A stretch of 64,000 nucleotides of DNA from an uncultured Ignavibacteriales bacterium. GTDB taxonomy: Bacteria; Zixibacteria; MSB-5A5; GN15; FEB-12. The notes beneath the pieces were generated by a model that did no database searches, was not told the DNA's origin, and saw only the letters and a list, made by a program, of their open reading frames with translations. Shown in pieces: positions 1 to 64,000 of this stretch; position 1 is the first letter of the stretch, and each line of letters begins with the position of its first letter. The stretch is taken from contig CAYXJN010000008.1 of NCBI GenBank assembly GCA_964464605.1, positions 1 through 64,000 on the forward strand. Reading direction: 5' to 3'. The position numbers and the translations under genes were made by a program.

Positions 1-17
1 CTGTTCAGTCCCTTTTT

Positions 18-53
18 GGGTGGGTATCCAGACCGGATACCCACCCTTTTTTT
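18..53 (+). terminator. Intrinsic terminator of a gene upstream of the window
   Basis: Perfect 12-bp stem GGGTGGGTATCC/GGATACCCACCC, 5-nt loop, then T7. Confidence 0.8.
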
Positions 54-250
54 GCGCTTTGAAAGACAAGCGAAAAGCTGTATATTTTCGGGTATCTTTT
101 ACCTCACTACGAATATGATTTGTCGGTGTTAGGCATGAACTTTTTACCCGGACAAATTGTTTTGCCAACGGGATTTACCGAATCGAGAAACTTACCGATA
201 CAGAGAATAGATTTGAGTAGATGATAGATAAGTGTAAGGGAGTTAAACAG

Positions 251-2650
251 ATGATTCCAAGACGAGGTAACTTTTCGCGAGTAGGGCTAACCGGCATGCT
301 GATAGTTCTTTTCAGCATCAGTGCTGTTTCGGCCCGCGTGTACGAAAACGCCGCACAACCGAAGCCGTTTATCATTCCCGGTAAAGTAACCGTCGTGTTT
401 CACGACGGTGTCAACATCGAGAAAAAAAGCCAATCGTTTGGCCGTGTAAATTTTGGTATTCCAACGCTTGATCAAATTTTTGATAAAGCCCAGGCATCGG
501 CGGCTACCCGTATCTTCAACGGCAAAACCACCCAGTTTGCGACGGCAAGCGGAACGCTTGATTTATCCCGCTATTTTGAAATTACGGTGCCGGAAGATCA
601 AGATATAGCGGCGCTGGTTGAAGAATTAAAGCAAAATCCGAATGTAAAAATTGCCGAACCGGTGTGGGCGCTACCCTTGTTAGCGTCACCGAATGATCCG
701 TCATGGCCTAGCCAATGGGCAATGGAGCCGGCCGGTCCGGATCCTAATTTTTACACGGCTTGGGATACCGAAACCGGATCAGACAGTATCGTGTATGCGA
801 ACATCGATTCCGGAACACAGTATTCTCACCGTGATCTTGAACCGAATATCTGGGTGAATCCCGAAGAAGATATAGATGGTGACGGTGCGGTGTATGATCT
901 CGATGATCTCAATGGCATCGACGAAGACGGCAACGGCGTCATTGATGATCTTATCGGATACGACTTTTTTACCGGTCTGGGCGGAGGTGTTCAGGCGGGT
1001 GAAGATGCCGGTGTACCGGATTCAGACCCGAAAGACTGGGACGGACACGGTACACACGTAGCCGGTATTGTAGCTGCCGCAAATAACAACGGATTGGACG
1101 TAACCGGCGTAGCCGGCGGATGGTACGGCGGTCACCGTTCGTATCGCGGTGTTCGTATCATGGCTCTCCGAGTGGGTGCAACCGGATCGGACGGAAACGG
1201 CTATGTGAACTCCAATAACTGCGGAACGGCAATTGAATACGCCGCTGAAAACGGCGCTCGTGTTATTAACTGCAGCTGGGGATCATCCGGTACTGCTACG
1301 ATGATTGCCGGTATGGCTGCCTGCGCTTCTATGGGCGTTACCGTATGTCACGCCGCCGGAAATGATAATGCTGATGATCCTGATTATCTTGATGCCGATC
1401 CGAGCACGACCGTCTTATCGGTCGCGTCACTTGGTCCGAGCTCTGATGTTCGGTCCAGTTTTTCGAACTACGGAACATGGGTTGACGTTTCTGCTCCGGG
1501 TTCAAGCATTTTGAGCACCTATTCGAATCATTACACGGCAACAACCGCTACCCTTTCCGGTACCTCAATGGCCTCACCGATGGTAGCGGGTCTTGCTATG
1601 CTCATTCGTTCGGCCAAGCCGTCATTAAGCAAAGCACGTGTCGATAGCATAATCACAGCAACTGCTGATAATATCGATGCTTCGAATCCGACCTTCATTG
1701 GTCAGCTTGGCACCGGCCGTATTAATGCTGTCAGTGCACTGGCCGGTTTACCTATCGCGAAATTCACCTCAAGTATTTCTGATGGTAACGTTCCGCATAT
1801 GGTTAACTTTACGGATGCCTCTCCGGGCAGCCCATCGGCGTGGAAATGGTACTTTGGAACGGGTGATTCTTCGACACTACAGAATCCTTCATTTACGTAT
1901 CTTAATCCCGGCATCTATGATGTATCACTGCTTACGACTACCGGTAATCCGTTTGGTCCCGGTGAAGAACATCTGAAACGGTATGTCTGGGCCCGTGCTG
2001 ATACGATTAAGATCGATTCCGTTCAGGGTGTAAAGGGCAGCAACGTTGTTCTGCCGATTCGTTTGCACAACACGGCTCTGGTAAAAGAAATTAACTTTGC
2101 GTTTGAAGTGGAAGGCGCATCCGGTATTTCATATGTCAGTCACGACGTAACCGGGTTGAGAACGAGTTATTTCAGTTCAGTTACGATTGACGGATTCGAA
2201 TCACTTTCCAAAGTAAATATCAAGCTACGCTCCAGCGGTACCGGACAATCAGACTATCTTACTCCTGACACCGGTGTTGTGCTTAAGATAACCTTTGCGA
2301 TCGACTCAAGCGCCGTAACCGGAGTATATGTCGTGGACTCCGCCACGGTTGCCGGAACAAAGAAACCCAATATCTCCACGATTTACGGTGATTATTGGCC
2401 TATTCATATTCCGGGTAAAATCGTCGTTGCTGGATGTTGCGTCGGTATTCGCGGCAATGTGAACAATATAGGTGGTATTACAGTTGCCGACTTGACCTAT
2501 CTCGTGCAGTATCTGTTCAACGAAGGCGCAGCGCCTGCGTGTACAGAAGAAGCAAATGTGAACGGTCTAAGTTCTATTACTGTTGCCGATCTTACGTATT
2601 TAGTACAATACTTATTCAACGGCGGAGCACAGCCCCCGTCTTGCCCGTGA
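251..2650 (+). CDS. Secreted S8 subtilisin-like peptidase with PKD, cohesin-like and C-terminal dockerin domains
   Basis: Signal peptide; triad motifs IDSG, HGTHVAG, GTSMASP; PKD (WYFGTG...PGIYDVSL); ~140-aa beta-rich domain; duplicated TVADLTYLVQYLFN. Start 251 preferred over 221. Confidence 0.9.
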   Translation: MIPRRGNFSRVGLTGMLIVLFSISAVSARVYENAAQPKPFIIPGKVTVVFHDGVNIEKKSQSFGRVNFGIPTLDQIFDKAQASAATRIFNGKTTQFATASGTLDLSRYFEITVPEDQDIAALVEELKQNPNVKIAEPVWALPLLASPNDPSWPSQWAMEPAGPDPNFYTAWDTETGSDSIVYANIDSGTQYSHRDLEPNIWVNPEEDIDGDGAVYDLDDLNGIDEDGNGVIDDLIGYDFFTGLGGGVQAGEDAGVPDSDPKDWDGHGTHVAGIVAAANNNGLDVTGVAGGWYGGHRSYRGVRIMALRVGATGSDGNGYVNSNNCGTAIEYAAENGARVINCSWGSSGTATMIAGMAACASMGVTVCHAAGNDNADDPDYLDADPSTTVLSVASLGPSSDVRSSFSNYGTWVDVSAPGSSILSTYSNHYTATTATLSGTSMASPMVAGLAMLIRSAKPSLSKARVDSIITATADNIDASNPTFIGQLGTGRINAVSALAGLPIAKFTSSISDGNVPHMVNFTDASPGSPSAWKWYFGTGDSSTLQNPSFTYLNPGIYDVSLLTTTGNPFGPGEEHLKRYVWARADTIKIDSVQGVKGSNVVLPIRLHNTALVKEINFAFEVEGASGISYVSHDVTGLRTSYFSSVTIDGFESLSKVNIKLRSSGTGQSDYLTPDTGVVLKITFAIDSSAVTGVYVVDSATVAGTKKPNISTIYGDYWPIHIPGKIVVAGCCVGIRGNVNNIGGITVADLTYLVQYLFNEGAAPACTEEANVNGLSSITVADLTYLVQYLFNGGAQPPSCP

Positions 2651-2672
2651 TCGACTTTACATAACGTAAATA

Positions 2673-2712
2673 AAACGGCCGTAAGTCATTGACTTACGGC
2701 CGTTTGCTTTTT
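2673..2712 (+). terminator. Intrinsic terminator
   Basis: 15-bp stem AAACGGCCGTAAGTC/GACTTACGGCCGTTT with T-rich tail after the S8 stop. Confidence 0.75.
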
Positions 2713-2949
2713 CGCGACATAGAGATATTTTGTTGCGTAACGGTCAATAAATTACCGTTTAATTTCGAGAATATCTTTGCCTTAGGTATTTGAACTTTTA
2801 TATATTATTGCACGTCATTTCGTATACATACGTCTGCTTACGTGTAAGAGTGGTATGTTTGTACGTTTTGCGTGTATATAGCCCTTTGTTTTTCAAAAAA
2901 CTGAAACAGAAGAAAAGAGAACCATAGTATGTCATGGAGACCCCAACGA

Positions 2950-3879
2950 ATGAAACAAATGATAAATTGTCTGGCTGTTGTCTTATTGCTTTTGGCCGGT
3001 TCTGTCCAGTCTCAGGAAGTTGTCGCCGGTGCGTATGAGCTCGTAGCTGTAGATAGCGCGGCGTTCAAAGCCGGTACCACTGATACGATTAATTCCGGTA
3101 GTACCATGCGGTTCTGGATTACGATGGACAATAATTCGGCTTTCAACGTCGTCGGTTCGAGTAATGGGTTTGAAGTTTATTCACCGGACGGTGCGACGTG
3201 GACAACCACCACGATCGATACGTTTGCTCATGGTGGCGTAGCGGTTTTCGGCAAGACGCAGTATGACGGTGGCTACTTCTTTAACACCTTTAGCATCAAC
3301 GGTCAGGGTTCTGACACGCTCGCTATCGGCGGTTTTTCAATTTTTGGTGCCGGTATGGATCCGAATACCCGTTACGACAGTGCCTATACGCTTACCGCAG
3401 GTCCGATTCCTGCCGGTATCGCGGGTGGCAATCATGGCAAACACCTTTGCATTGATTCAATATTCACCTACGGCCCGAATGAATGGACATGGAGCGATAT
3501 CGTCGATCCGACGGTCATTCGTCCGGCGTGGGGCGGTCCGTACTGCTGGGTAATTTGGGATCAACAAACCCCGGTAAAAGAACATGGTGGCGCACTCCCC
3601 GGTTCGTTTGCCTTGGCACAGAACTACCCGAATCCGTTCAACCCGAGCACCGAAATTAAGTTCGACATCCCTGAGAAATCACATGTCACGCTTACTATCT
3701 ACAACGTGCTTGGTCAGGAAGTAAAAGTGCTGGTGAACGAAGACCTCTCCGCTGGTAACTACAGCGAAGTCTGGGATGGTCGCGATGCCCGTGGCAAACA
3801 GGTTACGACCGGCGTTTACTTCTACAAACTCCAGGCTGGCACTTGGTCTGAAACCAAAAAGATGACTTTCTTGAAGTAG
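2950..3879 (+). CDS. Secreted protein with T9SS type A/FlgD-like C-terminal sorting domain; N-terminal beta-sandwich, possibly cohesin-like
   Basis: Signal peptide; QNYPNPFNPSTEIKF...WDGRD...GVYFYKL...KKMTFLK tail; GGAGA upstream of ATG 2950. Confidence 0.8.
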   Translation: MKQMINCLAVVLLLLAGSVQSQEVVAGAYELVAVDSAAFKAGTTDTINSGSTMRFWITMDNNSAFNVVGSSNGFEVYSPDGATWTTTTIDTFAHGGVAVFGKTQYDGGYFFNTFSINGQGSDTLAIGGFSIFGAGMDPNTRYDSAYTLTAGPIPAGIAGGNHGKHLCIDSIFTYGPNEWTWSDIVDPTVIRPAWGGPYCWVIWDQQTPVKEHGGALPGSFALAQNYPNPFNPSTEIKFDIPEKSHVTLTIYNVLGQEVKVLVNEDLSAGNYSEVWDGRDARGKQVTTGVYFYKLQAGTWSETKKMTFLK

Positions 3880-3904
3880 ACTTTTTATTACTTTTGACTT
3901 TCCA

Positions 3905-3932
3905 ACCCCGGAATGACCTTTCGGGGTTTTTT
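3905..3932 (+). terminator. Intrinsic terminator
   Basis: AACCCCGGAA...TTCGGGGTT hairpin followed by T-run. Confidence 0.7.
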
Positions 3933-4079
3933 ATTACCCGAAACCACATTGGCCATTGTACTTGTTTGTCCCGTAACAAGTTATGCGATTTCTGTTGACA
4001 GCATCTGGCGGCAATGCTATTCTGTAAGTCTACCCTAAACGCGTTGTAAAACATAACTTGTTGAAATATAAGGCTTTAT

Positions 4080-6260
4080 ATGCTTGGCGTCATTACAAAT
4101 AAGTTCTCCATTGGAAAGGAGACTTACCAGCCGCATTCTGCGGAGTTTCATTATTTCAGAGTTGAAAAGAAGTACTGGGCGGTCTGTTTTGAGCGCATAA
4201 AGCGCGCAGGCTTCAAGATAATTTCGACTGCTGTTCCCTGGTCGGTTCATCTTGTCGATAACCGTACGCTCGATTTTGCCGGTCTTACCGACCCACGGCG
4301 TGACTTGGTTGTGTTTCTTGAATTAGCGCGTGAATTTGGGTTCAAAGTTATTTTGCGCCCCGGCCCGCGTGTCGACGGCCAGCTTGAAAACGGCGGGCTA
4401 CCGAAGTTTTTGCTTTCTGACCCGAAAGCGATGGCAAAGAATGCCGCCGGAAAAGATCAGGAAGTGCCGTCATCGTACGGCGTTCCGGGCGGTCATCTGC
4501 CGAGCTATTTGCATTCCAATTATCAGTTCAACGTTAAGAATTATTTGAAAGCATTTATCGAAATTACCAAAAACTATGTCCACCCGCGCGGACCGATTTT
4601 CATGGTTGAGCTCGATTATGAAACTTCCTACGGCTATCTGCTCAACCCGGACAGCGCCGATTACAATCCGGAAGTGCTTTCACAATATTACGGTCCGTTT
4701 TTGGAATCACGCTATGGTGATATCAAAAAACTGAATACGATTTACAAAGAGAAAAACGACACCTTTGCGAAAATTACGCCGCCCAAAAAATTCAACGATC
4801 TGGATGTGAAAGATTATCCGAAAGTGCTCGACTGGATGCGGTATCGTGAGTACATGCTCAATGTCTATTTGAATGACATGGAAGATGTTTTCAAATCGTA
4901 TACGGTTGAACCGTTATTGTTCCGCTCACTCTATTTCAAATCAGGCGATCTGCTGCCAGCGTTTAATTTGGTACCGGAAGATCGCGCGCCGTTTTTAGCG
5001 GCCAATGTATTCCCCGGAGGGAAATACTTCGATATGCTCGTGAAAGCGCGTTATCTGCAGGCGGAGCATGGATTCGCGTATGCATCCTCGTTTGTTTCCG
5101 GCGCTGCTGCGGTCGATCCGGTTCGTGAAGCGAAAGTCGCGCCGATTACCGAAAATACCCGCCGGTTCTATCTGGCCGGTGCGTATGCTGCCGGATTCCG
5201 CGGATTGAATCATTATATGTTTGTGGATCGTGATTATTGGTATGGCGCCCCCCTGATGAGTGATGGCTCCATGGCCAACGGTTACGAAGCCGCCCGTCAG
5301 TTCACGACGGTGATGACCTCGATCGGGACGGAAACGATGGATACCAAGCGTGACATCGCCGTTGTCGGTAATCGGTTGTATTCCTGGTTGCGGCTCACTG
5401 AAAGCACCAAGCAGTTTACCAATCTCAAACAGTTGCTCGACGAATCGACGGTTGGTTTCTGTCGTGACCTTGCCCGTTTGAAACTCAATTTCGGTGTGCG
5501 GGAAATGCGGGATATGGAATCGCTCAACAAATATAAACTGGTCTTTATGCCGGTTGCTGAAATGATGCCGGAGAAAGAGCAGGAAGGTATTGTTGAGTTA
5601 GCCAAAGCGGGTGTGAATCTTGTCCTGTGTGGATTGATGCCGCGATTTGATGAAAATATGCATGACTGCCAGGTGCTGGCGAACCATTTCCGTATTAAAA
5701 CAACTCTGGAACACGGTATTGCGGAAATCAGCCATAAAGGCGGCACGTTTACGTCGTATGTATACGGTTCTATCCGCAGCACAGATGACTCCAAAGTGAA
5801 GAAATTGGTGAAAGCGGGTACATCGCTCGTTGGTGTATCATCAACCCGGTTTAAAGGGACGCTGCACTTTTTCTCGTTCGATATTGCCTCCGGCGGGCAT
5901 CACCACAAGCTCGCCTTTATCGAATCGATATTGTCGGGTGCAGGCCATAACTCATACTTGTATTGCAGTGATCCATCGGTTGATATGTCGTTCATGTGCA
6001 ATGACAAGCGCGGACTGTTGTTTGTCGTCGTACCTCCGCCCGGAGAATTATCTGACGGATTTGAAGCCGGCAAGAAGCATGTCATCATCAAAGCTGATTT
6101 GAAAGAGGTCGGATTCAAAGCGACAAATCTCAAACTCGTTGATATTTTTGGCAGTGAAAGCTCTGAAGCGATTAAAGTAACGGCCAAAGAGTTGCAGGAT
6201 GGTATCGGGTTGGATGTCGGTTTTCCGGATGGAAAGATATTTGTCGTTGAGAAAAAATAA
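4080..6260 (+). CDS. GH35/GH42-like glycoside hydrolase (beta-galactosidase / GlmA exo-glucosaminidase-like) with atypical active-site motifs
   Basis: AEFHYFRV, VPWSVH, VILRPGP, GGLP, GPIFMVELDYE, NHYMF motifs; C-terminal trimerisation-like domain; no signal peptide. Confidence 0.75.
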   Translation: MLGVITNKFSIGKETYQPHSAEFHYFRVEKKYWAVCFERIKRAGFKIISTAVPWSVHLVDNRTLDFAGLTDPRRDLVVFLELAREFGFKVILRPGPRVDGQLENGGLPKFLLSDPKAMAKNAAGKDQEVPSSYGVPGGHLPSYLHSNYQFNVKNYLKAFIEITKNYVHPRGPIFMVELDYETSYGYLLNPDSADYNPEVLSQYYGPFLESRYGDIKKLNTIYKEKNDTFAKITPPKKFNDLDVKDYPKVLDWMRYREYMLNVYLNDMEDVFKSYTVEPLLFRSLYFKSGDLLPAFNLVPEDRAPFLAANVFPGGKYFDMLVKARYLQAEHGFAYASSFVSGAAAVDPVREAKVAPITENTRRFYLAGAYAAGFRGLNHYMFVDRDYWYGAPLMSDGSMANGYEAARQFTTVMTSIGTETMDTKRDIAVVGNRLYSWLRLTESTKQFTNLKQLLDESTVGFCRDLARLKLNFGVREMRDMESLNKYKLVFMPVAEMMPEKEQEGIVELAKAGVNLVLCGLMPRFDENMHDCQVLANHFRIKTTLEHGIAEISHKGGTFTSYVYGSIRSTDDSKVKKLVKAGTSLVGVSSTRFKGTLHFFSFDIASGGHHHKLAFIESILSGAGHNSYLYCSDPSVDMSFMCNDKRGLLFVVVPPPGELSDGFEAGKKHVIIKADLKEVGFKATNLKLVDIFGSESSEAIKVTAKELQDGIGLDVGFPDGKIFVVEKK

Positions 6261-6279
6261 CGACAGGTAAATAGAATGT

Positions 6280-6320
6280 AAACGGCAGGTTTCGTAATCG
6301 GAACCCGCCGTTTTTGTTTG
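6280..6320. terminator. Terminator hairpin between convergent genes
   Basis: AAACGGCAGGTTTCG...CGGAACCCGCCGTTT followed by TTGTTT. Confidence 0.6.
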
Positions 6321-7610
6321 TTACATTTGTAGTGGTGAAGGAGGAGTCGGCGGCGGTGGTGGGGTAGGTGGCTGTAATTCGCTATATGGCTTGAATTCTT
6401 TAATCGCCAACACAATGCTGCCGATACCGATGATGCTAACAAACATATAAATCCACCAACCGCCGAACGGAATCATGAAAATAGTCGAGAGTAACAGTAA
6501 TCCTAAAAGTAGTTGTAGTGCACTCACCGGTTTCGCCTGTCTCGAGAATTTGCTGCTAATCCAGAATCCTACTACCAACGCCGTTATAATCTTTCCGATA
6601 TAGAATAGCACAGCGCCGCATACCGTTGCGACCGAGGTAATCGGAATCAGCAAAATTGAAAGGCCAAGCACAACCGCACCTCCGGGGCCGGCATCACTGC
6701 TGATGAGAATAAGCCCCAAAAGTGACATACCCAGTGAAACGACAAGAATAATGCCGCAGACGATCATAATAATCAGGCTGAGCATGCCGACGGCCAATGA
6801 TTGCGCGAAGTGGAATCGTAATTGTGTAACCGACTGTTGTGCGTAACGGCGAAATAAACGAATTAAGAGAACACCGAACAAAAATGCAGCGAACAGTTTC
6901 GCGATCATCAGCATCACATCCGAAAAGCCGAATGCTTCTTCTTCATTTTCTTCCTTAGTTGGCTTCTGAATCGTTACCGTTCCGAGAATAGAAACGCCGG
7001 ACGCCGTATCGATGGTAACTTCTTTATTCGTTTCGATCAGCAGATTTCCTTTGATAACGACAGGAGGGACGAAGGTAATGTGATCGCTGCGGATGAACAT
7101 ATCCCCGTCGGTTGAACCGCCGATGGTGACATCATCCCCTTTGGCGGTTAATTTTCCAAGACAGGTTCCTTCGTATGAAATCGTCGTCGCCATAAGGTGC
7201 GCATCCCGACCGATTGTTGCAGAGCGATCTACCGATACCGTGCTGCCCATAACCATAAGTGATTTTCCGATCGAACCGGAAACTATCGTACCGTTGGCAA
7301 AGCAGCGGAGTGAGCCATCGACCGTCCCGTGCCAAACGATGTTGTTGGCGCCAAGATTTGCCGAGCCGGTTACCTGACCGTTGACAGTCGCTTCAGAGCT
7401 TCCGCTGAATAAATCACCGTTGATGACTCCATCCTGTATGTACTTTTGGCTCCAGATAAACAGGTCATCATCGATATGATGCAAATTTGTTATATGGCTT
7501 CGTTTTGCTGTTTGGAATGTTGTGGCGTTGAGCGGCGTCGCCCAAAAAACGAATGCCAATGCGAGAGCAAGAAGGACTCGACATGCAGTGAGGGAAGAGT
7601 TTGTTCGCAT
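6321..7610 (-). CDS. Membrane protein with polymer-forming (bactofilin-like) beta-helix repeats and C-terminal multi-TM domain
   Basis: Signal peptide; repeated I/V-x-G-x-V/I-x-G-D/S units; about five C-terminal TM helices; Pro-rich tail. Confidence 0.75.
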   Translation of the reverse strand: MRTNSSLTACRVLLALALAFVFWATPLNATTFQTAKRSHITNLHHIDDDLFIWSQKYIQDGVINGDLFSGSSEATVNGQVTGSANLGANNIVWHGTVDGSLRCFANGTIVSGSIGKSLMVMGSTVSVDRSATIGRDAHLMATTISYEGTCLGKLTAKGDDVTIGGSTDGDMFIRSDHITFVPPVVIKGNLLIETNKEVTIDTASGVSILGTVTIQKPTKEENEEEAFGFSDVMLMIAKLFAAFLFGVLLIRLFRRYAQQSVTQLRFHFAQSLAVGMLSLIIMIVCGIILVVSLGMSLLGLILISSDAGPGGAVVLGLSILLIPITSVATVCGAVLFYIGKIITALVVGFWISSKFSRQAKPVSALQLLLGLLLLSTIFMIPFGGWWIYMFVSIIGIGSIVLAIKEFKPYSELQPPTPPPPPTPPSPLQM

Positions 7611-7869
7611 AGTCACGGCCAGTATATAGTTCTCAACGGCTAAAATCATCAGAAAATCTGCGTTCTCACTGCTTTGGGTTTCAGTTTGAAACGTCAATTC
7701 GTCGACTTTTGACAGTCTTTTGCTGCCTTATCCTGATAAACGGGAGTTTGTAAACCAAGTTGCACGAGGAGCCTGAAAAAAATGGCCGAAAATCGGTAAA
7801 TCGCTTTGCTGTTCAATAAATTAGCCGGCCACTCAGCCGATATACCAAAATGAAGCAGGCCAACAGATA

Positions 7870-9426
7870 ATGCAGATATTTACGGTACGCAGCAAAACTC
7901 TTCTCCCTCGGGTCGACACCATATTTTTGGTTGCTCGCGCTGTTGTACTTTTAGCCATCATTTCCGTCATCATTTTCGGTAAATCAACTGAGATCAATGC
8001 CGCGCTGTATGCGTTTATGGGTGTCAATCTTTTGCACTTTGTTTATTTCCAGCAGGCGGTGCGGGGGCGATTCGAAATCAAGTTAGCCTACTTATCATCG
8101 ATCGTTTTCGATCTGGTTTGGGTGCCGTTCATGATCATGCTGACCGGTAATCTCGATTCTTCGTTTTATCTCTGGTATTTCATGATTATTACCGCCAGCG
8201 CATATGTGCTTATTCCTTCACTTGCAACCGTCGTTACGATTATCGCTTCAATCACCTATGCCGTTACCACGCTGGGTCATCTTTCGTTTGAACAAACGTT
8301 CGATTTTGCGCTGCGGCTTGGCTTTTTGTGGATGTATCATGTCGCAATTCTCTACACCGCGGAATTCCAGCAAAAGTCGGAAAAGCGGTTGTTGAAACTC
8401 TTCGATACGCTGAACAGCCGGACGGCGGAGCTCGAAAAATCGCAGGCGCGAATCGAAGTTATTTATGAAAACTCCCGTGTGCTCGCGTCTATTCTGGATG
8501 TTGATGATGTCGTCAAAGAGGTCATGCGAATCCTCGGATCGATTTTACAGTACAACAGCTATGCTTTAGTACTCAAAGATCGCAGCGGCCACCTGTTTTA
8601 TCGTGCCCGCACTGTAGCTGGAAAACGAAGTTTGAAACCTGTTGCCATTAACGGGGAAGAACAACCGCTGTTGCGCAGCGTTATAGATCAGGGAGAGCCG
8701 GTACGGATAAATGATTTGCGCGGCAGGTCGGATTTCCAGCCTTTGAGCAAAGACGGAATTTCGGTCATGATTGTGCCCTTGGCTCTGCACGGCACGATAT
8801 CCGGCGCGTTAGTAGCTGAATCCGATTTGGCGGATGGATTCAAAGACAGGGATATGCAGATGTTCTCGATTGTCGCCCGCTCGGCGGCGATGGCTTTGGA
8901 CAATGCGATGCTCCACCGCCAGACGGAAGAACTGACTATCGTTGACGGGCTGACGGAAACGTACAATTATCGCTACTTTGCGCAGAAACTGCAGGAAGAA
9001 AAACGGCGTGCCATGCGCTATCAGTTGCCGCTTTCGTTGATTATGGTTGACATCGACTTCTTTAAAAAGCTCAATGATTCGTATGGCCACGAAGTTGGTA
9101 ATTTAGTATTGAAAGTATTGTCTCGTATCATAAAGGGCTGTATTCGCGATGTTGATATTTTCTGCCGGTACGGGGGCGAGGAATTTGCCATCATTCTTCC
9201 GCAAACCGGACAGCGGGAGGCGTTCCGACTGGGTGAGCGTATCCGTGAACAGGTGGAACAGACCGTTATTCAGACCAGCGATGGCGGGAAAGTGAAAATT
9301 ACCGTTTCAGTCGGTATTTCATCCTTCCCTGAAAATGGCCGCTCTCAGGAAGAACTGGTAACAATCGCCGATCAGGCGTTGTACCAGGCTAAGGGCGAAG
9401 GTAGAAATTTAGTGTGTGTAAAATAG
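7870..9426 (+). CDS. Membrane-anchored GAF-GGDEF diguanylate cyclase
   Basis: N-terminal TM helices, GAF domain, DIDFFK, intact RYGGEEF and RxxD I-site (RDVD). Confidence 0.92.
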   Translation: MQIFTVRSKTLLPRVDTIFLVARAVVLLAIISVIIFGKSTEINAALYAFMGVNLLHFVYFQQAVRGRFEIKLAYLSSIVFDLVWVPFMIMLTGNLDSSFYLWYFMIITASAYVLIPSLATVVTIIASITYAVTTLGHLSFEQTFDFALRLGFLWMYHVAILYTAEFQQKSEKRLLKLFDTLNSRTAELEKSQARIEVIYENSRVLASILDVDDVVKEVMRILGSILQYNSYALVLKDRSGHLFYRARTVAGKRSLKPVAINGEEQPLLRSVIDQGEPVRINDLRGRSDFQPLSKDGISVMIVPLALHGTISGALVAESDLADGFKDRDMQMFSIVARSAAMALDNAMLHRQTEELTIVDGLTETYNYRYFAQKLQEEKRRAMRYQLPLSLIMVDIDFFKKLNDSYGHEVGNLVLKVLSRIIKGCIRDVDIFCRYGGEEFAIILPQTGQREAFRLGERIREQVEQTVIQTSDGGKVKITVSVGISSFPENGRSQEELVTIADQALYQAKGEGRNLVCVK

Positions 9427-9437
9427 ATGGGCTATGT

Positions 9438-10454
9438 ATGAATGATGAACTGAAACAAAAGCGGCAAAGCGACCAAATCGGTCAGCTTTTTGTGTGCAGT
9501 TATCGCGGTGAACGTCCTCCTGAATCCTTTCTGACATTCTTACGGGAACATCAGATCGGTGGGGTTATTTTGTTCGCCGATAACTGCCCGACTCATGAAA
9601 TAGCGCGGGAAAATATCCGCGTTATTCAGGAACAGTACAACGAAACGATTCCATTTATCGCTATTGATCAGGAAGGTGGACGAGTCTGCCGCCTGAAAGG
9701 TGCACCGGCGGAGTTTGCCTCGGCGGAAGAGTATGCATCCCGGTTGGGACTCGATGCCTTCCGTCAGGATTACTCCCGTTCGGCCATGTACATGGAATCA
9801 CTCGGTATTAATATCAATCTCGCTCCGGTGTGCGATCTGTTTATTGATCCGAAGAACAGCTGTATGAGCGGTCGTTGTTACGGCTTTGATCCGCAGAAAG
9901 CGGCTCAGTTCGTGAAAGCCTCGGTCGAAATATCGCATCATTCCGGTTTGCTGAGTTGCTGCAAGCATTTTCCGGGTTTAGGTGATGCCGCTATCGATCC
10001 GCATGTTGGCGCATCGAAGGCATCGTATACGCAGGAATTGTTCCTCCAGCGAGAGCAGATTCCGTTTTTAGCCGGTATTGATGCCGGCGCTGATATGGTG
10101 ATGACCACCCACTTGCAGGTGAAGTCGTTCGATACCACAATCGTTACCGGATCGCGTAAAATAGTAACGAACCTGCTTCGTGAGCAGATGGGTTTTGACG
10201 GCGTTATTATCACCGATGATTTGACTATGGGTGGCGCCGCGCCGCTTGGGGATATCGGCCAGCGCTCGATTGCGGCACTGAATGCCGGTCACGACATTTT
10301 GCTGTTCGGGCAGGATTTTGAATCCGCCAAGCAAGCGTACGAAGCGGTCACTGAAGCGGTTAAAAACGGCGTACTGCCGATGCAGCGAATTGATTCTGCC
10401 TTGCGCGCGATTTCCGGTTTAAAATCAACCTTGCGTCGCGTGCATATCAGTTAG
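9438..10454 (+). CDS. nagZ: Beta-N-acetylhexosaminidase (GH3)
   Basis: IDQEGGRV, NLAPVCD, KHFPGLG-x4-DPH, ITDDLTMG. Confidence 0.9.
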   Translation: MNDELKQKRQSDQIGQLFVCSYRGERPPESFLTFLREHQIGGVILFADNCPTHEIARENIRVIQEQYNETIPFIAIDQEGGRVCRLKGAPAEFASAEEYASRLGLDAFRQDYSRSAMYMESLGININLAPVCDLFIDPKNSCMSGRCYGFDPQKAAQFVKASVEISHHSGLLSCCKHFPGLGDAAIDPHVGASKASYTQELFLQREQIPFLAGIDAGADMVMTTHLQVKSFDTTIVTGSRKIVTNLLREQMGFDGVIITDDLTMGGAAPLGDIGQRSIAALNAGHDILLFGQDFESAKQAYEAVTEAVKNGVLPMQRIDSALRAISGLKSTLRRVHIS

Positions 10455-10466
10455 TTTATACGTTGC

Positions 10467-11657
10467 ATGATGACTTCGTTGAACAAGCCGCGCCTGACCG
10501 TTTTGGGGTTGAACTCAGGAACATCAGCCGACGCGCTTGATATGGCTGTTTTAGAGATTACCAGACAAAACAAAATGGCCCGCTGCCGGTTTATCGGTGG
10601 CAGCACCAAATCATTTCCGAAAGAGATATCTCAATTGGTTCACAAAATTATCCAGAACGATGTTTCATTACAGGATGGGCTGATGGCTCATCAGGCACTC
10701 GGCGAATTTTTCGGAAAAGCCGCCACCGCATATATAAAAGCGCTTAAGAAGAAAAAAATTACGATAGATGCTGTTGCCTCCCATGGTCAAACATTGCTGC
10801 ACGTACCGGAAGGGTTCCGTTTAGGGAAAAAACGGCTAAAGGCGACCTTTCAAGCCGGACAACTGGAAATAATAGCAGCCATGACTGGAAAGCCGGTAAC
10901 CGGAGATTTCAGACAGGCAGATATAGCGGCAGGCGGGGAAGGGGCGCCGATTACGGGAGCGGCGATGCATCGGTTATTCGCATCCACGCGTGAGTCGCGG
11001 TTGATCGTGAATATAGGCGGCATTTCCAACTTTTTTTATTTCCCTAAGGGCACAAAAGCAGAGATGTTACAGGCGGCGGACTGCGGACCGGGAAATTCAC
11101 TTTCCGATCTGTTAGCCCGGAAATTGTTTAAACGCCCGTTTGATAAGCACGGCTCGCTTGCGGCAGCTGGAAAAACTTCGATGCGGTTGTTGAGTATGCT
11201 GTTGGCGCATCCGTTTTATTCCGGCAAACTACAGTCGACCGGCCGGGAAGTATTCGGACAAACTATGGTAACGGAAATGATACAGTCAGCAAAACAACTT
11301 GGCATACATCAGCATGATCTACTGGCGACGGCTGTCGAGTTGACGACTATCAGTATCGTCAAAGCAATTCATCCGATTCTTGCGCGTGACCGTAAGATCG
11401 ATACTCTGTACGTCATGGGTGGGGGAAGAAAGAACAAGCACATGATGAAGCGCTTACAGCACCAGCTAAACGGTATCAGCGTTACCGCAATCGATGAGCT
11501 CGGTGTGAACGGCGATTTTGTCGAAGCATCCTGCTACGCTGTGATGGGTGAAGCGCTCGTTCGCGGTGAACGCTTACCCGTACCAAGAAAGAATGGAAAA
11601 TCGGTCGCATTGCCGCTTGGTAAATTTGTGCCTGCCCCGACCGGAATACGCGTATGA
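10467..11657 (+). CDS. anmK: Anhydro-N-acetylmuramic acid kinase
   Basis: GLNSGTSAD, SHGQT, DFRQADIAAGGEGAP, NIGGISN, DCGPGN, STGRE. Confidence 0.93.
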   Translation: MMTSLNKPRLTVLGLNSGTSADALDMAVLEITRQNKMARCRFIGGSTKSFPKEISQLVHKIIQNDVSLQDGLMAHQALGEFFGKAATAYIKALKKKKITIDAVASHGQTLLHVPEGFRLGKKRLKATFQAGQLEIIAAMTGKPVTGDFRQADIAAGGEGAPITGAAMHRLFASTRESRLIVNIGGISNFFYFPKGTKAEMLQAADCGPGNSLSDLLARKLFKRPFDKHGSLAAAGKTSMRLLSMLLAHPFYSGKLQSTGREVFGQTMVTEMIQSAKQLGIHQHDLLATAVELTTISIVKAIHPILARDRKIDTLYVMGGGRKNKHMMKRLQHQLNGISVTAIDELGVNGDFVEASCYAVMGEALVRGERLPVPRKNGKSVALPLGKFVPAPTGIRV

Positions 11658-12928
11658 GTAAAGAAATTATTCGTAAAGTTGTATTAATGTCTGTCCGGCT
11701 TTCAGTCGGAATGCTCGTTCTTGTCGCTATCTGGAGCTGCGCCCGTGTTCCGGGTTTGCATGATGAAAGCGGCGGCAGTTATATCCGTCTTCCGTTTGTT
11801 CGTGTGCTTTTGCAGGAAAATAGTCCCGCGGTTGAACTCAAACCGGAAGGAACATACGCAGTCGAATGTCTTACCGACACTAATCAGGCGGTCTATTTTG
11901 TTTCCAAAACATTGTCGGTTCGTGTTGTCGGTCGCACATTGACGGTTGATTACGGAAATGGAAAATCCATTGGGGATGGCCTGCGCGAGGTCAATATTAT
12001 CCCGCGTGGTCAGGATTCCCGTACTCGATTTGCCGGCAAACAGTATCGCGGTATTCTGAAATTTCTCCCGGCCGGACAAAATGTGCAGGTGATCAATGTA
12101 TTGTATATCGAGGATTATCTGCGCGGCGTTGTACCGTCTGAAATAGGCAAACGTATCGACGAGGAAGTTGAAGCAGTCAAAGCGCAGGCGATTGCTGCGA
12201 GAACCTACGCGATGCGTCATTTGCAGCAGTATGATGGTGAAGAATATGATCTCAAATCAACGGTTGCCGATCAGTTGTACGACGGTATGGGAGTAGAAGA
12301 TAATCTGGTTAACAAGGCCATCGACGCGACCGCCGGACAAGTTGCCATGTTTCAGGATGCGTATATCAACGCCTATTATCACTCGACCTGCGGCGGGATG
12401 ACGGATGATATCGATCAGGTGTGGGATAAAGCAGAATCACCGTATCTAAAAGCGGTCGCCGACAGCGGTGCCTGTTCCTGGTCAAAATATTACACTTGGA
12501 CGGAAACATTCAGCGAACCGCAGTTACGCAGCAAAATAGAGCAGTATCTTTCAGCTGATAAGGGACGGGAAATCCGGATCGGACCGATTACCGATGTTAT
12601 CGTGCGGGATCGCACAGCCGGAGGACGAATCAACACGCTGATGATTCGCACGGAAAGCGATGTCTACCGCTTCCAGAAAGACCAGATTCGCTGGGCCACA
12701 CGACGGGCATCGAACCCGGATTTGATTCTGCCTTCCGCTCGTTTCGACGTGGATGTCAGCCGTGATGCCGCCGGAAACGTGACTTCGATTACGTTCAAAG
12801 GGCGTGGCTATGGTCATGGCGTAGGCATGTGCCAGTGCGGGGCAATCGGCTTATCCCGCAACGGCTGGAAAGTCGATAAAATTCTTGGCGAATATTACCG
12901 CGGTGTAGAACTCAAGAAGCTCTATTAA
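11654..12928 (+). CDS. SpoIID/LytB-domain lytic transglycosylase, probable lipoprotein
   Basis: EDYLRGVVPSE, KAQAIAARTY, YHSTCGG, GYGHGVGMCQ; lipobox-like IWSC. Confidence 0.9.
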   Translation: MSKEIIRKVVLMSVRLSVGMLVLVAIWSCARVPGLHDESGGSYIRLPFVRVLLQENSPAVELKPEGTYAVECLTDTNQAVYFVSKTLSVRVVGRTLTVDYGNGKSIGDGLREVNIIPRGQDSRTRFAGKQYRGILKFLPAGQNVQVINVLYIEDYLRGVVPSEIGKRIDEEVEAVKAQAIAARTYAMRHLQQYDGEEYDLKSTVADQLYDGMGVEDNLVNKAIDATAGQVAMFQDAYINAYYHSTCGGMTDDIDQVWDKAESPYLKAVADSGACSWSKYYTWTETFSEPQLRSKIEQYLSADKGREIRIGPITDVIVRDRTAGGRINTLMIRTESDVYRFQKDQIRWATRRASNPDLILPSARFDVDVSRDAAGNVTSITFKGRGYGHGVGMCQCGAIGLSRNGWKVDKILGEYYRGVELKKLY

Positions 12929-12979
12929 CCGCTTCTGTTTTAATTGATTCACTTCATTGTAAAGGGTAGTATACACGGT

Positions 12980-14428
12980 ATGCGTACAGTAACGATACTG
13001 GTCTTTAGTATACTTTTATCCGTTTCAGCACAGGCTGAACAGAAGCGCTTTTTTCTCGGCGCAGGGGGTGGATTAGCGACGCTCTCAGGCGGCGACAGTG
13101 CATATTTTTATATGCAGCCCTCGTACGCGGCGATGTTCGGGGGGCGGTTATCTGATCGATGGTCGTTACGTTTTACTGCGGCCGTGATCAATCTTAAAAA
13201 CGATACGACCAATCCCGGCGCATTTGCTTTTTCCGGAGATAAAAACAACGCCACTCGTGAATTTCGTTCAACTCGGTTATTGCTTTCCCTTGATCGCAAG
13301 CTTTTGAATCCGGTTAGTGCGTTTAATCTATCACTCGGCGCCGGGCCGGGACTCCTGATATGGAAAATGCAGGATGATGAGGCCGACACCACGCTTGAGG
13401 TAGTCGGCGGTCATAACGAACAGAGTGTTGACTACGCCGGTTCGGAGTTGTTTTTGAATCTCACCGGAACAGCCTCGTTTCATTTTTCTTCTTCACTCGC
13501 ATTACAGTGGCATCTGGGAATGGATTATTTAACCGGCGCCGGAACGAATTTCGAATCAGCAGTCGACAGCCGCCGCCAACGCTGGGTTATGAGTTCACTC
13601 TTTTTCCTCAGTTGGCATTTTGGCCGTACGGCGGATAATCCGTCATGGACTTCCGACAATAACTGGAAACGACCGCCAACAACAACAGCACGGCAGTCGA
13701 CACAACGCCCCGACAGTGATGGGGATGGCGTTCCGGATGCGGTCGATGAATGCAATGACACGCCATCCGGGGTAGCCGTAAATCAAAATGGATGTCCGCG
13801 TGATACCGATCATGACGGTGTTCCTGACGATATAGATGATTGTCCGAACACGGATCGTATGGCGGCCGGATATGTCGATATTCGCGGTTGTCCGCTTGAT
13901 TCCGATTTTGACGGGATTCTTGATTACCGTGATCCCTGCCCGAACAATCCGATTGGCGCATTAGTCGATTCCGTCGGGTGTCCGATTGATACGGACTCAG
14001 ACGGCGTTCCGGACGGGCTTGATGACTGCACTTCGACATTCCCCGGATTGGAAGTTGATGTGCACGGTTGTCTTGATCTGACTGTTCTTTCCAAGCCGCT
14101 GGTGTTGTATATTGAATATCAGCCGGGAGGATTTGAAGTTGATCCGCGCAGTAAAGAAAGAATCCGCCGCCTGGCGCGGCTGTTAAGTTTTGCGCCGGAT
14201 ATCCGTGTTGAAGTGAATGCCTATACCGACGATATAGGTACTACTGAAGCGAATGCTGCATTGTCGAAAAAGCGCGCCGATCGGGTACGGGATTTTCTGG
14301 TACAGGAAGGCGTCGCGGCTGACAGGATTACCACCGTTGGACGAGGCGAAGTGAACTTTATCGCTTCCAATGAAACAGCCGACGGACGAGCGAAAAATCG
14401 ACGGATAGAAATTTTATTTTTGAGATAA
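12980..14428 (+). CDS. OmpA-family protein with N-terminal beta-barrel and thrombospondin type 3 repeats
   Basis: Signal peptide; four DxDxDG(V/I)xDxxDxC repeats; YTD...NxxLSxxRA...NRRIE. Confidence 0.88.
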   Translation: MRTVTILVFSILLSVSAQAEQKRFFLGAGGGLATLSGGDSAYFYMQPSYAAMFGGRLSDRWSLRFTAAVINLKNDTTNPGAFAFSGDKNNATREFRSTRLLLSLDRKLLNPVSAFNLSLGAGPGLLIWKMQDDEADTTLEVVGGHNEQSVDYAGSELFLNLTGTASFHFSSSLALQWHLGMDYLTGAGTNFESAVDSRRQRWVMSSLFFLSWHFGRTADNPSWTSDNNWKRPPTTTARQSTQRPDSDGDGVPDAVDECNDTPSGVAVNQNGCPRDTDHDGVPDDIDDCPNTDRMAAGYVDIRGCPLDSDFDGILDYRDPCPNNPIGALVDSVGCPIDTDSDGVPDGLDDCTSTFPGLEVDVHGCLDLTVLSKPLVLYIEYQPGGFEVDPRSKERIRRLARLLSFAPDIRVEVNAYTDDIGTTEANAALSKKRADRVRDFLVQEGVAADRITTVGRGEVNFIASNETADGRAKNRRIEILFLR

Positions 14429-14434
14429 GAAATC

Positions 14435-15007
14435 ATGGGTGTACATCACGAATACTTCGATCAGTCAATAACCGAACGGCGCGCCAAACGGTACGCTGTC
14501 GTTATTTTTTTGCCCGCGCATCTTGATCAAATCGTGCAGCCGATTCGTGAGAAGTATGATCCGTTATATAATTTAGTACCGTTGCATATCAGCCTGGCGT
14601 TTCCGTTCGATTCTCCGGAGCCGCTGGATGAACTCGCCGGAAAAATCAAAAAAGTAGCGGATACCTGCAAGAGTCCGGTGATCGAGATGCATTCGATCGG
14701 CGATTTTTATCCGAAGTTTCCGGTTATCTATTGGGATATCAAGAAGAATCAGGAACTGCAAACGCTGCATAATGCCATTTACGAATCATTAAACATGAGC
14801 CGCCCCTTTCAAACCTACCTGCCGCATGCAACTATCGCCCGTGAGATATCGAATCACCGCGTATATCTGATAAAAGAGACGGTAGTACCATACTTACCGT
14901 CGGAGCGGTTTGAAGCATCCGCGCTGGATTTGATTACGCCGTTGTCCGGCCACAAGTGGGTCTCGGTTCGCACCTTTTCTTTCGGCAATTCCGGCACTTC
15001 CGAGTAA
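14435..15007 (+). CDS. 2H phosphoesterase (2'-5' RNA ligase family, YjcG-like)
   Basis: Two Hx(S/T) motifs: HISL and HATI. Confidence 0.8.
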   Translation: MGVHHEYFDQSITERRAKRYAVVIFLPAHLDQIVQPIREKYDPLYNLVPLHISLAFPFDSPEPLDELAGKIKKVADTCKSPVIEMHSIGDFYPKFPVIYWDIKKNQELQTLHNAIYESLNMSRPFQTYLPHATIAREISNHRVYLIKETVVPYLPSERFEASALDLITPLSGHKWVSVRTFSFGNSGTSE

Positions 15008-15204
15008 AAATACTGTTAGTAATTTACGGCAGCTTTTTCGTCGATATCTACAGTAAGGTGGGCTTTCTTTTGCTGTCGAGATTCCTGTTGGAATCGCATA
15101 ACTTATTGCCGCATAGGCAATAACCAGCCAATTCCCATCCTTGCCAACAGCAAAAAAGCTTGCCCTGAAGGACGAATAATGGTAAGATTCCCTGCTAGAC
15201 AGAT

Positions 15205-16443
15205 ATGAATATACTTATTGTCACTCAACACTTTCCGCCGGAACGTGGTGCGGTGCGGCGCTTATATGATTTCTCGCGATACTTCGTTCGCGCAGGTCAT
15301 AACGTCGCGGTTCTCACCGGTATGCCGAATTATCCTGATGGCATTGTGCCACCTGCGTATAAGGGAAAGTTTTTCTGCGTTGAAGAGGTCGATGGCGTAA
15401 AAATCTATCGGTCATGGCTTCTGCCTGCTTCCAACACCCAGCCGACCAAGCGAATGGTCGGGTTTATTACCTTTTTGATCACCGGACTTATCAATTCGTT
15501 TCGCATCAAACAAAAATTCGATGTCGTGCTTGCATCCACACCGCCGGTTACTACGCCGCTGATGGGTTGGATCTTAAGTAAACTTCGCCGCGCGACATTT
15601 ATTATCGAAGTTCGCGACTTGCAGCCGGAATCGAGCGAAATGTTCGGTAATTTGAATCAGTCATTATTTACGCGCATGGTTCGTAAAGTAGTGCATTCGC
15701 TATATCATCGAGCGAACCGGATCGTTTCCGTTACGGATGGTATCAGCAGTTATCTCACCACTATCGGTATTCCGGCAAACCGGATCGCGACTATCAAATC
15801 CGGTGTGGGGAATGAATTTTTGAATTCAAACGCCGATGGTATCCGTACCAAATTCGGCTGGGAAGAAAAGTTTTTGGTGCTCTACGCCGGAACAATCGGC
15901 TGGGCGCACTCACTTGAGACAATTGTCGAAGCGGCGCGTCAGTTAACCGGTGAACCGGATATTCATTTCGTATTCGTCGGCGACGGACAAAAGCGTGATT
16001 CACTTACCGGTATGGTGCGTGATTACGGACTCAAAAACGTTTCATTCATCGGCACGCAGCCCTTGGAATCGATTCCGTACTATCTGAAAGCCTGCGATGT
16101 GTTAGTCGCGAGCTTGCATGATGTTCCGGTTAGCGCGATGGCGCTGCCATCAAAACTGTTTGAATATATGGCGTCCGGCCGGCCGATTCTCTTCGGTTCC
16201 CGTTCGGGTGAAGCAGTTGCCGAGTTGGAGCAGGCAGGCGGCGCACTGAAATTCAGTACCGATTCGCCGGATCAGTTGAGTGATTTAATTTTGAATCTTC
16301 GTGACGGTAAAATAGATGGCCGCAAGCTCGGACAATCCTACTATGACCATGTGCAGCGGAACCATCACCGTGAGAAGTGGGCATCAGAGTATTTGAGCTT
16401 TATTCAAAGTTCAGTAGATTCTCCCGAAGTACCGAACCGATAA
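15205..16443 (+). CDS. Glycosyltransferase family 4
   Basis: QHFPPE, PNYPDG, YAGTIG, PSKLFEYMASGRPI. Confidence 0.9.
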   Translation: MNILIVTQHFPPERGAVRRLYDFSRYFVRAGHNVAVLTGMPNYPDGIVPPAYKGKFFCVEEVDGVKIYRSWLLPASNTQPTKRMVGFITFLITGLINSFRIKQKFDVVLASTPPVTTPLMGWILSKLRRATFIIEVRDLQPESSEMFGNLNQSLFTRMVRKVVHSLYHRANRIVSVTDGISSYLTTIGIPANRIATIKSGVGNEFLNSNADGIRTKFGWEEKFLVLYAGTIGWAHSLETIVEAARQLTGEPDIHFVFVGDGQKRDSLTGMVRDYGLKNVSFIGTQPLESIPYYLKACDVLVASLHDVPVSAMALPSKLFEYMASGRPILFGSRSGEAVAELEQAGGALKFSTDSPDQLSDLILNLRDGKIDGRKLGQSYYDHVQRNHHREKWASEYLSFIQSSVDSPEVPNR

Positions 16444-16468
16444 TTTCCCACAATCAATCCCGATTAGG

Positions 16469-17488
16469 TTATTGCGCGTAACTTGGCTGCCAAGCCGGTT
16501 TGAAACTGTTCGCTGCAAATGAGCGGCGCAAAAGTGGTTTCCGCTCGGCGATAACACTGCGCAAACGGCGATAACGGCAGATCGCTACTTCCTGATTAGT
16601 GATGACGGCAAAATCGGAACGGCCATCAGTCCAGGCGCCGGCATCGATAAAGAAACATTTTTCTTTCGCAAATGAGTGTTCCAAGTGTGGGCGATGGGTG
16701 TGTCCGCTGACGAAAATTTTCGGCGCGTAGTTCTGCTGCTTTTTTTTCTCGAGAATCAATCTTTCAAAGTATTCTAAATGATGCCCCGGGTACGGCCGTG
16801 AATCCGGGTATTCAGCGCGCTCTTCCCATCCTGACACAACCCCAAGCGCGCTCTTGCGAAGGGAGCGGCGATCAAGCAGCGTTTGGCGCATCGAGTGCAG
16901 TTTCAATTCAATTTTTCGCACCCCATGCAAAACGGACATCGCCGTATCCCAAAAGGGTAAAAGCGGATTCGCAAAATGGTACCAGCGATCGGCAAGGAAG
17001 CCATGCTCAAGATGTACTAGGCCATCCTGACCGTGTGGCTGAAAACCAGGATGATGGCGCAGTTCGTAATCATGGTTACCGTATACACAGTGAGCTTTGA
17101 GTTGTGTTAACAGGATCAGAATCGAATCGTAAAAATGGTGCGAGCGGCGGATTTCCTGAGTCGTAACGCGCCGTCCGGTTTTCGGATTGGGAAAACGGAG
17201 TTCGTATAAATCCCCAAGCTGATAGACCTGTAACCGTTTTCCTTTTTTCGATAAATCAGCTTTAAGTTGTACTAAGTAGAGCAGAAAATTGACAAGCGCT
17301 TCCGCGCCGAATTTGAAATTGTCGAGCGTGGAATCATGGATGAACATGTGCATGTCCGGAATAGCGACCAGAACATCAGAGTCTTTTAAAATAGGACGCC
17401 ATTTTTTTGGGACAGCCGTCGGCGTTCCTTCATCGGAGATAATCTGAATCCGCTCGTTTTTGTCGATGAACTGTTCTTGTATGGTCAT
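16469..17488 (-). CDS. Calcineurin-like metallophosphoesterase
   Basis: DMH, GDLYE, GNHD, EHG and GHTH motifs. Confidence 0.8.
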   Translation of the reverse strand: MTIQEQFIDKNERIQIISDEGTPTAVPKKWRPILKDSDVLVAIPDMHMFIHDSTLDNFKFGAEALVNFLLYLVQLKADLSKKGKRLQVYQLGDLYELRFPNPKTGRRVTTQEIRRSHHFYDSILILLTQLKAHCVYGNHDYELRHHPGFQPHGQDGLVHLEHGFLADRWYHFANPLLPFWDTAMSVLHGVRKIELKLHSMRQTLLDRRSLRKSALGVVSGWEERAEYPDSRPYPGHHLEYFERLILEKKKQQNYAPKIFVSGHTHRPHLEHSFAKEKCFFIDAGAWTDGRSDFAVITNQEVAICRYRRLRSVIAERKPLLRRSFAANSFKPAWQPSYAQ

Positions 17489-17622
17489 AGCCTGTTTTCC
17501 TCTCTTTGGCAAAGCAGAGGTTCATGGTTATTCTCGACACTATGAACAGTTTTTATGTTAGCGGATGGTTAGTTAGTTGTGAATTATCCTTGAAATTCAG
17601 GTAAGATAACGGTTGGCGACAG

Positions 17623-18402
17623 TCAATTACTGCTGTTTGCCACAGCAATAAGGAAAATACCTTCGAGGGTAAGCTCCGGATGTATCGTTTTTATACAGCG
17701 GGAATCCTGCGAAATCGATTCGATTAATCCACCGGTACCGATAATTTTGCAGTTTGACGTATTCAAATTTAACTCAGCAAGAATTCGCTCGATGATATAG
17801 TCGATTTGCCCGATCGTTCCAAAATACGCGCCTGCCTGCATAGCGCCGACGGTATGTTTACCGATTACCGAAGCCGGTTTTTCGAAAGGAACGTCGAACA
17901 ATTGCGCGGCATTGCCAGCTAAAGCATGCAACGAGGTAATAGCACCCGGCGCAATAACGCCGCCGATAAACTCACCGTTTTTGGTGACGACATCGAACTT
18001 CGACGCGGTTCCCATATCGACAACAATCACCGGTCCGCCATAACGGGAAAATCCACCGACTGCGTTGGCGATACGATCCGTGCCGACTTTGTCCGGATTT
18101 TCGATAGCAATTTTTACGGGAAGAGTGATTTCATTGTTGACGATTATCGGTTCGATTTTGCAGAGTTCGGTGATAGCGGCTGCTATGTGTTCCGTCAACT
18201 GTGGAACGACAGAAGCCATCCCGGCATTGGTTATTTTCGCCGGTTCGATACGCACTTCACTGAAAAAAGATTGTACCACCTGCGTGGCGACTTCCGGTTT
18301 TTGCATCGTCGGGGTAGGAACACGCTTGGTACACACCCAGGTATTGTTGTCGAAAATACCGAGTTTGATATTGGAGTTGCCGATGTCGATGGAAAGAAAC
18401 AT
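17623..18402 (-). CDS. coaX: Type III pantothenate kinase
   Basis: IDIGNSN, SVVP, GTDRIAN, VDMGTA, GGVIAPG, TGG. Confidence 0.93.
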   Translation of the reverse strand: MFLSIDIGNSNIKLGIFDNNTWVCTKRVPTPTMQKPEVATQVVQSFFSEVRIEPAKITNAGMASVVPQLTEHIAAAITELCKIEPIIVNNEITLPVKIAIENPDKVGTDRIANAVGGFSRYGGPVIVVDMGTASKFDVVTKNGEFIGGVIAPGAITSLHALAGNAAQLFDVPFEKPASVIGKHTVGAMQAGAYFGTIGQIDYIIERILAELNLNTSNCKIIGTGGLIESISQDSRCIKTIHPELTLEGIFLIAVANSSN

Positions 18403-18406
18403 AATT

Positions 18407-18769
18407 TTATTGTAAGCTGTCCGGCAGTACGACGGAATCGGTAACCTTGATTTCCAGTTTACCGAGCGAGTCGACATAGGTTCCGACCAGTTCGGTGAAA
18501 CTGTTATACGCTTCCGGTTCTGCCTGGTATTGGTTCAAGTAGGTCGTCATTTCCTCTTTTGTCATCTGGTTGGCAGCAAGAAGGGAGTCGCGAAAGGCTA
18601 AAAACCGAGGTTCATCTTTTCGGTATTTGGCGGATGCCACCAAAAGTTGGGCGGTAACCAAAGCACGCTGTTTCAAAAAGTACTCATCATGCTCCGCCTT
18701 ATGGTGAAAGTGCCAAACAGCACCTCCGGCAACCAGAACTAAGGCAATGAAAATCAACCGCTTACTCAT
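18407..18769 (-). CDS. Hypothetical exported helical protein
   Basis: N-terminal TM/signal, 120 aa, immediately upstream of coaX. Confidence 0.65.
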   Translation of the reverse strand: MSKRLIFIALVLVAGGAVWHFHHKAEHDEYFLKQRALVTAQLLVASAKYRKDEPRFLAFRDSLLAANQMTKEEMTTYLNQYQAEPEAYNSFTELVGTYVDSLGKLEIKVTDSVVLPDSLQ

Positions 18770-18856
18770 GATGCTACCAGTTCCAACTTTTGCTTGAATT
18801 CATGCGTATAATCCGATACACTATGTCTACTTTGTCAAGCAAGGTCAACAAATAGC

Positions 18857-19951
18857 ATGATAACCCTGAATTTCCCCATAACCCGCCGTAAAAGCCGGGT
18901 AGTGAAAATTAAAGAAGTCCTGATCGGCGGCGGATTTCCTATCGCTGTCCAGTCGATGACTACCGCCGACACGCGGGATGTCGACAAAGCCGTTGAGCAG
19001 ATTAACGCCCTGTATGATGTCGGCGCCGATATTGTCCGAATCTCGGTACTCAATCATGATGCGGGGGATCAGCTCAAACAGATTCGTCAGCGTATTCCCG
19101 ATAAACCGCTCGTTGCCGACATTCATTTCCAGTACAAACTTGCGCTCAAAGCGATCGAAGCCGGATTCGACAAAATTCGTATCAATCCCGGCAATATCGG
19201 CGCTGAGTGGAAAGTCCGTGAAGTTACCAAAGCGGCCAAAGAACGGTATGTGCCTATTCGTATCGGCGTAAACTCCGGTTCACTTCCGGCTGATTTGCTC
19301 AAGGAATACGGACACGATGACCCGCGCGCATTTTGCGAAGCGGCAATGCGTGAGGTAGCAGTGCTTGAAGATATGGATTTTCAGAACATTGTTATCTCGG
19401 TCAAATCGACCAATGTCAATACAGCCTTCTGGGCGTACCATATGCTCGCAGAAAAGTGCGATTATCCGTTACATGTCGGAATCACCGAAGCCGGTATTCT
19501 TGAAACGGGAACGATTAAATCATCAGTCGGTATCGGCGCGATTTTGATGACCGGTGTCGGCGATACGATTCGTGTTTCGCTTGCGGCAGATCCGATTCAT
19601 GAAGTGCGTGTCGGTAAACAAATTCTTTCTTCATGTGAACTCCGCAATGAAGGAATCGATGTTATCGCGTGTCCTACCTGTGGACGCTGCCAGATCGATT
19701 TGATTCCATTAGCTGAATCGATTGCCAAAAAAGTCGGCCATATCAAAACCCCGCTTAAAGTCGCAGTTATGGGCTGCGCGGTGAATGGCCCCGGTGAAGC
19801 GGCTGCTGCCGATGTCGGTATTGCGGGTGGAGATGGTAAAGGGATGCTTATCAAGAAGGGGGAGATTGTCCGATTGATGGATGAAGCTGACCTTGAAAAA
19901 TCACTGCTCGATGAAATCGAAGCAATGACCGGCGAGACGATACCGCGGTAG
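18857..19951 (+). CDS. ispG: (E)-4-hydroxy-3-methylbut-2-enyl-diphosphate synthase
   Basis: VQSMT, ADIHF, RINPGN, GDTIRVSL, CPTCGR, MGCAVNGPGE. Confidence 0.97.
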   Translation: MITLNFPITRRKSRVVKIKEVLIGGGFPIAVQSMTTADTRDVDKAVEQINALYDVGADIVRISVLNHDAGDQLKQIRQRIPDKPLVADIHFQYKLALKAIEAGFDKIRINPGNIGAEWKVREVTKAAKERYVPIRIGVNSGSLPADLLKEYGHDDPRAFCEAAMREVAVLEDMDFQNIVISVKSTNVNTAFWAYHMLAEKCDYPLHVGITEAGILETGTIKSSVGIGAILMTGVGDTIRVSLAADPIHEVRVGKQILSSCELRNEGIDVIACPTCGRCQIDLIPLAESIAKKVGHIKTPLKVAVMGCAVNGPGEAAAADVGIAGGDGKGMLIKKGEIVRLMDEADLEKSLLDEIEAMTGETIPR

Positions 19952-19979
19952 TTTACGATTTACAGAGACGGGGGATTTC

Positions 19980-21602
19980 TTGCCCATTAGCCTTGATGAA
20001 CTAAATCGACTCTTAACAAGTCGTGAAAATGAACATTTTGAATGTAAAGAAGCAAAAAATCGCTACGACTTTGAGGAGTTAGTTCAATATTGTGTCGCAT
20101 TGGCTAACGAAGGAGGTGGAGTTTTTGCTTTAGGTATCTCAGACAAAATTCCACGTACAATTGTTGGCTCTAAAGCTTTTCCTGAACCAGAACGTACTGC
20201 TTCCTCAATTACCGATCGGATTCATCTAAAAATAATAGGATATGATCTTCAGCATCCTAATGGCAGAGTAGTGCTTTTTGAAGTTCCAAGTATGCACAAA
20301 GGGGTACCTGTCCAATATAAGGGCGCGTTTTTAATGCGTTCTGGAGATTCGTTAGTGCCGATGACATCTGATCGTCTTAAACAAATTTTGGAAGAAACTA
20401 CTTTAGATTTCAGTGCTGAGATTTGTGAGGGAGCACTAATCGAAGACATTGATCCTCATGCCATTGAAATATTTAGAAATCTTTGGGCTAAAAAGCATGG
20501 AAATGAATCACTCCACAATCTAACCCCTGAACAACTACTACATGATGCTGAATTATTGGTAGATGGAAAAGTTACAAATGCTGCACTGATATTACTTGGA
20601 ACCCGTAAAGCTTTGTCGAAATTTCTGGGACATGCAGAATTGATTTTTGAATACAGGTCGAGCGAAGTATCAGGCGCAGCACAGCAGCGAGTAGAATTTA
20701 GAATGGGGTATCTGCTCTATCATGAAGATTTGTGGAATCTCGTAAATTTACGAAATGACATACAACATTTCCACGACGGTCTTCTTGTGAGAGATATCCG
20801 AACTTTTAACGAAATAGCAATAAGAGAAGCGGTTCAAAATGCAGTAACTCATCGTGACTATCGATTAGCCAGTTCTGTATTTGTACGGCAATATTCACAA
20901 AAAATAGAAATTGTGAGCCCAGGGGGATTTCCTTTAGGAATTAATCTTGATAATATTTTACAGCAGCAAAACCCGCGTAACAGAAGAATCGCAGAAGCTT
21001 TATCAAGATGTGGTTTGGTTGAGCGTTCTGGTCAAGGTGTAAATTTAATGTTTGAAGAAAGTATTAAAGAAAGTAAGCCTAAACCTGACTTTACTGGAAC
21101 GGATTATTCTCAAGTGTTTCTTACTTTAAGCGGATCAGTACAAGATCCAAAATTTATTATATTTTTAGAGCAAGTTGGGCAAGAAACTTTACGATCCTTT
21201 ACAACTCAAGATTTCATCTTGCTTGATTTAATTAGTAAAGAACAGACTATACCCGATTATTTAAAGCTTAGATTGCAAAGACTGATTGAAATTGGCGTTA
21301 TCGAAGTTTTTGGAAAAGGACGAGGTACTAGACATATTATCTCTCGTCGTTTTTATGAAACAGTCGGAAAAAAAGGAACATACACGCGAAAACGAGGTCT
21401 TGACCGAGACACTAACAAAGCACTGCTTTTTAAGCACATCAAATTAAACTCGCAAACAGGCAGTCAACTTAATGAACTTCAGCAGGTACTTCCATCCTTA
21501 TCTATACATCAGATTAGGACTTTGTTGAGGGAAATGAAATCTGTGGGTGCAATTCTTTGCCATGGACGAACTCGTTCAGGTCGTTGGTATCCCAAGACAT
21601 AA
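19980..21602 (+). CDS. AlbA_2 (Schlafen-like) + HATPase_c_4 + winged-helix protein; AT-rich
   Basis: ENEHFECKE...ALANEGGG...GISD; EAVQNAVTHRDY, SPGG, PRN, ERSGQG; C-terminal HTH-like region. Confidence 0.85.
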   Translation: MPISLDELNRLLTSRENEHFECKEAKNRYDFEELVQYCVALANEGGGVFALGISDKIPRTIVGSKAFPEPERTASSITDRIHLKIIGYDLQHPNGRVVLFEVPSMHKGVPVQYKGAFLMRSGDSLVPMTSDRLKQILEETTLDFSAEICEGALIEDIDPHAIEIFRNLWAKKHGNESLHNLTPEQLLHDAELLVDGKVTNAALILLGTRKALSKFLGHAELIFEYRSSEVSGAAQQRVEFRMGYLLYHEDLWNLVNLRNDIQHFHDGLLVRDIRTFNEIAIREAVQNAVTHRDYRLASSVFVRQYSQKIEIVSPGGFPLGINLDNILQQQNPRNRRIAEALSRCGLVERSGQGVNLMFEESIKESKPKPDFTGTDYSQVFLTLSGSVQDPKFIIFLEQVGQETLRSFTTQDFILLDLISKEQTIPDYLKLRLQRLIEIGVIEVFGKGRGTRHIISRRFYETVGKKGTYTRKRGLDRDTNKALLFKHIKLNSQTGSQLNELQQVLPSLSIHQIRTLLREMKSVGAILCHGRTRSGRWYPKT

Positions 21603-21753
21603 ACGTGAGATTCCGGTGAAATGAGCCTAATAACCTAATGATAAATCAACTAAATACGCATAGCTTGTTGTCCTGCAATAGGTTGCGAGGCCGCCCATTA
21701 GGTTTAACTTAAGGTTTTCGGGGAATTTTCACCTAATTGAAAAGGCATAAAAT

Positions 21754-22137
21754 TTGAAATTCTTATTCGTTCTTCTCGGTGGGGCGTTTGGGTCGGGGAT
21801 GCGGTACCTGCTTGCCGGGTACGTGCAGAACCAAACCAAGTCTGCTTTTCCCTACGGAACATTTATCGTCAATTGTATCGGGTGCTTAATCGCCGGATTT
21901 TTAGGTGCGCTGTTTTTGCACGTTATGCCGATTCGGGAAGAGTTTCGCGTAGGTATATTTGTCGGTGTACTCGGCGGCTTCACCACCTTTTCGGCTTTCG
22001 GATGGGAAACAATGACATTAGTGCGGGATGGGCAATACACGTTGGCGGCACTGAATGTTTTAGCAAGTGTTATCATCGGATTATTGGCGGTGTGGGTCGG
22101 ATATAAATTAGGAACGTTACTGCAGGGAGTATCATGA
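21754..22137 (+). CDS. crcB: Fluoride efflux channel Fluc/CrcB
   Basis: GGAFGSGMRY, PYGTFIVN, GGFTTFSAF. Confidence 0.93.
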   Translation: MKFLFVLLGGAFGSGMRYLLAGYVQNQTKSAFPYGTFIVNCIGCLIAGFLGALFLHVMPIREEFRVGIFVGVLGGFTTFSAFGWETMTLVRDGQYTLAALNVLASVIIGLLAVWVGYKLGTLLQGVS

Positions 22138-22373
22138 GCGAGTATCGGTTATTGCTAATCGGCGGGGCTATGATTTTGCTTGGGGGGGCGTGGGAAATCT
22201 ACAATGTCATGGCCGGTACCTGGCCGTTTATGGGAACATGGATTCTAATGGGGCTCGGTGCAATTGTAGTAATTGCCGGACTATTTAAGTTAAGCGCAAA
22301 ACTCGGATTCTGGGCGATGATAATGTTTCTGCTTGCCGGACTGATGCTGCTCAGTCTCTGGTGGTGGTCGTAG
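22134..22373 (+). CDS. Small three-TM membrane protein
   Basis: 79 aa, hydrophobic, ATGA overlap with crcB and GGAG upstream. Confidence 0.65.
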   Translation: MSEYRLLLIGGAMILLGGAWEIYNVMAGTWPFMGTWILMGLGAIVVIAGLFKLSAKLGFWAMIMFLLAGLMLLSLWWWS

Positions 22374-22394
22374 TTGGGGAGTTCGAGATTTTCT

Positions 22395-23348
22395 TTATTT
22401 CATTTTCCTCCACAGAGTGGAATAAATATATACCCGTTCTTCAGTGTATTCTTTACCATCGACCGAATCTATAACAATCTTTCTCATTTTTGAGCCTTGT
22501 AAATACTCATAGATGATTTTTCTCGGAAACCCGGTATCGATATTCACAAAGGTGTACTCTGCCTCCTTCACTCGAACGAGTTTGAGTGTGATTACCTTGT
22601 TCGAATCTTTGGGTGTGATCGTTAGAAACATGATAGGACTTTCCCATTGTAACATACGCTCTTCCAACTCAAGTGAGTCGCTCCCAGTTACTCTCCACAG
22701 TGTACTACCACCGTCATCAGAAAGGCCGGTTCTCCATTCTTCAATCAAAGTATCACCATTATCCACGAAATACCAACGGCCGGACATCCACTCGAAGCAG
22801 GTCGGGTCGCAGCCGCCTGTTTCCGAGACCATTTCTGTTGAATCGATTACAGGCTGTCTTGCTGCTTGATTCAATAATCTAGAGCGGACAAAGAGTTGTT
22901 CGATGACTTGCTTCTTATCGTTAATTTTGCCCTCTCTCACAGTTCGAAGCGTATCGGTATTGATAAGCTCATAAATCACTTTTGCCGGGAAGCCGGTATC
23001 TGTGTTAACGAATGTAAACCTCAACCCTTCCGAACTGGTCAGCTTGAGCGAGGTCGTGCTGCTCGAATCGGGAGAAGTTATGACGAAAAACATCTCCACA
23101 TCCTTCCATTGAATCTCAAGATGCTCTAGTTTGATTGTATCGTTACCGTCAATATTGAAAAGGCTGCCGAATGAACCTTTCGAAATGTCAGTTCCCCATC
23201 GCATCAACAAAGAATCTTTTGTATCCACTGATCGCCAATAACCGCCAAGCCACTCGAAACAAGTTGGGTCACAACCATAGGCCTGTTGAGTAATGAAAAA
23301 AAACAACAGTACGACTGCAGATAGTAGATGATATTTGAACTTTTTCAT
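22395..23348 (-). CDS. Secreted protein with two tandem DUF6265-like domains
   Basis: Signal peptide; repeats GCDPTCFEW-x2-G-x-W ... TFVNxDTGFP-x-K-x-IYE. Confidence 0.65.
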   Translation of the reverse strand: MKKFKYHLLSAVVLLFFFITQQAYGCDPTCFEWLGGYWRSVDTKDSLLMRWGTDISKGSFGSLFNIDGNDTIKLEHLEIQWKDVEMFFVITSPDSSSTTSLKLTSSEGLRFTFVNTDTGFPAKVIYELINTDTLRTVREGKINDKKQVIEQLFVRSRLLNQAARQPVIDSTEMVSETGGCDPTCFEWMSGRWYFVDNGDTLIEEWRTGLSDDGGSTLWRVTGSDSLELEERMLQWESPIMFLTITPKDSNKVITLKLVRVKEAEYTFVNIDTGFPRKIIYEYLQGSKMRKIVIDSVDGKEYTEERVYIYSTLWRKMK

Positions 23349-23377
23349 AAATCCCCTTTTATGATGAGAGAAAATTA

Positions 23378-24235
23378 CTATTCCCTTATCCGCCGCATCT
23401 TCTCGATAAACTCATCAGCTTCACGTTTAGACAGGCCTTTCTCTACTAAGGCTTCCTTACTAAGATCAAAACCTGCGAGCCGGTCTTTCAATACTGCGAG
23501 TTCGGGGCCGGAGAAGTAAAACGAGTTGACGCTGTAATCCATGAACGCCTCATACGCAAACGGCACGATAACTTTCACGATATCAGCCATCACGAGCCCG
23601 TATTCCTGAATCTCTTTTTGGGCGTGCGGGTCCATGCGCAAACGGAGAAAGTGGAACAGATTCCACAAATCGATTTTCCAGTACCATTCGGTATAGAGCG
23701 AGAGCGGTAAATTGATACGCGCTAATTCACGTGCGAGATCAGCACCGATGTATTCTTCATACTTTTTGTAATTCTCACTTGTCGATGCTTCCAAATGCTG
23801 CAGGAAATCCTGCTTGAGTTCGTCCGGCACTTCTTTATCCGAGCGGCCTTGTTTGTTGACCGTCGATTGGTAGCGAATATCGGACGCGTTTGGGGTGTAG
23901 AACTCCTCTTTCATGATCGAATAGCGGCCGGAGTATTCATTTACGTTTGCGGTGCGGTGGCGAATCCACTGACGGGCGACAAAAATGGGGAGTTTGACAT
24001 GGAATTTGAATTCGACCATCTCGAATGGGGTAGTGTGGTGATGCCGCATCAGATAGCGGATCAACCCGCGATCTTCGGAAAGTTTTTTGGTTCCCTCGCC
24101 ATAGGATACCCGTGCCGCCTGAACGATAGCGGTGTCGGAACCCATATAATCGACCAGCCGGACAAAGCCGTGGTCGAGCACTTTGTGCTCTTTATCTAAA
24201 AGCGCGTCTGCTTCTGCGTTTATTGCGTGTCCCAT
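23378..24235 (-). CDS. thyX: FAD-dependent thymidylate synthase
   Basis: AARVSY, HTTPFEM, RQWIRHR...NEYSGRY, ELAR, AQKEI. Confidence 0.95.
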   Translation of the reverse strand: MGHAINAEADALLDKEHKVLDHGFVRLVDYMGSDTAIVQAARVSYGEGTKKLSEDRGLIRYLMRHHHTTPFEMVEFKFHVKLPIFVARQWIRHRTANVNEYSGRYSIMKEEFYTPNASDIRYQSTVNKQGRSDKEVPDELKQDFLQHLEASTSENYKKYEEYIGADLARELARINLPLSLYTEWYWKIDLWNLFHFLRLRMDPHAQKEIQEYGLVMADIVKVIVPFAYEAFMDYSVNSFYFSGPELAVLKDRLAGFDLSKEALVEKGLSKREADEFIEKMRRIRE

Positions 24236-24292
24236 AGTGAGAGATAATACGGCAGAAGCAGTCACCGGGCAAGTAATCAGTCGATCCGGTTT

Positions 24293-26524
24293 TTAGAATT
24301 GCAGGCGGTATAGTAGTTTGAAATTTCGCGCCGCTTCCGGCATGACCGCGTTTACCCGGGACAAATGGTTGCGGTATTCAGTGCTGGCGATGTTTTCCAC
24401 ATTCAGTATCAGGCTGTGCAGGATTTTTTTCGTGGAAAAATGATACTGGCTCAATAGATCGAATACGATATACCCGGCAGTTGGTTCTTCAAACTCTCCA
24501 AGCTTGTCCTGTTTGTCGGCAGCCCGAATTCTGAGCTTCGTCAGCAGTGAAGTGCGTGGAGAGTATCCAATCCAGACATGCCCCTGTAATGGAGGAATGA
24601 GCGGTAAATTACTGTTGTCGTCAGCCACTTTACCACGCACGAAGGAGATATTTCCACCCAAACTAAACTGCTTAAGAGGTTGTACGTCTGCGCTGAGTTC
24701 AAAACCGTAGAAATGCGCATCCCGTCCACGATATTGATAGCGAAGGAGGCGGCCCGTTTCGCCGGGGCCGTATTCGTATTCACCGGTGTTTGATGCATAA
24801 ATATATCTGTCAAACCAATTTCTAAAAAAAGACGCCGTAATTTTTGTATGTTCTCGACGAAAACGAGTTGTCCATTCCAAGCTGACTCCGGACTCTGAAG
24901 ACAGGTTAGCGTTACCGATTTCATAGGAATAAGCGGCGATATGCGGCCCTTCAGAAAACAATTCTTCGATCCCCGGAGCGTTAAATGAACGGAGAACCGT
25001 TCCTTCCATAGTGATTGATTTGGCAATTGGAAATTGCATAGCAAGCGAAGCAGAAATTCCCTGAAAGTCCCTCCGACGTATGATACCGGTCTTGTTTGTA
25101 TCGATAGCTTCAGGTGACGTAGAGCGATAATCAAATCGAAAGGCTGTTTTGAATAGCAGGCTGTCGACGTATATTTCTTTGTACAAATAAGCCGCCGCTG
25201 CTCGTTCGATAGCATCGGGGGTGAAGGTCAGACAGGTTTGAGCATAGTCACGATATTCAGCCCAGACACCGAGTGTGCCGCCGCCACGCAGCCATGATGG
25301 AGACAGCATAAGCTGTGCGGTTGCGTTATATTGCAGAACGCCAAAGCCAACTCCGCAGACATCTTCAAGTTCCAGTTCGCGATGAAAATATCGGTTGTAA
25401 CTTGTGCGAAGCACGAAGCGTTGAATAACATCGTGGTTAATGCCATATTCAAAATAGCTGTCTATATTACTGCGTTCGAGTTCAATTGTTACTCCATTTT
25501 TGTGACCGCCCAAGAATCCGCCGGGAATACCATACTCGGTAACGTATCTGCTTGTCTCAATACCAAGTCGAAATCGATCCCGTATATACCCACCGCCGAC
25601 AAAGTAACTATGCGTATGAATTTCTGTATTGTTTAGTTTACCGTTAGGAGTGCGCAAATCACCGGAAAGGCGGCCTTCCGTTCCAACCGTTGCGACAAGG
25701 TTTTGATACGGAATCACTACAGTTACATCGCCGCCCAATCCATCGTTCACTGTTTCCGATTGTGTACTTATGTTGCCGGATATTTGTGGTGGCACAGAAG
25801 CCGGAATACGTTCGCGCCGAACATTGATGATACCGCCAACTGTATTAGAACCAAATAATAGAGCCGCCGGGCCTCGGATGACTTCAATTGACGTCGAACC
25901 TATAGGATCAATAACGACTGCGTGATCCGCAGATGTTGATGAAAGATCACCCGTTTTTTCTCCATCTTCCAGAACCAGCAGTCGATTTCCTCCCAATCCG
26001 CGAAGTACCGGACGAGCCGGGGCTGGCCCCATTGTACGTTGGGCAATTCCGGGTTCATTGGCGATAGTCTCCGCAACGGTACGGCCTAATTTTTCCTCAA
26101 GATTACGGCTGGATACAGTGATTGCTCTCGCTTTGTATGATGGGTCATTATGACCACTACTATCGGTGATTGTGAGACTTTGTAGTTGGATTGGATCGGA
26201 TTGCATCGAGAACGACAGCACAGTATCAGTGGACAGAAATATTTCACGGCGGATATCTGTGTATCCGATTAGGTGCAGTAAAATCGTGTGTTTTCCAGCA
26301 GGAAGATGCTGTATCAGAAAGTGTCCACTGGAATCCGTTGCAATTCGTTTATTCTGCGTTTCAATCGAGATACTGACACCACCAAGCGAAGCGCCCGTAC
26401 GCTGATCATATACTGTACCGTTCACGTCATACAATATCTGCGGATCAGCTTTATCCGGAACTGCAACCAATCCTGTCAGAAAGCAGCAGTTCCATAGGCA
26501 TCGCTTTATGAGCGTTGCTTTCAC
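24293..26524 (-). CDS. TonB-dependent receptor, ZnuD-like metal transporter
   Basis: N-terminal carboxypeptidase-regulatory-like domain; plug RPVLRG...DHAV...IEVIRGPAALLFG; ELFSEGPH; terminal Phe. Confidence 0.9.
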   Translation of the reverse strand: MKATLIKRCLWNCCFLTGLVAVPDKADPQILYDVNGTVYDQRTGASLGGVSISIETQNKRIATDSSGHFLIQHLPAGKHTILLHLIGYTDIRREIFLSTDTVLSFSMQSDPIQLQSLTITDSSGHNDPSYKARAITVSSRNLEEKLGRTVAETIANEPGIAQRTMGPAPARPVLRGLGGNRLLVLEDGEKTGDLSSTSADHAVVIDPIGSTSIEVIRGPAALLFGSNTVGGIINVRRERIPASVPPQISGNISTQSETVNDGLGGDVTVVIPYQNLVATVGTEGRLSGDLRTPNGKLNNTEIHTHSYFVGGGYIRDRFRLGIETSRYVTEYGIPGGFLGGHKNGVTIELERSNIDSYFEYGINHDVIQRFVLRTSYNRYFHRELELEDVCGVGFGVLQYNATAQLMLSPSWLRGGGTLGVWAEYRDYAQTCLTFTPDAIERAAAAYLYKEIYVDSLLFKTAFRFDYRSTSPEAIDTNKTGIIRRRDFQGISASLAMQFPIAKSITMEGTVLRSFNAPGIEELFSEGPHIAAYSYEIGNANLSSESGVSLEWTTRFRREHTKITASFFRNWFDRYIYASNTGEYEYGPGETGRLLRYQYRGRDAHFYGFELSADVQPLKQFSLGGNISFVRGKVADDNSNLPLIPPLQGHVWIGYSPRTSLLTKLRIRAADKQDKLGEFEEPTAGYIVFDLLSQYHFSTKKILHSLILNVENIASTEYRNHLSRVNAVMPEAARNFKLLYRLQF

Positions 26525-27804
26525 GGAGCTACGACTATCGGAATATACGGGGTGCTGAATACAACGGCGTTATTCTTGATGTAATGCATCCGAACCGAGG
26601 TATTGCCGACTGCAACTCCCTTCAAATGAAAAATACGGTATTCACCCCAATGTACAGGGTGATACAGCGAGCGTGCTATTCCGGCATCCGCGAAATCGAA
26701 AACAAGAATCGGCTTCGACTCGGCAGGTTGAACACGGTTACAACTGTCAGCTGCATCCGGCAGGAAAAAAGAATATAGGTCAGTTAATACGCCAGCTTGC
26801 AGTTCAAATTGGTTCGGTACTGCCGTTGTTCGCGCACAATCTGCTGTCCCGTCGGTAAATTCACCGTGTCGTAAAAAAGTCCACCAAACACCGCCTTTGG
26901 TTATCATACAGGAAGCAGCTGAGTCACCACCTACGGGAATTACCGACCGAACATAGATCGGAATAGCGCCGGAACTGAATTCCTGAACACCGTTCCAAAG
27001 AAGGCGAACCGAAATCGTCGTTTTGCCAATAGTGAGTCCGTTAACTCGAAGTTTCCACCGCTCTCCCGTTACGAGGGTTACAGATGTTATTGTCGAGTCA
27101 GCAAGCTGCCAAGCAAGTGAATAGCCGGAATCAGCGGGTATGACACTGATCCTTGCTGAGTCAGCATCTTTGAGCGTGTCAAGAAATTGAATATCAATAT
27201 CAGTGGTAAGCCCTTGTTCTACTACAACGGCGCCAAACACCTGATTCAATCCGCTGGGATGGTAATTCCAGTTGGCCAGCATGTTTCCATTTCGTGAAAT
27301 GGCAAGTGCAGTTGCACCAAGCGGCGAGTGCGGGGTAGACGAGGTAACGGAAACAGGAATCTGCTGTGATGTGAAATCAGTATGGTTAACATGCCAGATA
27401 CGAAGGACGAGGCTGGTTGTCCCGATTTGTTGGCCGCGAATGATAAATTTCCATTTTTGACCCGGTATGGAATCAACGGTAGCAATGGCCGTATCGGCAA
27501 TTTGCAGGCGAAGCGTATGTTCGTCACAAAGGGCGCTGTTAATTCGGACGCTGTCGGCATCAAGGAATACGACGGTTAAGACATCAGTCGAGTCCCCGAA
27601 CAAAACTTCGATGTTTCCGGTAACGGTTCCCTCCCACTGCTGTGCCAACACACTGCTTGCCTCTACCAAGAGTCCTTCTGCATCAATATGATCACATTCA
27701 GTCGGGTTGCTGTCTGCCGGATTTTTGCTGCTACAAGAGAAAATGATAACCATGAAAGAACCGGCAACACAAAAGATTAATAGAAAATGCGCTAATCGTT
27801 TCAT
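26521..27804 (-). CDS. Lipoprotein with three Ig-like repeats, putative metal-binding
   Basis: Lipobox FSC; repeat 1 has HIDAEGL...HVNHTDF, homologous to the repeats of the upstream gene. Confidence 0.75.
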   Translation of the reverse strand: MKRLAHFLLIFCVAGSFMVIIFSCSSKNPADSNPTECDHIDAEGLLVEASSVLAQQWEGTVTGNIEVLFGDSTDVLTVVFLDADSVRINSALCDEHTLRLQIADTAIATVDSIPGQKWKFIIRGQQIGTTSLVLRIWHVNHTDFTSQQIPVSVTSSTPHSPLGATALAISRNGNMLANWNYHPSGLNQVFGAVVVEQGLTTDIDIQFLDTLKDADSARISVIPADSGYSLAWQLADSTITSVTLVTGERWKLRVNGLTIGKTTISVRLLWNGVQEFSSGAIPIYVRSVIPVGGDSAASCMITKGGVWWTFLRHGEFTDGTADCARTTAVPNQFELQAGVLTDLYSFFLPDAADSCNRVQPAESKPILVFDFADAGIARSLYHPVHWGEYRIFHLKGVAVGNTSVRMHYIKNNAVVFSTPYIPIVVAP

Positions 27805-27823
27805 TAAATGTTTCCTTGTAATT

Positions 27824-27877
27824 TAGCTATGAGCCGCCGCGTGAAAGGATTAGGATGCTCAGCGGCGACTCATGCTA
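27824..27877 (-). other. Intercistronic stem-loop
   Basis: TAGCATGAGTCGCCGC...GCGGCGGCTCATAGCTA on the minus strand; G-U pair forms only on the mRNA strand; no U-tail. Confidence 0.5.
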
Positions 27878-27916
27878 TCAGGAGAGCGGGGCTATCGTTT
27901 AATTACCTTATATCGT

Positions 27917-29260
27917 TCACGGGCAGAGTGGTGGCTGTGGCCCACTGTTGAAAAGAAATTGAACAAGGTACGTTAAGTCCGCTACCGTGATATTACCGGT
28001 TCCATTTACATTCGCTTCGAGGTTACATACCGGTGCTGAACCGTTGTTAAAAAGAAACTGCACTAGAAACACCAAGTCAGCTACGGTTACTCCGTCTCCA
28101 GCGCTGTTGTTCACGTTGCCGCGACGATTGATACAGCATGATGTAACGCTAAGGTCAATGTCGGGAGAGGTGTAGTCAGTGTGCTCTTCGTGATGTATGC
28201 CGATAGTCAGCGAGGTCGTCCCGGTTGCAATACCGGTGACAGTGAACTCCCATTCTCCCGTTTGTTGGAAAGAAGCCAACGTAGTATCGGACAGAGTGTG
28301 TTCTAAAGAAAATCCGTCGACCGTATCAGGCTGGAAAAGTTCGGATTCGGCGCTAACGAACCATACCGTAATCGGACTGGATGTTTGTTGATGGAATACT
28401 TCGATCTCACCCGTTACGGTAGAACCGTCGACAACTACGACGGTATCTCCGTTCCGCACCAGTCGAAGCCCTTCCGCTTCGGCATGTTCTTCTTCAACAT
28501 GCACTTCGATTTCTGGTGACAAATAGTCGATATGATCTTCATGGAATATACCAATGAATAATGAAGTCATTCCTTCTTCAACCCCGGTTATCGTAAATTC
28601 CCATTCTCCGGTCTGTTGAATGGTGGCCAGAGTAGTGTCAGTTAATGAGTCAACCAAAGCAAAGCCATCGGCTGTGTCCGGTTGGAACAGTTCAGCTTCC
28701 GCCGAAACGAACCAAACTTCAATCGGGTCGGTCGTTTCTTCATGATGTGCTTCAACTTCACCAGTAACCGTAGCGCCATCGACGTAGACAATCGTATCAC
28801 CGTTTTGAACGAGGCGAAGTCCTTCAGCTTCGGCATGATCGTGCTCAATATGAACTTCGATATCGGGTGAAGTGTAGTCATCCGAACCGGCTAAGTACTG
28901 AGTAAGAATCATATCGACATGACCATGCTCATCAATCGAAGAAAGGGTAAATGTCCATGTGGTTAACTTCGTAATTGCCACCAGACTGCTGTCTGAAACT
29001 TCGATTTTCACCGAGTCGCCGACACCGGAAGGCTGAAAACGGGAGCTGTCGTTGGCAAGCCAGAAGATTTCGAGCGTGCCAGAGGTGCCTCCTTCCAGCA
29101 ACTCAACTTCTCCCGTTGCTACTCCATCCCAAACCCAAACGATTTCGTTTCCGTCCTCTTCTATAATCAGGCCGCGTGCAGCTGCGTTGGCATGGGTTGA
29201 CCATAGCGTAACGACAGCAATAGCAAGCAGACATGCGTATATCATTCTGCGGATATGCAT
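27917..29260 (-). CDS. Secreted His/Glu-rich protein with three ~120-aa repeats and C-terminal dockerin
   Basis: Signal peptide; HAEAEGLRLV...HE(D/E)HxDY repeats; CCINRRGNVN...TVADL twice. Confidence 0.8.
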   Translation of the reverse strand: MHIRRMIYACLLAIAVVTLWSTHANAAARGLIIEEDGNEIVWVWDGVATGEVELLEGGTSGTLEIFWLANDSSRFQPSGVGDSVKIEVSDSSLVAITKLTTWTFTLSSIDEHGHVDMILTQYLAGSDDYTSPDIEVHIEHDHAEAEGLRLVQNGDTIVYVDGATVTGEVEAHHEETTDPIEVWFVSAEAELFQPDTADGFALVDSLTDTTLATIQQTGEWEFTITGVEEGMTSLFIGIFHEDHIDYLSPEIEVHVEEEHAEAEGLRLVRNGDTVVVVDGSTVTGEIEVFHQQTSSPITVWFVSAESELFQPDTVDGFSLEHTLSDTTLASFQQTGEWEFTVTGIATGTTSLTIGIHHEEHTDYTSPDIDLSVTSCCINRRGNVNNSAGDGVTVADLVFLVQFLFNNGSAPVCNLEANVNGTGNITVADLTYLVQFLFNSGPQPPLCP

Positions 29261-29342
29261 ACAATATCTCCCTTCGCGCCAGATGTAGCTCACCTGACAC
29301 GGTATAGTTGTTCAAAAAAGTGTTATGAGTAACTGCTGAAAA

Positions 29343-29678
29343 TTAAGCAGTTATAGGAGGAGCGCGGAGATCGGAAGGAGATGTAGAAACAGGCTTTGTG
29401 GGAATGCTATGGTCGTACTGAATTCGCTCTATTATCTGCAACTCTATGGATACTGTTGTCGCAGGAACAGTAGGTGTATACAGCGTTGTCGCAAACAAAC
29501 AGACTTGGCAGTGGTCGGTCGAGGAACGATGGGAATGGGAAGCATCCTCACATTCAGCGTTGTCCGTGTGCATGCTGACCAGTACAGAACTGGCGCTTAA
29601 CGCACATATAACCAGTATGGCAACAAGCCGGCGCAAAAACGAACTACGAGAATTTAGTTGTTTCATCGTATAAAGCAT
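29343..29678 (-). CDS. DUF2946/CruR-like leader protein with CxxC and C-terminal RAPP motif
   Basis: Hydrophobic N-terminal segment, His cluster, HCQVC, Pro/Thr spacer, ends LRAPPITA; heads a TBDT operon. Confidence 0.8.
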   Translation of the reverse strand: MLYTMKQLNSRSSFLRRLVAILVICALSASSVLVSMHTDNAECEDASHSHRSSTDHCQVCLFATTLYTPTVPATTVSIELQIIERIQYDHSIPTKPVSTSPSDLRAPPITA

Positions 29679-29722
29679 ATATGATTAACTCGTCTTTGTC
29701 AATATAGCTAAAACAGAAAGAG

Positions 29723-31057
29723 GTGCAAATGAACGCGTTGTCGGTATCTGGCTCTCTTTCCCGGATCGTGATCGTCGGTGGCGGATTTGCCGGGTTGAAC
29801 GCCGCGATGGCGCTCAAAAAAGCGGAGGCGGAAGTTATTTTGATCGACCGCCGGAATTATCATCTGTTCCAGCCGCTATTGTATCAGGTCGCGACGGCAA
29901 CACTCAGCCCTGCAGACATTGCTTATCCGATTCGCAAAGTGCTGAAGGACCAGCAAAATGCGCAGGTGATTTTGGGGGAAGTAACCAATATCGATCCGGT
30001 CAACAAACAGATACTGCTGGCCGGAAGCGATGTCGACATTCATTACGATTATCTGATTTTAGCCTCCGGTTCAACGCACTCCTACTTCGGTCATGATGAT
30101 TGGGAAACAATTGCGCCGGGATTGAAAACAATCGAAGATGCTACCGAAATGCGGCGTCGGTTTTTGCTCGCGTTTGAATCGGCAGAGCAGGAAGCGGATC
30201 CGGCTGCACGAAAAGCAGCGCTAACATTCGTTATTGTCGGCGGTGGTCCGACCGGTGTGGAACTCGCCGGTTCAATGGCGGAAATTGCAAGGTCGGCGAT
30301 TCCTGAAGATTTTCGGATGATCGATACCGCTACTGCGCGGATTATTCTTATCGAAGGATTACCCCGTCTATTGTCAGCTTTTACGGAGGAATGCTCGGCG
30401 GCATCACTGAAACAGTTGCATGAACTCGGCGTGGAGGCACTGCTCAATACCCGAGTCACGGCCGTTGATAAAAGCGGTGTGCAGATAGGAGATTCACGAA
30501 TCGATGCGGCCAATGTTTTTTGGGCAGCGGGTGTGAAAGCATCGCCACTGGGAAAAGCGCTCGGTGTTGCAACAGATACTACCGGAGCGGTGAAAGTATT
30601 GCCCGATCTTTCTGTACCGAATTATCCGGATGTTTTTGTCGCCGGTGATTTGGCGGTAGTTATCGATCCGAAAACGAACAAACCGGTGCCGCATGTTGCG
30701 CAGGGTGGAATTCAAATGGGGAAGTTCATCGGTAATATGATCAAGCGAGAAGTACAGGCAAAACAAAACGGGAAATCATTGCCTGAGCGCGTACCCTTTC
30801 AATATAACGATAAAGGGAATCTGGCAACGATCGGCCGTAACCGCGCGGTAGCAGATGTCAAAGGATGGAAATTCAGCGGGATATTTGCTTGGTTGTTATG
30901 GGCATTAGTTCACGTTTCTTATTTGATAACATTTCGCAGCCGGTTCTCGGTGATGATCTCATGGATTTGGCAGTATATTTTTTATGACCGGGGCGCGCGG
31001 TTGATTACCGGCAACAGCAGAATTTCAGTAAAAGTCCCCCGTGACCGCGATGCCTAA
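29723..31057 (+). CDS. ndh: Type II NADH:quinone oxidoreductase
   Basis: GGGFAG, FQPLLYQVAT, VGGGPTGVELAG, WAAG, KGNLATIGR. Confidence 0.92.
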   Translation: MQMNALSVSGSLSRIVIVGGGFAGLNAAMALKKAEAEVILIDRRNYHLFQPLLYQVATATLSPADIAYPIRKVLKDQQNAQVILGEVTNIDPVNKQILLAGSDVDIHYDYLILASGSTHSYFGHDDWETIAPGLKTIEDATEMRRRFLLAFESAEQEADPAARKAALTFVIVGGGPTGVELAGSMAEIARSAIPEDFRMIDTATARIILIEGLPRLLSAFTEECSAASLKQLHELGVEALLNTRVTAVDKSGVQIGDSRIDAANVFWAAGVKASPLGKALGVATDTTGAVKVLPDLSVPNYPDVFVAGDLAVVIDPKTNKPVPHVAQGGIQMGKFIGNMIKREVQAKQNGKSLPERVPFQYNDKGNLATIGRNRAVADVKGWKFSGIFAWLLWALVHVSYLITFRSRFSVMISWIWQYIFYDRGARLITGNSRISVKVPRDRDA

Positions 31058-31202
31058 ATCAATTTAGCGATCATTTAAAATCAGATAGTAACTGACTATC
31101 AGTCGATATATTTCTTCTCCACCAATTACAAATATCGGAACTCACCCAACGCAATTCTTGTTTTATCAAACGGACAAGACTTTAAACAGTGGTGAGGTGA
31201 AC

Positions 31203-31598
31203 ATGAGTCCATCAGTCCGGCTTTTATCTGCATGTATGGTATTCGGGATGCTTTTTGTTTCCGGATGCAGCAGCGATAAAGGGACAGACAATAACGGCGG
31301 CGGGGGTGGAGGCGGCGGTAGCCGGGAATTTGTTTCCGGAAATCTTGCCAACGGACAATCATTTGAACATGTATTCGATAGCGCCGGTGTCTATCCGTAT
31401 TACTGCCGTTTTCATGGAGATTCAGGTGGTGTAGGTATGTCCGGAGTTATTACTGTCAATCCAGGTGGAACACCGAGTAAAGAGCAGTACAACATTACTA
31501 CGAATACTACGCTGCCGAGTGATGTTATCGATGTTGGCGACACAGCCCGCTGGACAAACAATACGGCGATGACCCACACCGTTGAGTCTGATTTTTAA
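31203..31598 (+). CDS. Cupredoxin (plastocyanin/azurin-like) lipoprotein, circularly permuted
   Basis: Lipobox VSGC, poly-Gly linker; YYCRFH...M comes before GDTARWTN...HTV. Confidence 0.8.
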   Translation: MSPSVRLLSACMVFGMLFVSGCSSDKGTDNNGGGGGGGGSREFVSGNLANGQSFEHVFDSAGVYPYYCRFHGDSGGVGMSGVITVNPGGTPSKEQYNITTNTTLPSDVIDVGDTARWTNNTAMTHTVESDF

Positions 31599-31617
31599 TT
31601 TCGTTAAATCGTTACTG

Positions 31618-31646
31618 AAAGCCTCTGTGCAAACAGGGGCTTTTTT
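31618..31646. terminator. Intrinsic terminator between convergent genes
   Basis: AAAGCCTCTGT...ACAGGGGCTTT followed by Ts. Confidence 0.7.
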
Positions 31647-32580
31647 ATTGGCTTTGTTTTTCCATCGGAATCAGCCATCCCAAAATTGCGGCAGCGGATT
31701 CAATAGTCAGATTCCAAATACGGGCGGCGATTGCAATTCCCGCTGAGATAGGACCAAAATACGGAGTGAGCAACGCAGTCATAGTGAGTTCACGAACGCC
31801 GATTCCACCGGGAGTGAAGAAAGCAAGATAACCAAGCTGATACGGAACAATGTAGGTCGCAATCCCCCAGATAACCGGCATCTGAATGGTAGTCGTGACT
31901 GATTGCACGAAGAGCCAAAACGCAAGTCCGTAACCGATCCAGCACAATAACGAACCGATATAAATTTGCGCCGCCATAGCGACGGAGATACGCGCTTCGA
32001 TTGGTTTACGATTCAGTTTCGTGAGCAGCCAATTATATAATCCAAGAGTTCTGTTCGGCTGCAAAACGAAATAAAAGGATAAAAGCAGAATCGCAATAGC
32101 CGTGATATACAAAGAGGGGCCGGTGAATTGCACGAGGTCACCACTAATAATTTCCGGATTGAGCGCAATCGCCACGGCTCCGGCGATGACTGAAGCAATC
32201 ATCGAAAACAAAAGCGTGATTCCCCATGAGGCTACCGCTACCGATTGCGGAATCGAAATCTTTTTACAGAGGTATAGCATCCCGAACACCTGCCAGACTC
32301 TTCCCGGCAGATAGCGCCCCATATTGGTCATGTAGCTGATTTTGAATCCATGCGGCAGTGAAACGGAGTAGCCGAATCCTTCGATAATGATACACCAAAC
32401 TTTGGAATAGAGAAAAAAGGAAGCGAGCTGCACGAGAATGGAAAGAATCAACAGTGTCGGGTGAATCTGCCAGTCGTAAGAAGAAACCTGCGGCCAGTTT
32501 TGTGCTAACTGTCGCCCGACGAAATAGAGAATGACGACTGTTAACAGAAGCTTGATGATATTGGCAATAATTGCGCGCAT
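31645..32580 (-). CDS. Lysylphosphatidylglycerol synthase TM / flippase-like membrane protein
   Basis: Multi-TM; GRYLPG and TPGGIGVRE motifs. Confidence 0.85.
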   Translation of the reverse strand: MRAIIANIIKLLLTVVILYFVGRQLAQNWPQVSSYDWQIHPTLLILSILVQLASFFLYSKVWCIIIEGFGYSVSLPHGFKISYMTNMGRYLPGRVWQVFGMLYLCKKISIPQSVAVASWGITLLFSMIASVIAGAVAIALNPEIISGDLVQFTGPSLYITAIAILLLSFYFVLQPNRTLGLYNWLLTKLNRKPIEARISVAMAAQIYIGSLLCWIGYGLAFWLFVQSVTTTIQMPVIWGIATYIVPYQLGYLAFFTPGGIGVRELTMTALLTPYFGPISAGIAIAARIWNLTIESAAAILGWLIPMEKQSQ

Positions 32581-32639
32581 GGTTGTTGCAAGAATACTGA
32601 TAGCGATTCAGCGAGTCAAATTAATGTATGAATGTGTTG

Positions 32640-33215
32640 TCACTCGAATCGCTCGACCGTTTTGCCTAATTCACTCGTATGTAATTGTTCATATATCGGA
32701 CCCGTTTGGGTAAGCGTAGACTTAAACAACACGATTCTATCGAATGATACCGGAATTGGTGTGATTTTATATTGGGACACATATTCAGCCAACTGTGTTG
32801 GGTTTGCTCCTTCTTTCACCCTACCTATAGTCAGATGAGCCTTGAACGGTTTTTCTTCTTTGGCAAAGCCGAGGGAGACGAGTTCTGTTTCGATTTCATC
32901 GGCAATCGCCTTGAGTTCGTCAACACTTGATGCAATGCCACACCAGATGACGCGCGGTCGCTTCAGATTCGGAAATGCTCCGACAGTGTTAATTGTAGAC
33001 TTAACTCTCTTATGTCGCACTGTGATATCGGAAATCGCTTTCTTTAATAAAGGCAGCGACGTCGCTTCGACTTCACCGAGGAAACGAAGGGTGAGATGAA
33101 TATTTTTCGGATCGACCCATTTCACCGCGTCATCATGTTTTTTCAACAATGTAATAATGCCCGCTAATTCTGTTTCGACAGCGGATGATAAGGGAATGGC
33201 GATAAACAGGCGCAT
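32640..33215 (-). CDS. thpR: RNA 2',3'-cyclic phosphodiesterase
   Basis: MRLFIAI, HLTLRFLG, PRVIW, HLTIGR. Confidence 0.92.
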   Translation of the reverse strand: MRLFIAIPLSSAVETELAGIITLLKKHDDAVKWVDPKNIHLTLRFLGEVEATSLPLLKKAISDITVRHKRVKSTINTVGAFPNLKRPRVIWCGIASSVDELKAIADEIETELVSLGFAKEEKPFKAHLTIGRVKEGANPTQLAEYVSQYKITPIPVSFDRIVLFKSTLTQTGPIYEQLHTSELGKTVERFE

Positions 33216-34465
33216 CAGCCGGCTTTGAGCAATTCGCGGCGCAACAGATCAAGAGCGGTATAGACAGCGCGGGTGCGGATAACTGAGCGCTCGCTGGTTC
33301 CGAAATTGAATTTGGTAGCGGCTGTTTTTTGCGGCGACGCCACCGCGATATAGACAAGTCCAACCGGTTTTTCTAAAGTGCCCCCATCCGGTCCGGCTAC
33401 ACCGGTAATAGAGAGGGAGTAGGTAGTGTTGAAACGGCGCTTGCAGCCATCGGCCATTTCAATCGCGCATTCGGCGGAAACAGCGCCATGTTTTTGCAAT
33501 GTATCGGAGCGAACGTCCAGCCATGTTTCTTTAACTTGGTTGCTATATGAAATTACTCCACCGGAGAAATATGCCGATGAACCGGGCGCATTTGTAATCA
33601 TCTTGCCGAGCAACCCGCCAGTGCAGGATTCGGCAACTGAAAGCGTAGCGTTTTTTCCTTTCAGCATGTTCCCAATGATTGTTTCAAGCGAAGTATCATC
33701 GGTTGCGTAAATGCTTTCACCCAATCGATTGCGAAGGAATTGCTCAACAACTTTAATTTTTCGCTCGGTTTCTTCCTGAGTGATTGCTTCGGCCATCAAT
33801 CGTAAATCGACTCCACCCAAATGCGGTAAATAGGCGAGTTTTACACCCGGTTCGAGCTTCAATCCGGCGCTTATCATTTCCGCTAAACGGGATTCAAAAA
33901 CGCCAGCCGTGCGAAACTTGCTGATCCGAAGCGGGCTGCCGAGTTTTTTCTCTTTCAGAAAGGGAATTACCTGTTCAGTCATCAGATGTTTTAATTCGAA
34001 CGGCACACCGGGAAGGGCGATAAAAAATCTGCCATCCTCCGCTATACAGATTCCAACCGCCGAACCAAGCGCGTTTGGGAAAAAGGTCGCACCCTGTGGC
34101 AAAAGAGCCTGATTTTGATTCAAGGCCGGCATTTCCAGACCCCTCTTTTGGTAACGGGTGCGGAGTTCATCCAGCACTTCCTCATAGAAAATCAGATTTC
34201 GTTTGAATGTTTTGACTATCGCCCGCTTGGTGAGATCATCGTCGGTCGGCCCAAGCCCGCCGGTAGTGATAACGATACGGCTTTGGCGAAAGGCACTGCG
34301 GAATGCTTCTTCCATATCCTCTACCGAATCACCGACACTGCTTTTGCTGGAGACATGGATACCGATATTGGTGAGTTCTTTGGCAATAAATGAGGAGTTG
34401 GTATCGACCGTGTGACCGGTCATGATTTCATCGCCGATGGTAATAATATGCGCGTCGGTTGCCAT
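33215..34465 (-). CDS. cinA: Competence/damage-inducible protein A (MocF + PncC domains)
   Basis: IGDE...DTNS, GGLGPTDDDLT, AESCTGG, ITGVAGPDGG. Confidence 0.95.
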   Translation of the reverse strand: MATDAHIITIGDEIMTGHTVDTNSSFIAKELTNIGIHVSSKSSVGDSVEDMEEAFRSAFRQSRIVITTGGLGPTDDDLTKRAIVKTFKRNLIFYEEVLDELRTRYQKRGLEMPALNQNQALLPQGATFFPNALGSAVGICIAEDGRFFIALPGVPFELKHLMTEQVIPFLKEKKLGSPLRISKFRTAGVFESRLAEMISAGLKLEPGVKLAYLPHLGGVDLRLMAEAITQEETERKIKVVEQFLRNRLGESIYATDDTSLETIIGNMLKGKNATLSVAESCTGGLLGKMITNAPGSSAYFSGGVISYSNQVKETWLDVRSDTLQKHGAVSAECAIEMADGCKRRFNTTYSLSITGVAGPDGGTLEKPVGLVYIAVASPQKTAATKFNFGTSERSVIRTRAVYTALDLLRRELLKAG

Positions 34466-34467
34466 AG

Positions 34468-34926
34468 TTATTGCAGTAATCGAATTATATACAGGGTTGC
34501 GTGAGTCAGGATATTCGCCTGTATTCCCGCGACAACATCATCCATTGTTACACCCCACCCGCCGGGAAGTTTCTCTGCCTGAGAGGCCGGCGGAAGTTTG
34601 ATAACATCGAAGAGCCGGAACCAAAAGAACGCGATCAGGTAATTCGTAATGGAAAGCGGCACCAAAATAAGAGTGATGAACATGCCTGCCCATTCATCGA
34701 TGACGATCTTGCGGCTGTCATGCCCCATGAATGATTCGGCCGCTCCGGCAGCATACGCGGAAATAAAAGTCGTGACGATTGCCGTTGCGGCCATGAGCGT
34801 CCAATTGTCACCGATAAAAAAGTACGCGATTGCCAGCGGAGGAATAGATCCGGCAGTTCCCGGCCAAAGCGGAAACAGACCGGAATACAAACCGGTTGCT
34901 ATGCATTTAACGAATGCGTTGTTGAT
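34468..34926 (-). CDS. pgpA: Phosphatidylglycerophosphatase A
   Basis: PGTAGS, IVIDEWAG, FRLFDVIK, GVTMDDVVAG; start uncertain (ATC 34926 or TTG 34890). Confidence 0.88.
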   Translation of the reverse strand: MNNAFVKCIATGLYSGLFPLWPGTAGSIPPLAIAYFFIGDNWTLMAATAIVTTFISAYAAGAAESFMGHDSRKIVIDEWAGMFITLILVPLSITNYLIAFFWFRLFDVIKLPPASQAEKLPGGWGVTMDDVVAGIQANILTHATLYIIRLLQ

Positions 34927-34935
34927 ACGAGCTCC

Positions 34936-35523
34936 TTATTTCAACACGGTGCGAAGCAGGTAAAAATATTTGGCAATATAGTCAATTCCGGTCCAGACTG
35001 TCACGATAGCGGTAACCCAGATCGCAAAACTGAAATAGTACGGGTAATCGAACATCAGATGCTGCTCAAGCGGACTTTCGAAATGGTGCAGAATTGCAAT
35101 CAGGTTAACATAGGCGACAATGAACCCGACCACGCTAAGCTGCAAAAACGTTTTAATTTTCGCCCACCAGCTCGGCGGAATAATTAACCCGCGATAGGCA
35201 CCCAACAATCTGAGCCCGGTGATAAAAAATTCCCGACCGATAATCAACATGACCGGGAGCGGGGAAACATAACCGAGCGAGGTAAACGAGATCAGAGCGG
35301 AGGAAACGAGGATTTTGTCGGCCAGTGGATCCATGAATTTGCCGAAGCCGGTAATGATGCCGAATTTGCGGGCATAATAGCCATCGGCTAAGTCAGTCAG
35401 CGATGCGATGATGAATAGGACCAATGAGGTTAGTCGCGTATAGAAGTTATCTATAACGAAAAAAACCATGAAAATCGGGGCGATGACAATGCGGAGCAGG
35501 GTCAGTTTATTGGGGATATTCAT
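34936..35523 (-). CDS. pgsA: CDP-diacylglycerol--glycerol-3-phosphate 3-phosphatidyltransferase
   Basis: NIPNKLT, DLADGYYAR...GKFMDPLADK, REFFITGLR. Confidence 0.95.
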   Translation of the reverse strand: MNIPNKLTLLRIVIAPIFMVFFVIDNFYTRLTSLVLFIIASLTDLADGYYARKFGIITGFGKFMDPLADKILVSSALISFTSLGYVSPLPVMLIIGREFFITGLRLLGAYRGLIIPPSWWAKIKTFLQLSVVGFIVAYVNLIAILHHFESPLEQHLMFDYPYYFSFAIWVTAIVTVWTGIDYIAKYFYLLRTVLK

Positions 35524-35587
35524 GCCGGATCAAGGTATGAACGGCAGGCGGTCGCGTCAACGTTAGCAAACTTCACCTAACCCAAAG

Positions 35588-35609
35588 AAAAAAGGCAGTG
35601 ACACTGCCT
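35588..35609 (-). terminator. Intrinsic terminator
   Basis: AGGCAGTGTCACTGCCT followed by T-run on the minus strand. Confidence 0.6.
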
Positions 35610-35731
35610 CACTGGTTGCAGCGGGCGATGATAAAGGGAATGCTCAGCCAAGCTAATCCCTTAACCAGAAAGAAAATAAATCCCCACACGCCGAGTTTGG
35701 CCAAGTACTGTTTGAACTTACCGTTCTTCAT
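35609..35731 (-). CDS. 40-aa single-TM small protein, below the ORF-track cutoff
   Basis: MKNGKFKQYLAKLGVWGFIFFLVKGLAWLSIPFIIARCNQ; ATGA overlap with upstream gene, terminator at its stop. Confidence 0.7.
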   Translation of the reverse strand: MKNGKFKQYLAKLGVWGFIFFLVKGLAWLSIPFIIARCNQ

Positions 35732-36048
35732 TCGGTCAAAACGGTGTAGGTTTTCATTTCGGATTTCATGGGGGCGGGGCGGCCTTCGCTTGAAGCCTGC
35801 TTCATATCCGCGAATCCGCGGGAATGGCCCTGATGAAAGGCTTGTGAACCGTGCCAGGCGGAGAATGATGCGTTGTCTTTCCAGAAGCTGACAACCTGGT
35901 ATGCTTCCCCTTCTTTATCCGGCTTGAGGACATACATTTTCACGAAGCCTTCCATTTTGTCGACGGCTCCGGCGCGGCTTTTGAAGAGTTCTTCGAACCG
36001 GTTGGTGTATGCTGGTTCGCATGTGATATAGTTAATGGCAACAAACAT
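35728..36048 (-). CDS. Antibiotic biosynthesis monooxygenase family protein, IsdG/HmoA heme-degrading-like
   Basis: MFVAIN, FEELF, GF, YQVVSFW...FSAW..SQAFHQGH (Asn/Trp/His pattern as in IsdG). Confidence 0.8.
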   Translation of the reverse strand: MFVAINYITCEPAYTNRFEELFKSRAGAVDKMEGFVKMYVLKPDKEGEAYQVVSFWKDNASFSAWHGSQAFHQGHSRGFADMKQASSEGRPAPMKSEMKTYTVLTE

Positions 36049-36100
36049 GTTAACGGGTCTCCTTACTGGCCAAATCCTAAGCTGATTTCAATTCCATTAC

Positions 36101-36125
36101 CTAAATGAAAATTGATTTCATTTAG
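36101..36125. promoter_or_regulatory. Palindromic operator, Fur-like
   Basis: CTAAATGAAA-N5-TTTCATTTAG perfect 10-bp inverted repeat between promoter and start codon. Confidence 0.65.
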
Positions 36126-36141
36126 CTTTTTATCGTACGCC

Positions 36142-36170
36142 AGAATATGAATGGGAGGGGAACAGGTCAA
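36142..36170 (-). promoter_or_regulatory. Sigma70-type promoter of the monooxygenase gene
   Basis: TTGACC-N17-TATTCT. Confidence 0.55.
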
Positions 36171-36445
36171 GAGAAATGTTTACAGAATTGGTAAAGATTA
36201 AGGGGTTTGACTAAATTTCGGGAACAAACGAATTGAGATTCGCATTATAAAAGGGGTTAGTAGGACACTACTCGTTCTTAGATTGATCAATACGGGCAAC
36301 CCAAAGTCTCTAAATCAATTTGTGAGACGGTATTGGTTAGTATCGCAAGATCCTTCAGGTACTCGGGGTTCTAGATTAAAAACAAAGGGCATGTATACCA
36401 TTAAAAATAATGTCAGTGAAGTGAAATGGCTGAACAAATGATGTC

Positions 36446-37027
36446 TTGATAGAAGCTGGCAAATATAGGAGTAAATCGATGATAAAAGGATTGAAGTTAC
36501 GTACGAACGAACATTATGAAATACTCACACAATATGTGAATCCAGGAGAATTTGTTAAGTACTACAATGATATTCCTACTGGAATAGAATACACACGTAA
36601 CATAATAGGCGCACATACAAATGTTGTTATAGTTTGTGTAGATGGGTGGAATCTTAGCTGTGGAAACATTTCATCAAATGGCAATTGGTTTTTGACTGAT
36701 ACCACCCGGGATGATCTTGATCTAAAAGGACAAAATTTTAATCGAAATACTATAGTAACTTTTAAAGATGCGAGCCAGAATGTTTGGCGGTATAACTTTT
36801 ATTCAATTGATCATCGTGTAGGCGCAGCGTGTACGGGCACTAGCTTGTCGGTGCTTAACTCGGCATTTAAAATGCCTGACTATACATACGGTAGTGTTTT
36901 AATGCTGGAGAATTGTCAGTACAATATCAAAACTAAAAGCAATGGACTCCTCATTGCTGAACGTCCAAATATAGAAAACAAAGTTATTGCCCCATCTTGG
37001 AATCCGATTAAACTGCTTAGACCCTAA
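36446..37027 (+). CDS. Hypothetical protein, AT-rich
   Basis: Open frame of 193 aa (probable ATG 36479); no recognisable motif. Confidence 0.5.
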   Translation: MIEAGKYRSKSMIKGLKLRTNEHYEILTQYVNPGEFVKYYNDIPTGIEYTRNIIGAHTNVVIVCVDGWNLSCGNISSNGNWFLTDTTRDDLDLKGQNFNRNTIVTFKDASQNVWRYNFYSIDHRVGAACTGTSLSVLNSAFKMPDYTYGSVLMLENCQYNIKTKSNGLLIAERPNIENKVIAPSWNPIKLLRP

Positions 37028-37118
37028 CGGATACTTTTCACCTCAGTGTACATAACTAAATAGAAAACTATTCTTTTACTTAGGTGCAATTCTTCTAGAT
37101 TTGAATGTAATCCCCCAT

Positions 37119-37203
37119 AAAAAACTAACCCAGGCAAGTTGTAACACCGGCCTGGGCGGACGATAATAAGTAATCCACAGAAAGAGTAACACTTTCCGAT
37201 TGC
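37119..37203 (-). ncRNA. Candidate small RNA, ~85 nt
   Basis: Promoter at 37237-37210, no credible ORF, ends in CCCAGGC...GCCTGGG hairpin plus TTAGTTTTTT. Confidence 0.35.
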
Positions 37204-37209
37204 ACAACC

Positions 37210-37237
37210 AATATACCAAACACCCAAAAACTGTCAA
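37210..37237 (-). promoter_or_regulatory. Sigma70-type promoter with extended -10
   Basis: TTGACA-N16-TATATT with TG-N before the -10. Confidence 0.55.
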
Positions 37238-37603
37238 GGGTATTTCTCTTTTTTTTCTGCATATTTATCTGACGTTCGTAGGGTTGGGCGGAAAAAACAG
37301 ATGATTTATTTTCATGCTAAAATGGCATCATTTCCACATTCCACTGTTGAAAAGCGGTTGACGGCTGTGAGTATCCGTACAAGTCGTTGAACAGCAATCA
37401 TTTAACTCGACACCAGAAATTAACACTGGTCAGACGAAAAAGAAGCGACGGAAAACAGTATCTGTATTCCATTGTATGTAAATGGTTTACTCGGTATTAA
37501 TTTTTTATTAGACGCGTGATAAGTGTGATATCTCATTCCCCCCACTTTATTAAGCCCTTTCTACTCTACTGAAATTCAAGGGAATACAAAAAAACTTCAA
37601 AAA

Positions 37604-37651
37604 ACGCTATTTTTTGTATTTGTTGACCTACGCCACCACAACATATTGTAC
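37604..37651 (+). promoter_or_regulatory. Tandem NrdR boxes
   Basis: ACGCTATTTTTTGTAT (37604) and CCACAACATATTGTAC (37636), 32 bp apart, resembling acaCwAtATaTwGtgt, upstream of nrdJ. Confidence 0.75.
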
Positions 37652-37809
37652 CCCGCCCGACAGAAGGCCAGTCGACAGGCTGACTTTCCGCCGGGTAATA
37701 GTTCTCAAACAATTAAAAAAGTACGTTCGGCAGATTCTAAGGCCATGCAGAAGGATTTGTATGGTGAAGGCTGTCGATTGTGAGCAAAGAAATTTTGGGA
37801 GGATATTTC

Positions 37810-40800
37810 ATGCGCATTCCTCGACTGTTTACTCGGGAAGGTGAGCCAGCATATAGCAGGATCAGTTTTGCTAAACGATCCTCAGAGATAAAGAACCCCG
37901 ACGGTTCGGTCGTATTCAAATTAGATGACATTCAAATTCCGGCTCACTGGTCTCAGGTAGCGGTAGATATTCTTGCGCAAAAGTACTTCCGCAAAACCGG
38001 CGTACCAAATGCCGAAACTGGTTCGACCAGCGCGGCCGGCAAAACCGGTGGTGAAACTGATGCCCGTCAGGTATTCGATCGCTTAGCCGGATGTTGGCGG
38101 CACTGGGGTGAAAAACATGGCTATTTCGATTCCCCGGCCGATGCCCAGACATTCTATGATGAACTCTGTTATATGTTGGCCGACCAGGTCGCGGCGCCGA
38201 ACTCGCCGCAATGGTTCAATACCGGTCTGCACCATGCCTATGGCATTACCGGTACAGCTCAGGGTCACTATTATGTAGACCCGACTTCGCACAATTTAAC
38301 GCAATCAAATAACGCCTACGAACACCCTCAGCCCCACGCCTGCTTCATTCAGTCAGTTTCCGATGACTTGGTCAATGACGGCGGGATCATGGATTTGTGG
38401 GTACGTGAGGCACGTCTGTTCAAGTACGGCTCCGGTACCGGAAGTAACTTCTCCCATCTGCGCGGCGCAAAAGAGCCGCTGTCGGGTGGCGGTAACTCAT
38501 CCGGGTTGATGTCATTCCTGCGGATCGGTGATCGCGCAGCAGGGGCAATCAAGTCCGGCGGTACGACCCGTCGTGCGGCCAAAATGGTCTGCCTTGATTT
38601 AGACCATCCGGATATCGAAGAATTTGTCGCCTGGAAAGTAACCGAAGAGCAGAAAGTAGCGGCAATGGTCGCCGGTTCCGGAATCATCCGCCAGCAGTTG
38701 GTCGGTATTTTCGACGCCGCCCGGATTTCCGGCAGCAACGGCAACTCGGTGTACGAAACGGATCCGGAAAAGAATCCGATACTCAAAGAAGCGCTCCGCA
38801 AAGCGAAGCGGCTTTCTGTCCCGATGGCGTACATGAAAAAGGTGCTTGAACTCGCTGATATGGGTATCGGCGAAATCGAATTCATCGCGCTTGATACCAA
38901 TTGGGAAGGTGAAGCATACATGACCGTTTCGGGTCAGAACTCGAACAATTCGGTTCGTATTCCGAACAGTTTCTTCGAATGTCTCAAAGATGGTAAAGAT
39001 TGGGAACTGATCCGCCGTACCGATGGCGCTGTTGCCAAAACGATTCCGGCGATTGAACTCTGGGAGAAAATCTGTTTTGCCGCCTGGGCCTGTGCTGATC
39101 CGGGTGTGCAGTTCGATACGACTATCAATGAATGGCATACCTGTCCGGCGGATGGAAGAATCAACGCTTCCAATCCCTGCTCGGAATATATGTTCCTTGA
39201 TGACACTGCCTGCAATCTGGCCTCTATCAATCTCGTAAAATTCCTGCGGGAGGATGGCAGCTTCGATGTCGAAGGGTATCGTCATGCCTGCCGCTTGTGG
39301 ACCATTGTTCTGGAAATTTCGGTACTGATGGCATCATACCCGTCCAAGCCGATTGCCCAGCGGAGTTTTGATTTCCGCACCCTCGGTCTTGGTTATGCAA
39401 ACCTCGGCACGATGCTGATGCGGATGGGAATCCCGTACGATTCCAATGAAGCATATGCCTGGTGCGCAGCGTTGACTTCGGTCATGACCGGTCAGGCCTA
39501 TTTAACTTCTGCTGAAATGGCCAAAGCGATGGGGCCGTTCGCACAGTTCTACCGTAACCGGGAAGCGATGCTCAAAGTTATTCGCAACCATCGCCGCGCG
39601 GCATACAATGCCGACCGCGCTGAATATGAAGGACTTACTGTCAAGCCGATGGGTCTGAATGCCCGCTACATTCCGGAGCAAGTTTCCAAAGCAGCCCGCG
39701 AAGTGTGGGATGCCGCAGTTGAAATGGGTGAGACCTACGGATATCGCAATGCTCAGACAACTGTTATCGCGCCGACTGGAACAATCGGGTTGGTGATGGA
39801 CTGTGATACCACCGGAATCGAACCGGATTTTGCCTTAGTTAAATTCAAAAAATTAGCCGGCGGCGGATATTTCAAGATTATCAATCAATCCGTGCCGATG
39901 GCGCTTAAGAACCTCGGCTATTCCGAAGCGGAAATTAAAGATATTATTTTGTATGCGACCGGTCATAAGACGATCAAAGGTTCGCCGTATATCAATCATG
40001 AATCACTGCGCGCAAAGGGTTTTGGGGATGAAGAACTGAATAAAGTAGAGAAAGCGCTGGAGAGTGCTTTTGATATCAGTTTTGTCTTTACCAAATACAC
40101 TTTGGGTGAGGAGTTTCTCAAGGAAACGCTTGGACTCGGCGACTCGTTGATCAATGATTGGCAGTTCAATCTGTTGAAAGAGCTTGGGTTCACCAAAGAG
40201 CAAATCGAAGCCGCCAACGAATTCGTCTGCGGAACCATGACCATAGAGGGAGCTCCTCATCTGAAAGAAAAGGATCTCCCGGTCTTCGATTGTGCCAATC
40301 GCTGCGGTAAGAAAGGTGTCCGTTTCATTCCGTATGAATCGCATATCAAGATGATGGCCTCGGCGCAGCCGTTTATTTCCGGCGCGATTTCAAAGACGAT
40401 CAATATGCCATCCGAAGCATCTATCGACGACGTGAAGAAAGCATATCGCTTAGCATGGGATACCATGAACAAAGCGATTGCGATTTATCGTGACGGTTCC
40501 AAGCTCAGCCAGCCGCTTAACGCTACCTGGCTTGCGGATGATGAAGAAGATGCGCAGATGACAGTCGCGAAAGCTGCTGAAAAGATGGCTGAGCGGGTTA
40601 TCTATCGCTATATCGCCAAGCGTCGCAAACTGCCGAATCGCCGCGGCGGATACACCCAGAAGGCAGTTGTCGGTGGACACAAAGTTTACCTGCGTACCGG
40701 TGAATATTCCGATGGCACCCTTGGGGAAATTTTCCTCGACATGCATCGTGAAGGAGCAGCGTTCCGGTCACTGATGAATAGCTTCGCTATTGCCGTATCG

Positions 40801-41469
40801 CTCGGCTTGCAGCATGGTGTACCGCTTGAAGAATTTGTCGAAGCATTTTTATTCAGCCGCTTTGAGCCGAATGGATTCGTGCAGGGTAACAAAGCGATCA
40901 AACGTTCGACCTCGATTATCGATTATATTTTCCGCGAACTTGCGATTACCTATTTGAGCCGCAATGATCTCGCGCATGTAACTGAAGAAGATCTGCGTGG
41001 TGATACGATTGGTATTCCCGCGGATGAATCGATTGAATTTGAAGATGAAGAACCGGGCGGACAAGGAACTTCCGGTTCACGCATAGCAGATGACATTCAC
41101 ACTTCACACTTGGCTGTTACGTATTCGCCCAATGGGACGGGTGAAGGCGGTAACGGATCAGGCGAGACAGGTTCACATTCAACGGCAAAGGGACTTTCCG
41201 GAGGACAGGGACATGACACACAGATGGAGTATTCGGTTGCAGCAGCGGGCGTTGGCACAGAAGAAACGGCTAATGAGCATGCCGTCGCGACCGCAAGTGG
41301 TAGTCGTACCGGCGGGAGAACCGTCGAACAGGTCCATTACCAAATCAGAGCCGCGCGGATGAAAGGGTACGAAGGAGATATGTGCGGTGAATGCGGACAG
41401 TTTACGATGGTTCGCAACGGCACATGTTTGAAATGCGTTACCTGCGGCGCTACCAGTGGATGTAGTTGA
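37810..41469 (+). CDS. nrdJ: Class II (adenosylcobalamin-dependent) ribonucleotide reductase
   Basis: [41 protein letters not shown]-type domain, C-terminal CxxC...CxxC; GGAGG before ATG 37810. Confidence 0.96.
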
Positions 41470-41548
41470 TTAGTATTTGATAAGAAAATTAGCTGTTGAA
41501 TTGAGTTAACCCTAACGGAAGGGAACTCGCGACAGGATGTCTTGCGAG

Positions 41549-41582
41549 CGGCTGAGTCGAAAGGCTCAGCCGTCTTTATTTT
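41549..41582 (+). terminator. Intrinsic terminator after nrdJ
   Basis: CGGCTGAGTC-GAAA-GGCTCAGCCG followed by TCTTTATTTT. Confidence 0.7.
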
Positions 41583-42211
41583 GTGCGTAAGGTCATTCGC
41601 ATTATCGGTCGAATGGAAGAACGTCGGGCGGCTTCTTTGAATCCGGCTTTTACGAATGCCGAAGCGATTCCGGTCCAGATAAACGGTGGTGGTTGTTTGG
41701 TGTCGTAATCAAACGGATACGCTTCCACGATTTTCGCACCCTGCTTGTTGGCAAACTCTGCGGCAGCTTGAATCAGTTTAGTCGACAACCCTTGGTTGCG
41801 ATATTTAGAAAGTATGAATAAGCAACTAATCGACCAGACGGGTTGATCATCGATTGGTTCGTAGATGCGTGATGTTTCAAGTCGTACAAACTGTTCACGC
41901 GGCGCAACCGAACACCAGGCGATAGGGGATTTGCCGTCGTAGGCTAACACTCCAGTTGGCGCACCGGATGTTACCAGTTTCTTGAAATCTTTTTTATTAG
42001 CTGCCTTGGTGGTTGTGTATTGCGCGTTGGTTTTCCGCCAAACCATACACCAGCATCCACCGCATGCACCCCGTTCACCGAAGAGTGTTTCAACATCATT
42101 CCATTTATCCGACGTAGCGGGTTGGAAAGTAATTTTCGGTGATGATGTTGCTTTTGGCGTTACAGTTTTTTTAGCTGTTTTCCTGACTGCTTTTTTTGTG
42201 ACTTTTTTCAT
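41576..42211 (-). CDS. GNAT N-acetyltransferase
   Basis: GCWC, WSISCLFI...RNQGLS, VEAYP, F.KAGF. Confidence 0.88.
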   Translation of the reverse strand: MKKVTKKAVRKTAKKTVTPKATSSPKITFQPATSDKWNDVETLFGERGACGGCWCMVWRKTNAQYTTTKAANKKDFKKLVTSGAPTGVLAYDGKSPIAWCSVAPREQFVRLETSRIYEPIDDQPVWSISCLFILSKYRNQGLSTKLIQAAAEFANKQGAKIVEAYPFDYDTKQPPPFIWTGIASAFVKAGFKEAARRSSIRPIMRMTLRTK

Positions 42212-42213
42212 GC

Positions 42214-42747
42214 TTATTTCCCCGGGATAATAATATTCTTTGTAAAATCAACTTCAACACTGCCGAGATCAATTGAAGTCGTATCGCCAATTAATACCGA
42301 TCCTAAGTTTATTTTTGCGATTGTTGGAGAATCAAAGGGAAGTTTTCCATAGTTAATGGAGAGCGTTACAACTCTTCCTGTTGAAAGCGGTACGGTTGGA
42401 TTCGTTTTAAGGTTTATATTATCAAGATAGCAAGCTTTGGGATGGATTGCGAAACCATCGACTTCAGCTGAGACAGACTCCCAATTGTACGTTACCTGAC
42501 AGTCTGCGCGAAAAAAATCGAGACCGATTGCAATTCCTAACGAGTTGCGCTTACTACTGCCCGCATCGATATGCACATTGAAGCCATTAGCAGTGAAACT
42601 GCACCGCTGTTCGTCTGATTGTCTATTCTTACAGTTTTCTCCTATAACTGTATATCTTATATAACCAGTATTAAGAAATGGCGGCGGACAACCAAGAAGT
42701 AAAATAGCGAATGAGATTAATAATTCTATACGATAAGCAAGAATCAT
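42214..42747 (-). CDS. Hypothetical lipoprotein, AT-rich
   Basis: Lipobox LLGC; tightly fitted between amrS and the GNAT gene. Confidence 0.6.
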   Translation of the reverse strand: MILAYRIELLISFAILLLGCPPPFLNTGYIRYTVIGENCKNRQSDEQRCSFTANGFNVHIDAGSSKRNSLGIAIGLDFFRADCQVTYNWESVSAEVDGFAIHPKACYLDNINLKTNPTVPLSTGRVVTLSINYGKLPFDSPTIAKINLGSVLIGDTTSIDLGSVEVDFTKNIIIPGK

Positions 42748-43850
42748 CTAAACTCCGCTAATCGCACCGGCATACGTTTCGCTCCCCAATTACCGGGTGC
42801 ACTATCGAAAACACCATCACATTCTGTGCCACAGTACCTGCAACGATGCTGCTCATCAAGATGCCATTCAGTTATTACATACCAATCCCGTCCGATGATT
42901 TTCTTATGGCAGTTGTGGCAATAGGTGCTGGCGCCTGCTTCATTGTGGACATTGCCTGTGTATGCATACCGGATTCCATTCTTAATCGCAATCTCTCTCG
43001 CACGTATCAAAGTTTCCGGTGGAGTAGGAGGGACATCCATCATTTTCCAATCGGGATGAAAGGCGGTAAAATGCACCGGAACATCCGGACCGAGTTCGGT
43101 GACAACCCATTGTGTCATTTCCTCTAATTCTTTTTCGGAATCGTTATGGCCGGGAATAATCAGATTCGTAATTTCAAACCACACACGCGTCGACCGTTTT
43201 AAATAAACGAGGGTATCAAGCACCGGTTGCAAATGCCCACCGCAAATTTTGGCGTAAAACTCTTCGGTGAATCCTTTCAGATCGACATTGGCCGCATCCA
43301 TATGGTTGTAAAACTCAACCCGCGGTTCTTCGCAAATTTCTCCGGCGGTCACGGCAACCGTTTTGATACCGAGTTCATGACAGGCCTGCGCGACTTCGAC
43401 TGCATACTCCAAAAAGATAACCGGATCGTTATAGGTGAATGCGACTGACTGGCAGTTCAAGCGTTTGGCAGCTTTGGCGATAGTTTCGGGGGAGGCTTCG
43501 TCGGTGAGGGTGTCGATCTCCTGCGATTTGCTTATGTCCCAGTTTTGGCAGAATTTGCAGGCGAGGTTACACCCGGCAGTCCCGAAAGAAAGAATCGGAC
43601 TTCCCGGCAGAAAATGGTTAAGCGGTTTCTTTTCAATCGGATCGACGCAAAACCCGGATGAACGGCCATAGGTGGTAAGGACAATCTGGTCGTTCAGACG
43701 GCCTCGGACAAAGCAGAGACCGCGCTGTCCCTCTGACAGACGGCAAAAGCGGGGGCAGAGATCGCATTGCAGCTTTCCGCTTTCCAGCTTATGCCAGTAA
43801 CGCCCGGGTATGGTGTACCGGTCTTTGACTATGGGAGAAATAACGGCCAT
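42744..43850 (-). CDS. amrS: AmmeMemoRadiSam system radical SAM enzyme
   Basis: CDLCPRFC...GLC, DPIEKKPL, GCNLACKFCQNW, FTYNDP, YTGNV. Confidence 0.9.
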   Translation of the reverse strand: MAVISPIVKDRYTIPGRYWHKLESGKLQCDLCPRFCRLSEGQRGLCFVRGRLNDQIVLTTYGRSSGFCVDPIEKKPLNHFLPGSPILSFGTAGCNLACKFCQNWDISKSQEIDTLTDEASPETIAKAAKRLNCQSVAFTYNDPVIFLEYAVEVAQACHELGIKTVAVTAGEICEEPRVEFYNHMDAANVDLKGFTEEFYAKICGGHLQPVLDTLVYLKRSTRVWFEITNLIIPGHNDSEKELEEMTQWVVTELGPDVPVHFTAFHPDWKMMDVPPTPPETLIRAREIAIKNGIRYAYTGNVHNEAGASTYCHNCHKKIIGRDWYVITEWHLDEQHRCRYCGTECDGVFDSAPGNWGAKRMPVRLAEFR

Positions 43851-43984
43851 TGCTAATGTATCTACCTCGACATAATATACCGGCCAGCCGTCTGTAAACT
43901 CGAATATATTTTGCAGCAACCGACAGGCGATCTGTTCGTACAACAAGGATATATGGTAGACCGTTTTACTTTATAAGGAGTTAT

Positions 43985-46096
43985 ATGCGATTCGTCCGTT
44001 TGAAATCAGTGCTCAATCTGCTTGCGGTTTTGGCGTTTGCCGTATCATTGCAGGCAGCCACCCCGCCGGTAGCGAAAATGGTGCCGCATGTCGATACCGT
44101 ACTCGGCCATGTGCGCCAAGACAACTATTTCTGGATTCGGGAAAAAACCAATCCGGAAGTTATCTCATATCTGGAAGCGGAAAATGCCTACACCGACACG
44201 ATGATGGCATCCACCAAAGGGCTTCAGGATTCATTGTTCAAAGAAATTGTCGCACGTATTAAAGAAACTGATTTAACCGTTCCGGAAAAGCATGACGATT
44301 TTTATTACTACTCCCGCACCGAAAAAGGGAAGCAGTATTCAATCTATTGCCGAAAAAAAGGAAACTTGGAAAGTCCGGAGCGGGTCATTCTTGATGTGAA
44401 TGAACTGGCTAAAGGGCATGAGTTTTACAGTTTGGGTGCGATGGAAATAAGCCCGAATCATGTCTTAATGGGGTTGGCGTACGATACCAACGGTTCGGAA
44501 ATTTATACCATTGTTGTTCGAGATATTGAAACCGGTAAAGAAAGTGTTGAGCGAATCGGCAACTCGGCCGGATCAATTCAATGGGCGAATGACAACCAGA
44601 CGATTTTTTACACCACGCTCGATGATATTATGCGTCCGTACCGGCTCTATCGCCACACAATCGGGGAAGACCCATCGAAAGACGTGCTTATCTATGAGGA
44701 GCCGGATGATGCGTACTACATGGACCTCGGCAAATCGAACGATGAAAAGTATCTGATTTTGACTTTGGGCAGCACGGTGACCACCGAAGTTCGGTATCTG
44801 GATGCCAGCACGCCGATGGGGGAATGGAAAGTTGTTACCCCGCGCGAGCATGAGATGGAGTATTATGTCGAGCACCATGACAATCGTTTCTTAATCGTTA
44901 CCAATGACAAGGCTAAAAACTTCCGGTTGGTTGAAGCGCCGGAAACAAATCCATCCAAAGCAAACTGGAAAGAACTGATCGGCAATCGTGATTCGGTCAA
45001 GCTCGATGATATCGATGTATTCAAAGATTACATGGCTATCTACGAACGGGAAAAAGGATTACGAACGATTCGCATTCAAAACTTTGCGTCTGGTGAAATA
45101 CATCCGATCAAATTTCCGGAACCGGTCTATTCCTACACAAAAGGGAGTAACGCGGATTATAATACTTCAACCGTTCGTTTTACTTACTCCTCGCTCGTGA
45201 CTCCCCGCTCGGTGTTCGATTACGATATGGGCACGCGGGAGCTGACTTTGCAAAAGCAGCAGGAAGTGTTGGGCGGGTATAATCCGGATGATTATGAATG
45301 TAAGCAGTTGTTCGCGACAGCAAAAGATGGCGTACGGATTCCGATTTCACTCGTCTATAAAAAAGGAACAGTGTTAAACGGTGAAAATCCGACCTTTCTG
45401 TATGCCTATGGCGCATACGGCAGTCCGACCGAACCGGGATTCGGCACAACCCGTTTGTCGCTGATTAATCGTGGATTTGTGTATGCGATCGCCCATGTGC
45501 GCGGAGGCGGTGAAATGGGACGGCATTGGTACGAAGATGGTAAACTGCTCAATAAGAAAAATACCTTCACGGATTTTATCGCCTGCGCCGAACATCTGGT
45601 TGCGGAAAAATATACCAACCCGAAAAAACTTGCGATTCTGGGCGGTAGCGCTGGTGGGTTAACGATGGGTGCGGTTACCAATATGCGGCCTGATCTGTTT
45701 CAGGCAGTTGTGTATTCTGTACCGTTCGTTGATGTGATGAACACGATGCTCGACCCGACCATTCCGCTCACCGTAATCGAATACGAAGAGTGGGGAAATC
45801 CGGCGGAAGCAAAATACTACGACTATATGCAGAGCTATTCGCCGTACGATAATATCAAACCGGTGGTTTACCCGAATATCTTAGTTGAAGGCGGTCTCAA
45901 TGATCCACGGGTCGGCTATTGGGAGCCGACTAAGTTGGTAGCGAAGATGCGGACGATGAAAACCGGTGACAATATGCTCATATTGAAAACCAACATGGGG
46001 CATGGACATATGGGTTCATCAGGTCGTTATGATCAATATAAAGATGTTGCATTTGAATATGCCTTTATTCTGAAAGCGTTGGGGATGGTGCAGTAA
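43985..46096 (+). CDS. ptrB: Oligopeptidase B (S9A) with signal peptide
   Basis: DNYFW, YGAYG, HVRGGGE, GGSAGG, NDPRV, GHMG. Confidence 0.93.
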   Translation: MRFVRLKSVLNLLAVLAFAVSLQAATPPVAKMVPHVDTVLGHVRQDNYFWIREKTNPEVISYLEAENAYTDTMMASTKGLQDSLFKEIVARIKETDLTVPEKHDDFYYYSRTEKGKQYSIYCRKKGNLESPERVILDVNELAKGHEFYSLGAMEISPNHVLMGLAYDTNGSEIYTIVVRDIETGKESVERIGNSAGSIQWANDNQTIFYTTLDDIMRPYRLYRHTIGEDPSKDVLIYEEPDDAYYMDLGKSNDEKYLILTLGSTVTTEVRYLDASTPMGEWKVVTPREHEMEYYVEHHDNRFLIVTNDKAKNFRLVEAPETNPSKANWKELIGNRDSVKLDDIDVFKDYMAIYEREKGLRTIRIQNFASGEIHPIKFPEPVYSYTKGSNADYNTSTVRFTYSSLVTPRSVFDYDMGTRELTLQKQQEVLGGYNPDDYECKQLFATAKDGVRIPISLVYKKGTVLNGENPTFLYAYGAYGSPTEPGFGTTRLSLINRGFVYAIAHVRGGGEMGRHWYEDGKLLNKKNTFTDFIACAEHLVAEKYTNPKKLAILGGSAGGLTMGAVTNMRPDLFQAVVYSVPFVDVMNTMLDPTIPLTVIEYEEWGNPAEAKYYDYMQSYSPYDNIKPVVYPNILVEGGLNDPRVGYWEPTKLVAKMRTMKTGDNMLILKTNMGHGHMGSSGRYDQYKDVAFEYAFILKALGMVQ

Positions 46097-46128
46097 AGAA
46101 CAGCGAGATTGCGCTAAGAGTATAGGAT

Positions 46129-46150
46129 CACACCCTAAAGGGTGTGCCAC
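46129..46150 (-). repeat. REP-like palindrome, single copy in the window
   Basis: GTGG + CACACCCT-TT-AGGGTGTG on the minus strand, between convergent genes. Confidence 0.35.
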
Positions 46151-46174
46151 CCAGGAAAATAGAAGCCGCCGGTG

Positions 46175-47185
46175 CTACGCCGACGGCTTTTCTCTTTCAA
46201 ACGGGTGTTCGTACACAAAATCCGGGGTGTAATTGTCGGGAGCATCAAGTTCCTGCACCCAACCGCGATAGAAACCAAGATTTTCAAATTCTTCAACTAC
46301 TTCAGCGTATTCTTCAGGATGCAAGTAGCGTCCAAGGGTGGGGGATTTTGCAACACGGTAGGTCGGGCGATACTGCGCCATCAGTGAAACATGCACAGAG
46401 GGGCTTAGTTCATTCGCGATCCATCTGAGCACCGCTTTGCTGTTTTCAATCTGACCGGGCATAACTAAGTGACGGATAATTAATCCGGATTCGATTAGAC
46501 CGTCATCATCAAGCCGGATATTGCTCCCTTTTTGGTAGAACATCTCTTTAATAGCGGCGCAGGCAATTTCGGGATAGTTGGGTGTGTCGGAATATTTGCG
46601 ACAGAGTGCTTCATCCATGTATTTTAAATCAGGAAGATACACCTGCATCTCGCCGTCGAACGCTTTAATTGTTTCTACTTTGTCGTAGCTGCTGGTGTTG
46701 AATACATACACCGGGTTCCGTCCGAGCGCTTTCAACGCTTTCATTATGACTTGCACCTGCGGAATAAAATGCGACGGTGACACAAACCCGACGCTCTTGC
46801 AGCCCGTGTCAAGGATGGTCTCGATTTTTGCGATAACATCCCGCAGTTCCATACGATGCTCAACGACATTCTCGGTGTTGTGGCTTATCTGCCAGTTTTG
46901 GCAATACACACACTGCATGTTGCAATGGGTGAAAAAGATATTACAGATACCATGCGTTCCGGTAATAACCGGCTCTTCGCCACGATGCGCGCAGATTGAC
47001 CCGATAGAAAAGCCCATCCCACTTTTACAATAGCCGAGTTTTTTGGATGACCGGTCGGCGCTACAGTTGCGCGGACAACAGGTGCAGTTCAAAAGCTGGT
47101 TTAAAGGGGAGAGAACATCGGCAAGGAGGGCCTCATCCGACCAAAGCGTGTGCGTTGGCCGGATGTTTGTCTGAATCGGTTCCAT
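46175..47185 (-). CDS. Radical SAM protein, PflX-like
   Basis: CTCCPRNC, HRGEEP, CNMQCVYCQN, YLPDLKY, RHLVMP. Confidence 0.88.
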   Translation of the reverse strand: MEPIQTNIRPTHTLWSDEALLADVLSPLNQLLNCTCCPRNCSADRSSKKLGYCKSGMGFSIGSICAHRGEEPVITGTHGICNIFFTHCNMQCVYCQNWQISHNTENVVEHRMELRDVIAKIETILDTGCKSVGFVSPSHFIPQVQVIMKALKALGRNPVYVFNTSSYDKVETIKAFDGEMQVYLPDLKYMDEALCRKYSDTPNYPEIACAAIKEMFYQKGSNIRLDDDGLIESGLIIRHLVMPGQIENSKAVLRWIANELSPSVHVSLMAQYRPTYRVAKSPTLGRYLHPEEYAEVVEEFENLGFYRGWVQELDAPDNYTPDFVYEHPFEREKPSA

Positions 47186-47209
47186 GCCCCAATGTAGGGA
47201 TTTTTTCGT

Positions 47210-50200
47210 CTACGGACAAGTCGGGAACTCTCCGTTATTGAATAAGTAAGCTACGAGATAGCTTACGTCAGCTGTTGTAATGATACCGATACCGTTTACA
47301 TTTCCAGAATTATAGTATACTGGCGCTGGACCGCCGTTATACAGATATTGTACTAAGTAGACCACATCTTGGATAGATGGGTTGGTAGACTGATTTTTTG
47401 CGTCGCCGCATACTGACCAAAATGAGTGAACCGCGGACCATTCGCTCAACATGGTATCGGCGGGATTGCTGGTAAAATGGTTGCGCGCTCGTACTTTCCA
47501 GTACCAATTTTTGACTCTGAACAAGTTAGTAGCGGCCAACGAAGATACCGACAGATTTGTAGAATCTATTAACGGAGAGCCAAAAGCAGGGTCGTCATCT
47601 ACTAACAGTTTATACCGTACTGCATAGTTTCCCGGAATGTCATTCCAGTCGAAGGCCGGGCTGTTTTCAGTCTGAATGCTGGCATTGGCAGGTGCGCTAA
47701 GCGTTATGGCAGGCGTACAGCCGATTCCTTTGGCTCCTATCGGAAGGCCGACACAAGCGCCGGGTACTAAACTTGGCCCACACGGAGAATCCCAGCGCAG
47801 CGAATAATCACCCGTCGCATAATTGCAATATATGGGATTTTGTGCAATCAGTGTCCCACTTGGAATTGTAGGATTGAATGTACTACCGGAAGCAATATTG
47901 GAAGTATTCTGATAAAAATTGGAACAACTCAAAGTAATACTAGCGCTGCTGCTTGCCTTAATCGCACCGCCGAGGTTGTTGGTGATATTTAACCGGTTTA
48001 GTGTAACAATAGCATTTGCGCCGGTTGCATCAACTACCGAGCCGTTGTTGGTGCTTGAATTTTTGACGAAGGTATTTGCGAAAATATTTGCTTTTCCTTC
48101 AACACGAATCGCTCCACCGCCATTAACAGCAAGATTTGAATCAAAAACACAGCTATCGATTTGGACATCAATACTACTCATAGTATCAACGAATATAGCG
48201 CCGCCAACACCCGTACCGGATGCCGAATTACCCTTGAATGTACAATTTGAAATTCTTGCGTGGGAATGCCTTCCGAAATAAATAGCCCCACCTTTTTGCG
48301 ACGTATTGTTCCCTAAAAAACTACATGCCTTCAAGCTGGGATTGTATGTCTGAAAATCGCTCGCAAAATAACACGCACCTCCATTAGGAGCAGTGCAGTT
48401 CGTGAAAATGCAACTGTCTATGGTTGGCGAGCCGGAGCCAAAGTAAATGCCGCCGCCATACTGCGGATCATTTCCATTTTGAATGGTTATTCCAACTAAC
48501 TTGCAATCAGGCGTTTCGAAATTATCAAACTGAAAAGCTCTTCCAGAACCTTGGCAATCGATAATAGTAGATGCCGCACCACCCGATGATCGGATAATGA
48601 GTTTCTTGCCGTTTACATCTAGATTTTTATTTCCACTACCTGTGTACGTTCCCGGTGCGATCACAATAGTATCATTGTCACGCGCAAAATCCAAGGCAGC
48701 TTGCAGTGAAGCGAATTGAGAAGGAACGGGAAGAATATTAGGAATATTAGGTACAACAACTGTTACTTGTAAATCCACATCTGGTGCACTTTGACAATTG
48801 CCGTCTGGGCAGGGAAGCCATATCGACTGACCATTGATGTTAGTTATTTTATATGCAACTGTTTCTACCCAGCAACCAGTTGAAGTCAAGGTACCATTCA
48901 CTATTCTAGCCCATGGGAACTGATCGTTTGCATTGGCAAAGGAGTAACCGTCAATGTCTCGAGGCCGTAAAATAACTGTCGGTGGTTGTGTTAAATTGTA
49001 TTGTGAAAAATCGAAGTAACGCTTTGCACTATACGTCTGCGTGAAGTATGTGCCGGCTGCAATCCCATGAAGTAATTCTTGACGGTAAAAACTATGCTGA
49101 TGAGTACCTTGTGTTTGAGTAAGAGTAGTGTATGGTCCACTCATGCGAATAAAATTGTGTTTTCTGACATAATTTACTGCTGAGTCCGCAGATACAATTC
49201 CCCAGCCATAAACATCGTCATATCCACTTGCACCGCGATCACGCGCAGTTAGTTGTACAACAGCTTCAATTTCATCTGCTAAAAGTGACGGTTCAGCCGC
49301 TTTTAGAAGAGAAATAATTCCAGTAACCATTGCTGTTGAAGCCGAAGTACCATACTCTATAGTATATCCTCCATTATGACTAATCATAGCAATAAAGTCC
49401 CCAGGCGCAGTAACCTGTATTCCATGGCCTTGATTTGAAAAAGGCTCAATACTTCCAGTTATCGTGTTATTTGCTCCAACGGAAAAAACAGATTTAAAAG
49501 CTGCGGGATAAGTGGCTGCAGAACTAGCATCATTTCCAGTGGAAGCTACTAAAACATGATCCGATAACCATGCATATCCACACGCAGAAGCTTGATCAGA
49601 TGCGGCATTCCAATTTCTAAAACTCATATTAATCGGATTAGCTTGTTCTTCAGTGCATCCCCATATTGCAATAGGAATGTTATTGCTACTGAGGGTGTAA
49701 AGTTTTGCTCTCCAGTTTATTCCTGCTACTCCAATATAGTTATTGGTATTAGCCACCATAATACCAGCCATTCTAGTACCGTGACCAACGTTGTCAGTTT
49801 GCAGTCCTCCTGCAATACGTCCCGCAAGATCCGGATGCGATCCTTGGACACCCGTATCAATTAACCCAATTTTTTGATTTGCTTTACCCCGCGTCTTTTC
49901 CCATGCAACCGATACTCCGGTGGCACCTTGTGTAGAATCAGTTCGCCAATTGCGCAAATAGCCTTGTGTAGGGTTGTAAAAAATAGTGTCAGTCGGAAAA
50001 ATTTCAGTCATTTCTGTTATAGGAACTGGCGAAGTAAAAGCTGCACCATCTATAGCCATATATCCCGAATCAAATGCTGCCCAATCAATTTCTGACGAGA
50101 AATACACGCGATAAATTAGAGAAAGATTATTCAGTTTGACCACTTTTCCACTGGGACGTGTGAATATAGTATCGACGGGATTGAAATCTGGGAATACTTT

Positions 50201-50431
50201 CTTTATTGAATCAGCACCACAGCTATCCAAGTAACTATAGATCGATATTGGCATGTACTGTGTATCGATAGGAATAACAGACAAAACTCCGAAATCAAAA
50301 GATTGTGAACCGTCAACGATAATAGCTTGTGCCGGTTCAATTTGAGATTCAGCTTGGACAAGGATTGCTGCTGTCGCGATTAGGTAAAAACAAAAGTTTT
50401 TGACGTTCGTTAGTAACGAAAAATGTTTCAT
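47210..50431 (-). CDS. Secreted S8 peptidase with parallel beta-helix, Ig-like and dockerin domains; AT-rich
   Basis: IDTG, GHGTRMAG, GTSAST; GGAI/N-x-A helix repeats; WYWKVRA; divergent dockerin ending TCP. Confidence 0.85.
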   Translation of the reverse strand: MKHFSLLTNVKNFCFYLIATAAILVQAESQIEPAQAIIVDGSQSFDFGVLSVIPIDTQYMPISIYSYLDSCGADSIKKVFPDFNPVDTIFTRPSGKVVKLNNLSLIYRVYFSSEIDWAAFDSGYMAIDGAAFTSPVPITEMTEIFPTDTIFYNPTQGYLRNWRTDSTQGATGVSVAWEKTRGKANQKIGLIDTGVQGSHPDLAGRIAGGLQTDNVGHGTRMAGIMVANTNNYIGVAGINWRAKLYTLSSNNIPIAIWGCTEEQANPINMSFRNWNAASDQASACGYAWLSDHVLVASTGNDASSAATYPAAFKSVFSVGANNTITGSIEPFSNQGHGIQVTAPGDFIAMISHNGGYTIEYGTSASTAMVTGIISLLKAAEPSLLADEIEAVVQLTARDRGASGYDDVYGWGIVSADSAVNYVRKHNFIRMSGPYTTLTQTQGTHQHSFYRQELLHGIAAGTYFTQTYSAKRYFDFSQYNLTQPPTVILRPRDIDGYSFANANDQFPWARIVNGTLTSTGCWVETVAYKITNINGQSIWLPCPDGNCQSAPDVDLQVTVVVPNIPNILPVPSQFASLQAALDFARDNDTIVIAPGTYTGSGNKNLDVNGKKLIIRSSGGAASTIIDCQGSGRAFQFDNFETPDCKLVGITIQNGNDPQYGGGIYFGSGSPTIDSCIFTNCTAPNGGACYFASDFQTYNPSLKACSFLGNNTSQKGGAIYFGRHSHARISNCTFKGNSASGTGVGGAIFVDTMSSIDVQIDSCVFDSNLAVNGGGAIRVEGKANIFANTFVKNSSTNNGSVVDATGANAIVTLNRLNITNNLGGAIKASSSASITLSCSNFYQNTSNIASGSTFNPTIPSGTLIAQNPIYCNYATGDYSLRWDSPCGPSLVPGACVGLPIGAKGIGCTPAITLSAPANASIQTENSPAFDWNDIPGNYAVRYKLLVDDDPAFGSPLIDSTNLSVSSLAATNLFRVKNWYWKVRARNHFTSNPADTMLSEWSAVHSFWSVCGDAKNQSTNPSIQDVVYLVQYLYNGGPAPVYYNSGNVNGIGIITTADVSYLVAYLFNNGEFPTCP

Positions 50432-50497
50432 TTGCGCTCCCTTTGTATAATCAGTTGCATATTTGTAGTTTTATCAATGGGTTAATTTTAAAAGCTG

Positions 50498-51376
50498 TCA
50501 TGGAGGTGGTGCAGGGTGGTGGGTTACCTGTTTCATGTTTTCTCCGTTTATATCGCATTGCCAAATTCTAATCCAGCCATCTGGTGAGGGGCCAGAAAAA
50601 AGTAATCGTGTGCCGTCCGGTGAAACGCTCATAATTTCCGAACCGTCTGCTATGAATATACTGCTCCCTTTCATATCGCTTCTATATATGCGCCCTCTTC
50701 CATCATTGTAAAAAACATATTGGCCATTGGGAGTCCATGCTGGATATGTGCCTTTTGTAGCCAGTTGAATCAGTGTCGTATCTTCCAAGTTCAACAAGTA
50801 AAGACCACCCCTATGAAATGCTAACTTTGTTCCATCTTTGGAAATTGCTGGCTGTTCGCCGGATATAATGGGAATTGACGTTCCGGAATCTAATGAATAT
50901 CTGTGTATGGATGAACTCCAAATAGAGTCTGTTTTTTGACTTGAAAAATAAATGTACTTACTATCATTCGAAATATCAAATATCCCCACTTCTGCAGAAA
51001 AACCAAGATCAACAGCTATCTTGCTATGAAGGTTAAATTTTACGAATTGGAAGCCATATGTTAGAACAATCAATTCAGAATCACCAGGTAACCATCTAAC
51101 AATTCCTCCGGGTGCTCCAGCCGGAACCTTAAATAAACCGAGTGAATCAGTGAGGTAGAGTCCCAACGCTATTGCACCTGTACTGTCAAAAGCGCTAAGA
51201 TAAGCTATCTTGCTGCCATCTAGCGACCAAGCAGGATATACATCTGCTTTGTGGATAGGCTTCTCAGGATCTGGCCCTTTGGAGCTTTTACAACAAACAC
51301 AAAGCGTAAGTAAGAAAAGGAAGCCTATCAAGAAACTAGACCATTGATCTATCCATTGCCTCATACAACTTCTCAT
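50498..51376 (-). CDS. TolB-like PD40/WD40 beta-propeller, probable lipoprotein; AT-rich
   Basis: PAWSLDG, PAISKDG, PAWTPNG, VSPDG repeats; N-terminal hydrophobic stretch ending in Cys residues. Confidence 0.8.
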   Translation of the reverse strand: MRSCMRQWIDQWSSFLIGFLFLLTLCVCCKSSKGPDPEKPIHKADVYPAWSLDGSKIAYLSAFDSTGAIALGLYLTDSLGLFKVPAGAPGGIVRWLPGDSELIVLTYGFQFVKFNLHSKIAVDLGFSAEVGIFDISNDSKYIYFSSQKTDSIWSSSIHRYSLDSGTSIPIISGEQPAISKDGTKLAFHRGGLYLLNLEDTTLIQLATKGTYPAWTPNGQYVFYNDGRGRIYRSDMKGSSIFIADGSEIMSVSPDGTRLLFSGPSPDGWIRIWQCDINGENMKQVTHHPAPPP

Positions 51377-51434
51377 ACTACCTTTATTCCAATAACGAAT
51401 TGAACTACATATTTGTCAAATACAGTGTCATACA

Positions 51435-53021
51435 TCATTTCACAAGCAGCATCTTACGGGTTAGTTTTTGGTCGTCGAGCTTAATGGTGTAGAAATACAA
51501 TCCTGAAGCGAAGTTATTGGCATCCCAACTCACTAAGTTCGTGCCAATGTCTGCGATTCCCCGGACAGTGTGAACGACTTCACCGAGGATATTACGGATA
51601 GTCAAGAGAAACGGAGTTTTTGACACTGACTCAAAGCTAATAGTCGTCGTTCCATTAAATGGATTAGGATAGTTTTGATGTAAGATAAAAGATTGAGGTA
51701 ACTCAGCTTCAGGCTCATCACCTACACCTGTCGAAATACAACCCATACCATAAACTCCAACACGTTCTCCACACAAACTTTGACCTTCTAGGCATGATGA
51801 AGATTGGCTCAATTGATAGTCATAAGAAATAGGGTCACAAAATTGAGGGTCTAAAGAAAAATTATTGTTTTGGTTTTGTAGAGAATCAAAAGTTGGTAAC
51901 CAGTCGCCATACTCGTTTCCAAAAATATCAGTACAGTCAATGGAGATAGTGGCTGAAGAATCAAGATAAATACTTTCGGCTTCTTCATTAAAGGCAACAA
52001 TGCTCTTATTGAGAGTAACAGCTGAGGTATGGCAGAATATTCCTGCGCCAGTACCAGTGAAGAAATCTGGCCATCCTTGAGCTATATTCCTAGCAATTGT
52101 GCAATTAGTTATCGTTGGGTTTGTGAGATAACAATATAGACCGCCACCTTTGCCATCATCCCATACCACACCAAAGTATGTCTTTGCAATGTTGCCCGTT
52201 ATTTCACAATATGATAGTTCCGGTAAGCCATCACGCAAGTATATGCCGCCACCGATACCTGCACCGACAGGCTCAATACCTCCATATATCTCAGTGATGT
52301 TGCTTGTGATCCTGCATGAATCAATCCTCAAATTTGAGTTAGTGGAAGATACCCCCCCCCCCACATTGCTTTGGTTATTCCTGATATGACAGTCGATGAT
52401 TTTAGAATTTGAATTATCACAATGAACTCCTCCCCCAAGTCCTCTTATTGTAAACCCAGAGTAATTTAAAGCTACGTTAGAAGATATAGTGCATTTGCTT
52501 ACAGTTGGGGAGCTATTAAAAATAGCCAGTCCCCCCCCCGAGTTTTGCGCTCGGTTTTGTGTGATGATACATTCGGTAACTATTGGAGAAGAACCTGAAT
52601 CACAGAGAATTCCGCCTCCGTTTGATTCAGTCAGCATTGCGTTATCCGGGGCATAGCCGTTTTGGATAGTTAGGCCTTGCAGTATTGAAAGTGAATCTTC
52701 GCTGGAATGAAAAATGAACCCGCGATGGGGACTAATGGAGTCGGCCTGGCAGTCGATGATGGTGTTTGCGGCGCCGTTAACCGATTTCACGACAATCGCT
52801 TTCCCCAGAAAGTCGATATCCCGGTTGCCGTCGCCGGTGTAGGTGCCGTCGTTAATCAGTACCGTATCAAAATCAACCGCGGCATTGATAGCGCTTTGAA
52901 TTGTACCGTAATCCTCCGGAACGCGGAGAGTTGAAGCCGATACTTGCAATGCGGCCAATGAACAAAAAAGTATTGACCACAATACGCCGCCGATGCTATT
53001 CAGCCGTTTGGCTATTCCCAT
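51435..53021 (-). CDS. Secreted right-handed beta-helix protein with T9SS type A sorting domain
   Basis: VPEDYGTIQSAI, repeated GGG-I/L/V units, QNYPNPFN...YFY...RKMLLVK. Confidence 0.85.
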   Translation of the reverse strand: MGIAKRLNSIGGVLWSILFCSLAALQVSASTLRVPEDYGTIQSAINAAVDFDTVLINDGTYTGDGNRDIDFLGKAIVVKSVNGAANTIIDCQADSISPHRGFIFHSSEDSLSILQGLTIQNGYAPDNAMLTESNGGGILCDSGSSPIVTECIITQNRAQNSGGGLAIFNSSPTVSKCTISSNVALNYSGFTIRGLGGGVHCDNSNSKIIDCHIRNNQSNVGGGVSSTNSNLRIDSCRITSNITEIYGGIEPVGAGIGGGIYLRDGLPELSYCEITGNIAKTYFGVVWDDGKGGGLYCYLTNPTITNCTIARNIAQGWPDFFTGTGAGIFCHTSAVTLNKSIVAFNEEAESIYLDSSATISIDCTDIFGNEYGDWLPTFDSLQNQNNNFSLDPQFCDPISYDYQLSQSSSCLEGQSLCGERVGVYGMGCISTGVGDEPEAELPQSFILHQNYPNPFNGTTTISFESVSKTPFLLTIRNILGEVVHTVRGIADIGTNLVSWDANNFASGLYFYTIKLDDQKLTRKMLLVK

Positions 53022-53100
53022 TTATGAAACCCTTTGTGAAATACCCTACCGGTAAGAACGGGCAAAAGCTGTTTTTTGTCAAATCAAAGCGCCAAAAACG

Positions 53101-53131
53101 AAAAAGCGGGTTTACGCAAACCCGCTTTATT
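53101..53131 (-). terminator. Intrinsic terminator after the M14 gene
   Basis: AAAGCGGGTTT-ACGC-AAACCCGCTTT with flanking A/T runs. Confidence 0.75.
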
Positions 53132-53157
53132 CAAAAAAGGTTAGTATAATCGAACTA

Positions 53158-55710
53158 TTACGGACAAGCTAAGGCGGGGCCGGAGTTGAACAGATAACCG
53201 ACCAAATACGTCAAATCAGCAATCGTAATACCACCAAGTCCATTTACATTCGCTGCATTAAGATTCGGCGGTGTTGGGCCGCCGTTAAACAAATAGCTGA
53301 CCAAGAATGTTAAATCCGCAATAGTTGGTCCTGCGCCGTTGCCGTTGCAATCACCGCAGATAAATTCACATGCATTACCAACACCGTTTTCATTGGTGTC
53401 TTCCTGTAACGGATTCGCTACGTTCGGGCAGTTATCGCATGCGCTTCCGACGCCGTCTGTATCAGGATCTTCCTGAAGCGGGTTCGCAACTAACGGGCAA
53501 TTGTCAGATGCGGTCGGAACACCGTCGCCGTCACCGTCGGCACTGAACGGCGGGAAAACGATTTTATCGACCCAGACACGATCAAGCGCCAATGCGGTGC
53601 TGCCGTTTTTTACATACGTCCACATAAAGGTGTGGTTGCCCGCTGTGACCGGGAATGATACCTCTTTCCAACCCGTATTGCCTGACCAGACACCCTTTTC
53701 AACACCGTCGATAAAGAAGCGAAGGCGATCGTTCGTTGGCTGTGATGATGTGCGCAGCACGAATGAGACAGTGCCGGAGTCAAGATTTGTGAGGGGGAGG
53801 GACATGGAAGAGCTTTGATTGTTGCCGACCGGGCCGGATCGTGCGCTGTACATGCCGCTGTTTACATAACCGCCGTCGATTATCCATGAAGAATTACCGG
53901 ACATCTGCCAGGTATTGTTCGTGAATGTTCCGCTTTCGAAACCATCGAAGGCGCGTCCGACGGGAATGGTGAATGTTTCTTCAACCGGGTCAGCACCAAG
54001 AGTAGTGAGAATGCCGGTAAGTGTTAGATCAGATTGTGCAAATGAAGGAGGCAGTGCGATGACATGGTCAATAGTTGTGCGATTAACGGCGCCGTTGGCA
54101 GATATTGTAGGGAACGGTGTCGTTGTGGTTATAACCTGCGCATCGGCGGTGTACAAACTACAAGCGGCAGCCATCGCGCTTGTACCGCCGCTGTTGCGGG
54201 CAGCAATGCGTAACACAAACGTATCGCCGGGTAAAATCGGTTTTGCGCTCTGACCGAGATAGCCAAGTAGTGCATTGCCGGGGACAGGTTTCAGCAGTTT
54301 GTTTACCGTAACTGCTCCGCCGTTCGGTACTACTATACCCCATACCGTGTCGGGAATATATCCGGGTGCGGAGAAACGAAGATTATACGTTCCTGCCGGA
54401 AGCATGCGATAGTAGTCACCAAGATCCGGGTCGGTTCGGACATCCGAGCTGTCGTTATCATACGAAAGTACGGTGACGAGTGCTTCAAGCGGATTACCAC
54501 TGATTGAATCGGTGACGATACCATTGATGCCAATTTGCGCCTGCCGTAAAAACTGGAACAAAGAGATGCGGTTATAATTCCAATGATTCGGCAATTGAGA
54601 GCCGCTGAGCAACTTTACGTTTGAGAGTTCAATCGTTATTTCTTTGGCGCCATGCCAGTAGTTCATGTAATCCTGACGGCCGCCCAACACTTCGTACCAA
54701 TCCCATCCGTGCGTGATACCGTCGTTGAGATCATTCATGTATCCGGCAGGAGCATGGGTTTGACAGGATTCGGCATATTGACGGCAGATTGACTGATACC
54801 AGATATCATCGGCGTGTCGCTCCTGAATAGCATCCCACGGATAATTCACCACTTCTGCGCCGCCGTGAAAGTTTGCCGCGATAACAAAATTCTGCGCGAC
54901 GGCAAGATTCATCATTGCCACGGTTTCCGGCTGGTATGAGTTGCCGTCCGGGTGTGCGCCGGCATGCGGGTCGGGGAAATTACGGTTTAAATCGATATTG
55001 TTTGCATTATAGCGGGTTGCGCCGCTGACGGAGCTATTGCCGGTGCGATAGGTGCCATCCGGATTCGCTAACGGATTAATCCAGATTTCCATGTTATCGA
55101 CCATGTTGGTGATGTCGGGATTGACACCATATCCGGTTAAGAGTGAATCGATCATGCGGAGCATGAGCACATAGCCGGTGGTTTCATCACCGTGCATTGA
55201 GCTCGTATACAGCACTTCCGGTTCTGCTTCTTCGGTGGCGACGTTATCCGAGATTCGCGCGATGAGCATTTGCCGTCCCTGAACCGTCGTGCCGATATTC
55301 TGAATCTGGCAGAGGTTCGGGTAGTTGGTGGCGAAATTGTTCATCATCGTGACATAATCAGTATAGGTTGGGTAGCTGTCCCATACTTGCGCATCCTTCA
55401 CGCTTGCGGCCATTTCTGGCACAGTTTGCGTGTTGGGAAGCGGCAGGAAGGTGTAGCTATAACCGAGCGCCTGAAACCGCGCCAACTGTTGTTCGTTGGC
55501 GAAGGCAAGCATGACGGTATCCGAAACTCCGTCGATATCAATAACGCGGGTGAGTCGGCTGATATCTTCACGATCTTTGATAATCACGCGAAGATAATAT
55601 TCCGTTGCCGCCTTACTTTGCGTTAGCGGCAGTGCTGCTAAAACCAACAAAACGAACATCAGGAGACCAAGTCGCGCCATGATGTTACCGGTAAAATGTC
55701 TCCGTTTCAT
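53158..55710 (-). CDS. Secreted M14 zinc carboxypeptidase with TSP3 repeats and dockerin
   Basis: HGDE, NPDG, DLNRNF, NFHGG...YPWD, GGRQD, ITIE; DNCP repeats; duplicated TIADLT. Confidence 0.9.
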   Translation of the reverse strand: MKRRHFTGNIMARLGLLMFVLLVLAALPLTQSKAATEYYLRVIIKDREDISRLTRVIDIDGVSDTVMLAFANEQQLARFQALGYSYTFLPLPNTQTVPEMAASVKDAQVWDSYPTYTDYVTMMNNFATNYPNLCQIQNIGTTVQGRQMLIARISDNVATEEAEPEVLYTSSMHGDETTGYVLMLRMIDSLLTGYGVNPDITNMVDNMEIWINPLANPDGTYRTGNSSVSGATRYNANNIDLNRNFPDPHAGAHPDGNSYQPETVAMMNLAVAQNFVIAANFHGGAEVVNYPWDAIQERHADDIWYQSICRQYAESCQTHAPAGYMNDLNDGITHGWDWYEVLGGRQDYMNYWHGAKEITIELSNVKLLSGSQLPNHWNYNRISLFQFLRQAQIGINGIVTDSISGNPLEALVTVLSYDNDSSDVRTDPDLGDYYRMLPAGTYNLRFSAPGYIPDTVWGIVVPNGGAVTVNKLLKPVPGNALLGYLGQSAKPILPGDTFVLRIAARNSGGTSAMAAACSLYTADAQVITTTTPFPTISANGAVNRTTIDHVIALPPSFAQSDLTLTGILTTLGADPVEETFTIPVGRAFDGFESGTFTNNTWQMSGNSSWIIDGGYVNSGMYSARSGPVGNNQSSSMSLPLTNLDSGTVSFVLRTSSQPTNDRLRFFIDGVEKGVWSGNTGWKEVSFPVTAGNHTFMWTYVKNGSTALALDRVWVDKIVFPPFSADGDGDGVPTASDNCPLVANPLQEDPDTDGVGSACDNCPNVANPLQEDTNENGVGNACEFICGDCNGNGAGPTIADLTFLVSYLFNGGPTPPNLNAANVNGLGGITIADLTYLVGYLFNSGPALACP

Positions 55711-55755
55711 ATTCCTCTTTCGATTCACAAGATGACTTCCATTTCATTGTTCCTA

Positions 55756-58700
55756 TCACGGGCAGTTAAGCGGCGGGCCGCTGTTAAATAGGAACTGGAC
55801 TAAATAGGTCAGATCGGCAATGGTCAATGTTCCGCTGCTGTTTACATCGGCTGCCTGTGGTACAGGTGGCGGAACACCGCTGTTGAACAGATACTGCACC
55901 AAATAAATCAGATCAGCGATAGTAACGTTACCGTTGTTGTTTACGTCACCACACACAAACGACGGACCACCGGTTTGCACCTGGAGCGTTCCGAATATTT
56001 CCAGCGGGTTTTCATTGCCATCCGGATCATTGCTCGTGATGACAATGGTGGAATGGTAGGTGCCGGAATCCAATCCGGATGAATTCGTGTGCGCGATAAT
56101 CGTATCGGCTTCACCCGGGTTGACTGTGCCATTCAATTGGCTCAGTGTCAGCCATTGATACGGCTGATAGAACCGTACCGCCAAACTGTTGTGCAGATAG
56201 CTTGAAAGATAAGCTACTTCCAATCCATCCGAACCGGCCGGATTTTCAATACCGACCGCACAATTCAAGATATCGAAACCGGGGGCGATGTTCTGATACT
56301 GGAACGTAACCGAACCATCCGCTTCGAGAATAACTTCGGCGTTGATGATATCACCGACCGAGCCCTGATATTCAGGATAGTTTTTAAACTGAATAATCAG
56401 TTTGCTGCCGATAGTCTGCATATACACTTTGCCGCCGGGGTTGTTCAAATTGGTCGGATCAAGATCATCCCACAACCAGGCGAGAATATTGTTCGGTGTC
56501 GAAGCGGTCGGTATAGTCGCTTTGAAACGGGAGCCCATATTGTCATTCGTAAATCCAATAATGCCGTTCGAGCCGATATAGAATTGCGTGTAAACCTGAC
56601 CGTAATACGGGAAACTGAATCCGATATTGAATGGTCCAACGGAGTTATCATCACTCAAGCCGCCGGTCACATCGGTTCCGGTTCCGGAAATGTCGATCCA
56701 TGAGAATGTCGGGCCGCCGGATTCATCAGAATCAATCCAGTAGTAGCCGAAATTGTCCGGTCCACCCGCATCCTTGTTGACTGGGAAACCGGTGCGGGGG
56801 TCATCTGACCCTTTTGGATCTTTGTACTGCTCGAATCCTTCCGGATACTCGCGGCGCGCCGGTTCGGTTAATCCGGCAAAGCGCAATTGTTCGAAACGAT
56901 CGCGTGTTTTATTCGGGGTCGGAATCACTGCTGCCTGATAGACAAGCGTGCCCGGGCCGAGGTTAGTGATAATCAGATTGTCAGTTGTCGAATCATCCGG
57001 CGCAAGGGTGTGATTGATGCTAAACGGTGTCGCATTAATATCCGGCGCAGGGAGTGATTCGATACGAACGTTATCGACAAACCAGTCATCACTGGCGCCG
57101 ACACTGGCGCTGTTGCGAATTCGCAGACGGAAATTCGGACCGTAGGCATCACCGGGGAGCCAGACAAAGACGGAATCATACGTGGTCATGTCCGGAGCGG
57201 TTCCTAAATGACGGTGCAGCTCTTTCCAGGTTCCGGTACTGTCGCGGTATTCGAATACCAAGTCATCATTAACGTCCGGTGATTCACCGCCGCCTTTACA
57301 TTCAAAGAAGTAGCGAACGGCAACACTGGTTTCAAGGGACAGATCAATTGCCTGCGTGGAAAGCGTATCTGCTCCCACCGGGCTGCCATTCATGCGAAGA
57401 CTGTACGGGGCGCTCGGTTCACTGATACCGACGGTATCGATCGTCGCGCCGACATTATGCACCCATTTACCGGCATCCACTGCCGTAGCCGGGAAATTGT
57501 CGACAAAAGGAAGCAAGAGCGGCTCACCTTCGGAAACGGTGCGGAGAGTAGACGCATCAAAGGTGCTGCCTTGCGCAATCGATGTCGCGGTGATAGTGGC
57601 TAAATCAAAATTGCCAAATACACTGGATGGAACAATAACGCTGACATCGAACTGGTACGTGCCGTTCGGCGCCAAGGTCGGCGTCGATGAAACCGTCATC
57701 GTATGCGCCGTATTCCAAAGCGTTGTTGTCCAGACATTACCTGATGCAGCCAGCGTGTAGTTATCACTGATAGCCCCTAAGTTGGTAACAGTGAGTGAAT
57801 ACCACACGGTATCGTCTACTGCACCGAACGCGGTATCGGAAGCGGGAGTGAGTGAAACGGCGTAGTCGAGTACTGAGAAGCTGAGCGTATCGGTAACATC
57901 GAATTCACCGGTCGTGTCAGCAGCATAGAGATAGTAATCGATATCTGTACCGGCTGATTGTGCGGGAATAGTTCCTTCGTATTCATCTGGGTTACCGGTC
58001 GCAGTAAGCTGCTGTCCTGTCCAGCTTCCGGCGTTTATACGATAGAACAATTGCAAAGTCGGCAGGTCTAATGGTTCTGGCGAAATGATTTCGCAGATGA
58101 CGGAATAATCATTCAGCGTGTCTTGCGTGTCATTCAGCGGCGTGTGTGTAATTTTAACTCCGGCGGCATCACGGCCATCAAGGATCAATGTTCCAGTATT
58201 GTCCGGGTCGAGCCACTCTTTCAACCGGGTTGCTACTGTTCCACCGGTCGCCCATGATTTTGAAAACTTGCCATACCAGTCGGAGGTCAGCGATGCGCAT
58301 GAAGCGAATCCACCGTGGAGCTGACCGGTGATGCGATGATTTTGATCGAAAAGCGGTGAACCGGAAGAACCGGGTTCGGTTGTTCCGTCATCCCACATCG
58401 TAATCCGCCAGTGGGAGCCATTACCGGCGCCATTTTCTAAATAGGTGGTTGATGTGGTCGGGTCGTTATCGAATGAAATCTTTTTGATATCTCCATCCGG
58501 ATGGTGAATACCAACTGAGTTGGTGGATGGTGCATCCACTGCGTTCCAACCGGCATAATAGACACCGTAGGAGTCCGGCGGTTGTTCGCTCAGCTCCAAA
58601 AGCGCGAAGTCAGAAAAAGCATTGGTGGCGCGAAGGGTGGAGCCGGAGACTGACATCCAGAGCGGGCCGTCGATATTCGCACAGCTCGGGCTTTCATAGT

Positions 58701-59508
58701 TGAAAATGAATACCCAGGTCGCTTCGCCGCCAAGGCAGTGATTTGCGGTAAGGAAGTACGGCTTCAAATCCTGACGAACGTTGTTTACCATCGCACCGGT
58801 ACACAAACGAAACCCGCCGGAGGTAGTGATAAGGGCAACGGAGCGTTTTTCCGCTTCCCATGGGGCGCCTTCGGGACAGTTGACGTTGTTATTGCAGGAG
58901 CCGGAGCCGCCGAAATCGGAAGCATCCTTTACCGTGCTGCGGTCGAATAAATTGCGGTAGGCATGCACGATACGGCTGATCTGTACAATTCCCCATCCGC
59001 GAACATCAGCCGGTTCATAGTATTCAAGGATGCTGACATCCCCTTTGACCGGTGAAGTCGCAAACATGCCGCTTTCTTTGTTGTTGTCAGAGGTGAACGC
59101 ACCCAAAGTGACGGAGCGGTCTTCATTGTAAATATGGAATGTCGCACCTTCAGGGAGCCAGAAGCGTTTGAAGATAAGATTAATGGAATGAGCTTTGGGA
59201 GCATCGATACGCAGCCGCCAGACACGGCCGCCGTCGGCGAGATCTTCCCATTTTCCTGAATTGTCGAGATTGTAATCAACATCGAAGGGAAACCCGAAGC
59301 GGAGCGGGATTCCTTTTTGCGATTCGGCAGAGTCCTCAGCCAATAACTTGGGAACGTCGATTGCGTCCATTATTATTCTGGGAATCTGCGGCGAAAGCCC
59401 TTTGGTGACACTTAGGGGGGAGCCCCCCTTACTGACTTGAGCCTGACCCGATACGGCCATAACCACTGTCAATGCGAGAACGCATCCAATGTGCGTGAGG
59501 TTACGCAT
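55756..59508 (-). CDS. Secreted S1 lysyl-endopeptidase-like protease, multidomain, with dockerin
   Basis: CTG, LTANHC, DFALLEL, HHPDGDIKKIS, TEPGSSGSPLF, GQLHGG; GGPDNFGYYW domain; duplicated TIADL. Confidence 0.9.
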   Translation of the reverse strand: MRNLTHIGCVLALTVVMAVSGQAQVSKGGSPLSVTKGLSPQIPRIIMDAIDVPKLLAEDSAESQKGIPLRFGFPFDVDYNLDNSGKWEDLADGGRVWRLRIDAPKAHSINLIFKRFWLPEGATFHIYNEDRSVTLGAFTSDNNKESGMFATSPVKGDVSILEYYEPADVRGWGIVQISRIVHAYRNLFDRSTVKDASDFGGSGSCNNNVNCPEGAPWEAEKRSVALITTSGGFRLCTGAMVNNVRQDLKPYFLTANHCLGGEATWVFIFNYESPSCANIDGPLWMSVSGSTLRATNAFSDFALLELSEQPPDSYGVYYAGWNAVDAPSTNSVGIHHPDGDIKKISFDNDPTTSTTYLENGAGNGSHWRITMWDDGTTEPGSSGSPLFDQNHRITGQLHGGFASCASLTSDWYGKFSKSWATGGTVATRLKEWLDPDNTGTLILDGRDAAGVKITHTPLNDTQDTLNDYSVICEIISPEPLDLPTLQLFYRINAGSWTGQQLTATGNPDEYEGTIPAQSAGTDIDYYLYAADTTGEFDVTDTLSFSVLDYAVSLTPASDTAFGAVDDTVWYSLTVTNLGAISDNYTLAASGNVWTTTLWNTAHTMTVSSTPTLAPNGTYQFDVSVIVPSSVFGNFDLATITATSIAQGSTFDASTLRTVSEGEPLLLPFVDNFPATAVDAGKWVHNVGATIDTVGISEPSAPYSLRMNGSPVGADTLSTQAIDLSLETSVAVRYFFECKGGGESPDVNDDLVFEYRDSTGTWKELHRHLGTAPDMTTYDSVFVWLPGDAYGPNFRLRIRNSASVGASDDWFVDNVRIESLPAPDINATPFSINHTLAPDDSTTDNLIITNLGPGTLVYQAAVIPTPNKTRDRFEQLRFAGLTEPARREYPEGFEQYKDPKGSDDPRTGFPVNKDAGGPDNFGYYWIDSDESGGPTFSWIDISGTGTDVTGGLSDDNSVGPFNIGFSFPYYGQVYTQFYIGSNGIIGFTNDNMGSRFKATIPTASTPNNILAWLWDDLDPTNLNNPGGKVYMQTIGSKLIIQFKNYPEYQGSVGDIINAEVILEADGSVTFQYQNIAPGFDILNCAVGIENPAGSDGLEVAYLSSYLHNSLAVRFYQPYQWLTLSQLNGTVNPGEADTIIAHTNSSGLDSGTYHSTIVITSNDPDGNENPLEIFGTLQVQTGGPSFVCGDVNNNGNVTIADLIYLVQYLFNSGVPPPVPQAADVNSSGTLTIADLTYLVQFLFNSGPPLNCP

Positions 59509-59849
59509 TCCGTCTCTCCTTCTTGTGGTCGCAGGCATACCCTGCTGTAGAAAATTAATTACTCTTTATCGTACGTATTGGGGGAACAATAGCGATCAGC
59601 GCCGGATGACAGGACATGGTGCCTGCTCAAATGAGCCTCTGAAAGCGGCGGTCCCGGTAATCTGCGAATACGAAGCAAGATAAGCAATTTTTCGGAAATG
59701 GGAACCCCTTTTTTGACCGGTGGTCATAATGGAAAGTAGACCCGGACAGCCGGAGGATTGATGAAACAATTTGTCAATTTCGGCTTTTGGGGTATATTTC
59801 TGTGACATCAACATTTCTCAGACAGACAACTACATTTCAGAGGTAAGAT

Positions 59850-61736
59850 ATGCCGTTGAACCGGGTTCGAGGAGTACTTTTATTTTTCTCTCTGATGCTT
59901 TTGATTATGCAGGGGTGTGATAGCAACAAACCCGTTACTTCTACCGGCGGAAATCCGGTGGATAATCGCTGGGAAATGCAAAGTCCGCTGCCGACTGACC
60001 GCACACTTCATTCCATCTATTTTATCGACGAACAGACCGGATGGATTGCAGGAAACGGGATCATACTGCACACTGCCGATGGTGGTGAAACGTGGACAAA
60101 GCAGCTTCAAGTGGGTGGGGAATCTTATCGGGAAATTAAGTTTGCCGATGCCAACACCGGCTGGGCGATCGGAACCTACAATGCCATTCGTTACACTAAT
60201 GACGGTGGTAAAACATGGACAAAGCAAACAAGCGGTACGAATGAACGGACGCTGACTTCTATTGCCGTGCATAACCATCTGCAAGCGACGGCAATCGGCT
60301 GGAATAATACGGTTCTACAGACGACAGACGGCGGACAAAGCTGGGTGCCAAGCACGACCAATGCGAAGTCTATGCAGGATGATTTTAATGAAATTCATTT
60401 TTTCAATCCGTCTCAGGGGTTGATAACCGCACAAAGCGGGACGGTGTTAGCCTCAGATGATAGCGGTAGAACATGGACAGTTATTATGAGCGCCTCGCCG
60501 CATGGTGTGCCTGCCGATGTTGCGTTATTTGATGCGCAGACTGGCTTAGTCTGTACAGGGAGTGGGAAAATAACCCGGACCGTAAACGGTGGATTGAATT
60601 GGCAGCAACTAGGTTCTGTTAACGCAAATGTGCGGCGCATGAGTTTTATTGATCAACAGCATGGATGGGTGGCTGGTGAAAACGGAGTTATTCAGCGCAC
60701 CGAAAATGGCGGGAGTAATTGGTCGCCGCAGCAAAGCGGAGTGGAAGAAGATTTGTACGACATTTTTTTCTTAAACCAGCAGTATGGCTGGGCGGTCGGT
60801 TTTGGCGGCATCATTCTGCGAACGGTTGACGGAGGTCAAAATTGGAAACGGCTTACTAAAGGTCCGATCAATACACTGTTGGCCACGGATTTTGTCGGGC
60901 ATCGCGGATGGGCAGCCGGTCAGAAAGGAACAATCCTTTCGACGCGTAACAAGGGAATGAGCTGGGAAAACCAAATATCACCCACCAACCAGCAGATCAA
61001 CGATCTTGATTTTGTTGACAGCCGCAGAGGTTGGGCGGTCGGAGAGCGCGGGACTATTTTGTATACTGACAATGGTGGCGAAGCGTGGACAGCGCAGCAA
61101 AGTCCGGTGACAAGCGGCTTCCGTGCGCTGCAATTTCTCGATAGCAAAACGGGATGGGTAGTCAGCAATGACGGTATCATTCTTCACACAACCAATGGTG
61201 GGAATGAATGGATTGTGCAAAATAGCACGACCACCCATGAACTCTTTTCGGTGTTTTTCCTGAATGAATCGGAAGGATGGGTATCAGGACTTGATGTTCT
61301 GTTGCGTACCACGAATGGCGGGTCAAGCTGGGAAAAACTGACGTTTGAAGGGGAGGGGGAAGGCATGCAGATGAGAGATATTGTTTTTCTGGACAGCCAA
61401 ACCGGGTATGTGGTCAGCAATATGGGGTTGTTGTATTCGACACCCGATGGCGGCGCGACATGGACAAATGGTTTCATGCGGTATAATGATGGGTACAGTT
61501 ATGCCACACTGCATGCGATCACATTCGTCGATGACCGTTTCGGATGGATTGTCGGTGAAGGAATACTCGGCAGCCACGGTGTGATTTTTAACACTCAGGA
61601 TGGCGGAAAAACCTGGACCAACGACCAGTTTCTGACCGCTAACGGGTTATACGATGTGGCATTCACGAATCGCCGCGATGCATGGATTGTCGGTGAAAAC
61701 GGAATGATTATTCACACCGAACAGGGTGATCTATAA
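59850..61736 (+). CDS. YCF48/BNR-repeat beta-propeller lipoprotein
   Basis: Lipobox MQGC; about 14 repeats of F-x-D-x3-GW-x2-G...T-x-(D/N)GG-x2-W. Confidence 0.88.
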   Translation: MPLNRVRGVLLFFSLMLLIMQGCDSNKPVTSTGGNPVDNRWEMQSPLPTDRTLHSIYFIDEQTGWIAGNGIILHTADGGETWTKQLQVGGESYREIKFADANTGWAIGTYNAIRYTNDGGKTWTKQTSGTNERTLTSIAVHNHLQATAIGWNNTVLQTTDGGQSWVPSTTNAKSMQDDFNEIHFFNPSQGLITAQSGTVLASDDSGRTWTVIMSASPHGVPADVALFDAQTGLVCTGSGKITRTVNGGLNWQQLGSVNANVRRMSFIDQQHGWVAGENGVIQRTENGGSNWSPQQSGVEEDLYDIFFLNQQYGWAVGFGGIILRTVDGGQNWKRLTKGPINTLLATDFVGHRGWAAGQKGTILSTRNKGMSWENQISPTNQQINDLDFVDSRRGWAVGERGTILYTDNGGEAWTAQQSPVTSGFRALQFLDSKTGWVVSNDGIILHTTNGGNEWIVQNSTTTHELFSVFFLNESEGWVSGLDVLLRTTNGGSSWEKLTFEGEGEGMQMRDIVFLDSQTGYVVSNMGLLYSTPDGGATWTNGFMRYNDGYSYATLHAITFVDDRFGWIVGEGILGSHGVIFNTQDGGKTWTNDQFLTANGLYDVAFTNRRDAWIVGENGMIIHTEQGDL

Positions 61737-61757
61737 ATCTACGCAGTTGTTAGAGAT

Positions 61758-61788
61758 AAAAAAAACCGGCCTTAGAGCCGGTTTTTTT
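61758..61788. terminator. Bidirectional intrinsic terminator
   Basis: A8-CCGGC-loop-GCCGG-T7 between convergent genes. Confidence 0.8.
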
Positions 61789-61801
61789 GTGTTCGGATCG
61801 T

Positions 61802-62305
61802 TCAGTGTTCCCGTTCGGCGACGATTCTCTGCATACGGCTTTCCAACAAATACAGTTCAGCCTGGGTTTTGGCACCCTTCACCATATTCAAAAGTTCACT
61901 GACCGAGTTAACTTCTTCAACCTGCTCGGCGACTTTCCACTGAATGTAGTTGTCGGTGGCGTAATCTTTTTCGGTGCGTGACATTTCAACAATCTCATGC
62001 ACCTGTTTCGTTACCTTCTTTTCATGTTCAACCGCGGCTTCGAAAATCTCAACTATATTTTTGTACACCAGTTTCGGTTCCGGAATCGCCTGCAGTTTTA
62101 CTTCCGCTCCCTGATCAAGCAGGTAGCGGGAGATTTTCATGGCGTGCCCTTTTTCCTCTTCCGACTGCTTGTAAAACCAGGCGGCGAACACTTTCAGGTT
62201 CCAGCTTTCCAGTACAAAGGCCATCTGCAAATAGGTCAGCGAGGCGAACATTTCATTTTTCACCTGCTCATTCAAACGGTTCGCAATTTTCTTTGAAATC
62301 TGCAT
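61802..62305 (-). CDS. ftnA: Non-heme ferritin
   Basis: NEQVKNE, Y, EEKGHA, EHEKKVT, EQVEE ferroxidase pattern. Confidence 0.9.
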   Translation of the reverse strand: MQISKKIANRLNEQVKNEMFASLTYLQMAFVLESWNLKVFAAWFYKQSEEEKGHAMKISRYLLDQGAEVKLQAIPEPKLVYKNIVEIFEAAVEHEKKVTKQVHEIVEMSRTEKDYATDNYIQWKVAEQVEEVNSVSELLNMVKGAKTQAELYLLESRMQRIVAEREH

Positions 62306-62410
62306 ATCAGATACTCCTTAAGTTAGCGTTTCAGTATGCCGTATCATATCGGCGCTCGGTACCCCTAATGTATACCATGACAAAACATCGGCGAAATGAA
62401 ATTTGTTCAG

Positions 62411-62429
62411 GATGAAAGTGAGTTTCAAT
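62411..62429. promoter_or_regulatory. Fur-like operator upstream of ferritin
   Basis: TGAAA-GTGAG-TTTCA, same core and spacing as 36101-36125. Confidence 0.45.
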
Positions 62430-62458
62430 TGTTCAAACCGGAATGGAATCGTAGGGAT

Positions 62459-63370
62459 TTACAGTTTCGCCCAACCGGTACGGCAATGGCCGAAGCGGAA
62501 GAGTTCCGGGTGAAGGATTTCCGCGAAAATTTCAAGCGTTTCCACAAGCCGAGGGCCGGGGCGGTTGAAGTACTGGTTGCCGTCGGCTACATAAACGGCA
62601 CTGTTTTTGACCGCTTTGAGATTTGGCCAGTCGGGATGGGACATAAGCGGCCTCATTTCCTGGCGGTTTTTTTCGATCTCCCATCCGCAAGCAGCGACGA
62701 TAATAACATCCGGATCGGTCGAGCGTAAATCATCAAAGGTCAGCATTGGCGAATGTTTCCCCGTTTCTCCGAAAACAGAAATACCACCCGCCGTTTCTAT
62801 CAGTTCCGGTATCCAGTTTCCTGCACCCATTAAAGGATCGATCCATTCTATTTTCGCCACTCTCGGTTTATTCGCGGCCAGTTTTGCCTGTGCGCCGATG
62901 GCGCAAATACGGGAGCGGAGTTGAACAATTAGCTCTTCACCTGCCTGAGGTGCGTTTATTTTTTTCGCGACTTGGCGTATATCCGGCCACAAATCAGAAA
63001 GGCGGTTAGTGTTTAATGAAACGATAGTCGGCTTGGATGCGATAATCTGACAAGCTGCCGCTTCCAAATCCTGTGGGCTTACCGCGCAGACTTCGCATTG
63101 CGTTTGGGTGACTATAACATTAGGCCGTAATTTGTTGAGCTGATCGGCAAAAACGCGATAGACCGATAACCCTTCCTGAACAATCGCACGTACCCGCGCA
63201 TCGATTTCATAACTGGTGCCGTCAGTCGGAAACTTCGGCTCGGAACATTGGGGGAGAGATAAAACAGAAGTCGGGAAGTCGCATTCATGCGACCTCCCGA
63301 CCAGAAGATTTTCACATCCGAGCGCACAGACAATTTCCGTGCCGCTGGAGAGAAGCGAAACGACCCGCAC
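62459..63370 (-). CDS. BtuF-like cobalamin/iron-chelate binding protein, no signal peptide
   Basis: RVVSLLSSGTE, VGRSHECDFP, EWIDP...GNW, NRPGPRL. Confidence 0.85.
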   Translation of the reverse strand: MRVVSLLSSGTEIVCALGCENLLVGRSHECDFPTSVLSLPQCSEPKFPTDGTSYEIDARVRAIVQEGLSVYRVFADQLNKLRPNVIVTQTQCEVCAVSPQDLEAAACQIIASKPTIVSLNTNRLSDLWPDIRQVAKKINAPQAGEELIVQLRSRICAIGAQAKLAANKPRVAKIEWIDPLMGAGNWIPELIETAGGISVFGETGKHSPMLTFDDLRSTDPDVIIVAACGWEIEKNRQEMRPLMSHPDWPNLKAVKNSAVYVADGNQYFNRPGPRLVETLEIFAEILHPELFRFGHCRTGWAKL

Positions 63371-63374
63371 GGTA

Positions 63375-64000
63375 TTATCCCTGTTTGAGCAGCCGTTCCA
63401 TTTCGGCGACTAATTCTGCGAACAATGAGATCGTCCGGTTGATCGGTTCCGGAGTGGTCATGTCAACACCGGCATCTTTCAGAATATCAACCGGATACTT
63501 CGATGATCCGGTGGAGATAAACTTGTAGTATGTCGGCAGGAACTTGTCTCCCTTTTCCATGATCTGCTGCGACAACATCTGGGCCGCCGCATAGCAGGTA
63601 GCATACTGGAAGACATAATACTGGCGGTAGAAGTGCGGGATACGCATACCAGTCACATCGGCCGGTTCGATAAGAACCAAGTCTTTGCCCCAGTATTTTT
63701 CATAAATATCGCGATAGGTTTTGCGCAGGAAGTCAGCAGAGATAGCATCCCCTTTTTCGATCCGGTCATGAATCGCCAGTTCGAATTCGGAGAACATTAC
63801 CTGCGTGTAGAACGTGCCGATAATCTGTTCGATATAGAAATTCAACAGCGCCATTTTCTCGCGTTTGTCTTTGGTGTTCTTAAGCAGGTACTTCATGAGT
63901 ACCGCTTCGTTACAGGTGGATGCCACCTCGGCGACAAACAATGAGTGATCCGAATAGACATACGGTTCACTGCGATTGGTGTAATGGGAATGCATTGCAT
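63375..64000 (-). CDS. pepF: Oligoendopeptidase F (M3B), C-terminal part; start lies outside the window
   Basis: AMHS, FVAEVAST, RIPHFY..YYVFQYAT, GSSKYP, AGVDM. Confidence 0.92.
   Translation of the reverse strand, partial: AMHSHYTNRSEPYVYSDHSLFVAEVASTCNEAVLMKYLLKNTKDKREKMALLNFYIEQIIGTFYTQVMFSEFELAIHDRIEKGDAISADFLRKTYRDIYEKYWGKDLVLIEPADVTGMRIPHFYRQYYVFQYATCYAAAQMLSQQIMEKGDKFLPTYYKFISTGSSKYPVDILKDAGVDMTTPEPINRTISLFAELVAEMERLLKQG

Follow-up and report, generated by a model that had tools for sequence, protein, structure and literature searches.

Cohesin-dockerin pairs are the glue of cellulosomes in monoderm bacteria. The clostridial and ruminococcal cellulosomes belong to monoderm hosts and use SLH or sortase anchors, and clostridial dockerins carry a species-specific signature. 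For type IX secretion systems (T9SS), choice-of-anchor B and V, M14 and ASPIC/FG-GAP proteins are typical cargo elsewhere. Ruminococcus flavefaciens FD-1 is described as having 222 dockerin proteins with 16 peptidase modules (PMC2930009), and the Bacteroidota T9SS is described with SprA, PorV and PorU (PMC10994853). Systems similar to the one reported here have already been proposed in silico for Cloacimonadota and Planctomycetes. The cellulosome-like system of Ca. Stygibacter (Cloacimonadota), described in silico only by Williams et al. 2021, places dockerins on S8 and C25 peptidases (PMC8542988), and the "planctosome" of freshwater Planctomycetes (Nemodlikiaceae) was put forward as a hypothetical complex by Andrei et al. 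2019 (PMC6461901). Searches of open journals, supplements aside, gave no paper joining Zixibacteria with dockerin or with type IX secretion, none joining Latescibacter with dockerin and cohesin, and, among the literature matches listed, none on CTD-free co-export via a T9SS.

Here we describe a 64-kb window, the whole stretch of DNA analysed, from an uncultured bacterium of Zixibacteria type, for which a dedicated protease complex on a single scaffold had been predicted. We instead propose, with a probability of about 0.62, that some 60 secreted proteins carry the dockerin in place of the T9SS tail (CTD) as a general sorting and docking tag; the tag is predicted to attach to cohesins of CTD proteins, which would display the cargo on the cell surface.

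Dockerin and cohesin genes of the window

The features of the window that bear on this reading, with the evidence for each, are as follows.

221..2650, + strand: secreted S8 subtilase with prodomain, catalytic domain (aa 193-485), PKD, cohesin and C-terminal dockerin (Pfam, motifs, AlphaFold2)
1982..2422, + strand: type-I-like cohesin inside the first S8, overlooked in the original prediction (Pfam Cohesin, E 0.002; Foldseek)
2432..2647, + strand: dockerin of the first S8, with four cysteines, CC..C..CP (tail profile, PDB matches, AlphaFold2)
2673..2705, no strand assigned: hairpin of 15 bp between the S8 gene and the cohesin-CTD gene, resembling a terminator on either strand (consensus match, not function)
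2929..3879, + strand: signal peptide, divergent cohesin-fold domain (nt 3025-3564) and T9SS CTD (Pfam CTD families, family HMM, AlphaFold2, Foldseek)
24293..26524, - strand: TonB-dependent receptor downstream of the His-rich gene, given as context (Pfam)
26521..27804, - strand: likely lipoprotein without a dockerin, paralogous to the His-rich dockerin protein (BLASTP; Cys after the signal peptide by eye)
27917..29293, - strand: three acidic His-containing repeats and a dockerin, 27920-28141 (sequence, tail profile, BLASTP)
47210..50431, - strand: S8, beta-helix-like region and divergent dockerin, 47213-47428 (Pfam, tail profile, motifs)
51435..53021, - strand: beta-helix-like protein ending in a T9SS CTD (Pfam, CTD HMM, sequence comparison with the 47210 protein)
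53158..55728, - strand: M14 zinc carboxypeptidase with CarboxypepD_reg, TSP3 and dockerin, 53161-53376 (Pfam, tail profile, motifs, orthologue tails)
55756..59538, - strand: S1 lysyl-endopeptidase-like protease with dockerin, 55759-55965 (Pfam, tail profile, motifs)

The five secreted proteins on which the original prediction was built are all present as ORFs, each with the duplicated loop-helix motif and a CP-stop. Their coordinates above are those of the longest frames, and the shorter starts given earlier (251, 29260, 55710 and 59508) are plausible start codons. Pfam confirmed the S8, S8, M14 and trypsin-like (S1) assignments and, as had been claimed, gave no glycoside hydrolase match in any of the five proteins. 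Catalytic motifs are kept in all four peptidases: IDSG/HGTHVAG/GTSMASP in the first S8, IDTG/HGTRMAG/GTSASTA in the second (the last being atypical after Ser), HGDE/NRNF/FHGG/IELS in the M14 protein and TANHC/SDFAL/GSSGSP in the S1 protease.

The tails, previously called dockerin-type, are true dockerins in five of five cases on profile, PDB and AlphaFold2 evidence. Only the S1 tail among the five reaches Pfam Dockerin_1 in a protein scan (E 8.6e-8). A profile of 61 tails from the genome, on the other hand, finds 26 PDB sequences at E<=0.01, all 26 of which are dockerins or dockerin-bearing cellulosome proteins, and AlphaFold2 models the first S8 tail as two helices with a pLDDT of 85-98. The duplicated loop-helix tail, of about 60-70 aa, fits a type I-like dockerin (PF00404). 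The LVxYLF motif said to be shared by four tails holds overall, except that the His-rich tail has F instead of Y before LF in both halves.

The first S8 carries both halves of the pair, and its cohesin-dockerin tandem is modelled with a pLDDT of 92. For its internal domain Foldseek ranks cohesins at the top (E 6e-11; target-length TM 0.73-0.80). The gene directly after it, 2929-3879, also contains a cohesin overlooked earlier; this domain is modelled with a pLDDT of 84, and its best Foldseek matches are cohesins (E 4e-6 to 7e-4, TM <=0.72 by target). Fold calls were made with Foldseek and sequence profiles, the folded families being these two, and both models fit the nine-stranded beta-sandwich of the cohesin fold (PF00963). 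The single-cohesin anchor structures PDB 3ul4 and 4dh2 (OlpA/OlpC) are among the Foldseek matches of the window's cohesin-fold domains, and the 2929-3879 product is a candidate single-cohesin surface anchor. Thus, cohesin folds, without which the original prediction would fall, exist in the genome, two of them inside the window. Because the hairpin lies between the first S8 gene and the cohesin-CTD gene, an operon of the two is unlikely and they are probably separate transcripts.

The S1 gene, 27 bp upstream of the M14 gene, forms a probable operon with it. The second S8 gene sits in an AT-richer stretch, and its product has about 400 aa in common, at 29% identity, with the CTD-ended protein at 51435-53021, so the two tags alternate within the window itself. 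The label "His-rich" proved modest, with His at 18 of 458 residues (3.9%, vs 1.8% genome-wide). This protein resembles the neighbouring likely lipoprotein (BLASTP, 29% over 256 aa, E 2e-19) and is likely a metal-capture partner of the TonB receptor, with putative metal binding; it belongs to the TonB-receptor locus and not to the protease complex in which it had been placed. Dockerin genes number five in the window against 1.39 expected (single-window P 0.014). The window is the top of 48 genome bins, four others of which hold four such genes, so this clustering is unremarkable and not significant across bins.

Dockerins and T9SS tails in the genome and phylum

A census of the genome (G000) gave 61 strong dockerin ORFs, 59 of which have the dockerin within 12 aa of the C-terminus and one of which, C8:113545, has it at the N-terminus; Pfam finds 25 dockerin places genome-wide at E<=0.01. 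Peptidases are the largest enzyme class of cargo, at 15/61 (eight S8, two M14, two S1, one M12B, one M43 and one HExxH family), and 46/61 are not recognised as peptidases. No dockerin-bearing cellulase or other glycoside hydrolase was found, with no family matched at E<=1e-5 (57 ORFs outside the window) or at 0.01 (the five inside). Peptidase and non-peptidase tails have one common consensus, so no protease-specific socket is indicated.

In the calcium loops, position 12 is Asp in 60/61 and 61/61 (the two halves), position 3 is Asn in 55/61, position 9 is Thr in 89/106 and position 5 is Asp in 10 of 79 twelve-residue loops. Compared with the canonical Ca2+ ligands at positions 1, 3, 5, 9 and 12 these loops are degenerate, an observation that counts against our main reading. 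An N-terminal CC pair is present in 34/61 dockerins. The nearest neighbour of a dockerin lies in the same genome in 90/94 cases (G000 vs G033) and in 103/124 over seven genomes. At fourfold-degenerate sites the G000 dockerins have reached saturation (0.30-0.34 vs 0.29-0.31 expected), and this holds for pairs more than 80% identical in protein as well; on this ground we rejected recent duplication and gene conversion as explanations of the similarity. The dockerins are homogenised per genome at the protein level only, as a shared receptor would lead one to expect.

The dockerin behaves as an interchangeable C-terminal tag, because it excludes the CTD, swaps with it among paralogues and orthologues, and gives way to an approximately threefold higher CTD density in genomes almost without dockerins. 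None of the 43 CTD-HMM ORFs of the genome is among the 61 dockerin ORFs, the sole overlap being C1:431182, which bears a second, internal dockerin type. Seventeen dockerin proteins are paralogous over at least 120 aa to a CTD-tagged protein, among them a window S8 (36% over 605 aa with C7:61543) and C5:9741 (64% over 722 aa with C5:75113). The tails of the best 120 M14 homologues are dockerins in 101 cases, CTDs in six (HMM) and IPTL-CTERM-like in eight (by eye), with no protein ending in both a dockerin and a CTD. M14 orthologues were found at 16 places in 15 of 22 genomes; with a distant G095 match and a second G079 match left out, the 14 remaining regions comprise CTDs in 3/3 from dockerin-poor genomes, eight dockerins, two IPTL-like tails and one that is cut off. 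M14 was used in place of choice-of-anchor B, which gave one sub-threshold match in five CTD-rich genomes.

Dockerin and type-A cohesin profiles match the same 118 of 121 phylum genomes. The three others have SprA, and their CTD matches number 122, 139 and at least 150, compared with 28, 55, 57 and 79 in four dockerin-rich genomes. The family-level Spearman coefficient is -0.60 over 19 families, the phylum-wide counts being loose first-look candidates. Dockerin tails persist in 9 of 12 CTD-rich genomes (3-43 matches; seen on M14), and G114 retains two weak Pfam dockerins and three cohesins, which counts against the main reading. Membership of the CTD-rich group was fixed after the counts were seen; if its genomes form one clade, as they may, the trade-off could reflect just one evolutionary event.

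At the gene level, SprA (573 bits) and PorU (711 bits) lie over cut-off, and PorV-family matches and CTD cargo (28 TIGR04183 matches) are also present, which by analogy with Bacteroidota would constitute an active T9SS. The GldLM motor and GldKN ring were not found with the GldM and GldK profiles: TIGR03517 (GldM) has no match in the genome and TIGR03525 (GldK) a single weak one, under cut-off (E 0.004). The T9SS may therefore be incomplete or atypical.

Candidate receptors, a proposed docking pathway and other readings

Cohesin-like ORFs number 29, in several divergent families, and 12 of them end in a CTD. Among the 29 there is no primary scaffoldin with tandem cohesins, the maximum being three dissimilar domains per ORF, although more divergent cohesins could be missed. 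Proteins with either tag can also contain cohesin-like domains as ordinary parts of the cargo (P0004 vs P0005), which counts against the main reading. Of the candidate receptors, G000:C4:255546, a conserved protein with a single cohesin and a CTD, ranks best; window 2929-3879 and C5:3998 are further candidate single-cohesin anchors. The cohesin family of C4:255546 is matched at E<=1e-34 in 94/121 genomes, whereas the 12 CTD-rich ones reach 6e-12 at best; judging from these matches it is not a universal receptor, because 9/12 of the latter keep dockerin tails without a clear orthologue. A complex prediction for its cohesin (49-row alignment) and the window S8 dockerin (61 rows), run without controls, scored 0.14 and 0.17 against a mark of 0.32 and speaks neither for nor against binding.

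We envisage that cargo with signal peptides, seen by eye, would be exported by Sec, and that its dockerin would then bind a cohesin, perhaps that of C4:255546. CTD proteins would cross the outer membrane via SprA/PorV and be anchored by PorU, as in Bacteroidota. Dockerin cargo would either travel with them or meet them outside, and we favour co-export. Short chains or branches may form through proteins that, like the first S8, have a cohesin as well as a dockerin. The cell surface would thereby bear a mixed coat, in which peptidases sit beside oxidoreductases, nutrient-capture proteins and adhesin-like propellers, and not one protease machine. A more far-reaching version, which we regard as tentative and rather doubtful, is that most Zixibacteria have rewired type IX secretion: the bulk of their surface proteins (about 60 to >150 per genome) would bear the dockerin and be loaded in the periplasm onto a small, conserved carrier with a cohesin and a CTD, after which the pair would be exported and anchored via SprA. 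If true, cohesin-dockerin hitchhiking across the outer membrane would have its first example here, with a genome-specific plug-and-socket code keeping enzymes private.

Cohesin-dockerin pairing appears to replace the T9SS sorting signal across a whole diderm phylum, which raises the question of how CTD-free cargo crosses the outer membrane. Confirmation would widen the cargo rules of type IX secretion, explain surface retention of proteases and nutrient-capture proteins in an abundant sediment lineage, and offer many orthogonal, cysteine-containing cohesin-dockerin pairs for protein assembly.

It is unlikely that an export machine, either a T9SS carrier or a T2SS-like cluster, reads the dockerin directly, with cohesins as mostly structural or adhesive modules. 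The strict C-terminal place, the CTD exclusivity and the swaps with CTD and IPTL-CTERM would suit such a signal, the PorV-like paralogues (at least eight) could have diverged, and a T2SS/T4P-like cluster on C11 adjoins a dockerin metalloprotease. However, cohesin and dockerin profiles are missing from the same three genomes, and the dockerin of C8:113545 is N-terminal. Moreover, dockerin-poor G065 and G089 possess the C11-type secretin, whereas families f10, f11, f12 and f16, although dockerin-rich, show nothing beyond paralogue-level scores for it (E>=2.7e-31) or, in G102, no match; T2SS as a universal route was rejected on this distribution.

Quite improbable, too, is the originally predicted dedicated complex, of planctosome type, with endo- and exopeptidases and a metal-capture protein on one multi-cohesin scaffold and ptrB and pepF handling the products. 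Most of the cargo is not recognised as peptidase, the tails have a single consensus, an array of similar tandem cohesins is absent among the 29 ORFs, the window cluster is within the range of other bins, and ptrB and pepF have no dockerin and are tied to the system by proximity alone. These points outweigh, in our reading, the prominence of peptidases among the enzymes, the lack of the tag on any glycoside hydrolase, the CTD proteins with two or three cohesin-like domains (C3:94003, C1:431182 and C1:435183), and the 14 cohesin and dockerin ORFs, which could chain. Finally, it is very unlikely that the tail is a disulphide-stapled module that stabilises the protein or associates with itself and lacks a cohesin partner, on periplasmic or loosely attached cargo. 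Such a module would suit the degenerate loops, the added cysteines and the undetected T9SS motor genes, but leaves unexplained the genome-specific, protein-only homogenisation, the dockerin-cohesin co-occurrence and the way export tags take its place on proteins that are typical surface cargo.

Comparison with known systems

As in clostridial and ruminococcal cellulosomes, the system reported here has cohesin and dockerin folds, a large dockerin repertoire with many non-enzymes and dockerins whose signature is specific to the species. Those cellulosomes have cellulases and tandem-cohesin scaffoldins, neither of which was found here; unlike theirs, the cargo here has an outer membrane to pass, and the dockerins combine degenerate calcium loops with additional cysteines. 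As in the Bacteroidota T9SS, the genome has SprA, PorU and PorV-family genes and type A CTDs, but GldM and GldK are undetected and most typical cargo ends in a dockerin rather than a CTD.

The Ca. Stygibacter system, as described in PMC8542988, is likewise that of a Gram-negative candidate phylum, with dockerin S8 peptidases and a cohesin protein with a T9SS-type CTD as surface anchor. It is described there with one 3,755-aa scaffoldin of tandem cohesins and CBMs and few cargo proteins, including GH18 and GH57, whereas we find 61 cargo proteins with no GH, 29 cohesin-like ORFs with one to three cohesins, and dockerin/CTD swapping. The planctosome, as presented in PMC6461901, is also a non-cellulolytic cohesin-dockerin system with M12B and M14, a cohesin and dockerin adaptor and TSP3 repeats. 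Its anchor is a proposed lamin-tail protein (lamin-tail/P-domain) within a small, dedicated complex of mainly peptidases; here, with peptidases at 15/61 and CTDs on 12 cohesin ORFs, the candidate anchors are T9SS-CTD proteins and the tag is secretome-wide.

Dockerin cargo of the window and the genome

The original prediction described five window proteins (two S8 peptidases, a His-rich protein, an M14 peptidase and an S1 peptidase) whose C-termini are duplicated dockerin motifs with CP as the final residues, and we found all five open reading frames (ORFs) with such ends. Pfam confirmed S8, S8, M14 and trypsin-like domains in the four peptidases, all of which retain catalytic motifs, gave no match for the His-rich protein, and found no glycoside hydrolase domain in any of the five, as had been claimed. 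A profile of the genome's tails matched 26 PDB sequences, every one a dockerin or a dockerin-bearing cellulosome protein. The nearest named homologues of the M14 protein are labelled mostly Zixibacteria, Zixiibacteriota or GN15, which suggests that the genome belongs to that group, and the host is a diderm carrying TonB receptors (Pfam). The second S8 protein bears the most divergent of the five dockerins. GC falls to 0.40-0.43 at about 48000-52000, across its gene and neighbors, a region possibly acquired from elsewhere and retagged.

An HMM built from the five tails and iterated to convergence on the genome's ORFs recovered 62 dockerin ORFs, 61 of them at E<1e-15. Among these 61, the dockerin is C-terminal in 59, three are short and may be gene fragments, and 15 are peptidases (8 S8, 2 M14, 2 S1, M12B, M43 and one MXAN_6640 HExxH protein), so that the proposed dedicated protease complex is too narrow a reading. 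The other cargo comprises FG-GAP, SBBP and kelch propellers, two GSDH proteins, PhoD, a lysyl-oxidase-like protein, a C-type lectin, three choice-of-anchor B paralogues (one of the three by domain scan) and unknowns; no glycoside hydrolase occurs among the genome's dockerin cargo. Just upstream of C7:167216 (+), a dockerin ORF's frame continues, by eye, through two TGA stops to amidase-like sequence, representing either a broken gene or TGA read-through; selA and selB are present in the genome.

The His-rich protein had been placed in the protease complex as a metal-capture component. It lies in the following locus:

24293-29678, minus strand: DUF2946, the His-rich dockerin protein, a paralogous likely lipoprotein and a TonB receptor, in series

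Given its paralogy to the adjoining likely lipoprotein (29%) and the TonB receptor downstream, we favor reading it as a nutrient-capture protein whose anchor differs from its paralogue's, and the locus as a probable metal-uptake locus with one capture domain on two anchors. pepF (M3 peptidase; 63375-64000, minus strand) extends past the window (C8:63375-65252, 625 aa), and both it and ptrB have signal-peptide-like N-termini and lack dockerins. Elsewhere in the window are thyX (23378-24265), a class II (B12-dependent) ribonucleotide reductase (37780-41469, plus strand), and an AlbA_2/HATPase_c_4 gene with crcB (19980-22137) at a GC of only 0.395.

Cohesins and type IX secretion tails

Two cohesins in the window were missed by the original prediction. 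The first lies immediately N-terminal to the dockerin of the first S8 protein; the AF2 model of this tandem has a pLDDT of 92, and Foldseek matches the cohesin best to type I cohesins (E 6e-11, TM 0.73-0.80 by target). The second is in the next gene, beyond a strong hairpin:

2929-3879: signal peptide, divergent cohesin fold and C-terminal type IX secretion (T9SS) tail, or CTD (Pfam for the CTD, AF2, fold search)

Its cohesin-fold domain (pLDDT 84) also has cohesins as best fold matches (E 4e-6).

A genome-wide census with iterated HMMs returned 29 cohesin-like ORFs, none with more than three cohesin-like domains. Of these 29, 12 end in a CTD, 14 in a main-type dockerin and three in neither, two of the cohesin-like assignments being weak. 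A CTD HMM matched 43 ORFs, about two of them false (e.g. FlgD-like), and the main dockerin type occurs on none of the 43. We counted nine instances of a second, internal dockerin type, most of them in cohesin-dockerin-X-CTD proteins grouped at C1:427-440 kb. The surrounding cluster (C1:425900-446966; regions L007 and L008) is reminiscent of a scaffoldin locus: it holds seven cohesin/dockerin/CTD genes with this internal type and, in addition, an Ig-repeat dockerin protein of 2,185 aa. The genome has SprA, PorU and at least eight PorV-like genes; GldM has no match in the genome and GldK a weak one, which we read as a divergent or different T9SS motor. Two stand-alone cohesin-like genes (C4:8081-9514; L019:4081-5514), about 3.5 kb upstream of porU-porV, encode proteins with a signal peptide and neither CTD nor dockerin, possible soluble or periplasmic dockerin binders.

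The dockerin as a likely alternative to the CTD

The new element of these findings is evidence of tag replacement: the main dockerin is likely a swappable C-terminal tag alternative to the CTD. Within the genome, 17 dockerin proteins have CTD-tagged paralogue regions (a window S8 protein and CTD-tagged C7:61543 share 36% identity over 605 aa). The tails of the best 120 M14 homologues are dockerins in 101, CTDs in six, IPTL-CTERM-like in eight, CTD-like but missed by the HMM in one, and apparently cut short in four; none of the 120 has both dockerin and CTD. The IPTL-CTERM-like sequence is a third tail, in place of dockerin or CTD, on the same enzyme in some Zixibacteria (P0066, P0072, P0074, P0085 and others; L168, L170), and a PEP-CTERM protein occurs in the window's genome (L028:6125-6898).

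The dockerin system is real and phylum-wide, dockerin and type A cohesin profiles co-occurring in the identical 118 of 121 genomes. The three profile-negative genomes have SprA, Pfam dockerin counts of 0, 0 and 2, Pfam cohesin counts of 0, 0 and 3, and exclusively CTD-ended M14 orthologues. Their CTD matches number 122, 139 and at least 150, a density of 49, 51 and at least 42 per Mb, versus 10-18 per Mb in the window's genome (G000) and relatives G033, G017 and G083. By loose candidate counts, each family has a summed dockerin and CTD density of 45-68 per Mb, and the two rank inversely across families (Spearman -0.60, 19 families); since the genomes are related to one another and the CTD-rich group was picked with the counts already known, this trade-off may be a single event.

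Dockerins are also homogenized by genome. Those of G000 share a helix signature distinct from that of G033, whose choice-of-anchor-B-like cohesin-dockerin proteins bear the G033 signature. Taking as each relative's sample its best matches to the G000 profile (best 33 of 93 for G033, 5-7 for each other genome), mean identity is 0.48 within G000, 0.55 within G033 and 0.33 between them, the nearest neighbor lies in the same genome for 90 of 94 dockerins, and a seven-genome comparison assigns 103 of 124 to their own genome (about half for G023 and G004). Fourfold-degenerate sites among the G000 copies are alike only at chance level, indicating that selection on the protein maintains their similarity. 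We take this homogenization as a sign of a shared receptor. One candidate is C4:255546, a cohesin-CTD protein of 278 aa. Most dockerin-rich families contain a full-length orthologue of it at 34-60% identity, and 94 of the 121 genomes have matches to its cohesin family at E<=1e-34. Arguing against it as sole receptor, the 12 CTD-rich genomes have nothing better than 6e-12, yet nine of them still use dockerin tails, and families f10, f11, f12, f16 and f19 match more weakly (1e-12 to 1e-35).

Putative mechanism and known systems

By analogy with Bacteroidota (PMC10994853, in excerpt), the cohesin protein would be exported through its CTD and then anchored by PorU; the dockerin would bind the cohesin, and its cargo would be displayed at the surface. 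CTD-free cargo would cross the outer membrane together with its cohesin-CTD carrier. A T2SS-like cluster on C11 was considered as the export route, but its distribution does not track dockerins, which leaves co-export with the carrier as the favored putative route, although we consider such hitchhiking doubtful, at clearly less than even odds. Calcium dependence is uncertain, given the degenerate residues at loop positions 5 and 9 and the extra cysteines.

Within our limited literature coverage, we found no report linking Zixibacteria to dockerins or T9SS. With no tandem scaffoldin among the cohesin-like ORFs and no glycoside hydrolase among the cargo, the system is not a cellulosome. In the excerpts consulted, numerous non-CAZyme dockerin proteins are also described in R. 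flavefaciens (PMC2930009), and a scaffoldin of S8-cohesin-dockerin architecture is mentioned for Acetivibrio mesophilus (PMC11557425). The closest proposals, again from excerpts and both in silico, are the CTD-ended scaffoldin with dockerin peptidases of Ca. Stygibacter (PMC8542988) and the planctosome (PMC6461901). The predicted Zixibacteria system is similar to the single-cohesin cell-surface anchoring of cellulosome producers.

Follow-up and report, generated by a model that had tools for sequence, protein, structure and literature searches.

CruR (Bp2923, DUF2946/PF11162) is the small first gene of the operon of the TonB receptor BfrG in Bordetella pertussis; it has an export-type N-terminus and a CxxC motif 45 residues before RAPP, and the intergenic region of that system measures 162 nt (PMC9426467). 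In the DUF2946/CruR-type family the CxxC-RAPP gap is 45 plus or minus 1-2 residues. According to the available part of PMC12992588, ribosome arrest of CruR has been demonstrated and RAPP leaders before TonB receptors are widespread. CutF of Rhodobacter capsulatus, as described in the accessible portions of PMC9973294 and bioRxiv 10.1101/2025.02.05.636593, also belongs to the exported DUF2946-like leaders; the intergenic region behind it is short, and the Shine-Dalgarno (SD) sequence of the next gene may be paired there. In the presence of copper, CutF switches on a copper detoxifying oxidase, whereas an importer such as the one described here would be expected to turn off.

TbpB, BtuG, SusD and HasA are surface or secreted proteins that capture a ligand for a TonB receptor. 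In the literature on ZnuD-type receptors we found no description of an immunoglobulin (Ig)-type capture partner. ZnuD of Neisseria meningitidis (PDB 4RDR) binds zinc through four high-affinity ligands, Asp99, His100, Glu340 and His499, in the consulted sections of PMC4557270. Dockerin-tagged secreted proteins together with cohesin-CTD proteins have been inferred in a Gram-negative lineage, in the cellulosome-like system of Candidatus Stygibacter, Cloacimonadota (PMC8542988), and clostridial type I dockerin-cohesin pairs provide a second system for comparison.

Here we describe a locus of an uncultured Ignavibacteriales bacterium (Zixibacteria in GTDB), located in a window of 64,000 nucleotides (GCA_964464605.1, contig CAYXJN010000008.1, positions 1 to 64,000), the whole stretch of DNA that was analysed. 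From sequence and structure models we favour, with modest confidence, its interpretation as a zinc-scavenging operon composed of a ZnuD-type importer, two His-triad Ig capture proteins and a CruR-type stalling leader, in which one of the capture proteins, protein A, would be dockerin-clipped.

Results and discussion

Organization of the locus

A first-pass annotation had read the leader, protein A, the lipoprotein and the TonB receptor as one co-oriented metal-uptake operon; all these features were recovered in place on the minus strand (Table 1) and the sequence supports metal uptake. The receptor start and the lipoprotein stop overlap by 4 nt, and a divergent neighbour gene lies upstream of the leader, which is the first gene of the operon. 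As in CruR-BfrG the leader heads a TonB receptor operon, and Rho is present in the genome; in contrast with that system, two His-triad Ig proteins occupy the place of the PepSY_TM gene, the receptor is of the ZnuD type and the intergenic region is about half as long. The thyX gene (23378-24265), 28 nt downstream, was not included in the unit, as it is not conserved 3' of the receptor at other loci. A small cupredoxin-like ORF is found at 31158-31598 (PF00127, 29.5 bits), and no Rfam family reached its gathering score between 21000 and 32000.

Table 1. Features of the cassette and their positions in the window
Feature	Position	Strand	Remarks
Sigma-70-like promoter TTGACA-17-TATGCT	29674..29702	-	10/12 consensus matches
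DUF2946/CruR-like leader	29343..29678	-	Hydrophobic N-terminus, His cluster, CQVC, RAPP; PF11162 23.7 bits
Leader CQVC codons	29510-29499	-
Leader RAPP codons	29366-29355	-
Intergenic region leader/protein A	29261..29342	-	82 nt; predicted hairpins and SD
First predicted hairpin	~29353-29330	-
Second predicted hairpin	~29302-29276	-
SD GGGAGAU	29273-29267	-
Protein A	27917..29260	-	447 aa, with signal peptide, dockerin tail and three Ig-like repeats in between; candidate for zinc capture at the surface
Protein A repeat 1	28847..29182	-	Without His triad
Protein A repeats 2 and 3	28145..28846	-	Big_2-like beta-sandwiches; AlphaFold pLDDT 96.6
Dockerin-fold tail of protein A	27920..28144	-	Asn-rich, shortened Ca loops; conserved Cys
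Lipoprotein	26521..27804	-	Cys24; three repeats; homologous to protein A
ZnuD-like TonB-dependent receptor	24293..26524	-	Plug and barrel; N-terminal CarboxypepD_reg-like domain

The His-triad Ig repeat

Protein A contains three repeats of ~117 aa, and the second and the third each carry an N-terminal H(xEAxG) motif and an HxxHxD(Y/F) hairpin. It had been annotated as a His-rich repeat-dockerin protein: the repeats and the dockerin fold are indeed there, but the His content is modest (17 His), and the description refers to a positionally conserved His triad. The homology of the lipoprotein to protein A was confirmed (29% identity over 256 columns, E 2e-19); its first repeat has the His triad and a conserved Cys pair, and its last repeat a conserved HPxHWGE motif.

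No Pfam family passes its cut-off on protein A and the Big_2-like assignment is by fold only. The AlphaFold model of repeats 2-3 is an all-beta sandwich like the Ig domains of SbsC, LigA, invasin and Nup210, with a best structural match of Z 10.3 (rmsd 9.9 over two domains) and a single-domain match of Z 8.3 (rmsd 2.7, 96 aligned). This tandem of Big_2-like Ig domains with a His triad is unrelated in fold to TbpB, BtuG, SusD and HasA. For the repeat the ESM Atlas returned leads under 0.9 only, namely unnamed clusters and Big_2/Nup210; the family amounts to 743 clusters at E≤1e-10 (50% identity) without a Pfam family, and viral contigs gave no match. The archaeon Halorubrum gandharaense has a ZnuA-family protein (PF01297, 139.7 bits) into which three copies have been inserted. 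Of the 38 cassette proteins, 37 have one or more repeats with the full His triad; the full triad is absent from all five copies on other proteins, four of which are on C1 or M28 peptidases and one on a fragment. Judging from strand order the triad His residues would cluster in space, and the His-triad Ig domains of both capture proteins are predicted metal binders.

Distribution of the cassette

The synteny search proposed in the first-pass annotation covered loci from 19 genomes of the same phylum: 11 have the leader-lipoprotein-receptor set, and four more also have the tagged protein (two complete, one split over two contigs, one cut by a contig end). The set recurs in Balneolaceae, where all 14 loci with the repeat have lipoprotein and receptor and 13 have an R[AS]PP leader. 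Among 20 regions from two other phyla, the receptor adjoins the repeat gene in only 7, and two loci with a CTD-tagged protein and a lipoprotein (L203, L208) show no receptor in the stretch examined. The widespread core is thus leader, lipoprotein and receptor, and the tagged protein is an add-on. In a quick tree, one side of a branch with an SH-aLRT of 100 consists of the receptors of four dockerin and two CTD loci. The relay from chelator to lipoprotein to receptor that had been put forward would be optional, because most cassettes lack the tagged protein.

The combination had also been called unfamiliar from the literature. We found no description of the whole cassette, although the neighbour tables of PMC9426467 and PMC9973294 may list such loci, and ten supplementary files of PMC12992588 mention neither Zixibacteria nor dockerin nor Balneola; the pairing of leader and TonB receptor, however, is already published as widespread in the available part of the latter paper, so the RAPP switch itself is not new.

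The dockerin tail and its possible partners

The Pfam dockerin family PF00404 does not match protein A, and its cut-off is passed by two protein A homologues (P0038, P0142). The AlphaFold model of the tail (pLDDT 94.4) has the duplicated loop-helix fold; compared with the PDB, its listed matches down to rank 33 are all dockerin-type, with TM-scores up to 0.74 and none at E <0.001, while a dockerin profile matches PDB dockerins at 6e-5. The Ca loops are Asn-rich and short in the present genome, Asp-rich in relatives. The fold occurs on 61 ORFs of this genome, at the C-terminus in 59, none with a terminal CTD motif. Six cohesin matches (three over the cut-off) and parts of a type IX secretion system (T9SS; CTD 27, SprA, PorV family, C25) were found in the genome, and a cohesin-CTD adaptor homologue is present in 104 of the 108 family genomes. 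Protein A is without a T9SS tail. The tails among 161 repeat proteins comprise 32 of PNP type versus 6 dockerins; in most tagged homologues a T9SS-type tail takes the place of the dockerin, and Pfam CTD/FlgD models matched 33 of the 35 proteins submitted.

On sequence grounds the cohesin-T9SS adaptors of the genome could bind the dockerin, and this cellulosome-type plug probably fastens protein A to the cell surface. The tethering proposed at first is supported as to the dockerin fold and the presence of candidate cohesin partners, but the dockerin is a generic tag, replaced in most tagged homologues. In contrast with the Candidatus Stygibacter and clostridial systems, the tagged protein here is not an enzyme but a candidate metal-binding protein encoded within a transporter operon, and the main adaptor has one cohesin. 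We found no paper combining Zixibacteria with dockerin, nor with type IX secretion.

Within the same zinc operon, protein A might instead remain in the periplasm, or be released from the cell, to buffer or chaperone zinc; its dockerin would then be a generic tag that has degenerated, and there would be no relay along a scaffold. The lack of CTDs on protein A and on the other dockerin ORFs, the shortened Asn-rich loops, the repeat inside a ZnuA binding protein and the absence of protein A from most cassettes would all suit this alternative, which we nevertheless consider unlikely, given the outer-membrane export tail at the same position in most tagged homologues, the dockerin fold that is intact in the model and the near-universal cohesin-CTD adaptors of the family.

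The leader and its junction with protein A

The leader agrees with the CruR-like description of the first reading, having a hydrophobic N-terminal segment (as read from sequence), SHSH, HCQVC and RAPP three residues before the stop. Its PF11162 score is exactly the cut-off; among 11 related leaders this model gave sub-cut-off matches in 2 and none in 9. Short ORFs ending in R[AG]PP with the leader pattern number 2 among the 14,042 mechanical ORFs of the genome, in both the CxxC lies 44 residues ahead of RAPP, and each heads a TonB receptor locus.

ATG 29666 follows the end of the promoter-like site, of a kind whose count across the region is not above shuffles, by 7 nt. Translation of the leader is therefore likely to begin at this codon, giving 107 aa from a leaderless mRNA, a difference from CruR-BfrG. 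The same promoter-ATG geometry was seen at the second RAPP leader of the genome, against a baseline of 42 in 1236 long ORFs. As a family trait the leaderless start was discarded, the strict pattern being present in only 4 of 31 leaders, one of them probably spurious.

Downstream, the start of protein A (ATG 29260) was picked by SD score, and this SD is predicted to be able to pair with C/U-rich leader codons. Folding at the junction gave z -1.82, and z -0.25 versus synonymous shuffles; a stem of the CutF kind, masking the next ribosome-binding site until a stalled ribosome opens it, is not significant at this locus. An accessibility gain >0.1 at the ribosome-binding site was found in 9 of 31 loci, the present one not among them; masking versus synonymous shuffles reached a pooled z of -3.0 over 17 of the 31 (13 Balneolaceae loci with no SD signal and L051, with an uncertain start, were left out), a value overstated because the loci are related to each other. 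The last 90 nt of the leader (C30/G12) rank in the top 0.2% of 1242 long ORFs for C-richness, with z 1.0 versus synonymous shuffles; as a candidate rut site (C>G) for Rho-dependent termination, this tail is mostly accounted for by amino-acid content.

The receptor and the identity of the metal

The receptor has the plug and barrel expected of the TonB receptor annotated here, and ZnuD is its best match both in the PDB and in NCBIfam. In a single-sequence PDB search ZnuD was the only match at E≤1e-10 (7e-29); an 18-sequence receptor profile gave 8.6e-80 for ZnuD, compared with 1.6e-30 for PhuR and 1.6e-28 for copper OprC. The NCBIfam ZnuD model scored 191.4 bits and the copper TBDT model 58; the receptor would thus be ZnuD-like in its working, yet it lies far below the ZnuD cut-off (NF038289, 950 bits). 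Its residues D200, H201, E383 and H528, invariant in 18/18 receptors, align to the four ZnuD ligands (numbering offset 14, fixed on the 241-HSHEY motif in the accessible text of PMC4557270), with Asp-His in the plug, then Glu, then His in loop 6. It differs from ZnuD in the CarboxypepD_reg-like domain, in the pairing with capture proteins and in loop 3, where the His/Asp-rich extracellular loop of ~63 residues is reduced to ~11 with one invariant His. No Fur-type box was found at the cassette either: the best match nearby is 13/20, and the only perfect 24-bp Fur-type palindrome, presumably a Zur box, precedes the fur-family/znuACB operon. The metal is probably zinc, and the choice between Zn, Cu and Ni left open by the first reading is narrowed by the four ligands.

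A copper-uptake operon regulated as CruR-BfrG appears improbable. The CxxC and its 44-residue gap match CruR, the cupredoxin-like ORF is nearby, and C390 and C431 make up an extra Cys pair of the receptor; moreover the CxxC, the copper-sensing motif in CruR, is intact in the leaders of all tagged-type loci read (gap 44-46), and copper or another metal could therefore still be the signal. Against copper stand the intact ZnuD ligand set and the far weaker OprC match, a capture domain that uses His, Asp and Glu without conserved Met, the loss of the second Cys, at variance with CruR, in 13 of the 31 related leaders, and the lack of a similar cupredoxin-like ORF adjoining other tagged loci, as read by eye. 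The Cys pair, present in 6 of 25 receptors, was dismissed as specific to the tagged type because its first Cys (CGVSFG motif) is also found in the three-gene cassettes L213, L219 and L220.

Because His triads also bind nickel and cobalt, an uptake unit for one of these metals with the same His chemistry can be considered, but it seems to us just as improbable as copper. His-rich CutF-like leaders do precede Ni/Co transporters in the portion of PMC9973294 available, but the exact ZnuD ligand set and the repeat fused into ZnuA argue for zinc, and no Ni/Co genes were noticed adjoining the loci read. The least probable reading takes the Ig repeats as mere spacers or adhesins and the leader as a monitor of export or envelope load rather than of a metal. 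In its favour, S-layer and adhesin stalks share this fold, His-less copies serve as spacers in peptidases and RAPP peptides also monitor Sec/YidC (PMC12992588, available part), but the triad is retained in cassette copies while lost in peptidase copies, and all 31 leaders read keep a Cys-to-RAPP distance of 41-46.

Proposed mechanism

In the zinc-scavenging operon that we favour, the ribosome would pause at the leader RAPP when metal is scarce, keeping the downstream genes on; metal bound by the nascent Cys/His site would release it, acting via Rho termination or a masked ribosome-binding site. The lipoprotein would sit beside the receptor and substitute for the ZnuD capture loop. Protein A would be exported and its dockerin clipped to a surface cohesin adaptor, offering extra binding sites farther out, a role for which other lineages would display the same protein via a T9SS-type tail. 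Zinc would then pass to the buried D/H/E/H site of the receptor and on to periplasmic ZnuA, encoded elsewhere.

A broader and rather doubtful extension is that the His-triad Ig domain is a general zinc-capture module from bacteria to haloarchaea, serving as ZnuD capture-loop substitute in the lipoprotein, as ZnuA insert in archaea and here as a tandem antenna on cohesin-dockerin/T9SS adaptors, with the outer-membrane step only under a zinc-sensing stalled ribosome and the inner-membrane step only under Zur.

Conclusions

If the proposed reading is true, a large unnamed domain family, small and predicted to be well folded, would acquire a function, and ZnuD-type zinc receptors would have a candidate helper protein. 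RAPP leaders, demonstrated so far for copper in the literature examined, would be extended to zinc. That one and the same protein bears a dockerin at some loci and a T9SS-type tail at others amounts to a natural experiment. It suggests that the dockerin replaces the export-and-anchor tag in this lineage and that dockerin scaffolds may carry nutrient-capture proteins besides enzymes.

The cassette and its leader

Four minus-strand open reading frames encode a leader, a tagged protein (signal peptide, three Ig-like repeats, dockerin tail), a lipoprotein and a TonB receptor; all are present as the first-pass annotation claimed, and the operon is real and conserved. The leader scores at the DUF2946 family cut-off, and 44 residues separate its CQVC and RAPP motifs, compared with the 45 reported for CruR of Bordetella pertussis; family members depart from this distance by one or two residues at most (PMC9426467). 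RAPP/RGPP upstream ORFs before TonB receptors have been reported across Gram-negative bacteria, and CruR arrest has been demonstrated in vitro (PMC12992588). For proteins like CutF, the DUF2946-like leader of Rhodobacter capsulatus, 5,334 members are listed, not all copper-specific (PMC9973294; see also bioRxiv 10.1101/2025.02.05.636593). The pairing of leader and TonB receptor is already known.

The 2.8 Mb source genome, whose dockerin and CTD content suggests Zixibacteria, holds one other short ORF ending in R[AG]PP (L135), also with a CxxC gap of 44, a leaderless-like promoter and another TonB receptor directly downstream; it has no repeat lipoprotein at its locus, and relative to shuffled synonymous sequences its C>G excess is the strongest (z 3.6). 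Because a promoter-like site ends 7 nt upstream of ATG 29666, and this geometry is common to both leaders of the genome against a baseline of 42 in 1236 long ORFs, the leader mRNA is likely leaderless and starts at that codon. In the 31 leaders read the Cys-to-RAPP gap is 41-46; the second Cys is absent in 13, and CxxC is intact in all tagged-type leaders read, that is, those of cassettes including a tagged protein. Elsewhere, a Balneolaceae locus (L090) carries two tandem RAPP leaders, each ahead of a TonB receptor, and L079 has a leader variant ending in RDPP in place of RAPP, with the cassette's lipoprotein-receptor pair downstream.

The Shine-Dalgarno sequence of the tagged protein gene is able to pair with C/U-rich leader codons (z -1.82); at the window locus this pairing is no better than in synonymous recodings (z -0.25), and pooling 17 related loci gives a mild trend. 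Amino acids account for most of the leader's C-rich tail.

Features of the cassette, its neighbourhood and related loci
Feature	Location	Strand
Leader	window 29343-29678	-
Tagged protein	window 27917-29260	-
Lipoprotein	window 26521-27804	-
TonB receptor	window 24293-26524	-
thyX	window 23378-24265	-
Secreted two-repeat protein	window 22395-23348	-
NADH dehydrogenase-like gene	window 29723-31057	
Small lipoprotein-like ORF	window 31158-31598	+
Second RAPP leader (L135)	G000:C1:252937-253224	-
Secreted-protein cluster (L117)	G000:C1:425900-446966	+
Cohesin-CTD protein (L116)	G000:C5:3998-4864	+
fur-family gene and znuA, znuC, znuB	G000:C5:43795-46673	+
Tandem RAPP leaders (L090)	L090:5331-11565	
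RDPP leader variant (L079)	L079:5500-6000	

Among the window neighbours, thyX lies 28 nt past the receptor without a clear terminator between them, and its position next to other cassettes is not conserved. The secreted two-repeat protein, in which the motif GCDPTCFEW is duplicated, matches DUF6265 weakly; the small lipoprotein-like ORF, located downstream of the divergently oriented NADH dehydrogenase-like gene, weakly matches plastocyanin/azurin (PF00127, 29.5 bits).

Receptor and metal

The Neisseria meningitidis zinc receptor ZnuD is the best match of our receptor both in the PDB and in NCBIfam (191 bits, below the cut-off of 950; copper model, 58). The ZnuD zinc ligands Asp99, His100, Glu340 and His499 (PMC4557270) align with D200, H201, E383 and H528, which are invariant in 18/18 receptors of related cassettes. 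ZnuD is described as capturing zinc through His-rich clusters of loop 3 (PMC4557270), whereas loop 3 of our receptor is shortened to about 11 residues. From the earlier proposal of Zn/Cu/Ni, these similarities point to zinc as the predicted metal and speak against copper.

Zur-controlled receptors are known (background in PMC4176598). Away from the cassette, the promoter of a fur-family gene and znuACB operon holds a perfect 24-bp palindrome, which overlaps a promoter-like site, ends 5 nt before the start codon and is unique in the genome (next best genomic match 16/20). Since the best match near the cassette is only 13/20, we infer that the cassette is not controlled by this repressor.

The repeat and its His triad

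Two modelled repeats are all-beta domains (pLDDT 96.6) resembling Ig domains of SbsC, LigA and Nup210; no Pfam family was found for them, and a profile search gave 1753 clusters with E≤0.001, falling to 743 at the stricter 1e-10. Two motifs are conserved, H(xEAxG) in the N-terminal part and HxxHxD(Y/F) at the final hairpin, and strand order in Ig folds suggests that the three His would meet in space. The repeat is an unnamed Ig domain bearing a His triad. At least one full triad occurs in 37/38 cassette proteins and 137/161 database proteins, and in none of five repeat copies on other dockerin proteins, four of which are C1 or M28 peptidases (L055, L058, L061, L062) with one triad-less repeat as a spacer ahead of the dockerin. 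A single ZnuA-family protein, from Halorubrum gandharaense, holds three copies inside; very His-rich forms of the repeat occur in P0157 and P0134, as three copies in a Halorubrum ZnuA and four in an unnamed lipoprotein whose acidic composition is similar.

Distribution of the cassette

The repeat matched 24/285 own-phylum genomes. Leader, lipoprotein and receptor recur together in 11 of the 19 with loci fetched, while the tagged protein follows the leader in four (two complete, one split, one truncated); four of the 19 carry peptidase-type copies at the fetched place. A GTDB scan found the repeat in 16/52 loci, 14 being Balneolaceae three-gene cassettes and two four-gene cassettes with a CTD (T9SS-type C-terminal)/FlgD tail. 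The core cassette comprises three genes, to which the tagged protein is an add-on.

Two further phyla gave 11/201 matching genomes each. In 20 fetched regions (19 from these phyla, one from another search), the receptor adjoins the repeat gene in seven and a CTD-type tagged protein lies near the lipoprotein in five, two of which lack a receptor in the fetched stretch; several repeat genes sat in other contexts.

Probable tail exchange and candidate partners

The dockerin of the tagged protein proved a real fold, its model matching cellulosomal dockerins, and a generic tag not special to the operon: dockerins occur on 61 ORFs of the genome (C-terminal in 59) and in 41/41 related genomes. By a motif rule, 32 of 161 repeat proteins have a PNP-type tail and six a dockerin; Pfam supports the CTD/FlgD tail in 33/35. 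Receptors of four dockerin and two CTD loci cluster together (SH-aLRT 100; quick tree, 26 rows), which makes an exchange of tails inside a single cassette lineage probable.

Candidate partners encoded in the genome are cohesins, SprA, PorV-family and C25 proteins, and it has 27 CTD matches. A 288-aa protein (signal peptide, cohesin, T9SS CTD) has homologues in 104/108 family genomes, the CTD motif ending all 29 top loci examined, and is a candidate universal surface adaptor for the approximately 60 dockerin clients. Dockerin enzymes on a cohesin-CTD scaffold have been proposed for Cloacimonadota (PMC8542988). The L117 cluster of secreted proteins, in which cohesin and CTD modules occur along with internal dockerin-like ones, is a possible scaffold locus.

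Neither the regulatory module nor the docking kit is new. Knowledge of T9SS-secreted metal-binding proteins has been described as limited (PMC11205867). The novelty lies in the His-triad Ig domain, a candidate for metal capture, in the way it is paired with a ZnuD-type receptor that lacks the His-rich loop, and in its predicted display by interchangeable anchors.
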